A stretch of 64,000 nt of DNA from an uncultured delta proteobacterium (lineage in GTDB: Bacteria > Desulfobacterota > Syntrophia > Syntrophales > UBA5619), in contig CAWJHT010000066.1 of NCBI GenBank assembly GCA_963842685.1, positions 11,281-75,280 of the forward strand, read 5' to 3'. Of the stretch, positions 1-64,000 are shown piece after piece. The position numbers and the translations under genes are program-made. How positions within the stretch are numbered: the first letter of the stretch is position 1; each line of letters starts with the position of its first letter. A model generated the notes under the pieces. The model saw only the letters and a program-made list of their open reading frames with translations, did not search any database and was not told the origin of the DNA.

Positions 1-219
1 GGCACTGATTGCCTGGATCAACAGGTCCTGTTGGTCTTCGATTTTTTTTGTTCCGAAAACGTCAGCGGCAGACAACGATAAATCCTGCACCTTATTTAGG
101 TTGATATCCGACACGGAAACAAGGAGGATAAAGAATGTCAACAGGACCGTCAGCAGATCATTGAAACTCATCTGCCATGTCCTTGTCTGGATTTCGGTCG
201 AACGATCCGGTATTTTCAT
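1..219 (-). CDS. motB: MotB/OmpA-family stator subunit (second copy, truncated by window edge)
   Basis: Own translation from ATG at 219: MKIPDRSTEIQTRTWQMSFNDLLTVLLTFFILLVS, a MotB TM motif with Asp; ATGA overlap with upstream motB stop. Confidence 0.8.
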   Translation of the reverse strand, partial: MKIPDRSTEIQTRTWQMSFNDLLTVLLTFFILLVSVSDINLNKVQDLSLSAADVFGTKKIEDQQDLLIQAISA

Positions 220-855
220 GTGCCTGGCCTGAAAAGAATGACAATCCGTCGATTCTTTCGACGTCCTTCCGGGGTGTCATTGCTTGCTGTCGGCTGGTAT
301 TCGGAAAAACCGACAGCCACCAATCTTCTTGCAGGGATGCTGCCAATCTCTTGCAAATATCTCAGAATATTGACAGCCCGCATGGTAGATAATTCCCAAT
401 TGGAAGGAAATTTCGCTGTTCCGATTGGCTGATTGTCCGTAGTGTCCTTCTACCTGAATCGACAAATGGTTATGTTTTGCAATTTTAATGATGCCGTCGA
501 GTACAGGATATACGTCCTCGTTAAGCGATGCATCCCCGGATCCAAATAAAACCGGGTTTGGGAAGACTGCCTTAAAGCCGTCATTGGTTTTAATGACTGC
601 AAAATCTTTATTCATGTCCAGATTGATCGCCAATTGCTTGAGGGATTGCATCGCTTGATTCATGTCTGGCACCGACTGCAAAATGTTTGGCAGTGTTTGT
701 GTAATTTTTTTTATTTGCAGAAATTTGTCCTTATCGATAGCGGAGTAGCTTATCAACATCACAAAAAAAACAACAAGCAGGAGCATCAGAGAACAGTAGA
801 TCGTCTGCCATTGCGGGAGTGGTTCGACCCTAGCTGGTTTGGTCTGTCTAATCAT
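216..855 (-). CDS. motB: MotB/OmpA-family stator subunit lacking the conserved TM Asp (one frameshift near 440)
   Basis: WQTIYCSLMLLLVVFFV TM segment, LFGSGDASL, EGH-TD..SNWELSTMRA..NRRIVI OmpA_C motifs across two frames. Confidence 0.85.
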
Positions 856-1625
856 GATAAAACTGCGACTTTCTTTCCCGCGGAGCGATGTATGAATGGA
901 GCTTTTGTTCGAGGACCCTCGGATTATCCCCGGATTGAATGGAGAGTATCCCATTGATCATGAGCTGCTTCAATAAAAGCTCCTGTGAGCTTCTGGTTTT
1001 TAGTTTACCCGCAATAGGTAGAAATACGAGATTGGCCAAGATCACCCCGTAAAAGGTGGTTATCAAGGCCACGGCCATGGCCGGACCGATCGTACCGGGA
1101 CTGTTCATTTGCTTGAGCATTTGGACCAGACCGATCAATGTACCGATAAGACCCATCGCCGGCGCAAAATTACCCATGGTTGTAAAAATTTCAGCCCCCA
1201 ACCGGTGTCTTTCAGCAAGGGAATCAAGCTCTGTTTGCATAATTTCAGACACATGAAGAGGATCGACACCGTCTACAACAAGATTGATCGCTTTATTCAG
1301 GAAGGGATCCCTATCCTTGTCTTTTTGGATCATACTCTGAAGAGAAATGAGACCGTCACGACGAGATATTCTGGACATTTCGACTAGCCGATTGATGACA
1401 ACGTCTGCCTGCTGTTTTTTGCCCCGGAAAGCATTTTTTGCCACTTTGATAACGCCCAGTAAGTCAGAAATAGGATAATTAATTAAGACAGCGCCAAATG
1501 TGCCTCCCAAGTACGATCATGGCGGATGGCCAGTCAACGAACCATGCAAAACCACCACCAGACACCATGGCAATGATCACAAGGCCGAAGCCGCCGATAA
1601 TCCCTATAATCGTCGCAAAATCCAC
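848..1625 (-). CDS. motA: PomA/MotP-like flagellar stator A subunit (frameshift near 1510)
   Basis: GTG start with GAGGGA RBS; MDFATIIG..., APAMGLIGTLIGLVQML, AVALITTFYG, GDNPR. Confidence 0.9.
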
Positions 1626-1673
1626 AAATCCCTCAATGAAAGATATTATTCATCACATGCTGTTAACATCTTC

Positions 1674-1690
1674 AGCAAGGAATATGCCAA
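1674..1690 (-). promoter_or_regulatory. sigma-54 -24/-12 promoter for motA-motB-motB
   Basis: Minus strand TTGGCATATTCCTTGCT (GG-N10-GC). Confidence 0.8.
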
Positions 1691-1761
1691 GAAGCAAAAA
1701 CGATGTGGGATGGAATAACCGAGGGATTCAGATGATGAAAGGCAGGAACATATCGAACAAA

Positions 1762-1777
1762 CGTCAAAGTATTGACG
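1762..1777. promoter_or_regulatory. Putative enhancer-binding-protein site (FleQ-like palindrome)
   Basis: CGTCAA-AGTA-TTGACG about 75 bp upstream of the sigma-54 promoter; resembles GTCAa-N4-tTGAC FleQ box. Confidence 0.5.
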
Positions 1778-1783
1778 AAAATG

Positions 1784-2029
1784 TCAAATCCATACGTCGA
1801 TTATTGTTCCTTTGTCCTGAGCAGATCTGTCGGTGCGAATCGGATAGGAGGAGAGTCGGTTGGGCGCCGGCTGATAATTGTTGGATCGAATTTCGACGTA
1901 ATCAATGATTTCATCAGCCGCCGACGGTGAGGGAGGATAAAAAGCGCCTTGCGATGACTGTACCGTTAGTTCGCGTTTATGCGTCGAAACGGCAGGAAAA
2001 CTTCCATGATTGAAAGCTTTTATATCCAT
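1784..2029 (-). CDS. Small hypothetical protein in flagellar cluster
   Basis: 81 aa ORF with GAGGG RBS; C-terminus KGTIIDVWI resembles the G-x-x-I-D-V tails of small motility-associated proteins. Confidence 0.5.
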   Translation of the reverse strand: MDIKAFNHGSFPAVSTHKRELTVQSSQGAFYPPSPSAADEIIDYVEIRSNNYQPAPNRLSSYPIRTDRSAQDKGTIIDVWI

Positions 2030-2115
2030 CTGTTACCCTCAATGGGGACGATGCTTCATAAAATCACTTAATTACTAACATGAAATCATTATTCCAGTCA
2101 AGTTTATTTACGGAT

Positions 2116-2151
2116 GGACAGGATCAGGAAAAATATCTCCCGATCCTGTCC
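2116..2151 (-). terminator. Hairpin downstream of flgE
   Basis: GGACAGGATC...GATCCTGTCC inverted repeat 25 nt past the flgE stop. Confidence 0.5.
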
Positions 2152-2175
2152 GTATTGTTATTTTACCGCTTGATT

Positions 2176-3413
2176 TTAACGTTTGATGTTCATCAGTTCT
2201 GTAAGCATATTGTCGGCTGTGGTGATCATCTTCGCACTGGCCTGGTAAGCGCGTTGTGCTGTGATCATATTGATAAACTCCTTGGCGACATCTGTGTTGG
2301 AAACCTCAAGGGAGTTGGACTGAATTTCGCCAAGGCCGCCGGTTCCCGCCGGGTTCGGTGTGGCTTTTCCGGACCCGGTCGTCTCCCCGAAATAGTTTCC
2401 GTTCTTCTTCAGTGCGGATGGGATCCAGGAAATTTGCCAGGCTGATCTGGGCCAGTTCCACGACTTCGCCATTCGTGTATACGCCATTAATGATCCCGTT
2501 GTTGTCAATAGTTAGACTCCTCAGGTCACCGGAGGCGAAGCCGTCGGAATTAAGCGATCTGATGACAGACGTGCTGGCATAACCGGTCAGCTTCTCGGTG
2601 GTGTCCGTGAAGAGAGTCCAGTTAATATCGCCACTGCTGCGTCTCCGATCGTCGCGCCTTTAAGTTTGGCGGCGATGAGCGGTATCGGCGGCATCGATCG
2701 CTATCGCTGCATAGTACATCAGCCGTGGTGAATAAGTGTGCCGTCCGCTTCGAATTGCTAATGTATCGGTCAAATCCCGTGTCAATGCCGTCGAATGTCG
2801 CTGTATAATCCCATTCGCCTGCTGTGGCTGTCTTCGTGAAGGTAAGAGACAAAGTATGAACTCCCCCTTTTGAGTCGTAAACATTCTGTGACACATTGAA
2901 TTCGCCGCGAGCAGCGGTGTTTTCGTTAAGGTTGGCTCCGAAGCTCACCTTTGTTGTCGCGGTAGCGTCTTTGGCCTTCTGCAAAAAGATATCCGCCGGC
3001 ACGGTCGATAATATGTCGTCTTCTATAGAATATCCTTGGACCTTGTACCCTTTGCCGTCTACCAGATTGCCCTTTTTATCGATATGAAATGCGCCTGCAC
3101 GCGTATAGAGCGGAATACCGCTGGTGTCTTTCACTATGAAAAATCCCTCACCATCGATAGCCATGTCCGTCACACTGCCGGTGTTTTCAAAAGACCCCTG
3201 TACGAACTGTGTCGGCATGTCGGTGACCTCGACACCCTGTCCGGCCGCCAGGGATCCGGCACTGGACAAACCCTGATTCATCATATTGGCGAACAGGGTG
3301 CTGCTGGCCTTGAAGCCGACCGTGTTGGAGTTCGCCAAGTTGTTGCCGATCACCTCCATCTGTTTTGAGCTGGCTGAGAGACCCGTCTGACCGATTGATA
3401 TTGCGCTTCCCAT
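2176..3413 (-). CDS. flgE: Flagellar hook protein (frameshifted)
   Basis: N-term GLSASSKQMEVIGNNLANSNTVGFK, YTRAGAF; C-term LEVSNTDVAKEFINMITAQRAYQASAKMITTAD. Confidence 0.92.
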
Positions 3414-3477
3414 ATTCTAATCCTCCTTATCGTGGCTTGTTATAATTTGACCAGTTTTGTTGCTTCGATAATGTTGC

Positions 3478-4182
3478 TCAACGGGATTTCCTGCTGTAAT
3501 GCATCAATAATGCTATTGAGTTGGTTTCCGGTTGTTTTACTTCAATAATGTTGCTCAGGGGTACTTCCTTGCCGCCCACCGTCGCCAGGATCTGATTGTT
3601 CCGGAAGTGGACTGCAGTGACCAGCCCGCTGGTCATCGTATCCACCGATACGGTTTGGCCCTTGCTGTCCTTTGCGGTGACCTGGAACGTATAATCCCCT
3701 TTTTCAACATCAGAGGTGTCCCATGTCGCCTTGTTCATGCCCGCTTTCTGAGCTGTCTCGTCCCAGGTCTTCACCAGTTTACCTTCCTTATCGAGAATCG
3801 TGATGGTTACGCTTTGCGCGTCTGTTGCCAACTTATAGTTCAGATCGGTAGTAGGACCGCTCACCACGAGAGAATTGCCCGAATTTGTGACCACATCCTT
3901 CCCAATCATATTAACGGATTGGGCGTAGTTCATCGTCATCTGGTTCACACTCTGGTTCTTGAGTTCGGTGTTCATGTTGCTCAGTTGTTCCAGGCTGGAA
4001 AACTGTGCCAGCTGAGCTGCGAAATCCGTCCCGTCTAGTGGCTTCAGAGGATCCTGGTTCTTCAACTGGGCCAACAGCAGTTTCATGAAATCGTCCTTGC
4101 CGAGGGTTTTAGTTGTTGTCGTCTTGGATGTGGCGCTTTGGCTGACGGTGCTGTCAATTGCAGAGAAGATGTTGCTGTCCAT
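3478..4182 (-). CDS. flgD: Flagellar hook capping protein
   Basis: LGKDDFMKLLLAQLKNQDPLKPLDGTDFAAQLAQFSSLEQL. Confidence 0.95.
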   Translation of the reverse strand: MDSNIFSAIDSTVSQSATSKTTTTKTLGKDDFMKLLLAQLKNQDPLKPLDGTDFAAQLAQFSSLEQLSNMNTELKNQSVNQMTMNYAQSVNMIGKDVVTNSGNSLVVSGPTTDLNYKLATDAQSVTITILDKEGKLVKTWDETAQKAGMNKATWDTSDVEKGDYTFQVTAKDSKGQTVSVDTMTSGLVTAVHFRNNQILATVGGKEVPLSNIIEVKQPETNSIALLMHYSRKSR

Positions 4183-4200
4183 AGTGATTACCTCCTAAAA

Positions 4201-5899
4201 TTAAACAAATATGCTGACCAGTCCCTCTTGCCGGTTCAGATTCTCTAATAGGCTGGATGAGGGGCTGGGTAGGGATGTTGCCGTCCATGAGATTCTGTCT
4301 TGCCTGATGTTCCTGGCGTTGTCCGAACGCAGCGCCGCTATTTGTCTGTTGCTGGTTCGCCGCGTTGTCCTGAAGGAGAATCTGGAAGTTCTCGATCTTC
4401 AGATCTTGACGCTGCAGAGCGGTACGGATATCATCCACACGGGACTGCAAGGCCTGCTGTACGCCGGAGTTATCGGCGGTCATGACGACCTCTACCCGCT
4501 CTTTGCGGATGACGATTTCAAGATTGACCGTTCCGAGGTTCGGAGGATCGAGGGTGATCCGGACACGTCCAAAACCGTTGTTCATGGACTGCTTTGCATC
4601 CAGTATTTGGTCGATGACGGCCTGGGTGTTGATCCCTGCAGGACCGTCTGATGCCGTCAATCTGTTTCCGCTTCCGGAGAGGATATTAGTCATTTCCGCT
4701 CGTAAGGCGAACTCATCCCGGTTTGTTGTCCTGTGATGGCGGTTTGGTGCAAGCATTCCCGCTCTGCTGATTTTCCTGATCGGCGGCGGTAATCCCGGCC
4801 GGAGAGCCTTTCATGAAAACGGCAGTATCAGCCAGTTCAACCTGAGTTGATCCTTCGGATGGGGACGACGCAATCGCGGCCATTCTGTCGTTGACGGCGG
4901 CAATCGGTTTTTGAGTCGCAGTGGCAATATACCCCCCCTCCTTCTGAGCTGCAGAGTCTGTTCTGTTATCGCGATGGGAGATGGTCGCTCGACGGAGATC
5001 CGGGAAGATACTATCAGCCGCCGATTTGTCTTCTTTTTGTCGTTGTCCTTCCGATACCCGATCCATGGATCCTGCTTCCGTCTTGTGTCCGGATTTCTCT
5101 GACCGGATGTGGTTCGTTACATGATCACCTGTGAGGAATCCACTTCGGGGAAGGGTGTATCCGCGACAGTCGCCCCCAAAGTCAACGACACGGCTTCGCT
5201 TACAGCGTCGTTTGTCTGAGCCAGGTCAGCGTGACTTCTTTTTTCTGTGGTTAACGGCATATCCGATTTTGCATTGTTTCTGGCCCTAATACCGGAGAGG
5301 CCTAAAGGTGGAAGCGAATTATTTCCCAAGGCTCCGGTCATAGATGCGTCTTGATCTGATTGGGGTATCATTACCGGCTGAGACTGGATAATCTCCGATA
5401 TCGCTGTAAAAGTGGATTTTGCTATTCCAGCAGCAGAGTCTTCCAGCAGAGCTTGATTGGCCTCGTCATTCATTCCCGTAGGAATCTGTATGGCGGTCTG
5501 CTGCGTACCTTCCGTCAAATCTTCTCTGTTCTTTGCAGTGGGAAGTGACAAAACGGCCAACTTCATCTTGTCCATTAAAGGGAGTGGCTTTATCGCCTCA
5601 GTTTCGGATAGTGTAACATCTTTGAGTAATGGATGTGCCATTCTAAGCGGTATAGGATTCAGCCCCGGTATCGCAGCAAAGTCGGAGTTCAGCTCATCAG
5701 GGTCTGAGTCCTCATTGATCTTTTCCATGCTTCCATCATCGCTGATCGCTTCGGCCGTCTTTTCATCAAGAACGCTGTTAAACGAGTTACTCTGGCCATG
5801 TCGACTCCCTATGGACGATTTGTCTTGCGCCTTCGGAAATAGGGCTATACCGCCTTGAGGGTTGAGGGAAGCTTGCATATCGAATGTCATCTTTTCCAT
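4201..5899 (-). CDS. fliK: Flagellar hook-length control protein (several frameshifts)
   Basis: Low-complexity N-term; C-term RITLDPPNLGTVNLEI Flg_hook domain; position upstream of flgD. Confidence 0.8.
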
Positions 5900-5926
5900 A
5901 TCTGATCCTTTCCGTGCTATAGAGAT

Positions 5927-5942
5927 ATCAATATCCATGCCA
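5927..5942 (-). promoter_or_regulatory. Probable sigma-54 promoter for fliK-flgD-flgE (variant -12)
   Basis: Minus strand TGGCATGGATATTGAT (GG-N10-GA); CGGCAAATTCTTCCG near-palindrome at 6004-6018 upstream. Confidence 0.55.
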
Positions 5943-6067
5943 TTTAATATAATTAGTATAAACAATATGTTATAGATGATACAATTAAAGAAAGGATTCA
6001 GCCCGGCAAATTCTTCCGGATCATTGGGGGTGTTTTTATAAGGTAAGAAAAAAATACCGGCAGGTGA

Positions 6068-6676
6068 CTAGTCAGCGGCTACTCGGACTGTTCGGGTGAT
6101 TTCATTCGTAATGGCAACAGCTTTTTGTGGAGTGAGATAACCCCAGATCAGGCCGGCCCGGTCACGCTTCATATTGATGGTAATCCCGGCCGCTGTCTTG
6201 ACCTCTAATTTTTCAAGCATTGCCGCCGCTTTTTGCGGTGGTGTCGCTTCGTAGACTTTGGCAAGTTCCTTTAACCTTTTTATGTCGTTGGATTTGTCTG
6301 CATCCAGTCTGGAACTGAGCTGAGATTCCAGAGACTTCAGTGCATCAATCTTCTCTACAATTTCTTTTTTCAAAGCGACAATCTTCTGCTCTTCTGCCTT
6401 AACGAGGCTTTCCCGCGTGTCCAACGCCTTTTGCTTTTTTTGCAGGATATCAAAAAGATCACGTTCTTTTTGGAGGGGATCTTCTGTAACATCTTTTACC
6501 TCTTTAACTGCAGGGATGGCGGCTCTCGTTGTTGTCTGAGCGATCGCCTGACCAAAGTGATCCATTGAAAAGAACGATAATATTGGGGTGATCTGAAGAG
6601 CCTCAGCGAGGAAAAAGGTTTTAATGATAAAAAGAGTAACGATCATGATCTGACAGGCGATAACAAATCTTTTCAC
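6068..6676 (-). CDS. MotE/FlbB-like (MgtE_N-type) flagellar accessory protein
   Basis: N-term TM, coiled coil, LAKVYEATPPQKAAAMLEKL; canonical position after fliJ. Confidence 0.75.
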   Translation of the reverse strand: MKRFVIACQIMIVTLFIIKTFFLAEALQITPILSFFSMDHFGQAIAQTTTRAAIPAVKEVKDVTEDPLQKERDLFDILQKKQKALDTRESLVKAEEQKIVALKKEIVEKIDALKSLESQLSSRLDADKSNDIKRLKELAKVYEATPPQKAAAMLEKLEVKTAAGITINMKRDRAGLIWGYLTPQKAVAITNEITRTVRVAAD

Positions 6677-7116
6677 TCTTGCTCCCTCCTGTTGTGACGG
6701 ACAATGGCCATTTCATCAATCGCCGTCCTTTCAAGCAAGTTAGCCTCTGACTGATGCAGTTCAGAATGCTTGCATTTAAGGTTTTCTAAAGACTTTCTTT
6801 TTTTTATGGCTTCAAACAGGGCGGTCCTTTTTTCTTCCACTTTTTTTGTGGCTTCCCTAACCTGTTCTTTCTGCAAAGCCTCAAATCTCTGATATCTTTT
6901 AATACCGTCTGTATTCATCGTAATTTCAGTGACATTTACCGTTTTACCTTGAACATTTCTCAACTCATCGACAAGCAACATTTTTTCTTGCTGTATGGAT
7001 TTGAGGTGTTCATGTTCCTTACGAAGCTCTTTTTGTTTCTCAGAGAATTCCTGGAGTAGTCTGTCTTCTTGCGTTATTCTGACGTTCAAGACACTTTGAA
7101 GTTTAAAGTTAAACAT
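6673..7116 (-). CDS. fliJ: Flagellar export protein FliJ
   Basis: MFNFKLQSVLNVR start, coiled coil, ERTAIDEMA tail. Confidence 0.88.
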   Translation of the reverse strand: MFNFKLQSVLNVRITQEDRLLQEFSEKQKELRKEHEHLKSIQQEKMLLVDELRNVQGKTVNVTEITMNTDGIKRYQRFEALQKEQVREATKKVEEKRTALFEAIKKRKSLENLKCKHSELHQSEANLLERTAIDEMAIVRHNRREQE

Positions 7117-7130
7117 GGTGGTCCATAAGA

Positions 7131-8126
7131 TCAAACAAATGTATCTTCCTCACCGCCTCGCAGGATCATAATTCGTCCTTCGGCTTCCAATTTCTTGGTC
7201 ACATCAAGGATCACTCGCTGGCTTGTCTCCACCTCTGACAAACGGACAGGAGGCATCATTTCGATGTCCTCCTTCAACATTTCCGCACCGCGTTTAGACA
7301 TATTATGATATATTTTTTCCCTCATACTTTCGTCAATCATTTTCATTGCTTTTGACAAGTCCTCCGTAGATATTTCTCGCAGAAGTTCCTGAAGACTTTT
7401 ATCATCAATTTTCAGAACATCTTCAAAAGTGAACATGAGCCCTCTCAGTTGAGCAGCCAGCTCGGCATCTTCATCCTCAAGCGAAGTGAGAATGGCACTT
7501 TCGCTTGCTCTGCTCATCCGGTTGAGGATTTCTGACATGAACTTGACCCCACCAACCTGCTGGTCAGAACTGTTTTCCGTTATAAGCTCCTTTTCGAGAG
7601 TTTTTGCTACATCTTCTAAGAACTCGTGAGGCACACTTTTGATAGTAGACATCCTTTTCGCAATTTCGATCTGCATGGGACCGGAAAACCCTTCCAGCAT
7701 GATGGCAGCCTGCTCCGGCGACATATGAGCAAGAATCATTGCAATCGTCTGGGGATGTTCTGTCTTCGTAAATTCCATTAAGATTTTCGGATCCATATCG
7801 CGAAGCTTATCAGTAATGGGATTGTCAGAGGACTTGTTGTTCGCGACTTCTAAAAGCATTTCCTGAGCGCTTTTTTCACCCAACGCCTTGGTGATAATAT
7901 TCTTTATACTGTCATCTCCCACCGAAAGGCTGCCGCCTTTTTCTTTCGCCAGTATAATGAATTCCTTGGCGACCGTGCTCATGGTCTCAGAGGGAATGGT
8001 CGTAATGCGGTTCATATATTTGCCGATACGCTTGATTTCTGACGGACGAAGATTCTTCATGACTCCGGCGGCTATGTCTTCGTCCAGAGACAAAAGCATG
8101 ATAGCGGCTTTTTCTTCATTGATCAT
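7131..8126 (-). CDS. fliG: Flagellar motor switch protein FliG
   Basis: KAAIMLLSL, EHPQTIA, MFTFED, MSKRGAEMLKEDIE. Confidence 0.96.
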   Translation of the reverse strand: MINEEKAAIMLLSLDEDIAAGVMKNLRPSEIKRIGKYMNRITTIPSETMSTVAKEFIILAKEKGGSLSVGDDSIKNIITKALGEKSAQEMLLEVANNKSSDNPITDKLRDMDPKILMEFTKTEHPQTIAMILAHMSPEQAAIMLEGFSGPMQIEIAKRMSTIKSVPHEFLEDVAKTLEKELITENSSDQQVGGVKFMSEILNRMSRASESAILTSLEDEDAELAAQLRGLMFTFEDVLKIDDKSLQELLREISTEDLSKAMKMIDESMREKIYHNMSKRGAEMLKEDIEMMPPVRLSEVETSQRVILDVTKKLEAEGRIMILRGGEEDTFV

Positions 8127-9729
8127 TTCAGCCAGTTCCTCAATAATTCAGCAAATTTTTTCGAATCAGCCCCAGCGAGCTGTTTGGCCAGATCCATCTC
8201 ATTGAGAGATTTGTTTTCAAATTGCGACAGGGACAGTTGTGGCGAAGGCCCGCTCAGTGAGACAGAAACACCGGCATCCGAAGGAATCTGAGGCTGTGTG
8301 TTTCCTTCGATCCTATGGGTGGTATTGATCATATTCCTGACAAGCGGTCGGATGATGAAAAGAAACACCAACAGTATTCCCATCATGATCACCACATATT
8401 TAATAATTGGGACGGCCGGTGCGATTTTGTCCTGCCATGTTCGGCCTGTCATTCTCCAGTTCTGACTCGGGTCGATTGAAAGGCATGCTGGACACAACAA
8501 CCTGATCACCCCTTTGCGAATTAAAACCAGATGATTTCCTGACCAGATCTTCGAATGATTCGAGTTCTTTCTTTGGTCTTTCCTGATATATTGCGTCACC
8601 CTTGTCGTTTTTCTGATATATTCCGTCAACCAATACGGCTATGGATATTTTTTTGATTTCACCCACAGGCATCACCGTTTTGCTGATGGTCTTGTTTATC
8701 TCGTAATTCACAGTCTCATCCGTTTTTTCCTTCTCCGGCCTGACGGGTTCATCAGTATCTTCCGTCTCCTGTCTGTCAGGACCTGATTTGTTAGATGCCT
8801 TATTAGATGCCTTAGAGGTAGACGGACCGATCCCGTTGCTTTGTCCTTTGCTTCTGAGTACTCCTGATGACAGGTGATTCAGGATCATAGATTTCTTCCG
8901 TCTTTTCCATTATTCTGAAGTCCAGATCTGCGTTTACCCTGACCACGGCCTTGCCATGGCCAACCACATTTTCCAGAAGGGTTTGGATCTGGTTTGCCAT
9001 GTCTTTCTCGAGATTTCGCTGATATTCGATCTGGGAAGATGACAGTCGGGCAAGCTTGGAATCTCCCTGTTTTTTTGACAGGATGTTTCCCTGGTTGTCT
9101 ACGATCATTACATCATCAGAACTCAAACCTTCAACACTGCTCGCCACAAGATGTCCGATTCCGTCTATCTGAGATGCATTTAATTTCTTGCCTGCTTTTA
9201 GTTTTACCGTGACTGAAGCCGTCGGCTTCTTTTGCTGCTCGATGAACAAAGATTCCTTTGGGAGTACGATATGTACTCGGCATTGTTGGATTTCATCAAG
9301 ACTATTGATTGTACGCGACAGCTCGCCCTGTAGCGCTCGTCGATAATTGAGCTGTTGCTCAAATTCAGTCGCTCCGAACATTTTATTGTCAAAGATTTCA
9401 AAACCGACTCCGCCGCCATGTGGAAGACCTGCCGCAGCGAGTTCGAGCCTGAGTTCAGAAACCTGCCCGGATGGAACAGAGATGGTGTCTCCTGAAGAGG
9501 ATATTTGATAGGAAATCTTCTTTTCTTTCAGTTTGGTCAGGATGTTTGAAGCGTCTTCACTGGTCAGATTGGAAAAAAGGACACGATAATCCTCTTGATT
9601 TGTAAAATGGACAAAGGTCATTATACTCGCAACAACCAGGACCGTCACAATTGCGAGGGTCATTTTTCTTGGACCGGGCATTGCACTGAAACCTTGCCAA
9701 ATCCTTTCAAGATATGCCATTGGATTCAT
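8123..9729 (-). CDS. fliF: Flagellar MS-ring protein (frameshifted)
   Basis: GVGFEIFD, RALQGELSRTI, RVHIVLP, KISIAVLVDG, RGDQVVV, LLRNWL over three frames. Confidence 0.93.
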
Positions 9730-9735
9730 GGTTTA

Positions 9736-10035
9736 TTATACCTGCATCCTCATTATTTCCTGATATGCTTCTATGATTTTGTTCCTGACCGTTAACATTG
9801 TCCGGAAGGAAATATCCGCTTTTTCAAGGGCAATCATCGCTTCATGGAGACCGCCTGTATTGCCTGCTTGAACGTTTAGAATCGCTTTATCCGCTGTTTG
9901 ATGCTGATTGTTAACTTCATTTACAGCATTAAAAAGAGCATCTGAAAATCCGCTTCCAGGTCCTGACTTCGTTTGCCCTTCCTTCGGAACTGCTGCAGAA
10001 ACGATCGGATTGTTGCTTATGGCCATGTTATTCAT
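9736..10035 (-). CDS. fliE: Flagellar hook-basal body protein
   Basis: LHEAMIALEKADISFRTMLTVRNKIIEAYQEIMRMQV. Confidence 0.96.
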   Translation of the reverse strand: MNNMAISNNPIVSAAVPKEGQTKSGPGSGFSDALFNAVNEVNNQHQTADKAILNVQAGNTGGLHEAMIALEKADISFRTMLTVRNKIIEAYQEIMRMQV

Positions 10036-10053
10036 AACGTTCCCTTTCTGGTG

Positions 10054-10479
10054 CTATCGTCCCATTTCCAATGTTTTCATGGTCATGTTTTTGGTCGATT
10101 CAAAAGCCGTTACACAGGCCTCATATGCACGACTGGCCGTGATCATATCTGCCATTTCCGACATGATATTGATATTCGGCATCGCCACATAGCCTTTTGC
10201 ATCCGCATCGGGATGTGATGGATCATAAACCATTTTGATGCCGTTTGCGTCTTCCTTCACCTCATCGATCCTGACCGATCTGACGGCTTCTTTTATGGTC
10301 GAATCAAAATTGTCGGTAACGGCTTCGGCCGCGAGTGCTATGGTTTTTTTCCTGTATGGTCCTCCTTCCGGAGTGCGTGTCGTGTTGACATTAGCCAGGT
10401 TTGATGTAACGATATCCAGTTTTGCTCTCTGAGCGGCAAGTCCGGATCCGCAAATCTTAAAAGATGTCGTCAAATCCAT
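10054..10479 (-). CDS. flgC: Flagellar basal-body rod protein
   Basis: NLANVNTTRTPEGGPYR, YDPSHPDADAKGYVAMPN, ASRAYEA. Confidence 0.97.
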   Translation of the reverse strand: MDLTTSFKICGSGLAAQRAKLDIVTSNLANVNTTRTPEGGPYRKKTIALAAEAVTDNFDSTIKEAVRSVRIDEVKEDANGIKMVYDPSHPDADAKGYVAMPNINIMSEMADMITASRAYEACVTAFESTKNMTMKTLEMGR

Positions 10480-10480
10480 A

Positions 10481-10855
10481 TTACTTGGTCTCCTTTAATA
10501 CCGTGTTGATTCCTCTGAATTTTCTGGCCAGCATATCGACGGTCATGTTGTACATCAGATGATTTTCCGCGAGGTTAGCCATCTCCGTATCAATTTTAAC
10601 CTTTTCTTCTGATGTCTTCATCTCAAAAGAAACAGGACTGCTTTTATTGTCCTTTCGGCTGATGTGTCCGGGAACCGTTGTTGTCATCTGTATGGAATTG
10701 GTCTTTCCAAATTCGTTTTTAAAAGAGATATCTGAAGGTTTGAAATCTTCAGTATCGATGTTGGCTATGTTTGATACGATGATCTTATGCCGCTTTGATC
10801 GATAATCCAACATGCCGGATAGCAGATCAATTGTCTTGTTAAATAGAATGTCCAT
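10481..10855 (-). CDS. flgB: Flagellar basal-body rod protein
   Basis: RHKIIVSNIANIDT..FKPSD, IDTEMANLAENHLMY. Confidence 0.94.
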   Translation of the reverse strand: MDILFNKTIDLLSGMLDYRSKRHKIIVSNIANIDTEDFKPSDISFKNEFGKTNSIQMTTTVPGHISRKDNKSSPVSFEMKTSEEKVKIDTEMANLAENHLMYNMTVDMLARKFRGINTVLKETK

Positions 10856-10876
10856 AATCCTCCTGAAAATAATCTC

Positions 10877-10892
10877 TGCAAGCTATATACCA
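10877..10892 (-). promoter_or_regulatory. sigma-54 promoter for flgB operon
   Basis: Minus strand TGGTATATAGCTTGCA (GG-N10-GC) just upstream of AGGAGG RBS. Confidence 0.75.
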
Positions 10893-10894
10893 GA

Positions 10895-12279
10895 TTATTC
10901 CCCACCCTCTGTCATTCCATACTCATTCACTTTGTTCCAGAGAGTTCGAACACTGATACCCAATAGTTTTGCAGCCTTTGTCTTATTGCCGTCGACCCTG
11001 GTCAATGTGTCACAGATCAATTCTTTTTCGATGTCCTTTAGTGTTTTGGTTGAATGCAATGGCGTCATGTCAAGAATTGGCGGGAGCTCCAATTCGCGCG
11101 GTTGACCTGCTTCGGTATCATCAAGGGATTCAAGGCAGAGGGATTCCTGAGTGATATAACCCACCATCCGTCATTAATACCGCTCTCTCGATGATGTTTT
11201 CCAACTCTCTGACATTACCTGGAAAGGGGTATGTCTTCAAAAAAGAAGCCGCCTTGTCCGAGAGAATAGGTTTTTTAACGCCTTTTTCCTTACCGCATTT
11301 TTCTAGAAAATGATCAGCCAAGTACAAAATGTCATCATTTCTCTCCCTGAGTGGCGGAATTTTGACGGGTATCACATTAAGTCGGTAGTAAAGGTCGCCA
11401 CGGAAGGTTTTATTGGTGATGGCGGAAGTAAGATTGATATTGGTTGTGGATATAATCCTCACATCAATGGGAATAGGGGAACTTCCGCCAAGACGGTCCA
11501 CTTCCGATTCCTGAATGACCCTCAGAAGTTTTGCCTGCAAGTGAATTTCCATTTCACTGACCTCATCAAGGAGTAGATGTTCCTGTGTGGGCCATCTCGA
11601 ATTTTCCCAACTTTCTTTGTGACGCACCGGTAAAAGCCCCCTTTTCATAACCAAACATTTCACTTTCGAGCAGGTTGTGAGGAATGGCTGCGCAATTAAC
11701 GGCAACAAAGGGCTGGTTTCGACGATGACTATGCTCATGGACATATCTCGCTAGAAGTTCCTTTCCCGTGCCGCTTTCGCCTTGAATCATAATGCTGGAT
11801 TTACTTTTTGCAACATTCTTGAGCATATCCATAATAGCGATCAATTTAGGGTCTTTGGTGATAATTCTTTGCGTGGCATGAAGGACTTGCTGATTTTTTG
11901 ACGCTTCCATTTTGGATGTACTTAGAACATTCTTGACTATGGCTTCGAGATCATCCAACGAAAATGGTTTCATGATGAACTCTGCGGCCCCCTCCTTCAT
12001 GGCCTCAACGGCTGTGTTGACGGTACCGTATGCCGTTATAAGGATGACCGGAACATCGGGAGACAATTTTTTGACACCTTGTAAAACTTCAATGCCTGAC
12101 ATCTCCGGCATTTTCATATCGGTCACGACTAAGTCGAATTTTCTTTTACTGAACAGATTGAGCGCTTCGCTGCCGTTTTCTGCAGCGCTTATATCATAAC
12201 CACAGCTTTCAAGAGATTCCGCAAGGGCAAGTCTCATTGCATGATCATCATCTACAATGAGGATTCTATTTTTCTTCAT
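10895..12279 (-). CDS. sigma-54-dependent response regulator, FleR/FlrC-like (frameshifted)
   Basis: Receiver (VDDD, TDMKMP, KPF), GESGTGKE, GAFTGA, FRGDLYYRL, PGNVRELEN, Fis HTH. Confidence 0.92.
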
Positions 12280-13355
12280 GCTCTCCTTTCATATTCTCAA
12301 TAGGATCATTGATCTTGTCGAGTTCTGATGTTCCTCTTCTGACCAGAGGAAAGGAAAGAACAAAGGCAGTTCCGACATTTACCAGGTATTCAACCCTTAT
12401 ATATCCTTTATACATATTTACAATATTGTGTACGATGGCAAGTCCAAGACCCCAATTTTTCTCCTTTGTGCGGGACAGACGATTTAATATGTCGGACCTC
12501 ATCGTCTCCGGAGTAGATTCGCTCTTTTCTATGAAAGAGATTTCAATCATCCGATCACTCTTCAAGATGATGGGTTATGATATCAAGGCGGCTGGTTTCC
12601 TGCAGGACATTAAGTATAAGATTCAGAAAAACCTGTTTCATCATATCGGGATTGCATTCTATAACGGGCTCAATGTCTGCGTACTGAGCCGATAAGATAA
12701 CCGTTCCTCCATCTATGATCTTTTCCGAAAAAAGCAGGATCTCCTTCAAGACATCGTGAATATTTACGTTCGTGACTGGAATCTGTTTTGTTTTGGAAAG
12801 ATGGATCAGTTGCGAAATTTTATTTTCCATGGTCTTGACGGCAGCTATGATCTGATTAGCCCGATTGATGTCCTTTTTCCGTTTTGATTCTTTTTTGAGC
12901 AGGGAAGCAAGAAGTTCGATGCTTCCCAAAGGATTTCTGATTTCATGGGCCATATCGGCTGAAAGTTCTCCCATGACGGTATACTTTTCTTTATTTCTTT
13001 CAAGAGCCTGATTATTTTCTATTTCTGTGATGTCTCTTAGAGTAATGACCGATCCCAACAAGGCTCCTTTTCTCCCATTGAACGGTCCACCCGATAATTC
13101 CAATATTTTTTCTTTATGCGTGATTTTTATACTGTCTGTTTTTCCGAAATGCTCGGTATGAAATATATTCTCTATAGGGAGGGAATCCTGGACCCCCAAT
13201 AGGGTAAGGAAATGTTCTTTTATGAAGGATTTATCTGTAATATTCAGGATTGATTTTGCATAGTTGTTCATGGTTAGTATATACCCGTACAGATCAGTGA
13301 CCACGACTCCTATGGGAATACTTTCAAAAATATGAACATAACTATTGGTTATCAT
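12266..13355 (-). CDS. PAS-HisKA-HATPase sensor, FleS-like, with degenerate ATP-binding motifs (frameshift near 12560)
   Basis: PAS N-term, AHEIRNPLG H-box, QVFLNLILN N-box, WGLGLAIV. Confidence 0.85.
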
Positions 13356-13469
13356 GGTTTAAGCTTCAATCCACTGAAGATGTTCTTAAGTTGCAGTCTG
13401 ATAATTGCATTTTTGTATGAGAATAGTATTCCCTCATCCGTTGAAAAGACTCCTGCTTTGTGATGTCTG

Positions 13470-14992
13470 TTATTTCTCTGCAGGTGCCCGATATTTTTGA
13501 TTCCACCTGTCCTCTTCGAGAGCATATTCCGTTATTTTGGACCAGAATTGATCTCCGTCAGAATTTTTTAAATCAGAGAAGGTCTGTTCAGCCTTTGTGA
13601 TATTATTTGTGCTAAGATATTCCCGTCCAGATTGGAATTTGTTCCATTTTGCATCCGATGGCAGCTGAACCATCAAACCGATGGCTCTTTTTTTCTCAAT
13701 TTCTGCTACTGCTTTATCAAGGTCAGCAGATGTTTTCCCCATGGCACTTTTTTTGAGGGTACTGAGAATGTTTAATGAATCATCATGAAGACCTAAGTAG
13801 GATAGACTGGATAAGGATTTCGACAGGGTCTCAACATCTTCTGTAGTGATCAATCGATTTTTCCACCCGTGAATGAATAGATTTGCTACAGAAATATGAT
13901 CGCCTAATCCGCTGTATTGATTTATTAAAACGGCAGTGCTGTCTTTTAACATCGCGATGACTTCTTTACGGTATGCGGTATTGGGGAATTTATTTAAAAA
14001 GTCTGCCTGCGCTTCTCTGGCTTGCTCGTAATGCTTGAGCTTCCATAAAACAAGGCCCTTTTGATATTGAATATGTTCAATCATAGGTAATGGGACGTTT
14101 TTTAAAAGAACGGTATCGTATGCGGAAATGGGATCCTTGACATATTCAGCACCTTTCTTGCTGATGGGATAATGTAAACGAGGATTGTTAACGCTTATGT
14201 CCGCCATCGCGACGATACTGAACAATGATTCCGGGCTGTCAGGATATTGTTCGATGATCCGGCTGTAGACGTCTAAAGCGGATTTTGGTCTTTTCATCTG
14301 TTCCAAACTCTTGCCTATGATAAGCAGCGCAGCTGCGCGTTGTTGACTTTTGGGTGTAAGACTTGCATATTTGGAAAGTGAGCTGACCGTACCTTCATGA
14401 TTTCCTTCATGATAGCTCTGCATTCCCACCTTTAAAAAATCTTCCTCCATACCTGTCGATTGCTTCTGCATGTTCCGGTAATTTGTTTGAGATTTCAGAT
14501 CGATTGCTTAGGAATATCAGACGATGGTTTCGTGTCTTCCAGTGGTTTAGTTGATTTAGGGATTTTCCCCACCGTTGAAATGGGGGGCCGAGTCGGAAGA
14601 TGTGTTGGGATATCGGGATGTTTTGCTATGATATTTCCGGACGGCAAAGAGGGAGCTCTTTTCGTTTTCTGTTGATCAGTAAGATGATTTCCCTGCATAA
14701 TCTGCTGTTTGTCAACAGCGTATTTGATAAGAAATGCATCTGTATACGTCATTTTTAATTGCTTTAATAATGATAAGGCTTTTGTTTTCGATTGATAAGC
14801 GCCAATGCGGACGAAGTAGGCGTTATTTATTTTCTCGATTCTTACCTCATGATGATCTTTCAGCTTTTCATACTCATAAACGGCGTTTTCAAATTCCCTG
14901 GCCATCAATACCTGGACAGCATATATCTGATCGTCAGCATATGCGAATGTAGTCAAAGACAAATATGTGATTGCAAAAACAATGATTTTCAA
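13470..14992 (-). CDS. Secreted SPOR-domain + TPR protein (likely one gene split by an indel near 14495)
   Basis: Signal peptide, YAVQV..YFVRIGAY..DAF SPOR motif, Pro-rich linker, then TPR repeats (IIEQYPDS, FLNKFPNT). Confidence 0.7.
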
Positions 14993-15026
14993 TGGTCCTC
15001 CCGGCGATGAATATTACTTGTCATTA

Positions 15027-15042
15027 AGCAAAATATATGCCG
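15027..15042 (-). promoter_or_regulatory. sigma-54 promoter for SPOR-TPR/sensor/regulator operon
   Basis: Minus strand CGGCATATATTTTGCT (GG-N10-GC). Confidence 0.75.
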
Positions 15043-15159
15043 AAAATAATGATTAATCTAAAAGATGTTTTAAATGATTTGAAGTCTAGGTAAAACTACA
15101 CAGAGATTCCAGGAGAAACCAATCTTGATTTGATCATTTTGATTGTGTTGTTGTTTTTA

Positions 15160-15175
15160 TGGCATTTCCCTTGCA
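15160..15175 (+). promoter_or_regulatory. sigma-54 promoter for PilZ-motA-motB
   Basis: TGGCATTTCCCTTGCA (GG-N10-GC). Confidence 0.75.
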
Positions 15176-15355
15176 TGATTTTATCGTACATTTATGAGAC
15201 AAACCCTGTTCTTCGTTGCTTATATGTTTTTGAGGTCCGTGTTGGATAGTTTTTCTGTTTAATGTGGGTGGGGTGCTATTGCTGTGACATTTCCAAGCGG
15301 GAGGGACGGCATCTCGTTGTGTTTTGTATGGCGGAGTAAGGTTCAATGGGAATGA

Positions 15356-15896
15356 ATGAAATTGTTGAAGAACAGACATCAGAGGCGTGATTATTCAAGG
15401 GTGGATGCATACATCCCTTTCGATTATCGGATAGTGGCTGATGATGAAAAAGATCACATTCAGGCGCGAATTTCTGGCAATACCGCCACGACCGAATTTA
15501 GACCGATTCAGGACTATGGGGGATTATGATTATATATTTGGAGAGTGGCTTAAAATATTAAATGCAAAGCTCGATACAGTCATTCGTCTCATGACTCTTC
15601 AACGTGAAGGATATTTTGGACTTCCTTTCAAGACGGTTAATATTAGCGGGGGAGGGATGAGCTTCTCATTGACGGAAGCTATTCCTCTCGGTGAGATTCT
15701 GGAAATCAAGATCATGCTCACATGGAATCAACCCGTTGCTATGTCCATCTATGGTGAGGTAACAAAGTCTGAAAAAAGACATGACAGTTATTTTACTGCA
15801 GTTCGTTATGTTCATATGGATTCCTCCGTGAGGGATGAAATCATCCGATTTGTTTTTGAAAGAGAAAGAGAAATCATCCGGGAAAAAAGGAGATAG
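15356..15896 (+). CDS. PilZ-domain c-di-GMP-binding protein (frameshift near 15515)
   Basis: Upstream frame MKLLKNRHQRRDYSRVD (RxxxR) joined to NISGGGM (N/DxSxxG) and RDEIIRFVFERER. Confidence 0.82.
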
Positions 15897-15902
15897 TCAT
15901 CG

Positions 15903-16757
15903 ATGTTTTTTATTATAGGGGTCATCGTCGTGCTCGCTGCCGTCATTGGCGGCTATATACTGGAGCATGGAAATCTTTCTCTCCTTTACCAGCCGGTTGA
16001 ACTGTTAATTATCGGCGGCGCAGCTCTAGGTTCATTTCTGATCAGTAATCCATTGAAGATCATCAAGGCGACAGTAGGATCGCTCTTGGGTATTTTTTCA
16101 GACTCATCCTACTCTAAAGAGGACTACATTGATGCCTTGATGCTGCTAAACGGCGTATTTTACAAAATCAGACAGCAAGGTCTTGTCTCCATCGAGTCCG
16201 ATGTCGATGATCCCGAAAAGAGTTCTCTGTTTAATAAGTATCCAAAAATATTAAAAAATCATCGAGCGATACACCTCATCACGGATACGTTGCGAATCGT
16301 GATGACCACCACTATTGCAACACATGAGCTGGAGGCGCTGATAGACACGGAACTGGAAACGTATCACGAGGAGGTCTTATCGCCGTCCAAGGCGATCACC
16401 TCTGTGGCAGATGCCCTTCCTGCACTCGGTATTGTTGCCGCAGTTTTGGGAATCGTGCTCACAATGGGAAAAATGAAAGAGCCTCCCGAAGTTCTGGGGC
16501 AGAGCATCGGTGCGGCAATGGTAGGAACATTTCTCGGTGTGTTGTTGAGTTATGGATTTGTCGGCCCGATTGGGACAAATCTTGCGCATGGTGCCGGAGA
16601 GAAGATGAATTACTTAAGTGTTCTGAAAGTCGCTTTGATCTCTTTTCTTGGCGGATCAGCACCGAAAGTGGCCGTTGAATTCGGTCGACGGGTCATTCCG
16701 GAGAATGTCCAACCCTCTTTCGCTGAAATTGAAGAATCGCTTCGTCAAAAGAAATAA
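15903..16757 (+). CDS. motA: Flagellar stator A subunit, E. coli-like H+ type
   Basis: QPVELLIIGGAA, LPALGIVAAVLGIV, GTFLGVLLSYG, AVEFGRR. Confidence 0.95.
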   Translation: MFFIIGVIVVLAAVIGGYILEHGNLSLLYQPVELLIIGGAALGSFLISNPLKIIKATVGSLLGIFSDSSYSKEDYIDALMLLNGVFYKIRQQGLVSIESDVDDPEKSSLFNKYPKILKNHRAIHLITDTLRIVMTTTIATHELEALIDTELETYHEEVLSPSKAITSVADALPALGIVAAVLGIVLTMGKMKEPPEVLGQSIGAAMVGTFLGVLLSYGFVGPIGTNLAHGAGEKMNYLSVLKVALISFLGGSAPKVAVEFGRRVIPENVQPSFAEIEESLRQKK

Positions 16758-16759
16758 TT

Positions 16760-17524
16760 ATGGAAGATCGTTCAAAAATCATCATTCGCAAAGTGAACAA
16801 AAAATCACATGGAGGGCATCACGGCGGCGCATGGAAGGTTGCCTATGCGGACTTCGTAACAGCCATGATGGCCTTTTTTCTCCTCCTCTGGCTGCTGTCC
16901 ATGACTTCACCTGAACAAAGGATTGCACTGTCTCAATATTTTAATTCTTTCAGCCTCTTTAAGGATAAGGCTCAACAATCTGGTACGTCCATTTTGGACA
17001 AATCAACCGGTGTTTTAAATGCAGGACGGTCCGTGCAGAGTGAATCGACGAGGATGAGAGTGGAAAAAAAAGCCAATCCTGAGGAATTGGCAAAGATGAT
17101 GCGTGGCGCGATTGACAATAAGTTGCAGGCTATGAAAAATCAGGTTTTGATTGAAACGACCAAAGAGGGTCTTAAAATTCAGATTGTCGATAACGAAGGT
17201 AGTGAGATATTTCGCTCCGGAAGTGATGAACCGACGGAAAAAGCGCGCCAGATCATCAGGTTGGTTTCCGAAAACCTCAGAGAAAAACCAAACCGCATCG
17301 TCATTGAGGGTCATACGGACTCTGCTCCCTTCAAGAGCGCCCAGAAAACGAACTGGGAGCTGTCCACCTCAAGGGCATCTGCGGCCAGAAGGGAGCTTGA
17401 AAACAATGGGATTGATCCTAACCGGATCGCCAGAGTCGTCGGTTATGCTGATCAGGATCCTCTTATCAAAGAAGATCCTAAAGACCTCAGAAATAGACGA
17501 ATAAGCATTATTCTTTTACCATAG
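16760..17524 (+). CDS. motB: Flagellar stator B subunit
   Basis: HHGGAWKVAYADFVTAMMAFFLLLWL, EGHTD, NWELSTSRA, NRRISI. Confidence 0.96.
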   Translation: MEDRSKIIIRKVNKKSHGGHHGGAWKVAYADFVTAMMAFFLLLWLLSMTSPEQRIALSQYFNSFSLFKDKAQQSGTSILDKSTGVLNAGRSVQSESTRMRVEKKANPEELAKMMRGAIDNKLQAMKNQVLIETTKEGLKIQIVDNEGSEIFRSGSDEPTEKARQIIRLVSENLREKPNRIVIEGHTDSAPFKSAQKTNWELSTSRASAARRELENNGIDPNRIARVVGYADQDPLIKEDPKDLRNRRISIILLP

Positions 17525-17549
17525 TCCTCTCTATCGTACTCGGCATGTT

Positions 17550-18910
17550 TCATGTAAATGACTTCAGTATCCCGTTCAGGACACCCTCGATGTTGCTGCG
17601 GATGGCAATGAGGCGTTCTTCTGATGCGGCTTCGAAACGGAGCACAAGGACCGGCTGGGTGTTGGAGGCCCTCAGCAGTCCCCAGCCATCGCCGAAAGGT
17701 ACCCGGACGCCGTCGATCGTGATGATATCATGGGTCTTCCGGTAGTGCTCCTTGACGGCCTCAACGACACGGAACTTGATCCGGTCGGGGCAGTCCACAC
17801 GGATCTCGGGGGTCGTGAAGGTCCGGGGTACATCGGCGAGGAGTTCACTCAGTTTCATTCCGGATTCCGAAAGGATCTCGAGCAGTCGGAGGGAGGCATA
17901 GATCGCGTCGTCATAACCGAAATACCGGTCGGCGAAGAAGATATGTCCGCTCATCTCTCCGGCGAGGAGTGCCTTCTCTTCTTTCATTTTTCCCTTGATC
18001 AGCGAGTGACCGGCCTTCCACATGATCGCCCGTCCGCCGTTCTTCGCGATGTCGTCGTAGAGCTTCTGCGAGCATTTGACCTCGCCGATGATCGCTGCGC
18101 CGGGATTCTTCTTCAGGATGAATCGGGAAAAAAGGAGGAGCAGCTCGTCGCCCCAGAGAACATCTCCGCGGTCGGTGATCACGCCGATCCGGTCGGCGTC
18201 TCCGTCGTAGGCGATACCGGCGTCCGCCTTCTCGTCGCGGACCAGGCGGATCAATTCCCGGAGATTTTCCGGGATGGTTGGATCGGGAAAATGGTTGGGG
18301 AAGCGGCCGTCCGGAGTCGCAGTAGAGATCGGTCACATGGCAACCGTAGCGTCGGAGCAGGGGGAGGGCGAAGAAACCGCCAACGCCGTTGCCTCCGTCA
18401 ACGATCACTTTCAAGCCCTTTCCGACCGAGACATTCCGGAAAAGATAATTTTGGTACGCGCCGGAGATTTCCTCCCGCCGAATACTTCCTTCTTTGCCGG
18501 TGGTATAGGCCTCATTCTCGATGATCCGCCGCAGTTCCTGGATCTCCTCTCCGTAGATCGTATCCGGACCGATGCAGATTTTGAAGCCGTTGAAGTCAGG
18601 CGGATTATGGCTTCCCGTAACCATGACGCCGCCGTCCACCCCGAAATGGCGGATAGAGAAATAGAGCATAGGGGTGGCGCACAGGCCGATATCGGTCACA
18701 TCGACACCGGCGGCCATGATTCCTCTGCTGACGGCATCCTGATAGGCTTCCGAACTGAGACGACAGTCCCGGCCCAGGGTCATCTTCCGGACATCGTGCC
18801 GCATGGCATAGGTGCCGATCGCCCGGCCCAAGAGGATAAACCAAATCAGGGTTCAGATCCCTGTCGACGACACCGCGGACATCATACTCCCGAAAGACTT
18901 CAGGATTCAT
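17550..18910 (-). CDS. Phosphomannomutase/phosphoglucomutase (frameshifted)
   Basis: FREYDVRG, TGSHNP, DGDADR, GEMSGH, RASNTQP. Confidence 0.93.
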
Positions 18911-18916
18911 TACACC

Positions 18917-19959
18917 TCACAACTGTCTCAGGGTTTCAAGATTGACATGGGTCCGGACCATCTGTTCTATCAGGGCGATTTTTTCGCTGTCATTTTTTGT
19001 CAGACAGGGATTCCATCTCTTCGATCTGTCTTGCGATCTCGTAGGTGTCCGCAGAAACGAGGAGGAGGGGGATCTCCAGTCGGGCGGCCTGTGTGATGAG
19101 GCTGGATGACGGCAGGATGTTGTTGGTCAGGATGACCGCTGCGGCCTTGCTCTCCAGGGCGGCGACGATCATGTCGCTCCGGTCGCCGCTCGTGATGACG
19201 ACCTTGCTTTCCTCCTGGAAGAGGGGATTCTTCAGGGCGGCGTCGGCCGACATCGAACCGATGAAGATGTTCTTGACGGTGCGGTTCAGGTTTTCTTCTC
19301 CGGTGATGATCTTGGCGAACAGACGGTCGGCCAGATAACTGACGGAGAAATAGGGAAGTTCCTTGTAATAGGGGATGACGCCGAGCACATCGATGCCGTG
19401 CTGTTTGATCTCGGGAGCCGCGTATCGCAGAAATCGGCTACGTTGGCCACCTTGTTGATGATGACTCCTTTGATCCGAACCTGACCCGGCTGGATGTATT
19501 TTTTCAGAAAGATCAGGTCATCGAGGATCGTATCCTCATCGCCGCTTGCCACGACGATCAGCTGGGCATCGAGCTGCCCGGCAACCGAGAGGGCGTCCAG
19601 GTGGACGGAGGCGCCATAGGTGATGTCCTTTCCGCATTCGGCGAAGAAAAGCTCTTTTCCTGTCCCGACGCTGGCCAGAAGTTCGTGAAGCTTTTCCCGC
19701 GTGGTCTTTTCGTCCAGCATGTAGATGAAGCTTCGAGTGGTGAAAACCGATGCTCATGTCCTCCGGGTTCTCCTCCAGACCGAAGATATTGGTGATCAGG
19801 GCGGCGTCATAGTCCCAGAGTCTCTTTTTGCGGTAAAGAAATCGTTCTCCCGAACGGTTTGATATAACCGATCTTCCGGTTCAAGGCCTTCGTGATGCCG
19901 ATGATGATGCTTGTTTTGCCTGCACTCTGACGCAGGGATGTAACCACGAACTTATCCAT
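18917..19959 (-). CDS. BioD-like/AAA_26 + DRTGG protein (phosphotransacetylase N-terminal-like; frameshifted)
   Basis: MDKFVVTS..GKTS start, GVIINKV, LGVIP, VITSGDRSD; no PTA catalytic domain. Confidence 0.8.
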
Positions 19960-21850
19960 CTATTTCACCTCTCCTATGAAGGCCATTTTCAAATCGTATA
20001 CGCCGGCGTCACTTTTTTTCTTGATGTCGAAGCCTCCTTTTTCAAAAACATGCAGCATCGGCTTGTTGTCGATGAGGACCTCGGCGGTGAAGCCCAAAAG
20101 CCCTTCCCGTCTTGGCAAGATAGGTCAGATAGGAGAGCATTTCCGTCCCGATGCCGCGGTTATGATAATCGTCGCGAATGGCAAAGGCGACCTCCGCGGT
20201 ATGGGATTCCTCATCGATGCCGTATTGTCCCACACCGACGATCAGCTCATTTTCCGCAGAACCGATGATGGCCAGGATGACCACTTCTCTGGTGTAATCG
20301 ATGATGACAAAATCCTGCAGACGTTCGTGCGGCATGTCCTTGCGCATGGAAAGAAAACGACGGTTCAGACTCCTGTCGGACAGGGAATAGAAGAAGTCTT
20401 TGATCAGGGGTTCATCGCTGATCTTGACGGGACGGAGGAAGATCTGCAGTCCCGTTTTCGTCGTCCGGTGGGTTTCGAGGTTTTCCGGATATTCGCCCCT
20501 CTTTCCCGGGATGAAGGCCTGATCCCGGTAGATAATCCCCCGTTTTTTCGCCTCCTCGATGAGCCAGGGCCGGAATTTCGGATGGGCAATGGAAATGAGC
20601 GACATCGCCCTTTCCCGGATGTTTTTCCCGTGGAGATAGGCGATGCCGTATTCGGTGACCACATACCGGACATCTCCCCGGTTCAGCGTGATTCCCGCCG
20701 ATTCCTGCAGAGAGGGAACGATCCGGGAGATCGGTATCATTCCTGGCCGTGGATTTCATCGCGAGGATGGTCCGGCCGCCTTTGGACAGCAGGGCGCCCC
20801 GCATGAAATCCTGATGACCGCCGATGCCGCTGTAGAATGTGCCGCCGATCGAATCCGATGTGGCCTGGCCGGTGAGATCGATTTCCAGGGAGCTGTTGAT
20901 GGCGACCATGTTGTCCTGCTGGGCGATGTTGAGCGGGTCGTTCGTATAATCGATGGTCCGAAAGAGAATGGAGGGGTTGTCGTTGAGGAATTCGTAGGTT
21001 TCCTTCTTCCCCATGCGAGAAAGCGGCGACTGTCATCCGCGGATTCAGTTTTTTCCGGGAATTGTCGATGACCCCGGCCTTGATCAGGTCCACCAGGCCA
21101 TCGCTGAGGAGTTCGGTATGCACCCCCAGATGCTTTTTGTTGAACAGGTTGGCCATGACCGCGTTCGGCAATCCTCCATATCCGACCTGGATGGTGTCGC
21201 CGTCCTGAACGAGCCTGGCGACGTAGTTGCCGATGCGTTGCGTCGTCTCATTCAAGGGAATTGCCGGGAGTTCCAGGAGGGGCTCGTCGTGACGGATGAT
21301 GAAATTGACATCCTTGATGTGGATGAACCCGTCACCGTGAACACGGGGCATGTGTTGCATTGACCTGGGCAATGATCATGGATGCCTTGTCCGTCGCGGC
21401 CTTGACCATGTCCACACTGATACCGAGACTCAGATAGCCGTGTTCATCGGGAAGAGAAGTCTGCACCAGCGCCACATCGATTTGCACCGAACCGCTCTTG
21501 ATCAGGGCCGGCACGTCGGAAAGGGAGACGGGGGTGTAGTCGGCCATTCCCTGGTTGACGGGACCGCGGGTGTTGTTTCCGATAAAAAACGAGTTGTGGC
21601 GGAAGTTGCGTTTGAATTTTGGATCGGTATACGGCGCTATGCCGAAGGAATAGACATGGATGATCTCTGTGTCAAAAAAGGCCTTGGGGTGGGATTCCAC
21701 ATAATTGACCATCGCCCGGACAAGATACTGAGGCTCACCGCACCCTGAGGCGACAAAGATGTGATCACCGCGACGGATGTGACTGAAAACAACTTCTTCC
21801 TCGGCGAACTTTTCAGGGTACAGATTTTTCCAGTCTTCCAGCGATTTCAT
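19960..21850 (-). CDS. Acetyl-CoA hydrolase/CoA-transferase fused to C-terminal GNAT (frameshifted)
   Basis: GCGEP, SLGISVD, LGVHTE, IDLTGQ, SGIGGHQDF, VVTEYG, IAHPKFR, then GNAT AEVAFAIRDDYHNRGIG. Confidence 0.9.
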
Positions 21851-21922
21851 CTTGCTTTCCGAAACGATCCGAAGCACGTCTTAACGTGGTTCGGATAAAG
21901 GGAATATATTTGTTAACAAAAC

Positions 21923-21952
21923 ATACTAACCATTATACTCTTCCTCTGTCAA
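21923..21952 (-). promoter_or_regulatory. sigma-70-like promoter
   Basis: Minus strand TTGACA-N18-TAGTAT; TTTGTTAACAAA palindrome at 21909-21920 just downstream. Confidence 0.45.
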
Positions 21953-22012
21953 GAAAAACTGGATATGAATAGGAGCTTCAATCTGCAAGCCAAGTCCTGA
22001 GATCGGGGAGGT

Positions 22013-22889
22013 TTACAAAGATCTGCCTGTCAGATAATCGGGGCGGAGCGTTCTTTGGACAATGCGACCTTTTTCCCAATCAGGTAGACGATAATCCATT
22101 ACGATCCGGAGGAATTGAGTGAGAATATGAAAAGTTGCGCCCCAGAGGATCTCTTCCCCACCATCCGGGTCACAGTGGATCAGGCATGGGTATTGGAAGG
22201 ATTTCTGGACGCCGGAGTCGGTCGGTTCGGGTAAAGAGAAGGTGTAACAGCCGATGAGATCTTCCCGGTAGAAGGAGGCCAGGGGAATTTCCACGATCTT
22301 TTCCACCTCGCGGTTCAGACGTAATGATCCTGGTCGCTCGACAAATCCCGCCAGAGGAAAAATCGTGCGCCTGAAAAGAGTCAGGCTATACGTGGGGATA
22401 GGGCCAAGGAAACGGACGCGGCAGGGGGAAAGTCCGATCTCTTCCCAGGCTTCGCGCAGGGCATTCGCAAGAAAAAGGGACATGATTTTCCGGATGGCTG
22501 GTTCCCGCTGTGATCGCATATGTACGCGCCGGGCCGCGGACGATGGGAAAGGGACCATGGATCAGCAGGGGGCGGAGCAGGCGGTCCAGAATCGGATGGA
22601 CCATGCCTCCCGGACAACTCAGATCGCCAGGTTGCGACACACGCGAGGAGCGTTTTATCAGCTGAAACACGAACTGCCCTTCAGACCGAGGGTCGGAAGG
22701 AGATGTCGCGAAAATACAGAGGGAGCAGAACCCCGGCCGCTGATGCGGGGCGACGGTTCTTACCGAAGCCCTTATCTGTTCCATTGCCGATAGAAAGTTA
22801 GAAGGATAGAGCCCAAGCCTTTCGGTCGCCCGTGTCAGAAATGGCTCGCGAGATTTGAAGAGTTCGGGATCTGCAGCCATGGTTCTCAT
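22013..22889 (-). CDS. Nudix hydrolase, CoA-pyrophosphatase-like (frameshifted)
   Basis: KRSSRVSQPGDLSCPGG, ALREAWEEIGL, ILWGAT. Confidence 0.8.
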
Positions 22890-23868
22890 CCCTTTTCTCG
22901 ATATTCTATGATGCCGGCAATGGTTCGTTCATACCAGCATCCTCGAGGAAAAGGATCGAGAAAACCGCAATGTCCGCCATGTTTCTGAATGGAGAGCCGG
23001 AGATATCCATTGCGGGGCAGACGGTGAAAATCATCGACAGCAACGAAAGGATCATCCTGAGAGGTGAAGATCGTGACCGGCATGGGCAGCTGAGGCCAGG
23101 ACATCTCCGGTCAGGGTATACCGGCGGAAGTAATCCATGTAATGTCCGAATTCCGTGTAATAAGGCATGATCGCCTCGGTCAGCCCCATGCAGGTGTTGT
23201 GATGAAGGATGTCGTCAAAGTGATAGAGGTCGGGAAAGCAGCGCTGTTTTTTCCGGAGAGATCGTTTCCACTTGGCGAGAAAATAATGGCGATAGACGGG
23301 AGAGCTGGCGTCGATGGCCAGAGTGGATTTATAGGGATCCAGGGCAGGGCTGATGCAGAAGACCTCCTTCAGATTGGATATAGGGGTAGAGGGATTGCCG
23401 AAGGGCGATACGGAGCGCAAAGTTTCCGCCCAGGGAAAATCCGATAAGATAGCAGGGTCCATGCGGCAGGAGACGGGAGATATTCTCGACCGCCTGGTGC
23501 GGTCTCTTCCGTCAAGGCGCCGTGAAAGAGTCCCCGGTTCAGGTGATGGCTTTTCCCATGGTCCCTCAGATTGAGCCGGAAGATGTCGTATCCCTGCCGG
23601 TAAAAAAAACGTCCGGTAGAGAGGATATAGGTGGAATCGGAGCTTCCTTCCCATCCGTGAAGCAGGATGATCAGACCCTTTCGCCTGCCGCACCGGCTGT
23701 CGGGAATGATAACCCAACAGACGGCACGCCGTTGCCGGCATCAACGATCACCTCCTGTGAGACGTCGGTCATCTCGTTTTTTCCCCAGACCCGCAGTCTC
23801 AGACTGCCGAAGATGGTCTGAAGGTGGGGACTTCTGGCCCAACCGCCGGGCTGAAAAGGTTCTTCCAT
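22886..23868 (-). CDS. YheT-like alpha/beta hydrolase (frameshifted)
   Basis: SPHLQTI, HGWEG, GFSLGG, DDP, GGHCGF. Confidence 0.82.
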
Positions 23869-23891
23869 GTTTGTTCCTCTATGACGGATAC

Positions 23892-23923
23892 ACAAAAGCC
23901 CGGTCTGGAGACCGGGCTTTTGT
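23892..23923 (-). terminator. Intrinsic terminator after tRNA-Met (bidirectional shape)
   Basis: ACAAAAGCCCGGTC-TGGA-GACCGGGCTTTTGT perfect hairpin. Confidence 0.85.
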
Positions 23924-23930
23924 ATGAATT

Positions 23931-24007
23931 TGGTGGCGGTGCAGGGAATCGAACCCCGGACACTACGGATATGAGCCGTATGCTCTAACCGGCTGAGCTA
24001 CACCGCC
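23931..24007 (-). tRNA. tRNA-Met(CAT), elongator type
   Basis: GGCGGTGTAGCTCAGCCGGTTAGAGCATACGGCTCATATCCGTAGTGTCCGGGGTTCGATTCCCTGCACCGCCACCA: cloverleaf, CAT anticodon, paired G1-C72, CCA end. Confidence 0.95.
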
Positions 24008-24122
24008 TGGTCTTTCAGGGCGCCTCGATACGACCGCATATGCGGTTTATCGCTGCTGGGAGCCCTTGTCTTTTATTTAGGCGCGAATCCACTATAACAG
24101 TATTTCCGAATTGTCAATCCTT

Positions 24123-25832
24123 CTATTCGCCTTTCAGCGTGTAGGCGACGATCACACTTCTGCCCTTGATGGATCCGCCCACGGAGAGGACCAGGGCGAG
24201 AACAACCTCGTTTTCCCCATCGTTGTCGATATCCTTGAACTGGTAATCCGCGACATAACCGCTGATCTTTTTCGTCCGCCAGTTTTCCACCATCCCCATG
24301 CCGTCCCACTCCAGATTATAGACCTCCGCGGAGGTGAAGAGTTTGACGCGCTGGAACATGCGTGCGGCAGAGGAGATGTTCTTGACGATGATGATCTCCC
24401 GCTTGCCGTCCTTGTTCGTATCATAGGTCAGAATCCTCAGATTGATATAGGTGATCACAGTCGTCATTTTCGGTTGTTTCTTTCCTGCCTTCGTTTCATG
24501 GGTTCGATATAGGTATTGCTTCCGCCGAAGACATCCTCGCTCTTCCAGAGGAATTCATTGCTGCCGCCGAAGATGGCGACTCTTGGAGAGGGGTTTGTCC
24601 GTCTGCTCGTAGATATGCAGAGTAATCATCTTCGTTAAGCGCGATGATCTTTTCCGCTCCGCTCGACCCAAGTTTGTCCAGGGTCAGTCCATAGACGGAA
24701 AGACCTTGCGGTATTCTCATCTTCTGTCCTTCCCGATATTCGCCGTTCTGCCATACGATTTCATGAATCGGGGTATCAAAGGGCTTGTCCATACCCCTTC
24801 TCTGTCCCAAGAAGAAGGGGATCCCCGATGCATTGTCGATGACCCTCATAAACCAGCGGAGATCGGAGGCGATCGTGACGAATTTCCCGTTCCGGAATTC
24901 GATGATGAAGGAATCGACCTGCTGGCCGGTGTAGCTCGAAACGATGATCTCCTTGATGCCGTTTCCGTTGATATCGGCGACGTCGACACTGATATAATTG
25001 TCATACGATTTTCCCGGAATCTGCTGGATCAGTTTGAACTCACTTCCTTTTTTCTGGTAGATGAAGATATTGTGCGGATCGATGATGACGGTTTCATTGA
25101 GCCCGTCCCCGTTGACATCCCCGATATCCATTCCTCTGAATTCATTTGGAAACTGCTGACTTTTCCAGAAAGTCTTCCTGTCGAGAGGTTGGGCGGCATT
25201 GATGAAATCGGGATTGATCGACGAGGTGAAGGTTCCCTTCTTGCTGCTTTTCATTCCGGAGATGATCTCCGCTTCGCGTGTGGTCTGGGGTCGAAGGCTG
25301 GCGGGAAACAATGATCTCCTTTGGAGCCGGCGAAGTCACTGCGATCTGGCGAGGGTGCACCGAGGATATGGGCTTCGATCTTCTGGGCAAAATCATTGAT
25401 CTTCGGGATGACCTCGTCCATGTTCGGACATCTGGGCGACGATCGCCACTGCCGCTTTGTTGGCGGCAATATCGACCAGCTTGCCGTCGATGCTCAGGCT
25501 GTTGCCGATCTTGGTAATGCTTCCCCAGACCACGAAGTCTGCATTGAGTTTCTTTCCCAAGGCTGTAGACATCGGCCGACGGTAAGCTCTTTTCCACCCG
25601 TTTCCTTCAGGGCGGTCAGGACCGAATCCTTGCCGACAACCTCGATCTTCTCATTGACGGAGATACGCGAGGAGAGCATATCGCCGATACCCTGTCGAAC
25701 ATAATCGATATTTTCCGCACTGTGGACTGAAAAGGGCAGGACGGCGACGCTGTTTTTCTCTTTTGCCCACAATGATGGCGCCGCAAAGACAAGACACAAA
25801 AGGCAGACGAGCCACTTGCAGGAATTTTTCAT
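24123..25832 (-). CDS. Secreted FG-GAP/VCBS-repeat protein with N-terminal TolB_N/CsgG-like domain (frameshifted)
   Basis: Signal peptide, VAVLPF, repeats GDVNGDGLNE, ADINGNGIKE, DTNKDGKRE, DIDNDGENE. Confidence 0.8.
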
Positions 25833-25988
25833 TCTTTTTCCCCCATTCCGATATCAAAGTAAAACCTTTATTATAGTGACATCTAACATGTCACATCTGA
25901 GAATTCAACCTGGATTTGGCTGATGAAGGAAGGCTGCTTGCGCCTTTGAGGCATTCCTTCGCTGGTGATCCGTGAGATAAATGAAGGA

Positions 25989-27893
25989 TTAGGATTTCAT
26001 GGATGTCGGATGCGCTGGCGGTTCTCCGGGATCGGCGAAGGGGATGGTCAGGTTGTAGATCCCGGACTCCATGACTGCGCGGATCGGAAAAGGCGCCTTT
26101 TCAAAGACTTTGAGCATGGCCTTGTTGTCGGCGATCACATCCGCCGTAAACCCTTCGATTCCCTGCTCGCGGGCGACCCGGATCAGCATTTCAAAAAGGA
26201 ATGAGGCGATGCCCTCGGCCCTGGTAGTTTTCATCGACGACAAAGGCCACATCGGCGAAGAGGACGGTCATGGTGACGGACATAACGACCTTCCGCGATG
26301 ATCCTCTCCGTTCCCGATTGATCGATCGATTCCGACGATGGACATGATCCGCTGATAATCGACGTTCACATACTCCTGCATCTTGCGGTGGGGCATCGTC
26401 TTGATCGGACTGAAATAACGATAGTAGACGGCGTTGTCGGAAAAACGGTAGAAGAGTTTCCGCATCTCCTCTTCATCGGAGGGTTTGATGGCGCGGAATT
26501 GGACGGTCAGTCCTCCTTTGAAAGTGTGGGTGTAGGCCAGCTTTTCCGGGTAGAGAGAACCGGAGTCCGACAGATAGATCTGATCCGCATAGAGGATATT
26601 GGCCTTTTTCGCCTGACGGATCAGATCAGCCCGATCATCTGGATGGGCGATGTCGATCAGCGCCTGGGCGCGTTCACGGACGGTTCGGCCGATCATCGAG
26701 GCGATCCCGTATTCCGTGACGATGAGATCGAGAGATTCGCGGTTGGTGAACTGATTGGGAAAATCCTCCACGGAGAGAAGGATGTTGGACTGTCCTTTCA
26801 GATTGCGGCTGGGAAGGGCGAAGATCGTCCGTCCCCCGCGGGAATGTTCGGCGCCGGCAAAGAATTCCTGCGCATGTCCCGGACCCGGGGTGACATTGCC
26901 CTTGCCGATGTGCAGGGCGATGCCGCCCGTCAGATCGACCTTGCGCGCGGGGAGGATGGCGATCATCTTGTCGTTGAGGCTGATCCGCAGATGATCGGAG
27001 ACCACATCGATCCCCTGAAACTCGACCAGGGGATTGCGGTGCAGCCATTGCATCAGTTCGGGCGTTCCCTGCGCGTAGGCAGTCAGGGATTTGTCGCGGA
27101 AATAGTTTTTCTTCCGATTGGTTACGGCGCCGCATTTGATCAGATCCATGAGGGGATCGGTAAAGAAGTAGGTATGCACGCCGAGATGGCGTTTGCGGGC
27201 CAGATGTCGACCCAGCGCCTCGAAGAGGGCGCCGGAGTAGAAGGAGATACAACTGCCGTCTTCCACGATGGAGGCGACATTGGCGGCCACCTTGTCGATG
27301 ACGTCATCGACCGGCCAGCGGGGAAAGTAGATCGGCGGTTCCGTCGCCCGGACCAGGTAATCGAAATCATCCACATGGACGAAGGTGTTGCCCATCGTTC
27401 GCGGGACGAGGCTGTTGATTTCACCGACGACGATGGAGGCCCTCTCCATGGCGTATTTGGCGACATCGACCGATACACCGAGACTGGCATAACCGGCCTT
27501 GTCCGGAGGGGTGATCTGGACGAAGGCGACATCCACGCGGATCGCTCCCGACTCGACCAGTTTCGGAATCTGGGAAAATCGACAGGGGATCATATCGACA
27601 GAACCGGAGGTGATCGCATCACTGGCCAGCCAGCCGGCAAAGAAGGTCTTAAGGCGGAATTTGTGGTTGTGGGCGGTGTTTTTGAAGGAGATGGCGTCGC
27701 CGAGGCTGACGATCTGAACCAGTTCGAGATCGGTCAGATTGCTCATCTCCGATGTCATGAGCTTCTTTACGAGGGTCCGGGGTTCGGCCACACCGGTTCC
27801 AAGGAAGATGCTCATCCCCGGTTCAATCTTGGAGAGAAAAACCTCGGGGGAAACCACTCGCTTTTCCCATCCGGAATCCACATCGTCAAACAT
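25989..27893 (-). CDS. Second acetyl-CoA hydrolase-like + GNAT fusion, catalytic Glu absent (frameshift near 26300)
   Basis: GVAEP, SLGVSVD, LGVHTYFF, VDLTG, IVTEYG, IAHPDDR, GNAT C-term. Confidence 0.88.
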
Positions 27894-28027
27894 TCTGCAA
27901 CCTCGCTTTGCCTTTCTTTGGTGTCGTTGAGATTATAAGTAAAAAATACGGCGAGAGGTTAAATTTGTCAATATTTTAAATAGGAATTGCGGATGAAGCC
28001 AGTTCCCTTTCCCACAGTGTAAAATCC

Positions 28028-28056
28028 TTGACTCCCATCTTGAGTCATAATACATT
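28028..28056 (+). promoter_or_regulatory. sigma-70 promoter of purB with overlapping palindrome
   Basis: TTGACT-N17-TACATT; TGACTC-N7-GAGTCA at 28029-28047. Confidence 0.55.
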
Positions 28057-28157
28057 ATTCAAGTATGTTTGAGTTTCCAAGGATATTCGAGCTTGAACAT
28101 ACAGGGAAAGGGGATTCGGGCAGGCACACATTGCGTCAAGACTGACAGGAGGAAACA

Positions 28158-29460
28158 GTGATACCGAGATATTCACGAGAAAAAATGACCGCGATCTGGA
28201 GTCCGGAAAACCGGTACCGGAAGTGGCTGGATATTGAAATTCTGGCCTGCGAGGCCATGGCCGAACGGGGAGAAATCCCTTAATCCTCCCTGAAAAACAT
28301 CCAGGAAAAGGCCGGATTCGACGTGAACCGGATCGATGAGATCGAAAAGACGACCAAGCACGATGTGATTGCCTTTCTCACCTCCGTGACGGAAAAGGTC
28401 GGCGAGGACGGCCGCTTCATTCACCTGGGACTGACCTCTTCGGATGTCCTCGACACCTCTCTGGCCCTCCTCCTGCGCGAGGCCGCCGATATTCTTATCG
28501 AGGATCTGGATGCTCCTTCTTGCTGCGCTCAAGAAGAAGGCCATCGATCATAAAAATACCCTCATGATCGGTCGATCGCACGGCATCCATGCAGAACCGA
28601 TCACGTTCGGCCTGAAGATGGCCATCTGGTATGCCGAAATGGAGAGAAACCGGGAACGGATGATCCGGGCCAGAGAGACGATCAGTACGGGAAAACTCTC
28701 CGGGGCGGTGGGAACATTCTCCTTCATCGATCCAAGCATCGAGACATATGTCTGTCGGAAACTGGGGCTGAAGCCGGCCCCTGTCTCCTCGCAGATCGTC
28801 CAGCGGGACCGCCATGCCGAATATTTCACGACCCTGGCCATCATCGCCTCTTCCCTGGATAAGTTTTCCCAGGAGATTCGTCTGCTTCAGCGGACCGAGG
28901 TGCGTGAGGTGGAGGAGTATTTTTCCCCCGGACAGAAGGGATCTTCCGCCATGCCCCATAAAAGAAATCCCGTCCTCTCGGAAAACCTTTCCGGGCTCTC
29001 CCGCCTGATGCGTTCTTATGCCTTGTCTGCCCTTGAGGATGTCGCGCTCTGGCACGAGCGGGATATCAGCCATTCCTCCGTGGAACGGATTATCGGACCG
29101 GATGCCACGATCCTTCTCGATTTCATGCTAAGCCGTTTCACCGGCTTGATCTCGCAGCTCGTCATCTATCCGGAAAGAATGCTCACCAATCTGCAGATGA
29201 CCAAAGGGGTGATCTTTTCCCAGATGGTCCTTCTGAAGCTGATAGAACAGGGAATCTCCAGGGAAGGGGCCTATGCCATTGTCCAGCGAAATGCGATGCG
29301 ATCCTGGCAGGAGGGGGCTGAGTTCCGTGAGTTGCTCCTGAAGGATGATGAGGTCGTTGCCAAGCTCAAGCCGGATGAGCTGTCCGCAGCTTTTAAAGTC
29401 GAAAATTTTCTCACCCATGTGGATTTCATCTTCAAGCGGGTTTTCGGAGAAAAACCATGA
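28158..29460 (+). CDS. purB: Adenylosuccinate lyase (apparent TAA at 28281 and frameshift near 28510, probably read errors)
   Basis: MIPRYSR start after [33 protein letters not shown]. Confidence 0.95.
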
Positions 29461-29481
29461 AACGATCTGCCACTGGTGCCG

Positions 29482-31113
29482 TCAGGTTTTTCGCCACAAT
29501 TCCTCGCGGGAAATGACGGTGTCCTTCAACCAGAGGCGATCATCCTTTTCCGGGTAGTCGAGGTTGTAGTGAAGCCCCCGGCTCTCCTTCCGCATCCGGG
29601 CGCAGGTGACGATGAGTTTGGCGGCCACGGCGATGTTCCGCAGTTCCAGTAAGATCCCGTGTGATGATGAAATTTCGGTAATATTCTTCAATTTCCCGGA
29701 TGATGAGGTCGATCCGGCGCTGCGCCCTCTCCAGGCGCTTGTCGGAACGGACAATGCCCACATAGTTCCACATGCAGCGGCGAATCTCGTCCCAGTTGTG
29801 AGACACGACGACCGATTCATCGCTTTCCGTCGCCCCTCTCGGATCCCAGGGCGGAATAGGCAGGGGATCATCCTCCACACTGGAAATGAGGTCGGCAATG
29901 CGGAGATAAGAGCGATGCGCAAAGACGATCGCTTCAAGAGCGAATTGCTGGCGAGACGGTTGGCGCCGTGCAGACCCGGTGCAGGAGACCTCTCCCGCAG
30001 GCAAAAAGACCGTTCGATGCTTGTTTCGCCGCATGGCATTCACCATGACCCCGCCGCAGAGGTAATGCTCCGCCGGGACGACCGGGATAGGGGTCCTGCG
30101 TCATATCGATGCCGAACTCCAAGACATTTTTCGTAGATATTCGGAAACCGCGACACCAGAAAATCCTTTTCCCGATGGGTGATGTCCAGCAGGACATAGT
30201 CATCACCGGACTTCTTGAGTTCGGTGTCGATGGCCTTGGCGACGACATCGCGCGGCGCGAGGCTCTTCATGGGGTGGTATTTCTCCATGAAGGTGGCGCC
30301 GCTTTTCAGTTTCAGAATTGCCCCCTCGCCGCGGACCGCTTCACTGATCAGAAATGATTTGGCATCGGGGTGGTAGAGGCAGGTCGGGTGAAACTGGATG
30401 AACTCCATGTTGGCGATCTTCGCACCGGCCCGGTAGGCCATGGCGATCCCGTCGGCGGTGGCGATGTCGGGATTCGTGGTGATCAGATAGACCTTGCCGG
30501 CGCCGCCGGTCGACAACATGATGAACTTCGCCCGGAAGGTATGGACTTCATTTTTGGCGATATCCAGGACGTAGGCGCCAAGACACCGGTCGCCACGCTC
30601 CATCTTCTGGCCGAGCACGGAGGACTTCATGATCAGATCGATCGGCGATGTGGTTTTCGAAGATCCGGATATTCTCTTTCCTGACCGGCCTTTTCGTGCA
30701 GCGCCCGTTCGATCTCCCGACCGGTCAGATCCTTGGCATGGATGACCCTTCGCATGGAATGGCCCCCCTCCCGGCCGAGATCGAACCGTTCCGGATCGGT
30801 GGTCGATCGGGTAAATTCAACGCCCCATTGCACCAGTTCGCGGATCCTCTCCGGACCCTCCGTCACCACGAAACGGACGACCTCTTCGTTGCAAGAGGCC
30901 GGCGCCGCAGGTCAGCGTATCGTTGATGTGATATTCGAAACGGTCCGTCTGATCCTGAACGACGGCAATCCCTCCCTGCGCCATATTGGTATTCGAGTCG
31001 GTCTTGTTCTTCTTGGTGACCATGGCGACGGTGCCCAGTTCCGCCGCCTTGATGGCAAAGCTGAGTCCCGCAATGCCGGTGCCCAGAACGAGAAAATCGG
31101 TATGAATTTCCAT
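29482..31113 (-). CDS. nadB: L-aspartate oxidase (frameshifted)
   Basis: [58 protein letters not shown]. Confidence 0.93.
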
Positions 31114-31210
31114 AGTTGCCTCTTTTCAGAAAAGTTTGTTTGCAAAAAACCGGTACTTCTATATATATTTCCCTTCGTTTTGTAAAAGAAAATATGCGGA
31201 GGATGAATCG

Positions 31211-32211
31211 ATGGTGGTCCTGGGTATCGAATCTTCCTGTGATGAAACAGCCGCCGCGGTGGTGAAGGATGGGCGACAGCTCCTCTCGTCCAATGTGATC
31301 GCCTCACAGGTGGATGTGCATGCCCGCTACGGCGGCGTTGTTCCGGAGATCGCCTCCCGCAAGCATATCGAGGCCATCGTACCGGTGATCCTTCAGGCCC
31401 TGGAGGATGCCGGGATAACCCTGGACGAGATCGAGGGAGTTGCCGTGACACGAGGCCCGGGACTGATCGGATCGCTCCTTGTGGGGTTGTGTGCAGCCAA
31501 GGCCCTGGCCTTTGTCCGACGTCTGCCTCTGGTCGGGATCAATCACCTGGAAGGCCACGTGGCAGCGATATTTCTTACCGACAATCCCCCGGAATTTCCT
31601 TTTGTCGCCCTCGTGGTTTCCGGAGGTCATACGACGATCTATCTGGTGGAGGGTTTTCGCCGCTTCACTATTCTGGGTCAGACACGGGACGACGCGGCGG
31701 GAGAGGCCTTCGACAAGGCGGCAAAGCTCCTGGATATCGGTTATCCGGGAGGGGTTGTGATCGATCGCCTGGCGAAACAGGGAAATCGAAATGCTCTCGA
31801 CTTTCCCCGGGCGATGAAGGACAGTCTCGATTTCAGTTTCAGCGGTCTGAAGACCTCCCTTCTGATGAGTCTCCGGAAAAGGGGGATCCCCTTTTCTCCT
31901 GAAGAATTGCCGGATGTGGCTGCCTCGTATCAGGAGGCCATCGTCGATGTCCTTGTGGAGAAGACCCTGCGGGCTGTCGAACTGACTTCAGTCTCCCGTG
32001 TCGTGGTCTGCGGCGGGGTTGCCGCAAACAGCCGTCTGCGCGAGCGGTTCCGCGACGAGACGGCTCGATCGGGTATCGACTTCTTCATTCCCCCGCCGGT
32101 TCTCTGTACCGACAATGCGGCGATGATCGCCATGGTCGGCGAACATCTTCTCAAGGAGGGGCACGGGACGGCCTGGATCTGAATGCGGTTTCCCGCTGGC
32201 CTCTCGCCTGA
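31211..32211 (+). CDS. tsaD: tRNA N6-threonylcarbamoyltransferase
   Basis: LGIESSCDET, GGVVPEIASRKH, HLEGH, VSGGHT, DDAAGEAFDK, TDNAAMI. Confidence 0.97.
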
Positions 32212-32290
32212 ACCCTATGGTAAATGTTTGCCGTGCCGGCCTATTTTGTTTCGCGCCGACTGATCGTAGCCGGTCGTGAAAGAGAAGCCC

Positions 32291-33154
32291 ATGAACTCCA
32301 TAAGAAAGATCCTTGCTCAGTATGACATCCGTCCTCGGAAGAGGCTTGGTCAGTCTTTTCTCGAGGATATGAACATGATCCGTCGGATCGCCGCCCTCGT
32401 TGCACCGGCAGGAGGACGAGACCGTCGTGGAAATCGGCGCCGGTCTGGGAGTATTGACGGCGGAACTGGCAAAGAAGGCCGGCCGGGTGATCGCTCTCGA
32501 AATCGATCCGCGCCTGATTGGTGTTCTGAGGGATCGCTTTGCCGGGTGCGACAGAGTGGAGATCGTTGCAGGGGATGTGCTGGCTTATGATTTTTCCTCT
32601 GCCTGTCCGGGCAGGACGGATCAAGGTCGTCGGGAATATCCCTTACCATATCTCCACCCCGATTCTCTTTCGTCTGATCGAGTACAGACGGACGATCGGA
32701 TCGATGGTCCTGATGTTCCAGAAGGAACTGGCGGACAGGATCACGGCACCTCCCGGGACGAAAGATTACGGAATCCCCTCGGTGATCGTCGCACGGTATA
32801 CGAGGGTCATCCGGAGTATGACGGTGCCCCCGACCTGTTTTTATCCCGAGCCCGATGTGGTTTCGTCGGTCTTAAACTTTGTCGTCTGTGAGGATGAGAC
32901 GAACGCCGGAGGATGAGGTGCTGTTTGCCATGACTGTCCGGTCGGCATTCTCCCATAGAAGAAAAACCCTCTGGAATAATCTCCGTGCGGCCGGTTTTAC
33001 CTCGGATACACTGGAACAGGTGATGAAAAAAACCGGCATCAAGGGTTCCCGAAGAGCGGAAACCCTGACGGTCGATGAATTCTGTCTGCTGGCAACGGAA
33101 CTGGCAGCCGGAGCGGGGCACGAGAAACTCCTTGACAAGCGATTAAGCATCTGA
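32291..33154 (+). CDS. rsmA: 16S rRNA dimethyladenosine transferase KsgA (frameshifted)
   Basis: KRLGQSFL, VEIGAG, NIPYHIS, MFQKE, FYPEPDVVS, RRKTL, RAETL. Confidence 0.93.
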
Positions 33155-33163
33155 TAGGTGACA

Positions 33164-33202
33164 ACCGACGCTTGGATCCGCTAGACGGACTGGGACGGAA
33201 GG
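33164..33202 (+). ncRNA. pan RNA motif (cis-regulatory leader of pantothenate genes)
   Basis: CGCTTGGATCC-loop-GGACTGGGACGG stem with bulged As between a TTGACA promoter (33132) and panC; matches my recollection of the Rfam pan motif. Confidence 0.7.
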
Positions 33203-33223
33203 ACATGTAAGTTCATACAAGAC

Positions 33224-33258
33224 AAGGCCTCTCGTCGTTGACGCGGGGCTTTTTTTTT
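33224..33258 (+). terminator. Intrinsic terminator/attenuator in panC leader
   Basis: AAGGCCTCTCGTC-GTT-GACGCGGGGCTT followed by a T run, 14 nt before panC start. Confidence 0.8.
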
Positions 33259-33272
33259 GAAAGGGGGAGCGG

Positions 33273-34130
33273 TTGGAGATCATTCAATCTGTAAAGGACA
33301 TGCAGGCGCTATCCGAATCGAAGAGGCGCCAGGGACGGAGGATAGTCCTCGTTCCCACGATGGGGTATTTCCATGAAGGGCATCTGAATCTGATGAAGGT
33401 CGGACGGAATCAGGGCGATGACCTTGCCGTGAGCATCTATGTCAATCCTATGCAGTTCGCCCCGACGGAGGATTTCGCGAATTATCCGCGGGATTTCGAA
33501 AGAGACAAAAGGCTTGCGGAGGGGGTCGGCGTCGATTGGATCTTCTCTCCTGACCACCGGGAGATGTATCCGGAAGGGTATCAGACCCATGTAGAAGTGG
33601 AAGGGGTGACAAACAATCTCTGCGGAATTTCCCGCCCTCGTTTTTTCCGTGGGGTGACCACGGTCTGCACCAAGCTTTTTCATATCGTGAAGCCCCATGT
33701 CACCATCTTCGGTCGGAAGGATTTCCAGCAGTATGTCACCATTAAAAGAATGGTTCAGGATCTCAATATGGATATCGAGGTCATCGGTATGCGGACCACC
33801 CGCGAACCCGATGGCCTGGCGATGAGTTCACGGAATGTATACCTGAAGTCGGAGGAAAGGGAATCCGCTCTCAGCCTCAGTCGATCTCTCCTTTTGGCAA
33901 GAGGCCTCTATGAGAAGGGTGAGAGGGAGGCTGAGGTCATCCTGAAAGAGGTGAGAGAGTTTATCGCCGGTCACCCCTACGTAAAAATCGATTATGCTCA
34001 GATCTGTGATGTGGCGACCATGAAGGATGTTTCCCGAATTGAGGGAAGCGCCGTGCTTGCCCTTGCGGTATGGGTCGGGAAGACAAGATTGATCGACAAC
34101 CATGTCTTTGGTGAACCTCTTGATATCTGA
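33273..34130 (+). CDS. panC: Pantoate-beta-alanine ligase
   Basis: VPTMGYFHEGH, VNPMQF, FGRKDFQQ, DGLAMSSRN, RLIDN. Confidence 0.97.
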   Translation: MEIIQSVKDMQALSESKRRQGRRIVLVPTMGYFHEGHLNLMKVGRNQGDDLAVSIYVNPMQFAPTEDFANYPRDFERDKRLAEGVGVDWIFSPDHREMYPEGYQTHVEVEGVTNNLCGISRPRFFRGVTTVCTKLFHIVKPHVTIFGRKDFQQYVTIKRMVQDLNMDIEVIGMRTTREPDGLAMSSRNVYLKSEERESALSLSRSLLLARGLYEKGEREAEVILKEVREFIAGHPYVKIDYAQICDVATMKDVSRIEGSAVLALAVWVGKTRLIDNHVFGEPLDI

Positions 34131-34163
34131 AAAAATTGCTTAAGACACAGGAGAAGGATTTTC

Positions 34164-34529
34164 ATGCAAAGGTTTATGCTCAAATCGAAGCTTCACCGGG
34201 CAATGGTCACCGATGCGGATCTCCATTACGAGGGAAGTATTTCCATCGACGAGCATCTGATGGAGGCGGCAGACCTTTTACCCTATGAGAAGGTGGAGAT
34301 CTACAACATATCGAATGGGGAGAGATTCTCCACCTATGTCATCCCCGGAGGAAGAGATTCAGGGACCATCTGTCTCAATGGAGCCGCTGCAAGAAAGGCA
34401 TCCCGAGGAGATCTGATCATTATTGCCAGTTATGTCATGGTCGATGAGGATAAAGTTTCAGGCTGGTCGCCGAAGTGTGTCCTTCTCGATGAAAAAAATC
34501 GGATCAAAATCAAGCACCAGGATGGATGA
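34164..34529 (+). CDS. panD: Aspartate 1-decarboxylase
   Basis: [28 protein letters not shown]. Confidence 0.97.
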
Positions 34530-34666
34530 AATATTCTGTCCGTGACCGGTTGATAGCCTATTATCACAAAACAATTGGGACAGGGTGTGATCATCCTGCC
34601 CGTGTTCGTTAAATAAGGTTTGAATATATCCTTTCCTTCTGTTATTGAACAAACGATTATAGAAAC

Positions 34667-35371
34667 GTGATGAGTGAAGAAGGAATGCTTAAGAAAAAAT
34701 TGAAGAGGATTTTTCTAACGGGTCTGGCCGTCGTCATACCGGCGGGACTGACGATCTATATCCTCTTTTTCATCATCGGCATGATGGACAATCTGCTTCA
34801 GATTATCCCAGTCGATTACCAGCCGGACAATCTGCTTCATTTTCACATCCCAGGGATGGGGATCATCGTCACGGTACTGCTCATCTTCATCTGCGGTCTT
34901 GTGACGACGAGTTATCTTGGGAATCGACTTGTCGTTTTTGGGGAGCGCATCGTCGGCAAAATTCCTTTTGTCCGGAGCATCTATCAGGCCATCAAGCGGA
35001 TCGCTGACGGTCTCTTTATGGACAGGGCGCAAAGTTTCAAGAAAGTGGTCATCGTGGAATATCCCCGTCGGGGGGTTTACAGCATTGGTTTCATCACCGG
35101 AACGCCAAATGGCGAAATACAGGAATGTCTGGGCCAGAAGAGCCCCTGCATCGGAATTTATATCCCCTGTGCCCTGACACCTACCACGGGTGTTTTCGTC
35201 ATGGTTCCCCAGGATGAACTCATAGAAGTCAGCATGTCAGTGGAAGAAGCCTTTACCCTGATCATTTCTGCGGGTATTGTGACGCCCCAGGACAAGGGTT
35301 TCGGAAGCCCTTGTCGCACCGGTGAACGAGCTGACTGCTTCGTAAAGAATGATTTCGACGGTAAATCGTAA
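34667..35371 (+). CDS. DUF502 membrane protein
   Basis: FLTGLAVVIP, IPGMG, IPFVRSIY, VEYPRRG, IISAG. Confidence 0.85.
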   Translation: MMSEEGMLKKKLKRIFLTGLAVVIPAGLTIYILFFIIGMMDNLLQIIPVDYQPDNLLHFHIPGMGIIVTVLLIFICGLVTTSYLGNRLVVFGERIVGKIPFVRSIYQAIKRIADGLFMDRAQSFKKVVIVEYPRRGVYSIGFITGTPNGEIQECLGQKSPCIGIYIPCALTPTTGVFVMVPQDELIEVSMSVEEAFTLIISAGIVTPQDKGFGSPCRTGERADCFVKNDFDGKS

Positions 35372-35405
35372 TACGGATCAGAACATTGAATAAGGAGAAA
35401 GAGTA

Positions 35406-36831
35406 ATGAAGTTTATGAAAGTGGATAGAAACATGCCTTCCCGGATAGCCGATCCGTCCCTGGCAGCCTGGGGACGGGAGGAGATACGTCTTTCCGAAAA
35501 CGAGATGCCCGGACTGATGGCTGTACGCGAGAAATATGGTCCTAAAAAACCTCTGCAGGGTCTGAAGATTACCGGAAGCCTGCATATGACGATTCAGACA
35601 GCCATGCTCATCGAAACCCTTGAGGAACTGGGAGCAGATCTTCGCTGGGCCTCCTGCAATATCTTCTCGACCCAGGATCACGCCGCGGCGGCGATTGCTC
35701 AGGCGAAATCAGCGGCGGTTTTTGCCTGGAAAGGTGAATCCTTGGAGGAGTACTGGTGGTGTACCGAGCAGGCCCTGACCTGGCCGGACGGTACGGGACC
35801 GGATCTGATCGTTGACGATGGCGGAGATGCGACGCTGTTCATTCATGAAGGCGTCAGGATTGAAAAAGATCCTGCTATTCTGAATCAACCCTGTGACAAC
35901 AAGGAACTGAAGATCATTCGTGAACGTCTTGCTCATGGCCTCAAGACGGCGCCGCGTCACTGGCAGGAGGTCGCTGCCCATGTCCGTGGCGTTTCCGAGG
36001 AGACCACCACCGGTGTGCATCGGCTCTATCAGATGGCGGAGGCGGGAGAGCTCCTGTTTCCTGCAATCAATGTGAACGATTCGGTGACCAAGTCCAAGTT
36101 CGACAATCTTTACGGTTGCCGGGAATCCCTGGCTGACGGCATCAAACGGGCCACGGACATCATGTTTGCCGGCAAGGCCGTGGTGATCTGCGGCTACGGC
36201 GATGTCGGCAAGGGTTGCGCTCAGTCCATGCGGGGTTTCGGTGCACGTGTTTATCATCGTTGAAATCGATCCGATCTGTGCCCTGCAGGCGGCCATGGAG
36301 GGGTACGAGGTGACGACGCTCGATGACATCGTGGCAAAAGGGGATATCTTCATCACGGCCACGGGTTGCTGCGATGTGATCACGGGGCGGCATATGGAAA
36401 AGATGAAAAATGAGGCCATTGTCTGCAATATCGGTCATTTTGACAGTGAAATCGATATGCATTACCTGGAAAACACGCCTGGCTGCATCAAGCAGAACAT
36501 CAAGCCGCAGGTCGATAAATGGACGCTCAAATCCGGAAAGTCCATCATCATCCTGGCCGAAGGGCGTCTGGTGAATCTCGGCTGTGCAACCGGCCATGCC
36601 AGTTTTGTGATGAGCAACAGCTTTACCAATCAATGCCTGGCCCAGCTCGATCTCGCTGCGAAATCGCGAAAGCCGGGCGTCTATACCCTCTCCAAGAAAC
36701 TGGATGAAGAGGTTGCCCGTCTTCACCTTAAGCGACTGGGGGCAAAGCTTTCCAGGCTGACAAAGAAACAGGCCGAGTATCTCAATGTACCCGTGGGCGG
36801 TCCTTTCAAACCGGACTACTACAGATATTAA
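35406..36831 (+). CDS. ahcY: S-adenosylhomocysteine hydrolase (one frameshift near 36255)
   Basis: [51 protein letters not shown]. Confidence 0.97.
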
Positions 36832-36926
36832 AGCGGGCTGTTGATTCAGGCCATGGTTAAGAAGGTGGCTGATGGATAGCGCTCAACGATCTATCAGCCA
36901 TCCCTATAACCAATGAACAGTCGTCT

Positions 36927-38009
36927 TCATGTCTTGATACGGTACAGCAGAAAAACGGAAGCGGCACCGAAGAGGATGTTTCCCAACCAGGCGGCAATGA
37001 GGGGGGAAGGGCGCCGGATCTGCCCAGAGACATCCCAAAGGCGAAGACGAGCCAGTAGGAAAATCCGATGACCAGCCCGACCCCGATGCCTTGGGCGATG
37101 CCGCCGCTCCGCTCGGACCGGAGGGAAAAGGCGATGCCGATCACGGCGAGGATGATGCTTACCAGGGGAAAGGCGATCTTGCCGTGGAGATCGACGAGGT
37201 ACCGTGTCGCATCATAACCTTCCGACTGGAGTTTCCCGATATATCGCTTCAGCTCAGAATAGCCCATCGTCTCGACATCTTTCTGAACGACCTTAAAATC
37301 ATCAGGCTTTTCCGGAAGATCGACCACTTGCTGGTCTATGTTCTCCAAGGTGGGAAATTCACCGGCTCGAAACCGGGTGATGAGAAGGTTGTGAAGCAAC
37401 CAGCGTCCCTCCTTCCACTCGCCCCATTCCGCATCGAGGCGCATGGTCAGCGTCATTTCCGGATCCATGTAATAGATGGTGATCCCCTGCAGCGTGTTGC
37501 TCTGCACATCGAACAGCTTGAAATTGTAAATGCCCTTCTGACCTCGGTACCAGATCTGATCCTGCTTGAACGTTCCCATGGACTGCCGCTTTCTGTACCT
37601 CGATCAGACGGATGTACTCGGCCCTTTCGTTGGTATAGGGGGTGATCCATTCGCTCAGGAAAAAGACCAGAAGGCAGATCGAGGCGGCAATGGTCAGGAT
37701 AGGGAGGGACAATCCTGTAAAGGCTGATACCGTTGGCCTTCATGGCCACGATCTCGCTATGCCGGGACAGATATCCGTAGGTCATCAGCGCCGTCAGCAG
37801 ACGTAGCTGCAGGCAGGATCTGGGAGACGATCATCGGTAGGCGGAAGAGAAAGTAGGCGGCCATCTGCTGAAAAGTGGCATTATTGCTGAGAAACATCCT
37901 GATCTTTTCGAAGAAATCGATGATCAGAAAAAGCGAGATGAAGCACAGCGGTAATAAAAAGGAGATTTCTTAAAAATTCCAAGGTGAGATAACGATCCAG
38001 GATCTTCAT
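36927..38009 (-). CDS. lptG: LPS export ABC permease LptG (frameshifted)
   Basis: MKILDRY start, SEIVAMKANGISL, second gene of a YjgP/YjgQ pair. Confidence 0.85.
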
Positions 38010-39332
38010 GATGACTCCTTGGCCTTCGGTCCGTCTTTTTCGGGTCTGGACGTGAATGAAAAGGGACGGAGGCTCTCACCTTCAGCAGCGCGCAGGTCTG
38101 CTGTACCTTGAGATTTCACTTCCATGGAGGGGTTGGCAACCTTGGCTTCGGAAAATGAACTTATGAAGGGCCCAGGGGGCGATCCATGATCGGGGGGAAG
38201 CGCACTCGAACGGACCCGAAGGGATCGTTCCCTCGCCGCCAAATAAAAGAGAAGTAATCCGGTGACGGCGAAAATGCCGCTCGGCGCCCAGGCGCCTATA
38301 ATCGGTGAAAGCCGTCCTGTCTCGACAAGCGCCTCACCGCTGAGGCGCAACAGGTAGTAGACCAGAACGACAGCCAGGCCGATAGCGAATCCTCGAGACC
38401 GGACCGAGCGATGCGCTCGGATTCCGAGCGGTAGACCGATGAGGGCAAAGAGAAGGCAGGTAAGAGGGACTGTCAGTTTCTTGTTGCAGTTCGATTACAT
38501 CTCGCGAAGGGCCTCATCTTTTATCCCGCTTGCTCTTCAGCATGGCGGAGAGTTCCGTCACAGTCATATCCGTACTCGATTTTGTGCCGCTCTTCTTTCC
38601 TTCGGAGAGCGCTTCGGCGAGGTCCAGACGGACGTCATAGAAGTGGAAATCCATCTTCCGGTAATTTTTTAGACCGGCGTCGACCGTATGGGTTGTGCCG
38701 TCCTCCAATCTCAGGGTGATCGCCAGAGTGTCGGGATCTGAGATGAGATAGGCCTTCCGGGCGATGATGGTACTCGGTTCTCTACTGATCCGGTTGTCTG
38801 ATACGAGAACCCCTTCCAGAAATTCGCCATGGATCGGTATCTTTTCCGCGTACAGAAGGATGCCCCGAAAATCATCGATGAACACCTTCTCTTGAATGCC
38901 GATACTGGCCTTCTGCTTAACCATATCAAACAGGAGATTCTTGGATGCGACATTGCCGTAAGGAACGAGAAATAGAGTCGTTATTCCGGTCAAAAGGAAT
39001 GCAACCAGGGCCGCGAAGAATACCGGAAACGCCAACTGGTAGAGACTCACGCCGGACATCTTCAGGATGGTGATCTCATTGTCGCCGGAGAGACGTCCCA
39101 GTCCGATCAGGATCGCGATCAAAAGCGATATGGGGATAGTAAACATAAGGAAGGAGGGCATAAGGAAAAGGATCAGTTGGGAGATGTCGGTAAAACGGAT
39201 CCCTTTGTTGATCATCAGATCTATCAACTGGAGGATCTTCCCCAGGAGGAGCACAAGGGTCAATACAAAGAGAATCATGAAGAAGGGAAGGGCGATTTCC
39301 TTCAGAATATAGCGATTTATCAAACGGTGCAT
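38006..39332 (-). CDS. lptF: LPS export ABC permease LptF (frameshifted)
   Basis: LINRYILKE, LGRLSGDNEITILKMSGVS, GAWAP. Confidence 0.85.
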
Positions 39333-39398
39333 GCATAAAACCAGAAACAGTCGTCGCCTCATATCATTAGAATAAGGAGAAACTCGATGAGGCGGACG

Positions 39399-39536
39399 AG
39401 ATCTCCTTGCCGGGGTCGATTATGTCGCAGACTGCAAGGACGGCCGGAACGAATTCGGGATTTTATCTGTCCTCGACTTCGTCCATCGTGATGCCCACAA
39501 ACGCTCAAACTTTATCCATCCCGGTCAGGAAGATCT
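39399..39536 (+). ncRNA. Unidentified rod-like structured element (candidate sRNA)
   Basis: Outer arms 39399-39420/39514-39536 and apical arms 39446-39461/39469-39484 pair, with a central bubble; G-U pairs favour the + strand. Confidence 0.4.
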
Positions 39537-39780
39537 GAATGATCCCTCCTTGCGACAGATGCAGGATTGAGATAGCTATTGTATAGAAAATTGCACATAT
39601 CGACGGGTATGTCAAGAACGAGCCTCTCGATGGCTAAGAAACCGATAAGAGGGAGATGCAATGAGGGGAGGATATGGCTGTACCTTGGGTCTGGAGATTA
39701 ATCGTTTGACAATTCCAGCCTTTTCATGGAATAAGGACCGAGCTAAAAAACGTGGTTTTAGAACGTCATAGGCCAAAGTC

Positions 39781-41445
39781 ATGCAGAACAAAGCATTGAA
39801 AATAATGATCCTCTTCCTCATCCCTCTCCTGCTTTATGTGGTTTCACTCCCATTCGCCCCGCTGATGGAACCGGATGAAGGAAGATACAGCGCCATCCCC
39901 AGCGCTATGAATGCCACCGGCGACTACGTCACACCGCGCCTGAAAGAGGCGGTCTATTTCGAAAAACCGCCTCTTGCCTACTGGGCGACGGCAATCGCTT
40001 TTCGGATTTTCGGTGAAAATGAATTTTCTTCACGTCTCTTCGCAGCCCTCTGTGCCTGGGGTTGTATTATCCTGACCTATCGCATGGGACTGTTCTTCCA
40101 TGACACCCGGACGGGTCTCTATGCAGGGGCGGTTCTTACAACCTTTCTGTATCACGCCGCTATCGGGCGGATCAACATCCTCGACATGCCGCTCGCCTTT
40201 TTCGTCTGCATGGCGATCTGGTCGGGATTTCGCTATTTTGCTTCGACGGAGAGACATCAAAATCAGGCTATATCTCCTCTATATTTTCAGCGCTCTGGCG
40301 TTTCTGACCAAGGGTCTGATCGGGATCGTCTTCCCTTTCGGCGTCGTCATCGTCTGGCTTATCATTTCACGCCGATGGCGGGATACCTTCGCCCTTTTTT
40401 CGCCCATCGGCATCCTATTCTTTGCGGCCATCACCATGCCATGGCTGATCCTTGTCCAGAAGGCAAACCCGGACTTCTTCCGTTTTTTCTTCATCCAGGA
40501 GCACCTGCTCAGGTACGCCACCCGGATGCATGACCATTATCAGCCGTTCTACTTCTACCTCCCGATTATCCTGGCCGGGACCCTTCCTTGGTGTGCTTTT
40601 CTTCCGGAGGCCTTGAGGGGTATCCGGAAGAATGCGGGGATTATTTTCAGCGGCGTCGAAAAACGCTTCCTCCTCGTCTGGATCTGTCTGATCCTGATAT
40701 TCTTTTCCATTTCCTCATCGAAACTCATCCCCTATATCGCACCGATTTTCCTCCCCATCGCACTCATCTTCGGCCATCTCTTCCGGATATATGAGGATAA
40801 CCGCGATAGCTGCGGGTGGGACGGCTGTCCCGCTTCGCTATAGAGTGACAGTCATCCTGCAGGCGCTCCTGTTTATGGCTATTCTCTTGGCCCCTCTTTT
40901 CCCTCACAATCATCAGGTTGACCCGGGAATCTGGTGGCCCTGGATGGTTTTTCCCATTCTCATTCAGATCCTGATTCTCTTCGTTCCCGACCGGATCAGG
41001 GCAAGGACCGGCAAGGGTTGGTTCGTGACAATCTATTTTCTCTTCGCACTGTTCCTTGGTTCCGTGACATTCCCTGTGGCTCAGTACCTCACCCCTTACA
41101 AATCGGCCTGGCCGCTTTCGCAGGCTGTCAAGACCCATCTTCCCGCCGGCGCCACTCTTTATCAGTACGGGATGTCCCTTTACGGGATCGACTTCTATAC
41201 CGGGATGAGAACCCCGATCGTCGACGACATCGGGGAGGTGAGATATGGCAGCGAACAGCTTCCTCGCGAAGAAAGGGAACGATATTTCCTTTCATCCGCA
41301 TTCCTTTTTCAAGCTGGTTCGGGAAAAGGAGGGTGTCTACTGCGCTACGAAGGGCGGTGAAAAACTGGCGAGACTGAAAAAAGAGGTTCCCGCTCTAACG
41401 GTATTGTGGCATAATGATGTGTACTATTTGGTAAAGTTGAAGTGA
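39781..41445 (+). CDS. arnT: ArnT-like GT83 aminoarabinose transferase (frameshifted)
   Basis: EPDEGRY, YFEKPPL, LTKG, SKLIPYIAP; heads arn operon. Confidence 0.82.
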
Positions 41446-41466
41446 TCCTGAGAAAGGCATGATTCC

Positions 41467-42630
41467 ATGATGAAGATCAGAGAAAATTTTCTGCCGCTCA
41501 ACCGGCCGTCCATCGGAGAGGCGGAGATTGCGGGTGTGACCGAATGCCTGAAATCGCAATGGATTACGACCGGCCCTCTGTGCAAGACCTTCGAGGAGCA
41601 GTTCCAGACCCTGACCGGCGCCCGGCATGCGGTTTCTGTCGTTTCCGCGACGGCCGGGATGCATCTCGCGCTCATGGCCCTCGGCATCGGTCCGGGGGAT
41701 GAGGTCATCACCCCTTCGATGACCTTTGCCTCCACGGTCAACATGATCGCCCTGCTCGGCGCCAGACCCGTCTTTGTCGACATTCATTACGATACACTGA
41801 ACATCAATGCCGATGACATCGAGGCGCGAATCACCCCCAGGACCAAGGCGATCATTCCCGTCCATTTCGCCGGCGCCCCGGCGGACATGGATCCGAATCA
41901 TGGAGATTGCCGACCGTCATCACCTGACCGTCATCGAAGACGCGGCTCATGCCGTCGGGTACGCGCTATCGGGGAACGCATGCCGGGGGTTTCGGAGGAA
42001 TCGCCGTCTTTTCTTTTCATCCTTTGAAAAACATCACCACGGGCGAGGGAGGGATGATTACCCACAGCGATGACCGTCTCGAAAAAAAACTGCGGGTATT
42101 GAGGTTTCACGGCATTGAACGCGACGCCTGGAAACGCTACGGAAAAGGAGGAAACCCGGAATACGACATCGAGGAACCGGGGTACAAGTACAATCTGACG
42201 GATATCCAGGCGGCCCTGGGGATCGCCCAGCTTGGGCGGCTGGAGGAATTCAACCGGCGCAGGTCCGAACTGGTGAATCTCTACCGAGAGGGTCTCGGTG
42301 ATATGGAAGGGCTTGAGCTTCCCGGCGATCCGCCCTACCCCCACACCCACTCCCATCATCTTTTTGTGGTGAAGATCAGTGCCATGGAACGCTCGCGATT
42401 CATGGAAAGGCTTTCGGAATACAACATCGGCTACGGTCTTCATTTCCCGGCCTGCCATCTCCTGAAGTATGTAAAGAACCGTTTTGGATTGACCTGTCTG
42501 CCGGAGACGGAACGCGCCGCCGGAAAGATCCTCTCTCTTCCCCTCTTTCCGGATATGACCGACGAGGATGTTGCCTATGTGTGCGCTGCCGTGCGGGAAA
42601 TTCTGCACAAAGCCCAAAGAACACCGATAA
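41467..42630 (+). CDS. arnB: UDP-4-amino-4-deoxy-L-arabinose aminotransferase (frameshifted)
   Basis: [45 protein letters not shown]. Confidence 0.88.
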
Positions 42631-42645
42631 ATGGAAAGGGGTGTC

Positions 42646-43584
42646 ATGCATTCTCAACCGATGATTTCTCTGGTGATCCCGGTTTACAACGAAGAGAGGA
42701 ATCTGACGAAGACTGATGGAGCGGATCAGGCCGACGATGTCGGCTATGAAGAGACCCTGCGAAGTCATCCTCGTCGATGACGGCAGCCGGGATCGCTCAC
42801 TGGAGATCCTGAAGGGTTTTACGGAATCACCGAAGTCAGGGTGGTGGAACTGACGAGGAATTACGGTCAGCATGCGGCGATCCTGGCCGGTTTTTCCATC
42901 GTCCGCGGCGAGATCGTCGTGACCCTCGACGCGGATCTTCAGAACCCGCCCGAGGAGATCCCCCGTCTCATCGCGACGATGGAAGAGGGCGGCTTCGATG
43001 TGGTCGGTACGATCCGCAAAGGTCGAAAGGATTCCTTTTTCCGGATCATTCCCTCAAAAATCGTCAATATGGTGGCGAGGAAGATCACCGGCGTCCGGAT
43101 GACCGACTGGGGATGCATGCTGCGGGCCTACCGCCGGCCGGTCGTGGAAAGGATGATCGCCTGCCATGAACATGCCACCTTCATCCCGGCGCTGGCGACC
43201 CATTTCGGAAAGCGGGTGACGGAGATCGAGGTCGCCCATGAGGAACGACACGGCGGCAAATCCAACTATCCGCTGCGGAAACTGATCAACCTCCAGTTCG
43301 ATCTGGTGGCCTCCTTTTCCGATCTTCCCATCAAGCTGATCATGTACGGGGGTATCGCATGGCGGCCCTCGGCGTCTGTTTCGGCGCTTGTCCTTGCCGT
43401 GGCCCGTCTCGTCTACGGAGCGCTCTGGGCGGCACAGGGGGTTTTCACCCTGTTTGCGATCCTGTTCGCCTTTGTGGGGTTGCAGTTTTTCGCCCTCGGC
43501 GTCATCGGCGAGTATATCGGGAGGATCTACCGCGAGGTCCGAAAAAGACCGGAATACGTGATTGAACAGTGTCTATGGCGATGA
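42646..43584 (+). CDS. arnC: Undecaprenyl-phosphate L-Ara4FN transferase (GT2)
   Basis: [41 protein letters not shown]. Confidence 0.88.
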
Positions 43585-43623
43585 TGCAGAAAGCAGTGAC
43601 GCACGGCTTGAAGAGGAGAGGTG

Positions 43624-44563
43624 ATGAAAAGCGTTGTTTTTGCCTATCACAACATGGGACTCGCAGGTCTCCGGGCCCTCGAGCGCGCCGGTTATCGAGA
43701 TTGCCTGCATTTTTTCCCATGAGGACGATCCGGATGAAAACTGCTGGTTCGGTTCGGTGCAGGACATGGGCGAGCCGAACGGGCCATCCCCGTCTATTGT
43801 CCGGCGGACGTGAACCAGCCGGAATGGATGGGCAGGATCGCGGCCCTTCGGCCGGAGATGATCTTCTCCTTCTATTACCGCCAGATGCTCTCGGAGATGA
43901 GATCCTGGACATCCCGCCCCAGGGCGCGTACAACCTCCACGGATCGCTTCTGCCGGCCTACCGCGGACGATGTCCCGTGAACTGGGTCCTCGTGAACGGG
44001 GAGACAACAGACCGGGGTCACCCTGCATCACATGGTCAAGAAGGCCGATGCCGGCGATATCGTCGGCCAGAGGGTCGTGCCCATCGAACCGGACGGATAC
44101 CGCGTTCACTCTGTACGGAAAGCTCTGTGATGCGGCGGGAGATCTCCTCGATGAACTCCTGCCCTCTGATGAAGGCGGAAAGGCGCCGCGCATCCCCCAG
44201 GATATCTCCAAGGGGAGCTATTTCGGCGGCCGCAGAGCCGGAAGACGGCCGTATCGACTGGCGATGGCCTGCCGAAAGGATCTATAACCTGATCCGCGCG
44301 GTGACGGATCCCTATCCCGGCGCCTTTTGCCTGCTTGCCGGACGGATCGAAGCTGATGATCTGGTGGGCGACGCCGGAAGAGGAAGAGGCAGAGGACGTG
44401 GCAGAACCGCCCGGAGACGTCGAGATCGAAGGAAACACGGGTTCTGGTTCGGACGGGACAGGGGAGAATTCGCCTCCTCGATGTGGAGATCGGGGACGAA
44501 AGAATGACCGGCGACGGACTCATCCGCTATTTTAAAGACAGGGAAGGAATGATTTTATCATGA
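43624..44563 (+). CDS. Stand-alone ArnA-type formyltransferase (frameshifted)
   Basis: [60 protein letters not shown]. Confidence 0.85.
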
Positions 44564-45595
44564 AGATTTTGATCCTGGGGGTAAACGGTTTTATCGGCCA
44601 TCATCTGACCAAGCGGATCCTCGACGAGACGGACTGGAGCGTTTACGGGATGGATCTCTCCGACGACCGTCTGGGAAAATCCCTCCAGAATCCGCGCTTC
44701 CATTTCATCGAAGGGGATATCGCGATCAACCGGGAGTGGATCGAGTATCACGTCAAGAAGTGCGACGTCGTCCTGCCGCTCGTGGCGATCGCCACGCCGA
44801 AACTCTATGTGGAAGACCCGATCGGCGTCTACAACCTCGATTTCGAGATGAATCTCAATGTGATCAAACAGTGCGTCAAGTATCACAAGCGGGTCGTTTT
44901 CCCTTCCACCTCGGAGGTGTACGGGGCCTGCCCCGATCCGGAGTTCAAGGAGGATGAGAGCTATCTGGTCGTGGGACCGATCCAGAAGGAGCGCTGGATC
45001 TACTCCTGCTGCAAGCAGCTTCTCGACCGGGTCATCTATGCCTACGGCACACGGGGGCATCTGGAATTCACCCTGTTTCGCCCCTTCAACTGGGTCGGAC
45101 CCCGTCTGGATTCCCTGTATGCGGCAAAGGAGGGCAGCTCCCGGGTGGTGACGCAGTTCATCGCCGAGCTTCTGATGAAGCGGCCGATCACCCTCGTTGA
45201 CGGCGGCAGCCAGAAGCGGTGCTTCACCTACGTCGACGACGGCATCGCGCGCATTGCTGAGAATTCTGGAGAACGCAACGATGTCTGCAAGAACCAGATC
45301 ATCAACATCGGCAATCCGGAAAATGAGTGCTCCGTCCGGGAACTGGCCGACCTCCTGAAGAAGCTTTTCATGGACCATCCCGATCATCTCCAGGACGGTG
45401 ACCTATTCGGAGATCATCGAGGTTCCCGCACAGACCTATTACGGAAAGGGCTATCAGGATATCTATACCCGGAAACCGAGCATCGAAAAGGCCCGGAAGC
45501 TCCTCGGGTGGTCGCCGAAGATCGGTCTGGAGGATTCCCTCCGGATGACCCTCTATTCTTTCCTCGAGGAGAACGAGCCGTCTTTCCGCGAATAG
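44560..45595 (+). CDS. Stand-alone ArnA-type UDP-glucuronate decarboxylase
   Basis: [40 protein letters not shown]. Confidence 0.9.
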
Positions 45596-45643
45596 ACGAT
45601 GGCGTCCGTGACAGGGGAAGGAAGCTTGTTTATGAGGAGAGGA

Positions 45644-46511
45644 ATTGAACACGGATCCTGGGACTGAAAATCGATGTGGACACCTATCAGGGGATGAAGC
45701 GGGGCGTCCCCCGTCTTCTTTCCCTGTTGAGGGAGGAGAGGACTCCGGGCCACTTTTTTCCTGAGCATCGGGCCGGATGCCTCGGGAAGGGCCATTCTTC
45801 AGCTTCTGAAGAATCCACGGTTTCTGAAGAAGATGGTCCGGACCCGCGCCGCCAGCCTCTACGGTTTCCGGACCGCCCTGTATGGGACGCTTCTCCCTTC
45901 GCCGCTGATTGCCCTTTCTTTTCCCGATCTCGTCCGGCAGATCATGGAGGAAGGCCACGAGGTCCAGTTTCATGCCTGGGATCACCGACGCTGGCAGGAT
46001 GAGCTTGCCATCCGCCCGGAGACCTGGATCCAGGATTGGTTCAAACGCGGTATCGACGGATTTGAAAAGCTGACGGGGAAGAGACCCACCTCTTTCGGCG
46101 CCCCGGCCTGGCTGATCGACGATCGGGTCCTCTCCTTTGCCCGCGACCTCCGTTTCGACTATCTCAGTTGTACGCGGGCAAAGAAACCTTTTATCCATGA
46201 AGGCTGCGGATCTGATCGAGATTCCTTCGGATCTCCCCTGTTTCGAGGAAACGGGGATTGAAGAGGGCGGAGACGGCAATTCTCTCGGGACTTGCCGAAG
46301 GGGGAATCCATGTCCTGCCGGTTCATGCGGAAGTCGAAGGCGGGCTATGGAGCGAACCTTTCGTCCGATCTCATTCACGCCGTGAAAAAAAGCTGATTAT
46401 CGCTTCCTGCCCCTCTGCGACATCCTGAAGCTTTTGGACCGGCAAACGCTCATGACCAGGCGATTCCACCTGCAGCTCCTCCCCGGACGCTCCGTTCCCT
46501 GCGCCGTTTGA
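45644..46511 (+). CDS. arnD: L-Ara4FN deformylase (polysaccharide deacetylase family; frameshifted)
   Basis: [33 protein letters not shown]. Confidence 0.82.
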
Positions 46512-46995
46512 AAGGTTTCCCCAGCGACGTTGATCCTGACCATCAGAGCGGTCGCCGCAACAGTGCAATGACTTTCACGGGTCGATTTGAATACGTTCCT
46601 TATTGACCAGGAACATAAGTTTGATATGTGACAAATGAGATCTGTTCTTGAATTCGCATTTCCATGGAGATCGCCGGAAAAAAATGGTTGACCACGGATA
46701 TTTTTTCAAGTAGTCGTACCGAGACCTTTTCATTTCTATCCTTAATCCCTCATTGCGGGGTGCTTTGATGAACTCACAATGGATTCATCTTTCGGCAGGC
46801 TCGGGGTATCCGACTGACCAAGATACCATTTTTTACACTCCCTGTGCCATCAAAGATCGCTGGGTTTTTACTTGCGGGGCAAACGTATCCTTAAAGAAGG
46901 GTCTTGTCTTCGGATGAGACCATCATTTTAGCGGATGGGGCGTAGCTGTTGGATAGGAAAGTGCTGATGGTCAACTGGATAAGGAGGTCAAACGT

Positions 46996-48005
46996 ATGAA
47001 ACGTGCAGGATTTTTTTTCATCGCGGGTATCATGGCCATGTGTCTGGCAGTCACTGCGAGTGCCGCGGAAAAGGTTACGGTTTACACTTCGCTGGAGACG
47101 GATGAAACGGTCAAATACCTCGAGGCGGCCAGAAGGGATATGCCGGACCTGGAAATCAACATCATCCGTCTTTCCACCGGTGAACTGGGTGCACGCATGC
47201 TGGCCGAAAAGGACAATCCCCAGGCGGATCTGGTCTGGGGGTGGGCCGTGACCAACATGGAAGAATTCATTCCCAAGGGCCTGCTGGTACCCTACAAACC
47301 CAAAGGCGTGGAAAGACTCGAACAGCGCTTTGTTCACCCCCAGTATTATGTACGTCGGAATCGATATGTACATCGCCGCCTTCTGCGTGAATACCAAAGT
47401 CATGCAGGAGAAGGGACTGCCCATGCCCAAGGGGTGGAACGACCTTCTCGATCCGAAATTCAAGGGCCTCGTGACCATGCCCAATCCGGTGGCCTCCGGT
47501 ACGGGATTCCTCCAGATCGCCAGCATCCTCCAGATGTACGGCGCGAAGGAGGGCAAGGAGGACGGCTGGGAATTCCTGAAGAAACTGGACAAGAACATCG
47601 GCCAGTACATCAAGAGCGGATCCCGTCCGGCCAAGATGACCGCCTCGGGAGAGTTTGCCGTGGGGGCCTCCTTCGAATTCGTCGTGGCCGAACTGATCAA
47701 ACAGGGCTTCCCGGTAAAGTTTGTCTTCCCGATCGAGGGTGCGGGATATGAAGTGGAGGCCAACGCCCTGCTCAAGGGGGCGAAAAACCCCAACGCCGCA
47801 AAGAGATTCCTGGATTGGGCCATCACGGACAACGCCATGAAAGAGTATTCCAAATTCAAGCATGGCGTGACCCTCCCCGGGATTCCCTCCCGGCCGGATC
47901 TGCCCAAATTGTCCGAAATCAAGCTCTACCCGATGGACTTCAGCTGGCAGGCCAAGAACAGCGAGGCCATCAAGAAGAAGTGGGAGAGCCCTCTTCTCGA
48001 AGTAA
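46996..48005 (+). CDS. ABC substrate-binding protein, putative 2-aminoethylphosphonate/Fe(III) family (frameshifted)
   Basis: Signal peptide, VTVYTSLE, STGELGARMLAEKDNPQADLVWG, MPNPVASGTG, QYIKSGSRP. Confidence 0.85.
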
Positions 48006-48014
48006 GCTCCATGT

Positions 48015-48050
48015 TTCCGGTCATCCTGCCTCAAGGCGGGATGACCGGAA
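48015..48050 (+). other. Stable intercistronic hairpin after SBP gene
   Basis: TTCCGGTCATCCTGCC-TCAA-GGCGGGATGACCGGAA. Confidence 0.7.
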
Positions 48051-48114
48051 TCCATGCCGTTTTTTTTGAACCTATTCTGTATAGAACTCTCAACATCTAA
48101 GCGAGGAAGGAAAG

Positions 48115-49202
48115 ATGGGAAGAGACCTCAAGCTGGAAAATCTCACCAAACGCTACGGAAATCTTACCGCCGTGGATCATGTCAATCTGGAGATCCAGGA
48201 AGGGGAGTTCATCTGTTTTCTGGGACCCAGCGGTTGCGGAAAAACCACGGTGCTCAGGATGATCACCGGATTTGAAACGGTTACGGAGGGGAAGTGTGAT
48301 CTTCAACAACCGCGTGATCAACGATCTCATTCCCAAGAAGCGGGAATTCGGAATTGTCTTTCAGTCCTACGCCCTTTTCCCGAACATGACCGTGGAGGAG
48401 AACATCGCCTTCGGTCTGAAGATGAGGAAGATGCCGAAGAAGGCCATTGCCGAACGGGTGGACAAGATGCTCGATCTGATCGGTCTGTCCGACTGGCGAA
48501 AACTTTATCCGGCCCAGTTGAGCGGCGGTCAGCAGCAGCGGGTCGCCCTGGTGAGGGCCCTCGCCCCGGATCCCCAGGTGCTTCTCCTGGATGAACCCCT
48601 GAGCGCCCTCGATGCGAAAATCAGGCTCCGCCTCAGGGCGGAGATCAAGCGATTGCAGCAGGAATTGAAAAAGACCATGATCCATGTGACCCACGATCAG
48701 GAAGAGGCCCTGTCCATTGCCGATCGTGTGGTGGTCATGGAAGGGGGGCAGTTCCGGCAGGTGGGACGGCCCATTGACATCTACAAAAACCCGACCTGCA
48801 GCTTTGTGGCGGACTTTGTGGGAACGTCCAATTTCTTTGAAGGGCGCCGTACCGGCGATGTCGTCGATATCGGCAAGAGAAAAATCAAGGTGAGGCAAGA
48901 ACGGCGCCGGGGCGGACGAGGCCGTTTCCCTGGCCATCCGGCCGGAAAATGTGGAAGTGTTCAAAAAGGAGGCGCCCCCCGAGGTCGACGAACCCATGAA
49001 CCTCGTCTCCGGCCGGATTGAAGTGGTGGTTTTTCAGGGTGCTGCCGTAAGACTTCTCATCAACATTGACGGCGAGGAGATCATCTCGGATATCAACGAG
49101 AAGGAGTTCGAGCAACGCTCTTTGAAGCGGGGGGATGAGGTTTATCTCTATTTCCCTCCTGAGGCATTTCTGGTATTTCCCGACGGGGAGGGGAAAAAAT
49201 GA
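48115..49202 (+). CDS. ABC ATPase, PotA/FbpC/PhnT-like with TOBE domain (frameshifted)
   Basis: [39 protein letters not shown]. Confidence 0.92.
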
Positions 49203-50969
49203 ACCCTATCGAACCTTCCGGAAAACGATTCTCCTCGTGGTTCACCGCCGACAATCTCTTCACCGGGGTGATCATGACGTTTCTGCTGGTCATCCTGGCC
49301 GTTTTCCTGCTCTATCCGGTGGTGGACATCTGCCGGTTGAGCTTCATCAAGGACGGGGCTTTCAGCCTGCAAAACTATCTGGATTATTTCTCCGAGCCGA
49401 GGATCTTTCGCTCCTTCTACAACAGCATGTTCGTATCCACGGTGACCATGGTCATCACCACGGTGCTGGCCTTCCTGTTTGCCTACGGTCTCACCCGCAC
49501 CACCATGCCGGGCAAGGGGTTCTTCTACACGGTATCCACGCTTCCCCTCATTGCGCCGACCATCATCCAGGCCCTGGCGCTCATTTTGCTGTTCGGCCGC
49601 AACGGCGTCATCACACGCTACCTTCTGGACACGAGCTGGAATATCTACGGCGCCACGGGCATCATCGTGGGAGAGATCCTCTACTGTTTTCCCAACGCCC
49701 TTTTCATTCTTTATACCACCCTGTCCGCGGTGGACACGCGCCTCGACGAGGCCGCACAGAGCCTGGGGGCCTCCGCCCTGAAAACCTTCTTCAAGGTGAC
49801 CCTCCCCTCGGCGAAGTACGGAATCGCCAGCGCCGCGGCGCTTACCTTCAACCTGACCATCACCGACTTCGGCATCCCGGTGGTGATCGGGGGGGACTAT
49901 TCCGTTCTGGCGACGGAGATCGTCAACAAGGTCTTCGGTATGCAGCGGTTCGACCTGGGGGCGACCATCAGCGTGATCCTCCTGGTTCCCTCCATCACGG
50001 CCTTTGCGATCAATTACTACCTGACCCGGAAGAGCTATGCCATGATCAGCGGCCAGGCCCGTCCCTTCATCCAGCCTTCCCGGCCGTTGAAGAAATGGGC
50101 GTTCACCGCTTACTCGACCCTGATCTGCGCCTGCATCCTTCTGGTTTTCGTTACGGTCTTCCTGGGCTCATTCGTCAAAACCTGGCCTTACGATTTTTCA
50201 CTCACCCTCAAACATTTTGACTTTCCGTCCCTCGGGGCGAGCGTTCCGTTCTGGACCGCGTTCTGGAACAGCGTCCTGGAGCCGGGACCGTTGCGCGACA
50301 TGATCGCCATCAAATACGCCCCCATCTGGACCAGCCTCCTGGTATCCCTGGTGGTGGCCGTGGTCGGGGCTTCCATCACCCTGGTGGCCGCCTACATCAT
50401 CGAAAAGAAGAAGCCCCGGGGCGAGCAGCTTCTCTACGCCCTGTCGGTTCTGCCGGCGGCCATACCCGGGGTGGTGCTGGGTCTGGGATACGTGCTGGCC
50501 TTCAACAAACCCTACTTTCTGATTTACGGCACAATCTGGATCATCATCATCAACGTCGTGATCGCCAACTTCACCCTGGGGGTTCTCTCCGGAACGGCGA
50601 ATCTCAAGCAGATCGACAAGTCGGTCGAGGAGGCTGCGGTCAGTCTCGGCGCCGGACCGGTGACCACCTTCACGCGGATCGTATTTCCGCTCTCCAAGGT
50701 GGCCTTCCTCTCCACGACCACCTTCTATTTTCATGCGGGCGATGACCACGATCAGCGCCGTCCTGTTTCTGGTTTCGGCGCAGATCAAGCTGGCCGCAAT
50801 CGAGATCATCTTCCTCGATGTGGACGGCCGAACGGCGAGCGCCAATGCCATGTGCACCGTCGTCGTGCTGATCGTCGCGCTGTTCCTGGTCGATCATGCG
50901 GATTACCACGGGCAGTTCAGGGCTCACGGGGATGAGCGCAACAAAATGAACGGAGGACCTGCGAAATGA
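49199..50969 (+). CDS. ABC permease, FbpB/PhnU2-like (fused double TM domain)
   Basis: Two EAA motifs (LDEAAQSLGA, VEEAAVSLGA), TDFGIP, IPGVVLGLGY. Confidence 0.9.
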
Positions 50970-51736
50970 ACATCATCGATCCGGACAATCCCATTCCCAA
51001 ATATCTGCAGATCAGCGCCTGGATCAAAGATCTGATCCAGTCCGGGAGGTACGAAAAGGGCGGCGCTCTGCCGTCGGAGGTCGAACTGGCCAGGATCTGT
51101 CAGGTGAACAGGAATACCCTCAGACAGGCCATTGCGGAATTGACGGCGGCGGGAGTACTGCGGAAGGAAAAAGGACTCGGAACATTCGTCTGTGCCGAGT
51201 CCCCTCTGGCGATCAAGCATCGGCTCAAGAATATTTCCAGTTTCAGTGACGACCTGCGGGAGCTCGGGATCAAGGAGACGACCAAAATCATCAAGAAGGG
51301 GGTGGAAGAGGCGAAGGAGCAGGTGTCCAAGAAACTGATCCTGGGCCAGAAGGGCAAGGTGGTGGCCATCCGTCGTCTCCGGACCGGCGACAAGGTGCCC
51401 TTCATCTACGAGGAAAGCTTTCTTCCCTACTTCACCTTCAGGGAGATACTGGAGATGGATCTGACCGCCTCCATGTACCAGATCCTTTACGAGCGGTTCA
51501 ATATCACTCTGGCCAGGTCTGAGCAGACCATCCGAGCGGTCAATCTGAAAGGTCGCATAGCGACCTATCTGAATGTACCTGAAAATACTGCGGCATTTTT
51601 CATGGAGAGTCTGACCTATGACGAGAACAATTGCCCGGTGGAGCTTTTATACTCTTATTACCGGGGAGACAAGTATGTTTTTGAGGTTGAACTCAGCCGT
51701 TACCATATCAAGGAGAATCCATTGCACGAGGAATAA
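50966..51736 (+). CDS. GntR/HutC-family regulator with UTRA domain
   Basis: PKYLQI, LPSEVELA, TLRQA, GLGTFV, YYRGDKY. Confidence 0.93.
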   Translation: MNIIDPDNPIPKYLQISAWIKDLIQSGRYEKGGALPSEVELARICQVNRNTLRQAIAELTAAGVLRKEKGLGTFVCAESPLAIKHRLKNISSFSDDLRELGIKETTKIIKKGVEEAKEQVSKKLILGQKGKVVAIRRLRTGDKVPFIYEESFLPYFTFREILEMDLTASMYQILYERFNITLARSEQTIRAVNLKGRIATYLNVPENTAAFFMESLTYDENNCPVELLYSYYRGDKYVFEVELSRYHIKENPLHEE

Positions 51737-51760
51737 GCTTGCTTTTTGTAATGAGAGTGG

Positions 51761-51770
51761 TGTATATACA
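51761..51770. promoter_or_regulatory. HutC-type operator palindrome
   Basis: TGTATATACA in AT-rich gap between the GntR gene and the transaldolase-like gene. Confidence 0.7.
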
Positions 51771-51813
51771 TCTAAACATGAAATAACATAAAAACGGTAA
51801 ATGAGGGGGAACT

Positions 51814-53025
51814 ATGAAAGAATACAATCTGTTGGAGGAACTGGTCCAGGTGAGTCCCGGGATGGAGATCTGGTGGGATTCTTCACCCGTGATCTTTGCA
51901 AACTGGTGCCGGAAGATGCTTGCCAAGGCGCCGGAGGGAGATAAGGAGACGCTGAAGCGCCAGTTCGACCGGATGTACAATGGGAAGGACGACAAGAACT
52001 CCCTGTTCCGCGGCGTCACGACCAATCCTGCCTTGTCCTTGCAGGCCATCAAGGATGACGAGCCTTATTGGAGGGAAGTGACCAAAGGGATTATAGGTAA
52101 GAATAAAGGGATAGACAAGGAGTCCCTCTTCTGGCTTCTTTATAAAGAGGTGGTGAAGCGCGGTTCCGACATGTTCCTGCCTCTCTTTGAAAAGACGAAT
52201 TTTCGCGAAGGATTTCTGTCCGGTCAGGTGGATCCGCGGAATGCATTCGACAAGGATGCCATGTTGAAGCAGGCGATGGACTTGGTCACGATCAATCCCA
52301 ATGTGATGATCAAGATACCCGGTACGAAGGAGGGTTACGAAGTCATCGAGATCCTCACCTCCCGGGGGATAGCGACCAACAATACGCTGACCTTTGTCTT
52401 GCCCCAGTTGATGGACTGCGCCAAATCCGTGCAGAGGGGTCTGGAAAAGGCCAAGAAGGACAATGTGGATCTGTCTCGCTGGCGGTCCGTGATCACCCAT
52501 ATGGAGGCCCGCTACGGAGATCTGGGAGGTTTAAGGGACTTTGCAAAGGAAAAAGGGATAGAGCTTTCCGAGGCCGATGTGCGTCTGGCGGAACTGGCGA
52601 TTTTCAAGAAGGCCTACCGTCTGATCAAAGAGAGAAACTATCCGAGCAAGCTGCTCTCCTGTTCACTCCGTGTGGGACCGAAGGTGAATGGCGTCCTGAA
52701 GCTGTGGCATCTCGAGGAGAAGGCGGGGGCAAACATCGTCGTCACCTGTCCCCCGACGTTTATCGATGAGGTGATCCATTTCCCCGGTCCGGAAAATATT
52801 TCCTTTGTGAAGGGACGTATCGATCAGGAGATCCCCAAAGACGTGCTGGATAAACTGCTGAGGGTTCCCTATTTTGAAAGGGCTTACGCGGAAGACGGCT
52901 ATACCCGTGACGAGTACAACAGCCATCCGTCGCTCGTCAAGACGGCGCAGCAATTTTCGAAGGCGACTGAAGATATGGTGGAATTTACCGACAAGTGCCT
53001 TGCGGAGTCATGTCTCCATGCATGA
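51814..53025 (+). CDS. Divergent transaldolase/FSA-family Schiff-base enzyme
   Basis: WWDS, GVTTNP, SGQVDP, MIKIPGT, NNTL, SCSLR. Confidence 0.85.
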   Translation: MKEYNLLEELVQVSPGMEIWWDSSPVIFANWCRKMLAKAPEGDKETLKRQFDRMYNGKDDKNSLFRGVTTNPALSLQAIKDDEPYWREVTKGIIGKNKGIDKESLFWLLYKEVVKRGSDMFLPLFEKTNFREGFLSGQVDPRNAFDKDAMLKQAMDLVTINPNVMIKIPGTKEGYEVIEILTSRGIATNNTLTFVLPQLMDCAKSVQRGLEKAKKDNVDLSRWRSVITHMEARYGDLGGLRDFAKEKGIELSEADVRLAELAIFKKAYRLIKERNYPSKLLSCSLRVGPKVNGVLKLWHLEEKAGANIVVTCPPTFIDEVIHFPGPENISFVKGRIDQEIPKDVLDKLLRVPYFERAYAEDGYTRDEYNSHPSLVKTAQQFSKATEDMVEFTDKCLAESCLHA

Positions 53026-53084
53026 CCCCGTCTGGCAATGATTGAACTGTCTGAACCCATTCGTCATGATGAAAGGAGAATCTC

Positions 53085-54179
53085 ATGAAACAGTTAAAAG
53101 ATTGGTTTGTCCCCTGGTTGCTCACCGCACGGGAATACAACACCGCCATACTCGACAAGGCCTGGGCGAAGCCCGATTACGGCCGCCTGATGCTCAATGA
53201 AAATCCTCTTCCCCCTTCCGAGAAGGTGATCAAGGCGGTGACGGATATCCTCTCCAAGGGGAACCGCTATCCCGACAGCATGCTGCGGTTGCGGACCAAA
53301 CTGGGAAAGCTGCACAACCTGGGGCCGGACAATATCGGCCTGTGCAACGGCTCCTCGGAGATCATCGATTGCATGATGCGGATCTTCCTCCAGCCCGGCG
53401 ACGAATTCATCGTCTCCACGCCCACCTTCGAGCTCTTCCCGCCGCGGGCGGAACTGGCGGGCGGGAAGGTGGTCTCCGTTCCGCTGCGGAAAGAGGATCT
53501 CCAGTACGACGTGGACGCCATGCTCAAGGCGATCACCCCCAAGACCAAGCTGATCCTCGTCATCAACCCCAACAACCCGACGGGCATCTTCATCGACGAC
53601 AAGGACCTGATCCGTTTCTGCGAGACGGGAATCCCGCTGTGCATCGACGAGGCCTATCTGGACTACCATCCCGAGATCCCGTCCAAGGACTTCCTGCTCA
53701 AGAAGTATCCCCAGGTCTTCCTCTCCCACACCTTTTCGAAGGCCTACGGCTTTGCCGGCATCCGCTTCGGGTACGTGGTGGGGACGGAGGAGATGGTCAA
53801 GGCCTTCAACGCCATGTTCCTGCCCTGGAACGTGAGCCTGATGGCCATGGCGGCGGCGGAGGCGATCCTGGACAACCCGGGGGAGGTTGCGGCGAAGGTG
53901 AAGCACAACAACCGCTGGATGGATATCTTCACCAAGGAACTGGTGCAGGTCGGCCTGAAGCCCTTCCCGGCGCACGGCAACTACATGCTCATCGATGCCA
54001 CCATGACCGGCAAGACCACCGCCGAGATCCTGGCGGCGGGGCTGGAGATGGAGCAGATCTTCCTCAAGAGCATCAAACCGATCCACGGCAAGGACGGCTA
54101 TTTCCGGGTGACGCCCGGCGTGGACGAGGAAAACGAGCGGTTCGTCCGGTTTGTCCGGAACTATTTCGGGAAGAAATAA
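53085..54179 (+). CDS. HisC-like class I/II PLP aminotransferase
   Basis: NENP, NGSSEII, NPNNPTG, DEAY, TFSKAYGFAGIRFGY. Confidence 0.88.
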   Translation: MKQLKDWFVPWLLTAREYNTAILDKAWAKPDYGRLMLNENPLPPSEKVIKAVTDILSKGNRYPDSMLRLRTKLGKLHNLGPDNIGLCNGSSEIIDCMMRIFLQPGDEFIVSTPTFELFPPRAELAGGKVVSVPLRKEDLQYDVDAMLKAITPKTKLILVINPNNPTGIFIDDKDLIRFCETGIPLCIDEAYLDYHPEIPSKDFLLKKYPQVFLSHTFSKAYGFAGIRFGYVVGTEEMVKAFNAMFLPWNVSLMAMAAAEAILDNPGEVAAKVKHNNRWMDIFTKELVQVGLKPFPAHGNYMLIDATMTGKTTAEILAAGLEMEQIFLKSIKPIHGKDGYFRVTPGVDEENERFVRFVRNYFGKK

Positions 54180-54180
54180 C

Positions 54181-54948
54181 TTGCAGATCTATGTATGCCT
54201 GAAGCATGTCCCCGACACCGCGGCCAATATCAGGCCTCTGGGCGGGACGGAATTTGACGAATCCGTCAAGTTCATCATGAATCCCTACGACGAATACGCG
54301 CTGGAGCAGGCCCTCCTGATCCGGGAAAGCGGCTCCGGCGCCGAGGTCGTTGCGGTCACGGTCGGCAAGGAGGCTGCGGCATCCACGCTGCGGACGGCCC
54401 TCGCCATGGGCGCCGACCGGGCGATACACGTCAGGACGGAGACCTATTTTACGGACGCCGTCGAGACGGGGCGACTCCTCCACCGGGCCATTTCCCTGGA
54501 CGGTTCCCCGGATCTGATCCTGACCGGCCGGCAGTCGGTCGATACGGAAGGGATGCAGATCCCCTACCGACTGGGGGTTCTCTTCGATATGCCGGTGGCC
54601 GTGAACGTGGTGGCCTTTTCCATGGCCGAAGGTCTGGTCACCGTGGAGCGGGAGATCGAAGGGGACGTCCGCGAGGTGATCGAGATGACCATGCCTTGCA
54701 TCGTCGGCGCGACCAAAGGGCTCAACCGCCCGCGCTGTGCCACCCTGCCGGATATGATGAAGGCGAAAAAAAAGGAGATCCGTGTGATGACCCGGGCCGA
54801 TCTCGGCACGGCGCCAAACCCGCCGGCCGTGGAGCTCCTGGAGCTTCAACCGGCGCCGGACCGCGGCCGGGGGAGGATCCTGGAGGGCTCTCCGGACGAA
54901 ATGGCGCGGGAGCTCTTGCGGCACCTCAGGGCAAACAATACTCTGTAA
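54181..54948 (+). CDS. etfB: Electron transfer flavoprotein beta subunit
   Basis: VCLKHVPDT, NPYDEYALE, ALAMGAD, GRQSVD, MKAKKK. Confidence 0.93.
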   Translation: MQIYVCLKHVPDTAANIRPLGGTEFDESVKFIMNPYDEYALEQALLIRESGSGAEVVAVTVGKEAAASTLRTALAMGADRAIHVRTETYFTDAVETGRLLHRAISLDGSPDLILTGRQSVDTEGMQIPYRLGVLFDMPVAVNVVAFSMAEGLVTVEREIEGDVREVIEMTMPCIVGATKGLNRPRCATLPDMMKAKKKEIRVMTRADLGTAPNPPAVELLELQPAPDRGRGRILEGSPDEMARELLRHLRANNTL

Positions 54949-54966
54949 ATTCGAGAATCGGAAACC

Positions 54967-55915
54967 ATGGCGAAGATCGGCGTTCTCATCGAAACCAAAG
55001 ACGGGGAGGTCAGGAAGACGACCCTGGGCGTCCTGACGGCGGCGAGGCAGGATCCGGGAGGGGAGGTGTACGCCCTTCTTCTGGATCCGAACGCCGAGGG
55101 GTGTCGCGAGTCGTTGAAGCAGTACGGCGCGGACAGGATCGTGGCCATCCAAACGCCGGAGGCGGAGATCGCCTCCTTTCCGGAGGGGCAGGCCGCGGCG
55201 CTGGCATCCGCCGTCGATCATTTCCAACTCGATGCCCTCCTGGGGTCGTCCGGCCAGACCGGAAGGGATCTGCTGGCCCGGGTCGCATCGCTCAAAGGGG
55301 CGCCTCTGGTTCTGGATTGTCTTCATGTCGATCTTGCCAAGGGAGTGGTCCGGAAATCCCACTTCTCCGGCAGGACGACGGCCGATCTTCGGTTGAACGG
55401 ACGGCCCTGGATCCTGGGGATTCGACCCAATGCCGTTCCCGAACGCGTCGATCCCCGGCCGGGGGAGATCGTCGAATACAAGGTCGCGGATCCCTTCCCG
55501 AAAAGAATGGTGATCCGCCGGATCCGCCGGGGTGATGCCGGGGGACCTGACGTCTCCGAGGCCGAGATCGTCATTTCCGGCGGTCGCGCCCTGGGATCGG
55601 CGGAAAATTTCCAGATACTGCGTGAGTGCGCATCCCTTCTCGGGGCGGCGGTCGGGGCCTCCCGGGCGGCCGTGGACGCCGGCTACGCGCCGCATGCCCT
55701 GCAGGTGGGCCAGACCGGGAAAACCGTCAGCCCCAGACTCTACATCGCCTGCGGCATCTCCGGATCGGTTCAGCATTTCGCGGGAATGAAGACCTCCAAG
55801 GTGATCGTCGGGATCAACAAGGACAAGGATGCGCCTGTTTTCCAGAAATGCGATTACGGCCTTCTCGGCGATCTGTTCGAGGTTGTCCCGGCCTTGACGA
55901 AGGCGCTGTCCGTAA
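54967..55915 (+). CDS. etfA: Electron transfer flavoprotein alpha subunit (stop probably shifted by an indel)
   Basis: SGGRALG, GASRAAVDAG, QVGQTGK, GISGSVQH, INKDKDAP, GDLFEVVP. Confidence 0.93.
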
Positions 55916-55962
55916 CTCTAATAATTACACTGCGGTCCTCGCAGGTGCACGCTCAAATCAAT

Positions 55963-56044
55963 CCCTTGCGGGGGAGGGTTAGGGTGGGGGGAAAACCGGA
56001 TCCAGTGTACTCCCCCCCCTTATCCCTCCCGCCAGGGGAGGGGA
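55963..56044. repeat. REP-like CCCTCCC/GGGAGGG inverted repeat pair
   Basis: GGGAGGGTTAGGGTGGGGGGA paired with TCCCCCCCCTTATCCCTCCC plus internal CCCTCCC..GGGGAGGG hairpin. Confidence 0.7.
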
Positions 56045-56119
56045 TACGAAAGAAAATTACAAGTACTGGTTCGGATCGAACCCATTTCCGGGACTTCCTG
56101 AAAGTGAAAGGAGTGAATC

Positions 56120-58541
56120 ATGCGCGACAGTGCACAGGTTGTCATTATCGGCGGAGGCATCGTGGGCTGCAGCATCGCCTACCACCTGACCAAGATGGGA
56201 TGGCGGGATGTGATCCTCCTGGAAAAGGGCGAATTGACCAGCGGCTCCACCTGGCATGCGGCGGGCCTCGTGGGACAGCTCCGCTCCCACCGGAACGTGA
56301 CCCGGATGCTGCAGTACAGCGTCAGCCTCTACAAGACCCTGGAGGCGGAGACGGGACTCACGACGGGCTGGAAGCAGAGCGGCTGCCTCCATCTGGCGAG
56401 CACGCAGGAGAGGATCCTCGAACTGAAGAAGGGGGCCACCACCGCCCGCAGCTTCGGTCTCGACCTCCACATGATCACCCCCGAAGAGGCGCTGAAGCTC
56501 TGCCCCATCCTCAACATGGAGGGGATCATCGGCGCGGCCTTCATGCCCTCCGACGGCCAGGCCGACCCCAGCGGCCTGACCATGGCCATGGCCAAGGGGG
56601 CCATGAACCGCGGCGCGACAATGGAGCAGAAGACCCTGGTCACGGGATTCGAGATCCGGAACAACCGCGTTGAAGCCGTGGTGACGGACAAGGGAACGAT
56701 CCGCTGCGAAACGGTCGTCAACGCCGCGGGCATGTGGGGCCGGGAGATCGGCCGCATGATGGGCGTGAACATCCCCCTGGTTCCCTTCCAGCACCAGTAC
56801 CTCGTGACCGAGGCGATCGAGGGCGTCCCGCCGAACATGCCGACGCTCCGGGACAAGGACAGCCTCCTGTACTACAAGGAAGAGGTGGGGGGACTGGTCA
56901 TGGGCGGCTACGAGCGGGACGGCATCCCCTGGTCCATCCGGGGAGTCCCCAAGGGGTTCACCCAGGAGCTTCTGGAGCCCGACTTCGACCATTTCGAATC
57001 CATTTCGCAGGCGGCCGTGAACCGGACGCCCTGTCTCGGCTACGGCCGGGATTGCGCGGCTCGTCAACGGACCGGAGGCCTTCACCCCGGACGGGAACTG
57101 CATGCTGGGACCGGCCCCGGAGCTTGACAACTGCTTTGTCGCCGTCGGGTTCAACGCCTTCGGGATCGCCGCCGGCGGCGGCGCCGGGAGGATGGTGGCC
57201 GAATGGATCGTGGAGGGGGAGCCGAGCCTCAACATCTGGCCGCTCGACATCCGCCGCTTCGGACAGTACCACCGGAGTCTGAAGTACAATGTCGAACGGA
57301 CGAAAGAGATCTACGGCAAGCACTACACCATCTCCTGGCCCCATGAGGAGCACGATTCGGCCCGGGGGGTGAAGCGCTCGCCCCTCTACTGGCTGCTCAA
57401 GGAGAAGGGGGCGGTGTACGGGGCCAAATACGGCTGGGAGCGGTCGAACTGGTTCGCACCGGCCGGGGTGGCCCCCGAGGATTCCCTCACCTTCGGGATT
57501 CCCAACTGGTTCGAACACGTGGCCGCGGAGCATCGGGCGGCGCGCGAGGCGGTCGTGCTGATCGACCAGTCCTCCTTCAGCAAGTTCGAGGTGACGGGGG
57601 CCGGGGCGCTTGCCTTCCTGAATCATGTGGCGGCGGCAATCTGGACCGGCCCGTGGGATCGACCGTCTATACCCAGCTCTGCAACGAACGGGGGGGAATC
57701 GAAGCGGACATCACCATCTCCCGGGTGGAAGAAGAGAGATTCTTCGTGATCACGGGTACGGCCTTCGGGGTGCACGATTTCCAGTGGCTCAAACGGCATC
57801 TGCCGAAGGACGGCTCCGTCTCGCTGCGCGACGTCACCTCCTCTTTGGCGATGATCAATGTCTGCGGTCCCTCTTCGCGGGAACTCCTGCAGCGTCTCTC
57901 GGAGGACGACTTCGGCAACGACGCCTTTCCCTTCGGTCAATGCCGGCAGGTCGTCATCGGTTACGCCCCGGTGCTGGCCCTCCGGGTGACCTACATCGGC
58001 GAATTGGGCTATGAACTCTACATGCCGCCGGAATACGCCGCCAATCTCTACGAGAGCCTCTGGCTGGCCGGGCAGGATCTCGGGATCCGGAACGCCGGAT
58101 ACCGGGCGATCGATTCGCTCCGGCTGGAGAAGGGCTACTGCTACTGGGGCGCCGAGGTATCGCCGGATTACAGCCCCTACGATGCGGGGATCGGTTTTGC
58201 CGTCAGTCTCGACAAGGGTCCCTTCGTGGGGCGGGACGCCCTGCTGAGGATCAAACAAGAATGGGCCGGCCTGGAAGCTCTGCCTGTTCACCCTGGATGC
58301 CGACCGTCCGATGCTCCTCTACGGGGGAGAGACCATCACCTGCCGGGGCAAGGTGGTCGGCGTGGTCTCCAGCGGCGGTTTCGGACACACCGTGGGAAAG
58401 ACGATCGCCATGGGTTATCTGTCCGCCGAGGACTCGCAGGCTGCCGACGGTTATGCGGTCGAGGTCTTCGGGGAGTCCTTTCCGGCGACGCGTCTGGCAA
58501 AGGCCCCGTATGATCCGGAGCGCCGGAGGATTTTTCTGTAG
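56120..58541 (+). CDS. Dimethylglycine/sarcosine dehydrogenase-like FAD oxidoreductase with GcvT folate-binding domain (frameshifted)
   Basis: IIGGGIVG, LTSGSTWHAAG, GWERSNWF, YTQLCNERGGIEADIT, YIGELGYEL, SLRLEKGY, PYDPE. Confidence 0.92.
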
Positions 58542-58684
58542 GCCGAATAAACGATTAATGGTAACATTGAACAGAAGCAATTTGATGCTTGGATGAAAGC
58601 GGGCGGACGCCCGGGGATACAATGATGGGAAGGGGGATCATGCCATAGGTTAAACCAGATTATTTTAGAAGAAGGAGGGAACAT

Positions 58685-59683
58685 ATGACCGGCAAGAAGA
58701 GATTCATCGGTTTTGTCCTGATCGCGGCTCTGACGGGTATGATGATGGTTGCGGCCCCCTGCCGGGCTCAACCGGAGCTGCGCGTCTACACTCACAATGA
58801 AACCGCCGAGATGGAAAAATGGGTGCCGGTGGCGGAAAAGGCGATCGGCATGAAGATCGTCTGGAGCCCCCGCCTGGCATCCAACGAACTCTGGACCCGC
58901 GTCCTGACGGAAAACCCCAACTTCAACGCCGATGTGATCTGGGGCTTTCTGAACTCCGATGCCCAGGTGGGCGCCCAGAGAGGGTTTTTTGTCCCCTATC
59001 AGTCGCCCGCATGGGCCGACATCCCCGCCGAATTCAAGGATCCGGATCATCAGTGGTACGGCTACAACTACTGGTTCTCCGCCATCGCCGTGAATCCGGA
59101 TCTGCTGAAAAAGAAAAACCTGCCCAAACCCCAGTCCTGGGTCGACCTCACCAACCCCGTCTACAAGGGCGAAATCGTCATGCCCGATCCCGCCACGAGC
59201 GGCACGGCCTTCATTTTCGTCTCCGCCGTCATGCAGATCTTCGGCGAGAACAAGGGTTGGGAAATCCTGGAGAAGATCCACAAGAACGCCGGCCAGTACA
59301 CCAAATCCGGCTCGGCTCCGGCCCAGTCGGTGGCCCAGGGAGAATTCGCCATCGGGGTGAGCTGGGACCAGGCCGTCTACGGAAGGGTGGAGCAGAAATT
59401 TCCGATCGAAGGCCTCATCCCCGCGGAGGGCACCGCCTTTGATCTGGAGTCCGTGGCCATCCTGAAGGGAACCAAGAATCTCGCCGGCGCCAAGAAGCTG
59501 GTCGATTGGCTCGGCACCAAAGAGGGGCAGACGCAGATCGGTCTCCTCCGTTCGAAGGTGACCCGACCCGGAGTCCCCGGAAAGGTTCTCGTCGATCCCA
59601 AGCTGATCAAGTATGACGCCCTCTGGGCCGGAGAGAACAAGAAGCGGATCATGACCGAGTGGGCCAAGCGTTTCTCCAAGTAA
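58685..59683 (+). CDS. Second ABC substrate-binding protein, AEP/Fe(III) family
   Basis: Signal peptide, ENPNFNADVIWG, MPDPATSGT, QYTKSGSAP. Confidence 0.88.
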   Translation: MTGKKRFIGFVLIAALTGMMMVAAPCRAQPELRVYTHNETAEMEKWVPVAEKAIGMKIVWSPRLASNELWTRVLTENPNFNADVIWGFLNSDAQVGAQRGFFVPYQSPAWADIPAEFKDPDHQWYGYNYWFSAIAVNPDLLKKKNLPKPQSWVDLTNPVYKGEIVMPDPATSGTAFIFVSAVMQIFGENKGWEILEKIHKNAGQYTKSGSAPAQSVAQGEFAIGVSWDQAVYGRVEQKFPIEGLIPAEGTAFDLESVAILKGTKNLAGAKKLVDWLGTKEGQTQIGLLRSKVTRPGVPGKVLVDPKLIKYDALWAGENKKRIMTEWAKRFSK

Positions 59684-59808
59684 CGGATTAGGCGCGAATG
59701 GAAATCGTGATCCCTCCGCGCGCTGGACATTTTCCGACCCGAAAAATCTCCAAGCGACTTCCGGGATTAAGATTTCCAGTATTGCGCAAAGGTTTCGATT
59801 GTTAGCGC

Positions 59809-59844
59809 CGGCGTGGGGCGGGAGCGGGCTCCCGCCCCATGCCG
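59809..59844 (+). other. Stable intercistronic hairpin after second SBP gene
   Basis: CGGCGTGGGGCGGGAGC-GG-GCTCCCGCCCCATGCCG. Confidence 0.65.
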
Positions 59845-59874
59845 ACGACTGTGTCCAGCCCCATGGGAGCAGCG

Positions 59875-61821
59875 ATGATGCCTTTCCCGGGTAGCGCCGT
59901 CCTGAAACGGCAGATGGATGATTTCCGGCATATTTTGCGCCGGCCGGGTCTGCTGTTCGTCACCACCGTCGCGGTGCTGCTGATTTTCCTGTTTATCGTC
60001 TTCCCCATCGGTTCCGTTCTGATCAAGAGTTTCACCGTCAGCTACCCGACGGTCACGATCGCCTTTCCGGCGGACAACCCCGCGGGGGTGGAAACGGAGA
60101 AAAGGGCGACCGACTCGCTGCTCCTGATGCTTAAGGAGATCCAGGGGATCGAGCAGACCCGATTCAAAAAGGAGGACGGGACGGCCGTCCATACCGTCCG
60201 TTTCCGCAAGGACTGGGACGACCTCAAAGGCTTCAACGACATCAAACGGGCGATCAAGCGCAACAAGGATTCCCTGGAGCCACTTGTCCTGGGAGCGAAG
60301 CTCTCCCTGGGCAAGGAGGCGACGGCAAGCCTCGCCACCTACATGGATTTCTTTACCGGCGGACGTTATTACCGGGCGCTGAAAAACAGCATTCTCGTGG
60401 CGATCGTCACCACGCTGCTGGTGATCCCGCTGGCCTTCTGCTTCGCCTTCCTGGGGCTGAACGGACCGGGCCTGCTGAAGTTTCCCTTGCGGCTCCTCGG
60501 CCTCATTCCGCTGGTGGCGCCGCCGTTCATCTTTTCGCTGGCCCTGATCATCATCGGCGGCCGTCACGGCATCGTGACGCGGATGCTGGAGCTGCCTTTC
60601 AACATCTACGGCTGGCGGGGGGTGATCATCGCCCAGGTGATCACCTTCCTGCCGCTGGGATACCTGATGATCGAAAATGTGCTGCGCTCCCTGGGCTCCA
60701 ACCTGGAGGAGGCCGCCTGCGACATGCGCGCCACGGACTGGCAGATCCTCTACAAGATCACCATACCGCTTGCGGCCCCGGGAATTCTGAAGGCCTCGCT
60801 CCTCGTTTTCATCCTCTCCATCGCCGACTTCGGAAATCCCATGCTGATCGGCGGGGACGTTCCCTTCCTCTCCACGGGGGCCTATCTGCTGTGGGTCAGC
60901 GACAACAACCTGGAAATGGCCGCCGTCTTCTGTGTTTTTCTGGTGCTGCCGAGCCTGATCATCTTCGTGGTCAACGAGTATCTCTTGAAGGGGAAGGGCT
61001 ACACCACCATCGGCGGCAAGCCCCAGCAGACGGAACGGAGGCCCATCGCCCCGAACATCCTCTATCCCATGCTGGGACTGGCGGCCATCGCCTCGGCGGT
61101 GATTCTGGCGAGCTTCGGCATCATCTTTTTCGGGGCCTTCACCAAGATCCTGATGGTGGACAACACCCTGACGCTGGATCACTTCCGAAGCCCCAACGGG
61201 TTTCGGACCCTGATCACGAGCCTCAAGTTCTCCCTGGGGGCCGCCCTGGTCGCCCCGGCAGTGGGCATTACCCTCTCCTACATCCTGGTCCGCAAAAGGA
61301 TCCCCCTGAAGAAGGTTCTGGAGTCCCTGGCCCTGCTGGGGTTCGCCGTTCCCGGTACGGTCATGGGGATCGGGTATATCCTGGCCTTCAACAACCCGCC
61401 GCTCCAGCTCACCGGAACCTTCATCATCCTGATCGTCAACGAGGCATTCCGCAACCTCTCGGTGAGCCTCGAGGCCGGGATGAGCAAGCTCCACCAGATC
61501 GACGTGGCCATCGAGGAGGCGGCGGCAGACATGGGCGCCGGCGCCTTCCGGACCTTTTTCAAAATCGTTCTGCCCCTGCTCAGCTCCGCCTTTGTCGCCG
61601 GCTTCATCTACACCTTCATGGTGGGGATGATCGCGGTGAGCGCGGTGATCTTCCTGATCACACCGGGGAACGATCTGGCGGCCCTGTACATCCTGAACGT
61701 GGCCGAACAGGGGTATCTGGGGATGGCCTGCGCGATTTCCACGATGCTCATCGCCGTCGTGCTGGTCTGTCTGGGCGGCATGAAGCTTCTGGTCAAGATG
61801 ACGAAAATCGAGATGTACTGA
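59875..61821 (+). CDS. FbpB-like ABC permease with an inserted periplasmic domain
   Basis: APPF, LEEAACDMRA, ADFGNP, VPGTVMGIGY, IEEAAADMGA; hydrophilic insert after TM1; start codon uncertain. Confidence 0.9.
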   Translation: MMPFPGSAVLKRQMDDFRHILRRPGLLFVTTVAVLLIFLFIVFPIGSVLIKSFTVSYPTVTIAFPADNPAGVETEKRATDSLLLMLKEIQGIEQTRFKKEDGTAVHTVRFRKDWDDLKGFNDIKRAIKRNKDSLEPLVLGAKLSLGKEATASLATYMDFFTGGRYYRALKNSILVAIVTTLLVIPLAFCFAFLGLNGPGLLKFPLRLLGLIPLVAPPFIFSLALIIIGGRHGIVTRMLELPFNIYGWRGVIIAQVITFLPLGYLMIENVLRSLGSNLEEAACDMRATDWQILYKITIPLAAPGILKASLLVFILSIADFGNPMLIGGDVPFLSTGAYLLWVSDNNLEMAAVFCVFLVLPSLIIFVVNEYLLKGKGYTTIGGKPQQTERRPIAPNILYPMLGLAAIASAVILASFGIIFFGAFTKILMVDNTLTLDHFRSPNGFRTLITSLKFSLGAALVAPAVGITLSYILVRKRIPLKKVLESLALLGFAVPGTVMGIGYILAFNNPPLQLTGTFIILIVNEAFRNLSVSLEAGMSKLHQIDVAIEEAAADMGAGAFRTFFKIVLPLLSSAFVAGFIYTFMVGMIAVSAVIFLITPGNDLAALYILNVAEQGYLGMACAISTMLIAVVLVCLGGMKLLVKMTKIEMY

Positions 61822-61834
61822 AAGGGTTCGATCC

Positions 61835-62933
61835 ATGACGCAAAAAGAGGACACCCCCATACTGGAAATGAGGCACATCGTCAAACGCTTCGGCGCCATG
61901 ACGGCGGTGGATGACGTCTCCCTGGACCTGGAACGGGGCAAGCTGGTCACCTTTCTGGGTCCCAGCGGCTGCGGCAAGACCACGCTCCTGCGGGTGGTGA
62001 GCGGATTCACCGTCCCCGACGGGGGGACGGTGCTCCTCGACGGGGAGGACATCACCCGAGGTCCAGCCCAACGGGCGCGACACGGCCATGGTCTTTCAGA
62101 ACTACGCCCTTTTTCCCCACATGACGGTGGCCGCCAATATCGGATTCGGCCTCAAGATCATGAAAAAAACCAAAAAGGAGGTCGCCGACGAGGTGGAGCG
62201 GCTCCTGGCGCTGGTGCAGATGGAAGGGCTCGGGGGACGACACCCCCATGAGCTTTCCGGCGGCCAGCAGCAGCGGGTGGCCCTGGCGAGGGCCTTGAGC
62301 CTCTGCCCCAAAATCCTCCTCCTGGACGAACCCCTCTCCAACCTCGACGCCAACCTGCGCCTGCTGATGCGGGCGGAGATCCGCAAGCTCCATCGGCGCC
62401 TGGGCCTGTCGATCATCTTCGTCACCCACGACCAGGAAGAAGCCATGTCCCTCTCCGATGAACTCGTCGTGATGGACCGCGGCAAGGTCAAACAGGTCGG
62501 CTCGCCGACCGAGGTCTACGAGAGGCCGGTGGACGATTTCGTGGCCCGCTTCATCGGCCACATCAATTTCATCCCCGGGGAAGTCGTCGAGAAGTCGAAC
62601 GGCCGCCTCACGCTGCGAACCTGCTACGGCGATTGGTCCGTAGCGCAGGTCCCGTTTCCCGTGGCCTGCGGCGACAGGCTCAAGGCCGTGGTCCGCCCCG
62701 AATCGATCGGCATTGCCGCCGCCTCCGATTGCGCCGGAACCGGCGAGGCCAACGTGATCAGGGGACGGGTGGAGGCGGCCATGTACATCGGCGCCATCAT
62801 CCGCTACACGGTGCTCTGCGGTGAAAACACGATGTACATCGATGCGGCGGATCCCCAGTACCGGGGGATACTCAAGGAAGGGACGGAGGTAAAGCTCTTC
62901 TTGAAGGAACGCATCCATATGTTGAAAATATAA
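61835..62933 (+). CDS. ABC ATPase, PotA/FbpC-like (frameshift near 62060)
   Basis: [35 protein letters not shown]. Confidence 0.92.
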
Positions 62934-62999
62934 ACAGATAATTGTCTTTACACTGCGGTCTCTCCGCAGGGTGACATCGGAAGGCAGAAAGGATCATTC

Positions 63000-64000
63000 A
63001 TGAACTGGGCGGAATTCCTGACGGCGGAAGAGATCAAGCGGGTGCACGAGGCCTCGCTTGTGATTCTGGAAGAGACGGGCCTCCTGGTGCGCAACGAAAA
63101 GGCGCGCCGGATCTTTGCCCGGGCGGGATGCCGCGTGGAGAGTGAAAGCGGGGTGGTCAAGATTCCCGGGAAGGTGGTCGAAGAATACCGCAAGGCCTTT
63201 CCGCCGTCGTTTACCTTCCGCGGCCGCGACCCCCGGTACGATCGCACCCTTCCGCAGGACGGGCCGATCATGATCACGGCAAGCTCCGCACCGGACATCA
63301 TCGATCCGGAAACGGGACGACAGCGAAGGGCCACCTCCGGGGACATCGCCGGGATCGCCCATCTGGTCAACGAACTGCCGGGATACGATGTCTTTTCCAT
63401 CTCGACCCTTGCCGCCGATGCACCGGAGGGGCTCTCCAGCCTGACCCGATTTTACGCCGCATTACGGAATTGCGCAAAACCGGTGCGGAGCAACACGCCG
63501 AACATGAAGGAACTCCTGGACGTCCTGGATTGGGGGCGATCATCGCGGGCGGTGAAGAGGCCTACCGGGAGAGGCCGCTCATCAATCATCACTACTGTCC
63601 CGTGGTCTCTCCGCTCACCATGGACGTGGAGTCCACGGAGGCGGTCCTCTATCTGACCGAGAAGGGGCTGCCGGTCTATGGGACGATCTGCCCCAATGCG
63701 GGGATGAGCTCGCCGCTCAGCCTGATCGCGACGCTGGCCCAGGGGAATGCCGAGTTTCTGGCCCTGGCCGTGCTGATGCAGATGGTCCGGATCGGCACGC
63801 CGTTGATCTATGCCGTCCTGGCCACGGTGGCCGATATGAGAACGGGAAATTACGCCCCCGGGGCGATCGAGACGGCGATGCTCCAGATGGGACACAGTCA
63901 GATGGCCCGGTATTACAATGTGCCGTCCGGGGGCTATATCGGTTTGACGAACGCCCATACCAACGATGCGCAATCCGGTTATGAAACGGGCATGGGCACC
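63000..64000 (+). CDS. Trimethylamine methyltransferase (MttB) superfamily, non-pyrrolysine; truncated by window edge
   Basis: VHEASLVILEETG, SPLTMD, LAQGNAEFLA, DMRTG, MARYYNVP, DAQSGYE; frameshift near 63530. Confidence 0.9.

Follow-up and report, generated by a model that had tools for sequence, protein, structure and literature searches.

A conserved gene cluster of a Syntrophales bacterium that probably feeds demethylated, phosphate-bearing lipid head groups into sugar-phosphate metabolism

Results

Gene content of the locus

Profile searches with Pfam and NCBIfam detected, at positions 46996-64000 of the window (the whole stretch of 64,000 nucleotides that was analysed), every gene family named in the first-pass annotation, all co-oriented on the plus strand (Table 1). 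Functions are assigned throughout by inference from sequence and gene context. Beyond position 64000 lie the remainder of the MttB gene, a pair of corrinoid-protein genes and the gene of a pyrrolysine-free MtmB-family protein of 459 aa, which has no in-frame stop. The first-pass annotation had pointed past 64 kb for a corrinoid protein, MtgA and RamA; the corrinoid proteins are there, the cluster holds no methyl-corrinoid:THF methyltransferase, and two RamA-like activases are encoded elsewhere in the 77%-complete genome, where two transketolases and another five matches to pterin-binding methyltransferases also lie.

Table 1. Features of the cluster, in window coordinates
Feature	Position	Strand	Details
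Importer 1 substrate-binding protein (SBP1, PhnS2-like)	46996..48100	+	frames 46996-47751 and 47330-48100
Importer 1 ATPase (PhnT2/PotA-like)	48115..49202	+	indel-split; Pfam ABC_tran in two ORFs
Importer 1 fused double permease (PhnU2-like)	49199..50935	+	BPD_transp_1 twice
GntR/HutC-type regulator	50966..51736	+	Pfam GntR 57.1 bits (HTH), UTRA 120.2 bits (effector domain)
Palindrome TGTATATACA, candidate GntR operator	51761..51770		perfect palindrome
Divergent transaldolase-fold enzyme (TAL-like), 403 aa	51814..53025	+	Pfam TAL_FSA 111.2 bits
HisC-like class I/II aminotransferase, 364 aa	53085..54179	+	Pfam Aminotran_1_2 166.1 bits
EtfB	54151..54948	+	Pfam ETF 128.5 bits
EtfA	54967..55930	+	Pfam ETF + ETF_alpha, residues 5-275 of 568-aa ORF
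Dimethylglycine/sarcosine-dehydrogenase-like flavoprotein (DMGDH-like)	56120..58513	+	DAO + FAO_M + GCV_T, three frames
Importer 2 substrate-binding protein (SBP2)	58685..59683	+	TIGR03261 255.5 bits
Importer 2 fused double permease	59839..61821	+	BPD_transp_1 twice; TIGR03262 263 bits
Importer 2 ATPase	61835..62933	+	ABC_tran in two ORFs + TOBE_2; one indel
MttB-superfamily methyltransferase without pyrrolysine	63000..64000	+	Pfam MTTB in two ORFs; ~440 bases more past the window

Conservation of the gene neighbourhood

Eighty related loci were compared, 61 of them with at least 2.7 kb of downstream sequence and 31 with full flanks. The window gene order recurs in Syntrophales MAG loci (L004, L005, L006, L012, L013, L018, L019, L020 and L023) and also in L014, in which no GntR gene was detected; L005 and L006 run on into importer 2 and MttB, and the position of EtfB is unchanged in the Syntrophales loci. 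The core is the TAL-like gene adjoining the aminotransferase gene, an adjacency found in 56 of the 61 loci with sufficient downstream sequence (Actinomycetota 16/16, Desulfobacterales-type 27/29, Syntrophales 13/16). Because of this adjacency and the recurring Syntrophales order, the arrangement is beyond chance.

The genes accompanying the core depend on the lineage. In Syntrophales the core is joined by organophosphate-type ABC importers, EtfBA and the DMGDH-like enzyme. Desulfobacterales loci add a choline/ethanolamine-family kinase, an alanine dehydrogenase (14 of 15 full-flank loci), a transketolase-like gene and also a TRAP transporter, with the operon order kinase (PF01633), transketolase-like, GntR, TAL-like, alanine dehydrogenase, aminotransferase. 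In Thermoleophilia the core comes with a permease and a transketolase, in some loci also with a kinase and MttB-corrinoid-MtmB genes; L030 carries on one strand MttB, corrinoid protein, MtmB, kinase, permease, TAL-like, aminotransferase and transketolase. A PF01633 kinase was present in 10 of the 31 full-flank loci (107-115 bits) and a transketolase or transketolase-like gene in 23, and the Syntrophales clusters, the window's among them, lack both (0 of 6 full-flank loci). Actinomycetota genomes without an in-cluster kinase encode two PF01633 genes elsewhere in all three cases checked. Genes for N-demethylation (DMGDH-like/ETF or MttB/MtmB) adjoin the pair in three lineages and in differing orders (L046, L068, L076, L030, L043 and the Syntrophales loci), and they occur with the core in only 8 of the 31 full-flank loci. 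The description of the pathway as anaerobic in the first-pass annotation suits the host, but Thermoleophilia have the core pair too, and one of their loci places it next to cytochrome bd genes.

Importers and regulator

The first-pass annotation had called the importers AEP/Fe(III)-type. Two importers are indeed present, but all matches to the NCBIfam AEP-transporter models lie under the cut-offs, and the ligands of the closest solved substrate-binding proteins are sugar phosphates or PLP rather than iron. Both binding proteins fall below the TIGR03261 cut-off of 392.75 (SBP1 with 96.3 + 223.8 bits, SBP2 as in Table 1) and the importer 1 permease below that of TIGR03262 (446.6 bits against 593.25), and the importer 1 ATPase matches TIGR03265 with 74.6 + 312.6 bits. 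SBP2, 36% identical to SBP1, is closest to the solved structures 8x1a, AfuA (4r72) and the PLP-binding protein 6wce; AfuABC is described as a hexose/heptose-phosphate transporter (PMC4546632). The transporter type varies, with TRAP and APC transporters accompanying the module in other lineages. TRAP transporters usually take carboxylates or sulfonates.

In 47 of the 80 loci, all of them from Syntrophales or Desulfobacterales, a GntR regulator gene precedes the TAL-like gene; the window's regulator scores 119 bits against the PhnF model and 101 bits against the PhnR model. The palindrome TGTATATACA, ~45 bp upstream of the TAL-like start, is the sole match in the window at up to one mismatch, and 18 of 100 shuffled sequences yield at least one match. 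In 25 of 78 loci the pattern GT-N-TA-N-AC lies no more than 160 bp ahead of the TAL-like gene; among these, 15 of 21 Syntrophales loci have TGTATATACATCT at -44 to -52. The palindrome at 51761 is a candidate operator, through which the GntR/UTRA regulator would probably govern the TAL-like promoter.

The transaldolase-fold enzyme and the aminotransferase

The AlphaFold model of the TAL-like enzyme has a mean pLDDT of 97.3, and its best Foldseek matches are transaldolases at 19-22% identity. In alignment the protein is 24% identical to TalB and 27% to FsaA of E. coli, and it falls far under every cut-off of the NCBIfam transaldolase models. It has in common with both the TIM barrel, the Schiff-base Lys, the catalytic Asp, the TTNP motif and the phosphate-binding Arg/Ser/Arg; D22, K167, R233 and S284 are kept, and among 79 sequences the counterparts of the TalB phosphate site are present in all (R233 and S284) or in 77 (R286). 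Q138 stands at the position of the catalytic E96 of TalB, is Gln in 79/79 sequences and is the state of FSA. The TalB motif S-P-F178-V-G-R reads T-H-M-E-A-R in the window enzyme, T-H-M-E-x-R being kept in 78-79 of 79 sequences; the Tyr that FSA has at TalB Phe178 is Met here, flanked by His and Glu. Since Gln replaces the catalytic Glu, the enzyme may be an aldolase or may catalyse some other reaction. Two Actinomycetota genomes also encode a canonical transaldolase (254.6 and 271.3 bits). In neither the 77%-complete host genome nor genome G005 was a second TAL_FSA gene found, so the TAL-like gene may have a housekeeping role there.

The aminotransferase best matches the NCBIfam model hisC TIGR01141 (254.6 bits against a cut-off of 276.55), and its best solved relatives are the aromatic aminotransferase of M. 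tuberculosis (4r2n) and plant HisN6 (8bj1). Like HisC and the subfamily I-beta enzymes HspAT/ArAT of M. tuberculosis (PMC4703992), it retains the common fold, K219 as the PLP Lys, R341 as the anchoring residue and the conserved Asn, Asp and Tyr. Of the two Arg that hold the phosphate in histidinol-phosphate aminotransferases, it keeps only one: R341 occurs in 65/65 sequences, whereas the second is not conserved, with K in 26, G in 27, N in 5, P in 5 and S in 2 sequences at position 331. The pocket residues S91, F115, L/M117 and W248 are closer to an aromatic aminotransferase than to HisC, and they replace the imidazole pocket Asn/Tyr/Met/Tyr of mHspAT (PMC4703992); unlike hisC, the gene lies in a catabolic cluster and not in a his operon. 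Because the solved protein that it resembles best is an aromatic amino-acid aminotransferase, a carboxylate substrate is conceivable. Nothing indicates hercynine, which had been offered as an alternative substrate; the enzyme lacks the imidazole pocket of histidinol-phosphate aminotransferases.

Demethylation genes

No MTTB gene other than the window's was found in the genome (77% complete). The closest solved structure to the encoded MttB is the glycine betaine methyltransferase MtgB (228 bits), whose R312, H348 and F356 correspond to Gly, Asn and Leu; R312 is reported as conserved in MtgB, MtcB, MtpB, MthB and MtyB (PMC13080624). Judged by these residues, the window MttB is not a glycine betaine enzyme. 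Phosphocholine as its substrate, or a plain MthB role, is doubtful, because the Arg reported as conserved across all characterised MttB members for acidic quaternary amines, MthB included, is absent. The DMGDH-like gene of the relative L014 is a single 806-aa ORF with DAO, FAO_M, GCV_T and GCV_T_C.

Discussion

Sequence and gene context suggest that this sediment and soil bacterium carries a conserved gene set that probably imports phosphate-bearing lipid head groups, removes their methyls and sends the C2 remnant into sugar-phosphate metabolism by a route undescribed so far. More specifically, and with slightly less than even confidence, we read the region as a single functional locus with which a Syntrophales-like bacterium breaks down phosphoethanolamine and its N-methylated relatives, the frame breaks being assembly errors.

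The substrates would extend up to phosphocholine or choline, head groups freed from membrane lipids, and the two organophosphate-type ABC importers would bring in amino-phosphate esters. Methyls would be removed by three systems: the MttB-family and the pyrrolysine-free MtmB-family enzymes would each hand the methyl to one of the two corrinoid proteins past the window, and the DMGDH-like flavoprotein would give the methyl carbon to tetrahydrofolate and the electrons to EtfAB. The aminotransferase would turn phosphoethanolamine into glycolaldehyde phosphate, the amino acceptor likely being pyruvate where alanine dehydrogenase is encoded alongside. The TAL-like enzyme would hold a dihydroxyacetone unit on Lys167 and join it to glycolaldehyde phosphate, giving xylulose 5-phosphate. 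Transketolase, whose gene lies inside the cluster in other lineages and outside it in this genome, would move that product into central metabolism.

The sequence of steps from phosphoethanolamine through glycolaldehyde phosphate to xylulose 5-phosphate, already put forward in the first-pass annotation, fits independent context, because the pair accompanies PF01633 kinases, transketolases, alanine dehydrogenase and N-demethylation genes, although its phosphocholine entry through MttB is the doubtful part. A phosphate-ester substrate is also favoured by the retained TalB phosphate-site residues and by the hexose/heptose-phosphate- or PLP-binding relatives of SBP2. Several observations count against the proposal: the missing Arg of MttB, the single conserved phosphate-holding Arg of the aminotransferase and its resemblance to an aromatic aminotransferase, the Gln at the catalytic Glu position of the TAL-like enzyme and its standing as the sole TAL_FSA protein found in the host and G005, the Syntrophales clusters that lack both kinase and transketolase, the presence of demethylation genes in only 8 of 31 full-flank loci, the TRAP transporter of the Desulfobacterales loci, and a phosphoketolase that was looked for and not found.

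The first-pass annotation had known of no described pathway with these genes. This holds for the aminotransferase and transaldolase steps, on which our literature search found no paper, but not for methyl removal. MthB, an MttB member of Eubacterium limosum, is reported to demethylate phosphocholine (Jiang et al. 2025, PMC12155760). Its MthB/MthC/MthA/MthK system, which transfers methyl from choline to THF, resembles the present cluster in that a corrinoid protein partners a pyrrolysine-free MttB-superfamily methyltransferase. The substrate is a phosphorylated amine of the choline series, and the kinase is described as linked in many genomes, delta-proteobacteria included. E. limosum is reported to take off one methyl and excrete dimethylaminoethanol (PMC12155760), whereas the present genes code for additional demethylases and a path for the carbon skeleton. 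The window cluster has neither an MthK-type kinase nor a methyl-corrinoid:THF methyltransferase, and its MttB lacks the Arg reported as conserved in MthB, a comparison made by report and not with the MthB sequence. MtqB of the MtqB/MtqC system of Methanococcoides methylutens Q3c, a pyrrolysine-free MtmB, is reported to demethylate choline and tetramethylammonium (Kashyap et al. 2026, PMC13044021) and likewise adjoins a corrinoid protein, the likeness being one of family. The MtqB system is described as archaeal and methanogenic, passing the methyl to coenzyme M (PMC13044021), whereas the homologue here is bacterial and adjoins an MttB homologue and the TAL-like/aminotransferase module.

Other routes are known from the same proposed starting compounds, ethanolamine or phosphoethanolamine. 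The Eut route (B12-dependent ammonia-lyase) and the ethanolamine-phosphate phospho-lyase route yield acetaldehyde, whereas the product proposed here is a pentulose phosphate; EutB was looked for here and not found.

The same module might instead serve another small amine, converting ethanolamine to glycolaldehyde or acting on serinol phosphate, aminopropanol phosphate or an amino acid, with the TAL-like enzyme as an FSA-like aldolase on the carbonyl product. The FSA-like Gln, the near-aromatic aminotransferase pocket with one invariant anchoring Arg, the scarcity of kinases and the TRAP and APC transporters of other lineages would suit this. We nevertheless consider it unlikely, as the kinases that do occur belong to the choline/ethanolamine family, the TAL-like enzyme has invariant phosphate-site residues, the catalytic Tyr of FSA is Met, and the N-methyl link indicates the ethanolamine/choline series.

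A pathway for AEP or N-methyl-AEP, also raised in the first-pass annotation, would have the HisC-like enzyme in place of PhnW and the Schiff-base Lys of the TAL-like enzyme cleaving phosphonoacetaldehyde in the manner of a phosphonatase. Known AEP degradation (PhnS2T2U2, PhnW, PhnX) shares with the cluster the importer family, a GntR-type regulator and a 2-aminoethyl-P transamination coupled to alanine dehydrogenase, which accompanies the aminotransferase as in AEP operons; PhnS2/T2/U2 are the best NCBIfam names for both importers, the regulator matches PhnF and PhnR, and no PhnX scores above the cut-off in the genome. However, the Phn matches all stay under their cut-offs, the aminotransferase is of another class, and a TAL-fold enzyme, kinases and transketolases stand where a phosphonatase would be expected. 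Orthologues at 68-72% identity neighbour kinases and transketolases, which would be superfluous for AEP, and the TAL fold retains its distal phosphate site. The alternative is further weakened because the genome holds a true PhnW on contig C18 (256 + 301 bits in two halves, cut-off 400.8) by an alanine dehydrogenase and another PhnU2-like permease. We regard it as improbable.

We assign a similarly small probability to a mosaic of unrelated functions, in which MttB, the DMGDH-like enzyme and ETF degrade glycine betaine via dimethylglycine and sarcosine, the TAL-like enzyme is an ordinary transaldolase and the aminotransferase a hisC paralogue. MtgB as the closest solved structure to MttB, the DAO-FAO_M-GCV_T architecture of dimethylglycine and sarcosine dehydrogenases and the failure to find a second TAL_FSA gene in the host genome and G005 are compatible with it. 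Against it stand the substituted betaine-binding residues of MttB, importers that are not of betaine type, demethylation genes embedded with the pair in several differing gene orders, the conserved adjacency of the pair itself, the replacement of the catalytic Glu throughout the TAL-like family, and the canonical transaldolase that Actinomycetota genomes keep as well.

The preferred reading of a working locus for phosphoethanolamine and its relatives also has to account for at least seven genes of the cluster being interrupted by single-base indels. Compared with four relatives, the genes for SBP1, both ATPases, permease 1, the DMGDH-like enzyme and MttB are split. SBP1 has one surplus base each at ~47348 and ~47988 relative to L002, L004, L005 and L008, and both halves lie in a single frame in L004. 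Surplus bases are also found in the importer 1 ATPase (~48293 and ~48896), the importer 1 permease (~50727 and ~50891) and, relative to L005, the importer 2 ATPase (~62053); MttB has one indel near 63535. The DMGDH-like gene has indels at ~57037, ~57634 and ~58256, its Pfam matches being spread over 56120-57127, 57102-57749 and 57653-58513. The EtfA frame has no stop and is open on to 56673, and its alignment to L004 stops at 55907.

Eleven of the 12 indels common to relatives are single-base insertions. In the same genome rpoB is broken into at least three frames, and AdoHcyase and DegT, also in the window, are split. All three DMGDH indels are missing from contigs of the public runs X1, X2, X6 and X19 (three of DNA, each from a different study, and one of an RNA library; contigs 90-99% alike). 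Because rpoB is split too and the contigs of four runs lack the DMGDH indels, we read the indels as assembly errors and not gene decay. At least 10 coding indels within 17 kb might otherwise suggest genuine frameshifts and pseudogenes in this strain, which is highly improbable given these housekeeping genes split likewise, the prevalence of insertions, the read-through of the DMGDH sites in other runs and the unbroken TAL-like, aminotransferase, GntR, EtfB and SBP2 genes.

Gene order and conserved neighbourhoods

All credible genes of 46996-64000 lie on the plus strand according to the ORF, Pfam and NCBIfam calls. Arn-like sugar-modification genes are found upstream of 46996, and the cluster therefore starts at the boundary set in the first-pass annotation. 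The contig extends 4.8 kb past the window end and there carries the remainder of the MttB gene, two B12-binding corrinoid proteins, which follow MttB directly and for which the annotation had suggested reading beyond 64 kb, a 459-aa MtmB-family protein and an AAA_14/DUF4143 ATPase (L001:4594-5748 in our set of loci) before the contig ends. The interval 46300-64000 holds 3 promoter-like sites (4.5 expected) and 19 terminator-like sites (16.3 expected), numbers that are uninformative.

Features of the cluster in the window
Feature	Position	Strand	Basis or remark
Importer 1, PhnS2/T2/U2-like: binding protein (SBP1), ATPase1, fused double permease (permease1)	from 46996	+	first in cluster
GntR+UTRA regulator	50966-51736	+	Pfam
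Palindrome TGTATATACA	51761-51770		candidate operator
TAL_FSA-family protein, 403 aa (TAL-like)	51814-53025	+	Pfam
Class I/II aminotransferase	53085-54179	+	best curated match hisC
EtfB then EtfA	between aminotransferase and DMGDH-like gene	+	Pfam
DAO+FAO_M+GCV_T flavoprotein (DMGDH-like)	56120-58513	+	Pfam, three pieces
Importer 2, same type as importer 1 (SBP2, permease2, ATPase2)	58685-62933	+	NCBIfam/Pfam
MTTB-family gene (MttB)	from 63000, off window end	+	Pfam

Relatives of the TAL-like protein at 68-95% identity occur in many MAGs. A scan of one genome per species gave 190 loci, and the best 80 of these, kept with up to 10 kb of flank, are labelled Syntrophales or Syntrophaceae, Desulfobacterales and relatives, and Thermoleophilia or other Actinomycetota; the closest two, L002 and L008, share 88% nucleotide identity with the window over 6-7.5 kb. 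Of the 61 loci whose downstream flank reaches 2.7 kb or more, 56 have the aminotransferase gene after the TAL-like gene (exceptions L015, L022, L027, L046 and L060). Three lineage-specific gene sets surround the pair. The Syntrophales loci L005 and L006 run on into importer 2 and MttB like the window, and some Desulfobacterales-type loci add EtfBA, an Fe-S/CCG oxidoreductase and a DMGDH-like gene, or else MttB; the alanine dehydrogenase of this type scores 503 bits, above its cut-off. The Thermoleophilia locus L030 combines MttB, corrinoid protein, MtmB, kinase, permease, TAL-like, aminotransferase and transketolase genes in a row on one strand. Two PF01633 (choline/ethanolamine kinase family) genes are located elsewhere in each of three Actinomycetota genomes that have no kinase in the cluster. 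One Desulfobacterales genome contains two further copies of the module, the first with kinase, transketolase-like, GntR and TAL-like genes and the second with TAL-like, alanine dehydrogenase and aminotransferase genes.

Gene sets around the TAL-like/aminotransferase pair, with feature counts in the 31 loci that have at least 8 kb on both sides
Lineage	Gene order or set	Transketolase or transketolase-like	Kinase	Any demethylation gene
Syntrophales	importer, GntR, TAL-like, aminotransferase, EtfB, EtfA, DMGDH-like	0/6	0/6	5/6
Desulfobacterales type	divergent TRAP transporter, PF01633 kinase, transketolase-like, GntR, TAL-like, alanine dehydrogenase, aminotransferase	13/15	8/15	2/15
Thermoleophilia/other Actinomycetota	APC-family permease, TAL-like, aminotransferase, canonical transketolase, DeoR	10/10	2/10	1/10
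All		23/31	10/31	8/31

Several loci show other surroundings. The TAL-like gene (76-81% identical) stands without the aminotransferase in the Syntrophales loci L015, L022 and L027. Two radical-SAM genes and a glycolate-oxidase-like FAD/Fe-S pair precede it in L015 (5266-15109), where GntR, a metallo-beta-lactamase-fold protein and a nitroreductase follow, and in L043 a 2-hydroxyacid dehydrogenase and a glycerate-kinase-like gene lie directly upstream; the contexts of L015 and L043 hint at two-carbon acid metabolism. Fourteen Desulfobacterales loci (including L062:13800-19207) have a common block downstream of the aminotransferase that encodes a class IV (D-amino-acid) aminotransferase, alanine racemase, PGA_cap, Asp/Glu racemase and a D-Ala-D-Ala-ligase-like ATP-grasp enzyme.

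The transaldolase-fold protein and its aminotransferase partner

The predicted structure of the TAL-like protein is a transaldolase TIM barrel (AlphaFold mean pLDDT 97.3). Every Foldseek match listed among ranks 1-36 has the transaldolase fold (E 4.6e-17 to 8.4e-12), the best solved ones being transaldolases with 19-22% identity, and a search of the ESM Atlas returned 'transaldolase family' clusters only. Alignment with E. coli TalB and FsaA keeps D22, the TTNP motif, K167 (Schiff base), T191, R233, S284 and R286. K167 and D22, the equivalents of the Schiff-base K132 and catalytic D17 of TalB, are invariant in 79/79 clade members, and the phosphate-binding Arg181, Ser226 and Arg228 of TalB are kept as R233 (79/79), S284 (79/79) and R286 (77/79). 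Glu96 is the catalytic glutamate of TalB, and Phe178 lies in its S-P-F-V-G-R motif. The clade differs from TalB at both places: Glu96 is replaced by Gln138 in 79/79 members, as also in fructose-6-phosphate aldolase (FSA), and S-P-F178-V-G-R by T-H-M-E-A-R in the window protein and T-H-M-E-(A/S/G)-R in the clade (H229 78/79, M230 79/79, E231 79/79). Since the F178 position is Met, the catalytic Tyr of FSA (Y131) is absent as well, and FSA has about 220 aa vs 403 aa here. No NCBIfam transaldolase model came near its cut-off (best NF002881, 107.8 bits vs 367), and the FSA model TIGR00875 gave 45.4 bits vs 245.95. The Gln and Met are common to a much larger branch of proteins of about 350-430 aa (906 clusters at 50% identity, E up to 1e-10), within which the His and Glu of T-H-M-E-x-R are particular to the TAL-like clade. 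The TAL-like gene is the only TAL_FSA gene found in the source genome (77% complete) and in one other Syntrophales genome; two Actinomycetota genomes also have a canonical transaldolase (254.6 and 271.3 bits).

The best NCBIfam match of the aminotransferase is hisC TIGR01141 (254.6 bits, just below the cut-off of 276.55), and among solved structures it comes closest to the M. tuberculosis aromatic aminotransferase (146 bits) and to a histidinol-phosphate aminotransferase from a plant (143 bits). Its residues were mapped by alignment to 4r2n onto the sites named in the accessible part of PMC4703992, which describes an imidazole pocket of Asn103, Tyr127, Met129 and Tyr261 in mHspAT and a substrate phosphate held by R337, R346 and N176. 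The PLP Lys, the conserved Asn and the anchoring R341 (65/65) are kept, and the second phosphate-Arg position of that description (331) varies (K 26, G 27, N 5, P 5, S 2). Measured against the same description, the hydrophilic imidazole pocket is absent: S91, F115 and W248 each occur in 65/65 sequences and position 117 is L in 47 and M in 18. Judged by these residues, the enzyme is not a histidine-pathway enzyme, and they do not discriminate between a phosphate and a carboxylate substrate.

Importers and regulator

The second binding protein, SBP2, stays below the PhnS2 cut-off (255.5 vs 392.75 bits), as do the permeases below that of PhnU2 (446.6 for importer 1 and 263 for importer 2 vs 593.25). 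Among solved structures, SBP2 is closest to 8x1a, to AfuA (4r72) and to 6wce, which binds PLP. According to the abstract of PMC4546632, AfuABC transports hexose and heptose phosphates, and P5PA is described as binding vitamin B6 phosphate; the SBP2 family therefore probably binds organophosphates rather than iron.

The regulator fits the HutC subfamily of GntR by its GntR HTH and UTRA domains, in agreement with the first-pass annotation, and the palindrome TGTATATACA about 45 bp upstream of the TAL-like gene is of the GT-N-TA-N-AC type, which we take to be the HutC-type operator consensus. Of 21 Syntrophales loci, 15 have the palindrome ahead of their TAL-like gene, and some Desulfobacterales have a variant form; it is a plausible candidate operator of the regulator. 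The regulator types of these clusters usually sense phosphorylated effectors.

Demethylation genes

Split over two frames, the window MttB covers positions 32-488 of the Pfam MTTB profile and, the indel aside, is free of in-frame stops. Its nearest solved relative is the glycine betaine methyltransferase MtgB, whose R312, H348 and F356, the three positions compared, are replaced by Gly, Asn and Leu; at the R312 site the well-anchored alignment to 9yce reads VPS-G-GYIGL in the window vs VPS-R-SGGGL. In its accessible text, PMC13080624 reports R312 as conserved in MtgB, MtcB, MtpB, MthB and MtyB. MthB, which acts on phosphocholine according to the part of PMC12155760 available, shares with the window MttB the membership of the MttB superfamily without pyrrolysine and the company of a corrinoid protein, genes for which lie directly downstream of the window MttB, but, on the partial account of its residues, differs in the Arg equivalent to R312. 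No kinase is present within the window, and we do not assign the window MttB to phosphocholine because the acid-binding Arg is missing.

The MtmB homologue beyond the window gives 222.2 bits with Pfam MtmB (positions 1-449 of 450) and aligns end to end with M. barkeri MtmB (residues 3-453), with Ile/Asn and no stop at the pyrrolysine place. Full length, pyrrolysine-free and adjoining a corrinoid protein, it resembles in these traits MtqB, which acts on choline and tetramethylammonium according to the accessible part of PMC13044021. The MttB-corrinoid-MtmB trio is common to the window and Thermoleophilia at 57-70% identity. The DMGDH-like protein has the DAO, FAO_M, GCV_T and GCV_T_C architecture of the dimethylglycine/sarcosine dehydrogenase family with an ETF partner, EtfBA being encoded directly upstream, and an intact 806-aa orthologue exists in L014. 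Demethylation genes are attached to the TAL-like/aminotransferase core in three lineages in different gene orders.

The source genome has a second corrinoid-methyltransferase neighbourhood (G000:C33:2277-18752), where an MtmB-like gene with 39% identity to that of Thermoleophilia is accompanied by genes for a corrinoid protein, a pterin-binding methyltransferase, a TRAP transporter and another PhnS2-like binding protein.

Proposed pathway and its alternatives

The first-pass annotation proposed demethylation of phosphocholine to phosphoethanolamine, followed by conversion to glycolaldehyde phosphate and xylulose 5-phosphate. In the route that we favour, ethanolamine would be phosphorylated, or phosphoethanolamine imported as such, the aminotransferase would convert phosphoethanolamine to glycolaldehyde phosphate, the TAL-like enzyme would add a dihydroxyacetone unit to yield xylulose 5-phosphate, and transketolase would pass this into the pentose phosphate pathway. 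The recurring companions fit this route: an amino-alcohol kinase of the choline/ethanolamine family, alanine dehydrogenase alongside the aminotransferase, transketolase, the regulators, and a Schiff-base enzyme for aldol transfer that keeps a sugar-phosphate site. N-methylated forms of the same amine would feed this core through MttB-type, MtmB-type and flavoprotein demethylases, since such genes are attached in three lineages and the trio is shared with Thermoleophilia. Every step of this chemistry is predicted from sequence, and we hold the full series from phosphoethanolamine to xylulose 5-phosphate as a tentative reading whose chances are nearly balanced; that the pair forms a dedicated catabolic module for a small amine is much more likely.

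Choline kinase, EutB and phosphoketolase were not found in the 77%-complete source genome. The absence of the kinase fits the import of already phosphorylated substrates, and phosphoketolase was dropped as an exit from xylulose 5-phosphate. Helper functions are encoded elsewhere in the genome, which has two transketolases, two RamA-like activases and, next to corrinoid genes, pterin-binding methyltransferases. The annotation had suggested reading past 64 kb for RamA and MtgA; the activases and pterin-binding methyltransferases named here lie in other parts of the genome.

It is unlikely, though the best of the alternatives, that the pair handles a different amine or that the TAL-like enzyme catalyses an aldolase-type reaction. 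A 2-aminoethylphosphonate (AEP) pathway would suit importers of the PhnS2/T2/U2 type, but a true PhnW locus with alanine dehydrogenase and a PhnU2-like gene on another contig weakens it, as do the kinase and transketolase genes around the orthologues. At that locus (G000:C18:17191-22017; L088:6192-10992), PhnW lies in two halves (256 + 301 bits, cut-off 400.8), followed by alanine dehydrogenase, a 387-aa ORF and a PhnU2-like permease at the contig end; phnW and phnX are absent from the cluster, and no PhnX above cut-off was found in the source genome. A mosaic built around glycine betaine, for which the kinship of MttB to MtgB would speak, is also weakened: the window MttB lacks the MtgB binding residues, the importer type differs and the demethylases are embedded in varied ways. 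Hercynine, raised in the first-pass annotation, or another histidine-type substrate is rejected, since the aminotransferase does not retain the imidazole pocket and hut-type genes are absent.

Relation to known pathways

Of the N- and P-bearing compounds set free by dead cells, the head groups choline and ethanolamine rank with the most abundant, and their known anaerobic fates are trimethylamine formation, a single demethylation and B12-dependent ethanolamine ammonia-lyase. The demethylation of phosphocholine and choline by MttB- and MtmB-family enzymes is already known, and the claim that no such pathway had been described holds in our search for the aminotransferase and transaldolase steps and is outdated for this demethylation. 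The search, thin on subscription journals, returned no description of further demethylation of the products, no phosphoethanolamine transaminase, no glycolaldehyde-phosphate-accepting transaldolase-fold enzyme and no paper joining MttB with a transaldolase; the absence of a paper does not prove the pathway unpublished. Tables S4 and S5 of PMC12155760, a source seen in part, list co-localising MthK/MthB homologues and may already include the MttB/kinase neighbours of this clade.

In our view the enzymes of the locus belong to known superfamilies, and two of their predicted activities are new. It is possible rather than probable that it represents a widespread route that uses the two-carbon skeleton of ethanolamine and choline head groups independently of B12, with a new phosphoethanolamine aminotransferase and a new Gln/Met class of transaldolase-fold enzymes, coupled in Syntrophales to complete (phospho)choline N-demethylation, by which choline would be mineralised in anoxic soils and sediments with no trimethylamine release. 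If so, the phosphoethanolamine transaminase and the glycolaldehyde-phosphate-accepting transaldolase-fold enzyme would be two activities that have no described representative, the large Gln/Met branch of the transaldolase superfamily (906 clusters) would gain its first function, and Desulfobacterota and Actinomycetota of soils, peat and sediments would provide a trimethylamine-free choline sink.

Integrity of the reading frames and further features of the contig

The genes for SBP1, ATPase1, permease1, the DMGDH-like protein (three frames), ATPase2 and MttB are split between frames, and the EtfA frame runs on without a stop. Comparison with four relatives at the same coding places located single-base differences, almost all insertions in the window, at about 47348, 47988, 48293, 48896, 50727, 50891, 57037, 57634, 58256 and 62053. 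Genes outside the cluster are broken too: rpoB (G000:C103:28403-32469) occupies at least three frames with two internal TGA stops, and S-adenosylhomocysteine hydrolase and a DegT aminotransferase (window 35406-36831 and 41467-42716) are each in two pieces. At the indels of the DMGDH-like gene, contigs from three DNA runs of separate studies and one RNA library (90-99% alike) have one base fewer at 57041/57042, one more at 57636/57637 and one fewer at 58256-58261. The broken frames are assembly errors, and the genes are treated as intact in the organism because the relatives, the split housekeeping genes and the run contigs all point to assembly indels. A decaying cluster with real frameshift mutations, as the many split genes might suggest, is unlikely, and the split rpoB and housekeeping genes and the indel-free run contigs speak against it. 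Single-base indels are frequent across the whole assembly (107 contigs, rated 77% complete and 5% contaminated), and broken gene calls are to be expected everywhere in this genome.

None of the public sequencing runs contained over 0.25 of the sampled words, and the runs therefore identify neither the source sample nor a habitat. Contigs of the RNA library, about 96% alike, span the aminotransferase, Etf and DMGDH-like genes; because DNA carry-over is possible, they give no more than a weak indication that these genes are transcribed in relatives.

At 55926-55950 and 62949-62975 the 12-mer TACACTGCGGTC precedes a short hairpin (CTGCGG...CCGCAG). It has no further copy in the 3.9-Mb genome; the first lies between etfA and the DMGDH-like gene and the second just upstream of MttB. 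The hairpin repeat is absent from the related loci, and a shared operator was considered and set aside; contigs of two public runs skip the spacer 55907-56108, in which the first copy lies, and a small element of mobile or regulatory nature is a possible reading of the repeat. The very end of the contig (C66:79757-80031) repeats 250 bp from the 3' end of a DMGDH-like gene (77% identical to L004), which suggests a second DMGDH-like copy where the assembly broke. The opposite part of the window (1-17524) is a flagellar block with FlgE/F/G, FlgD, FliK, FliJ, FliG, FliF, MotA, MotB, PilZ and a sigma-54 response regulator, and its G+C of 0.40-0.50 is lower than that of the remaining window (0.50-0.64).
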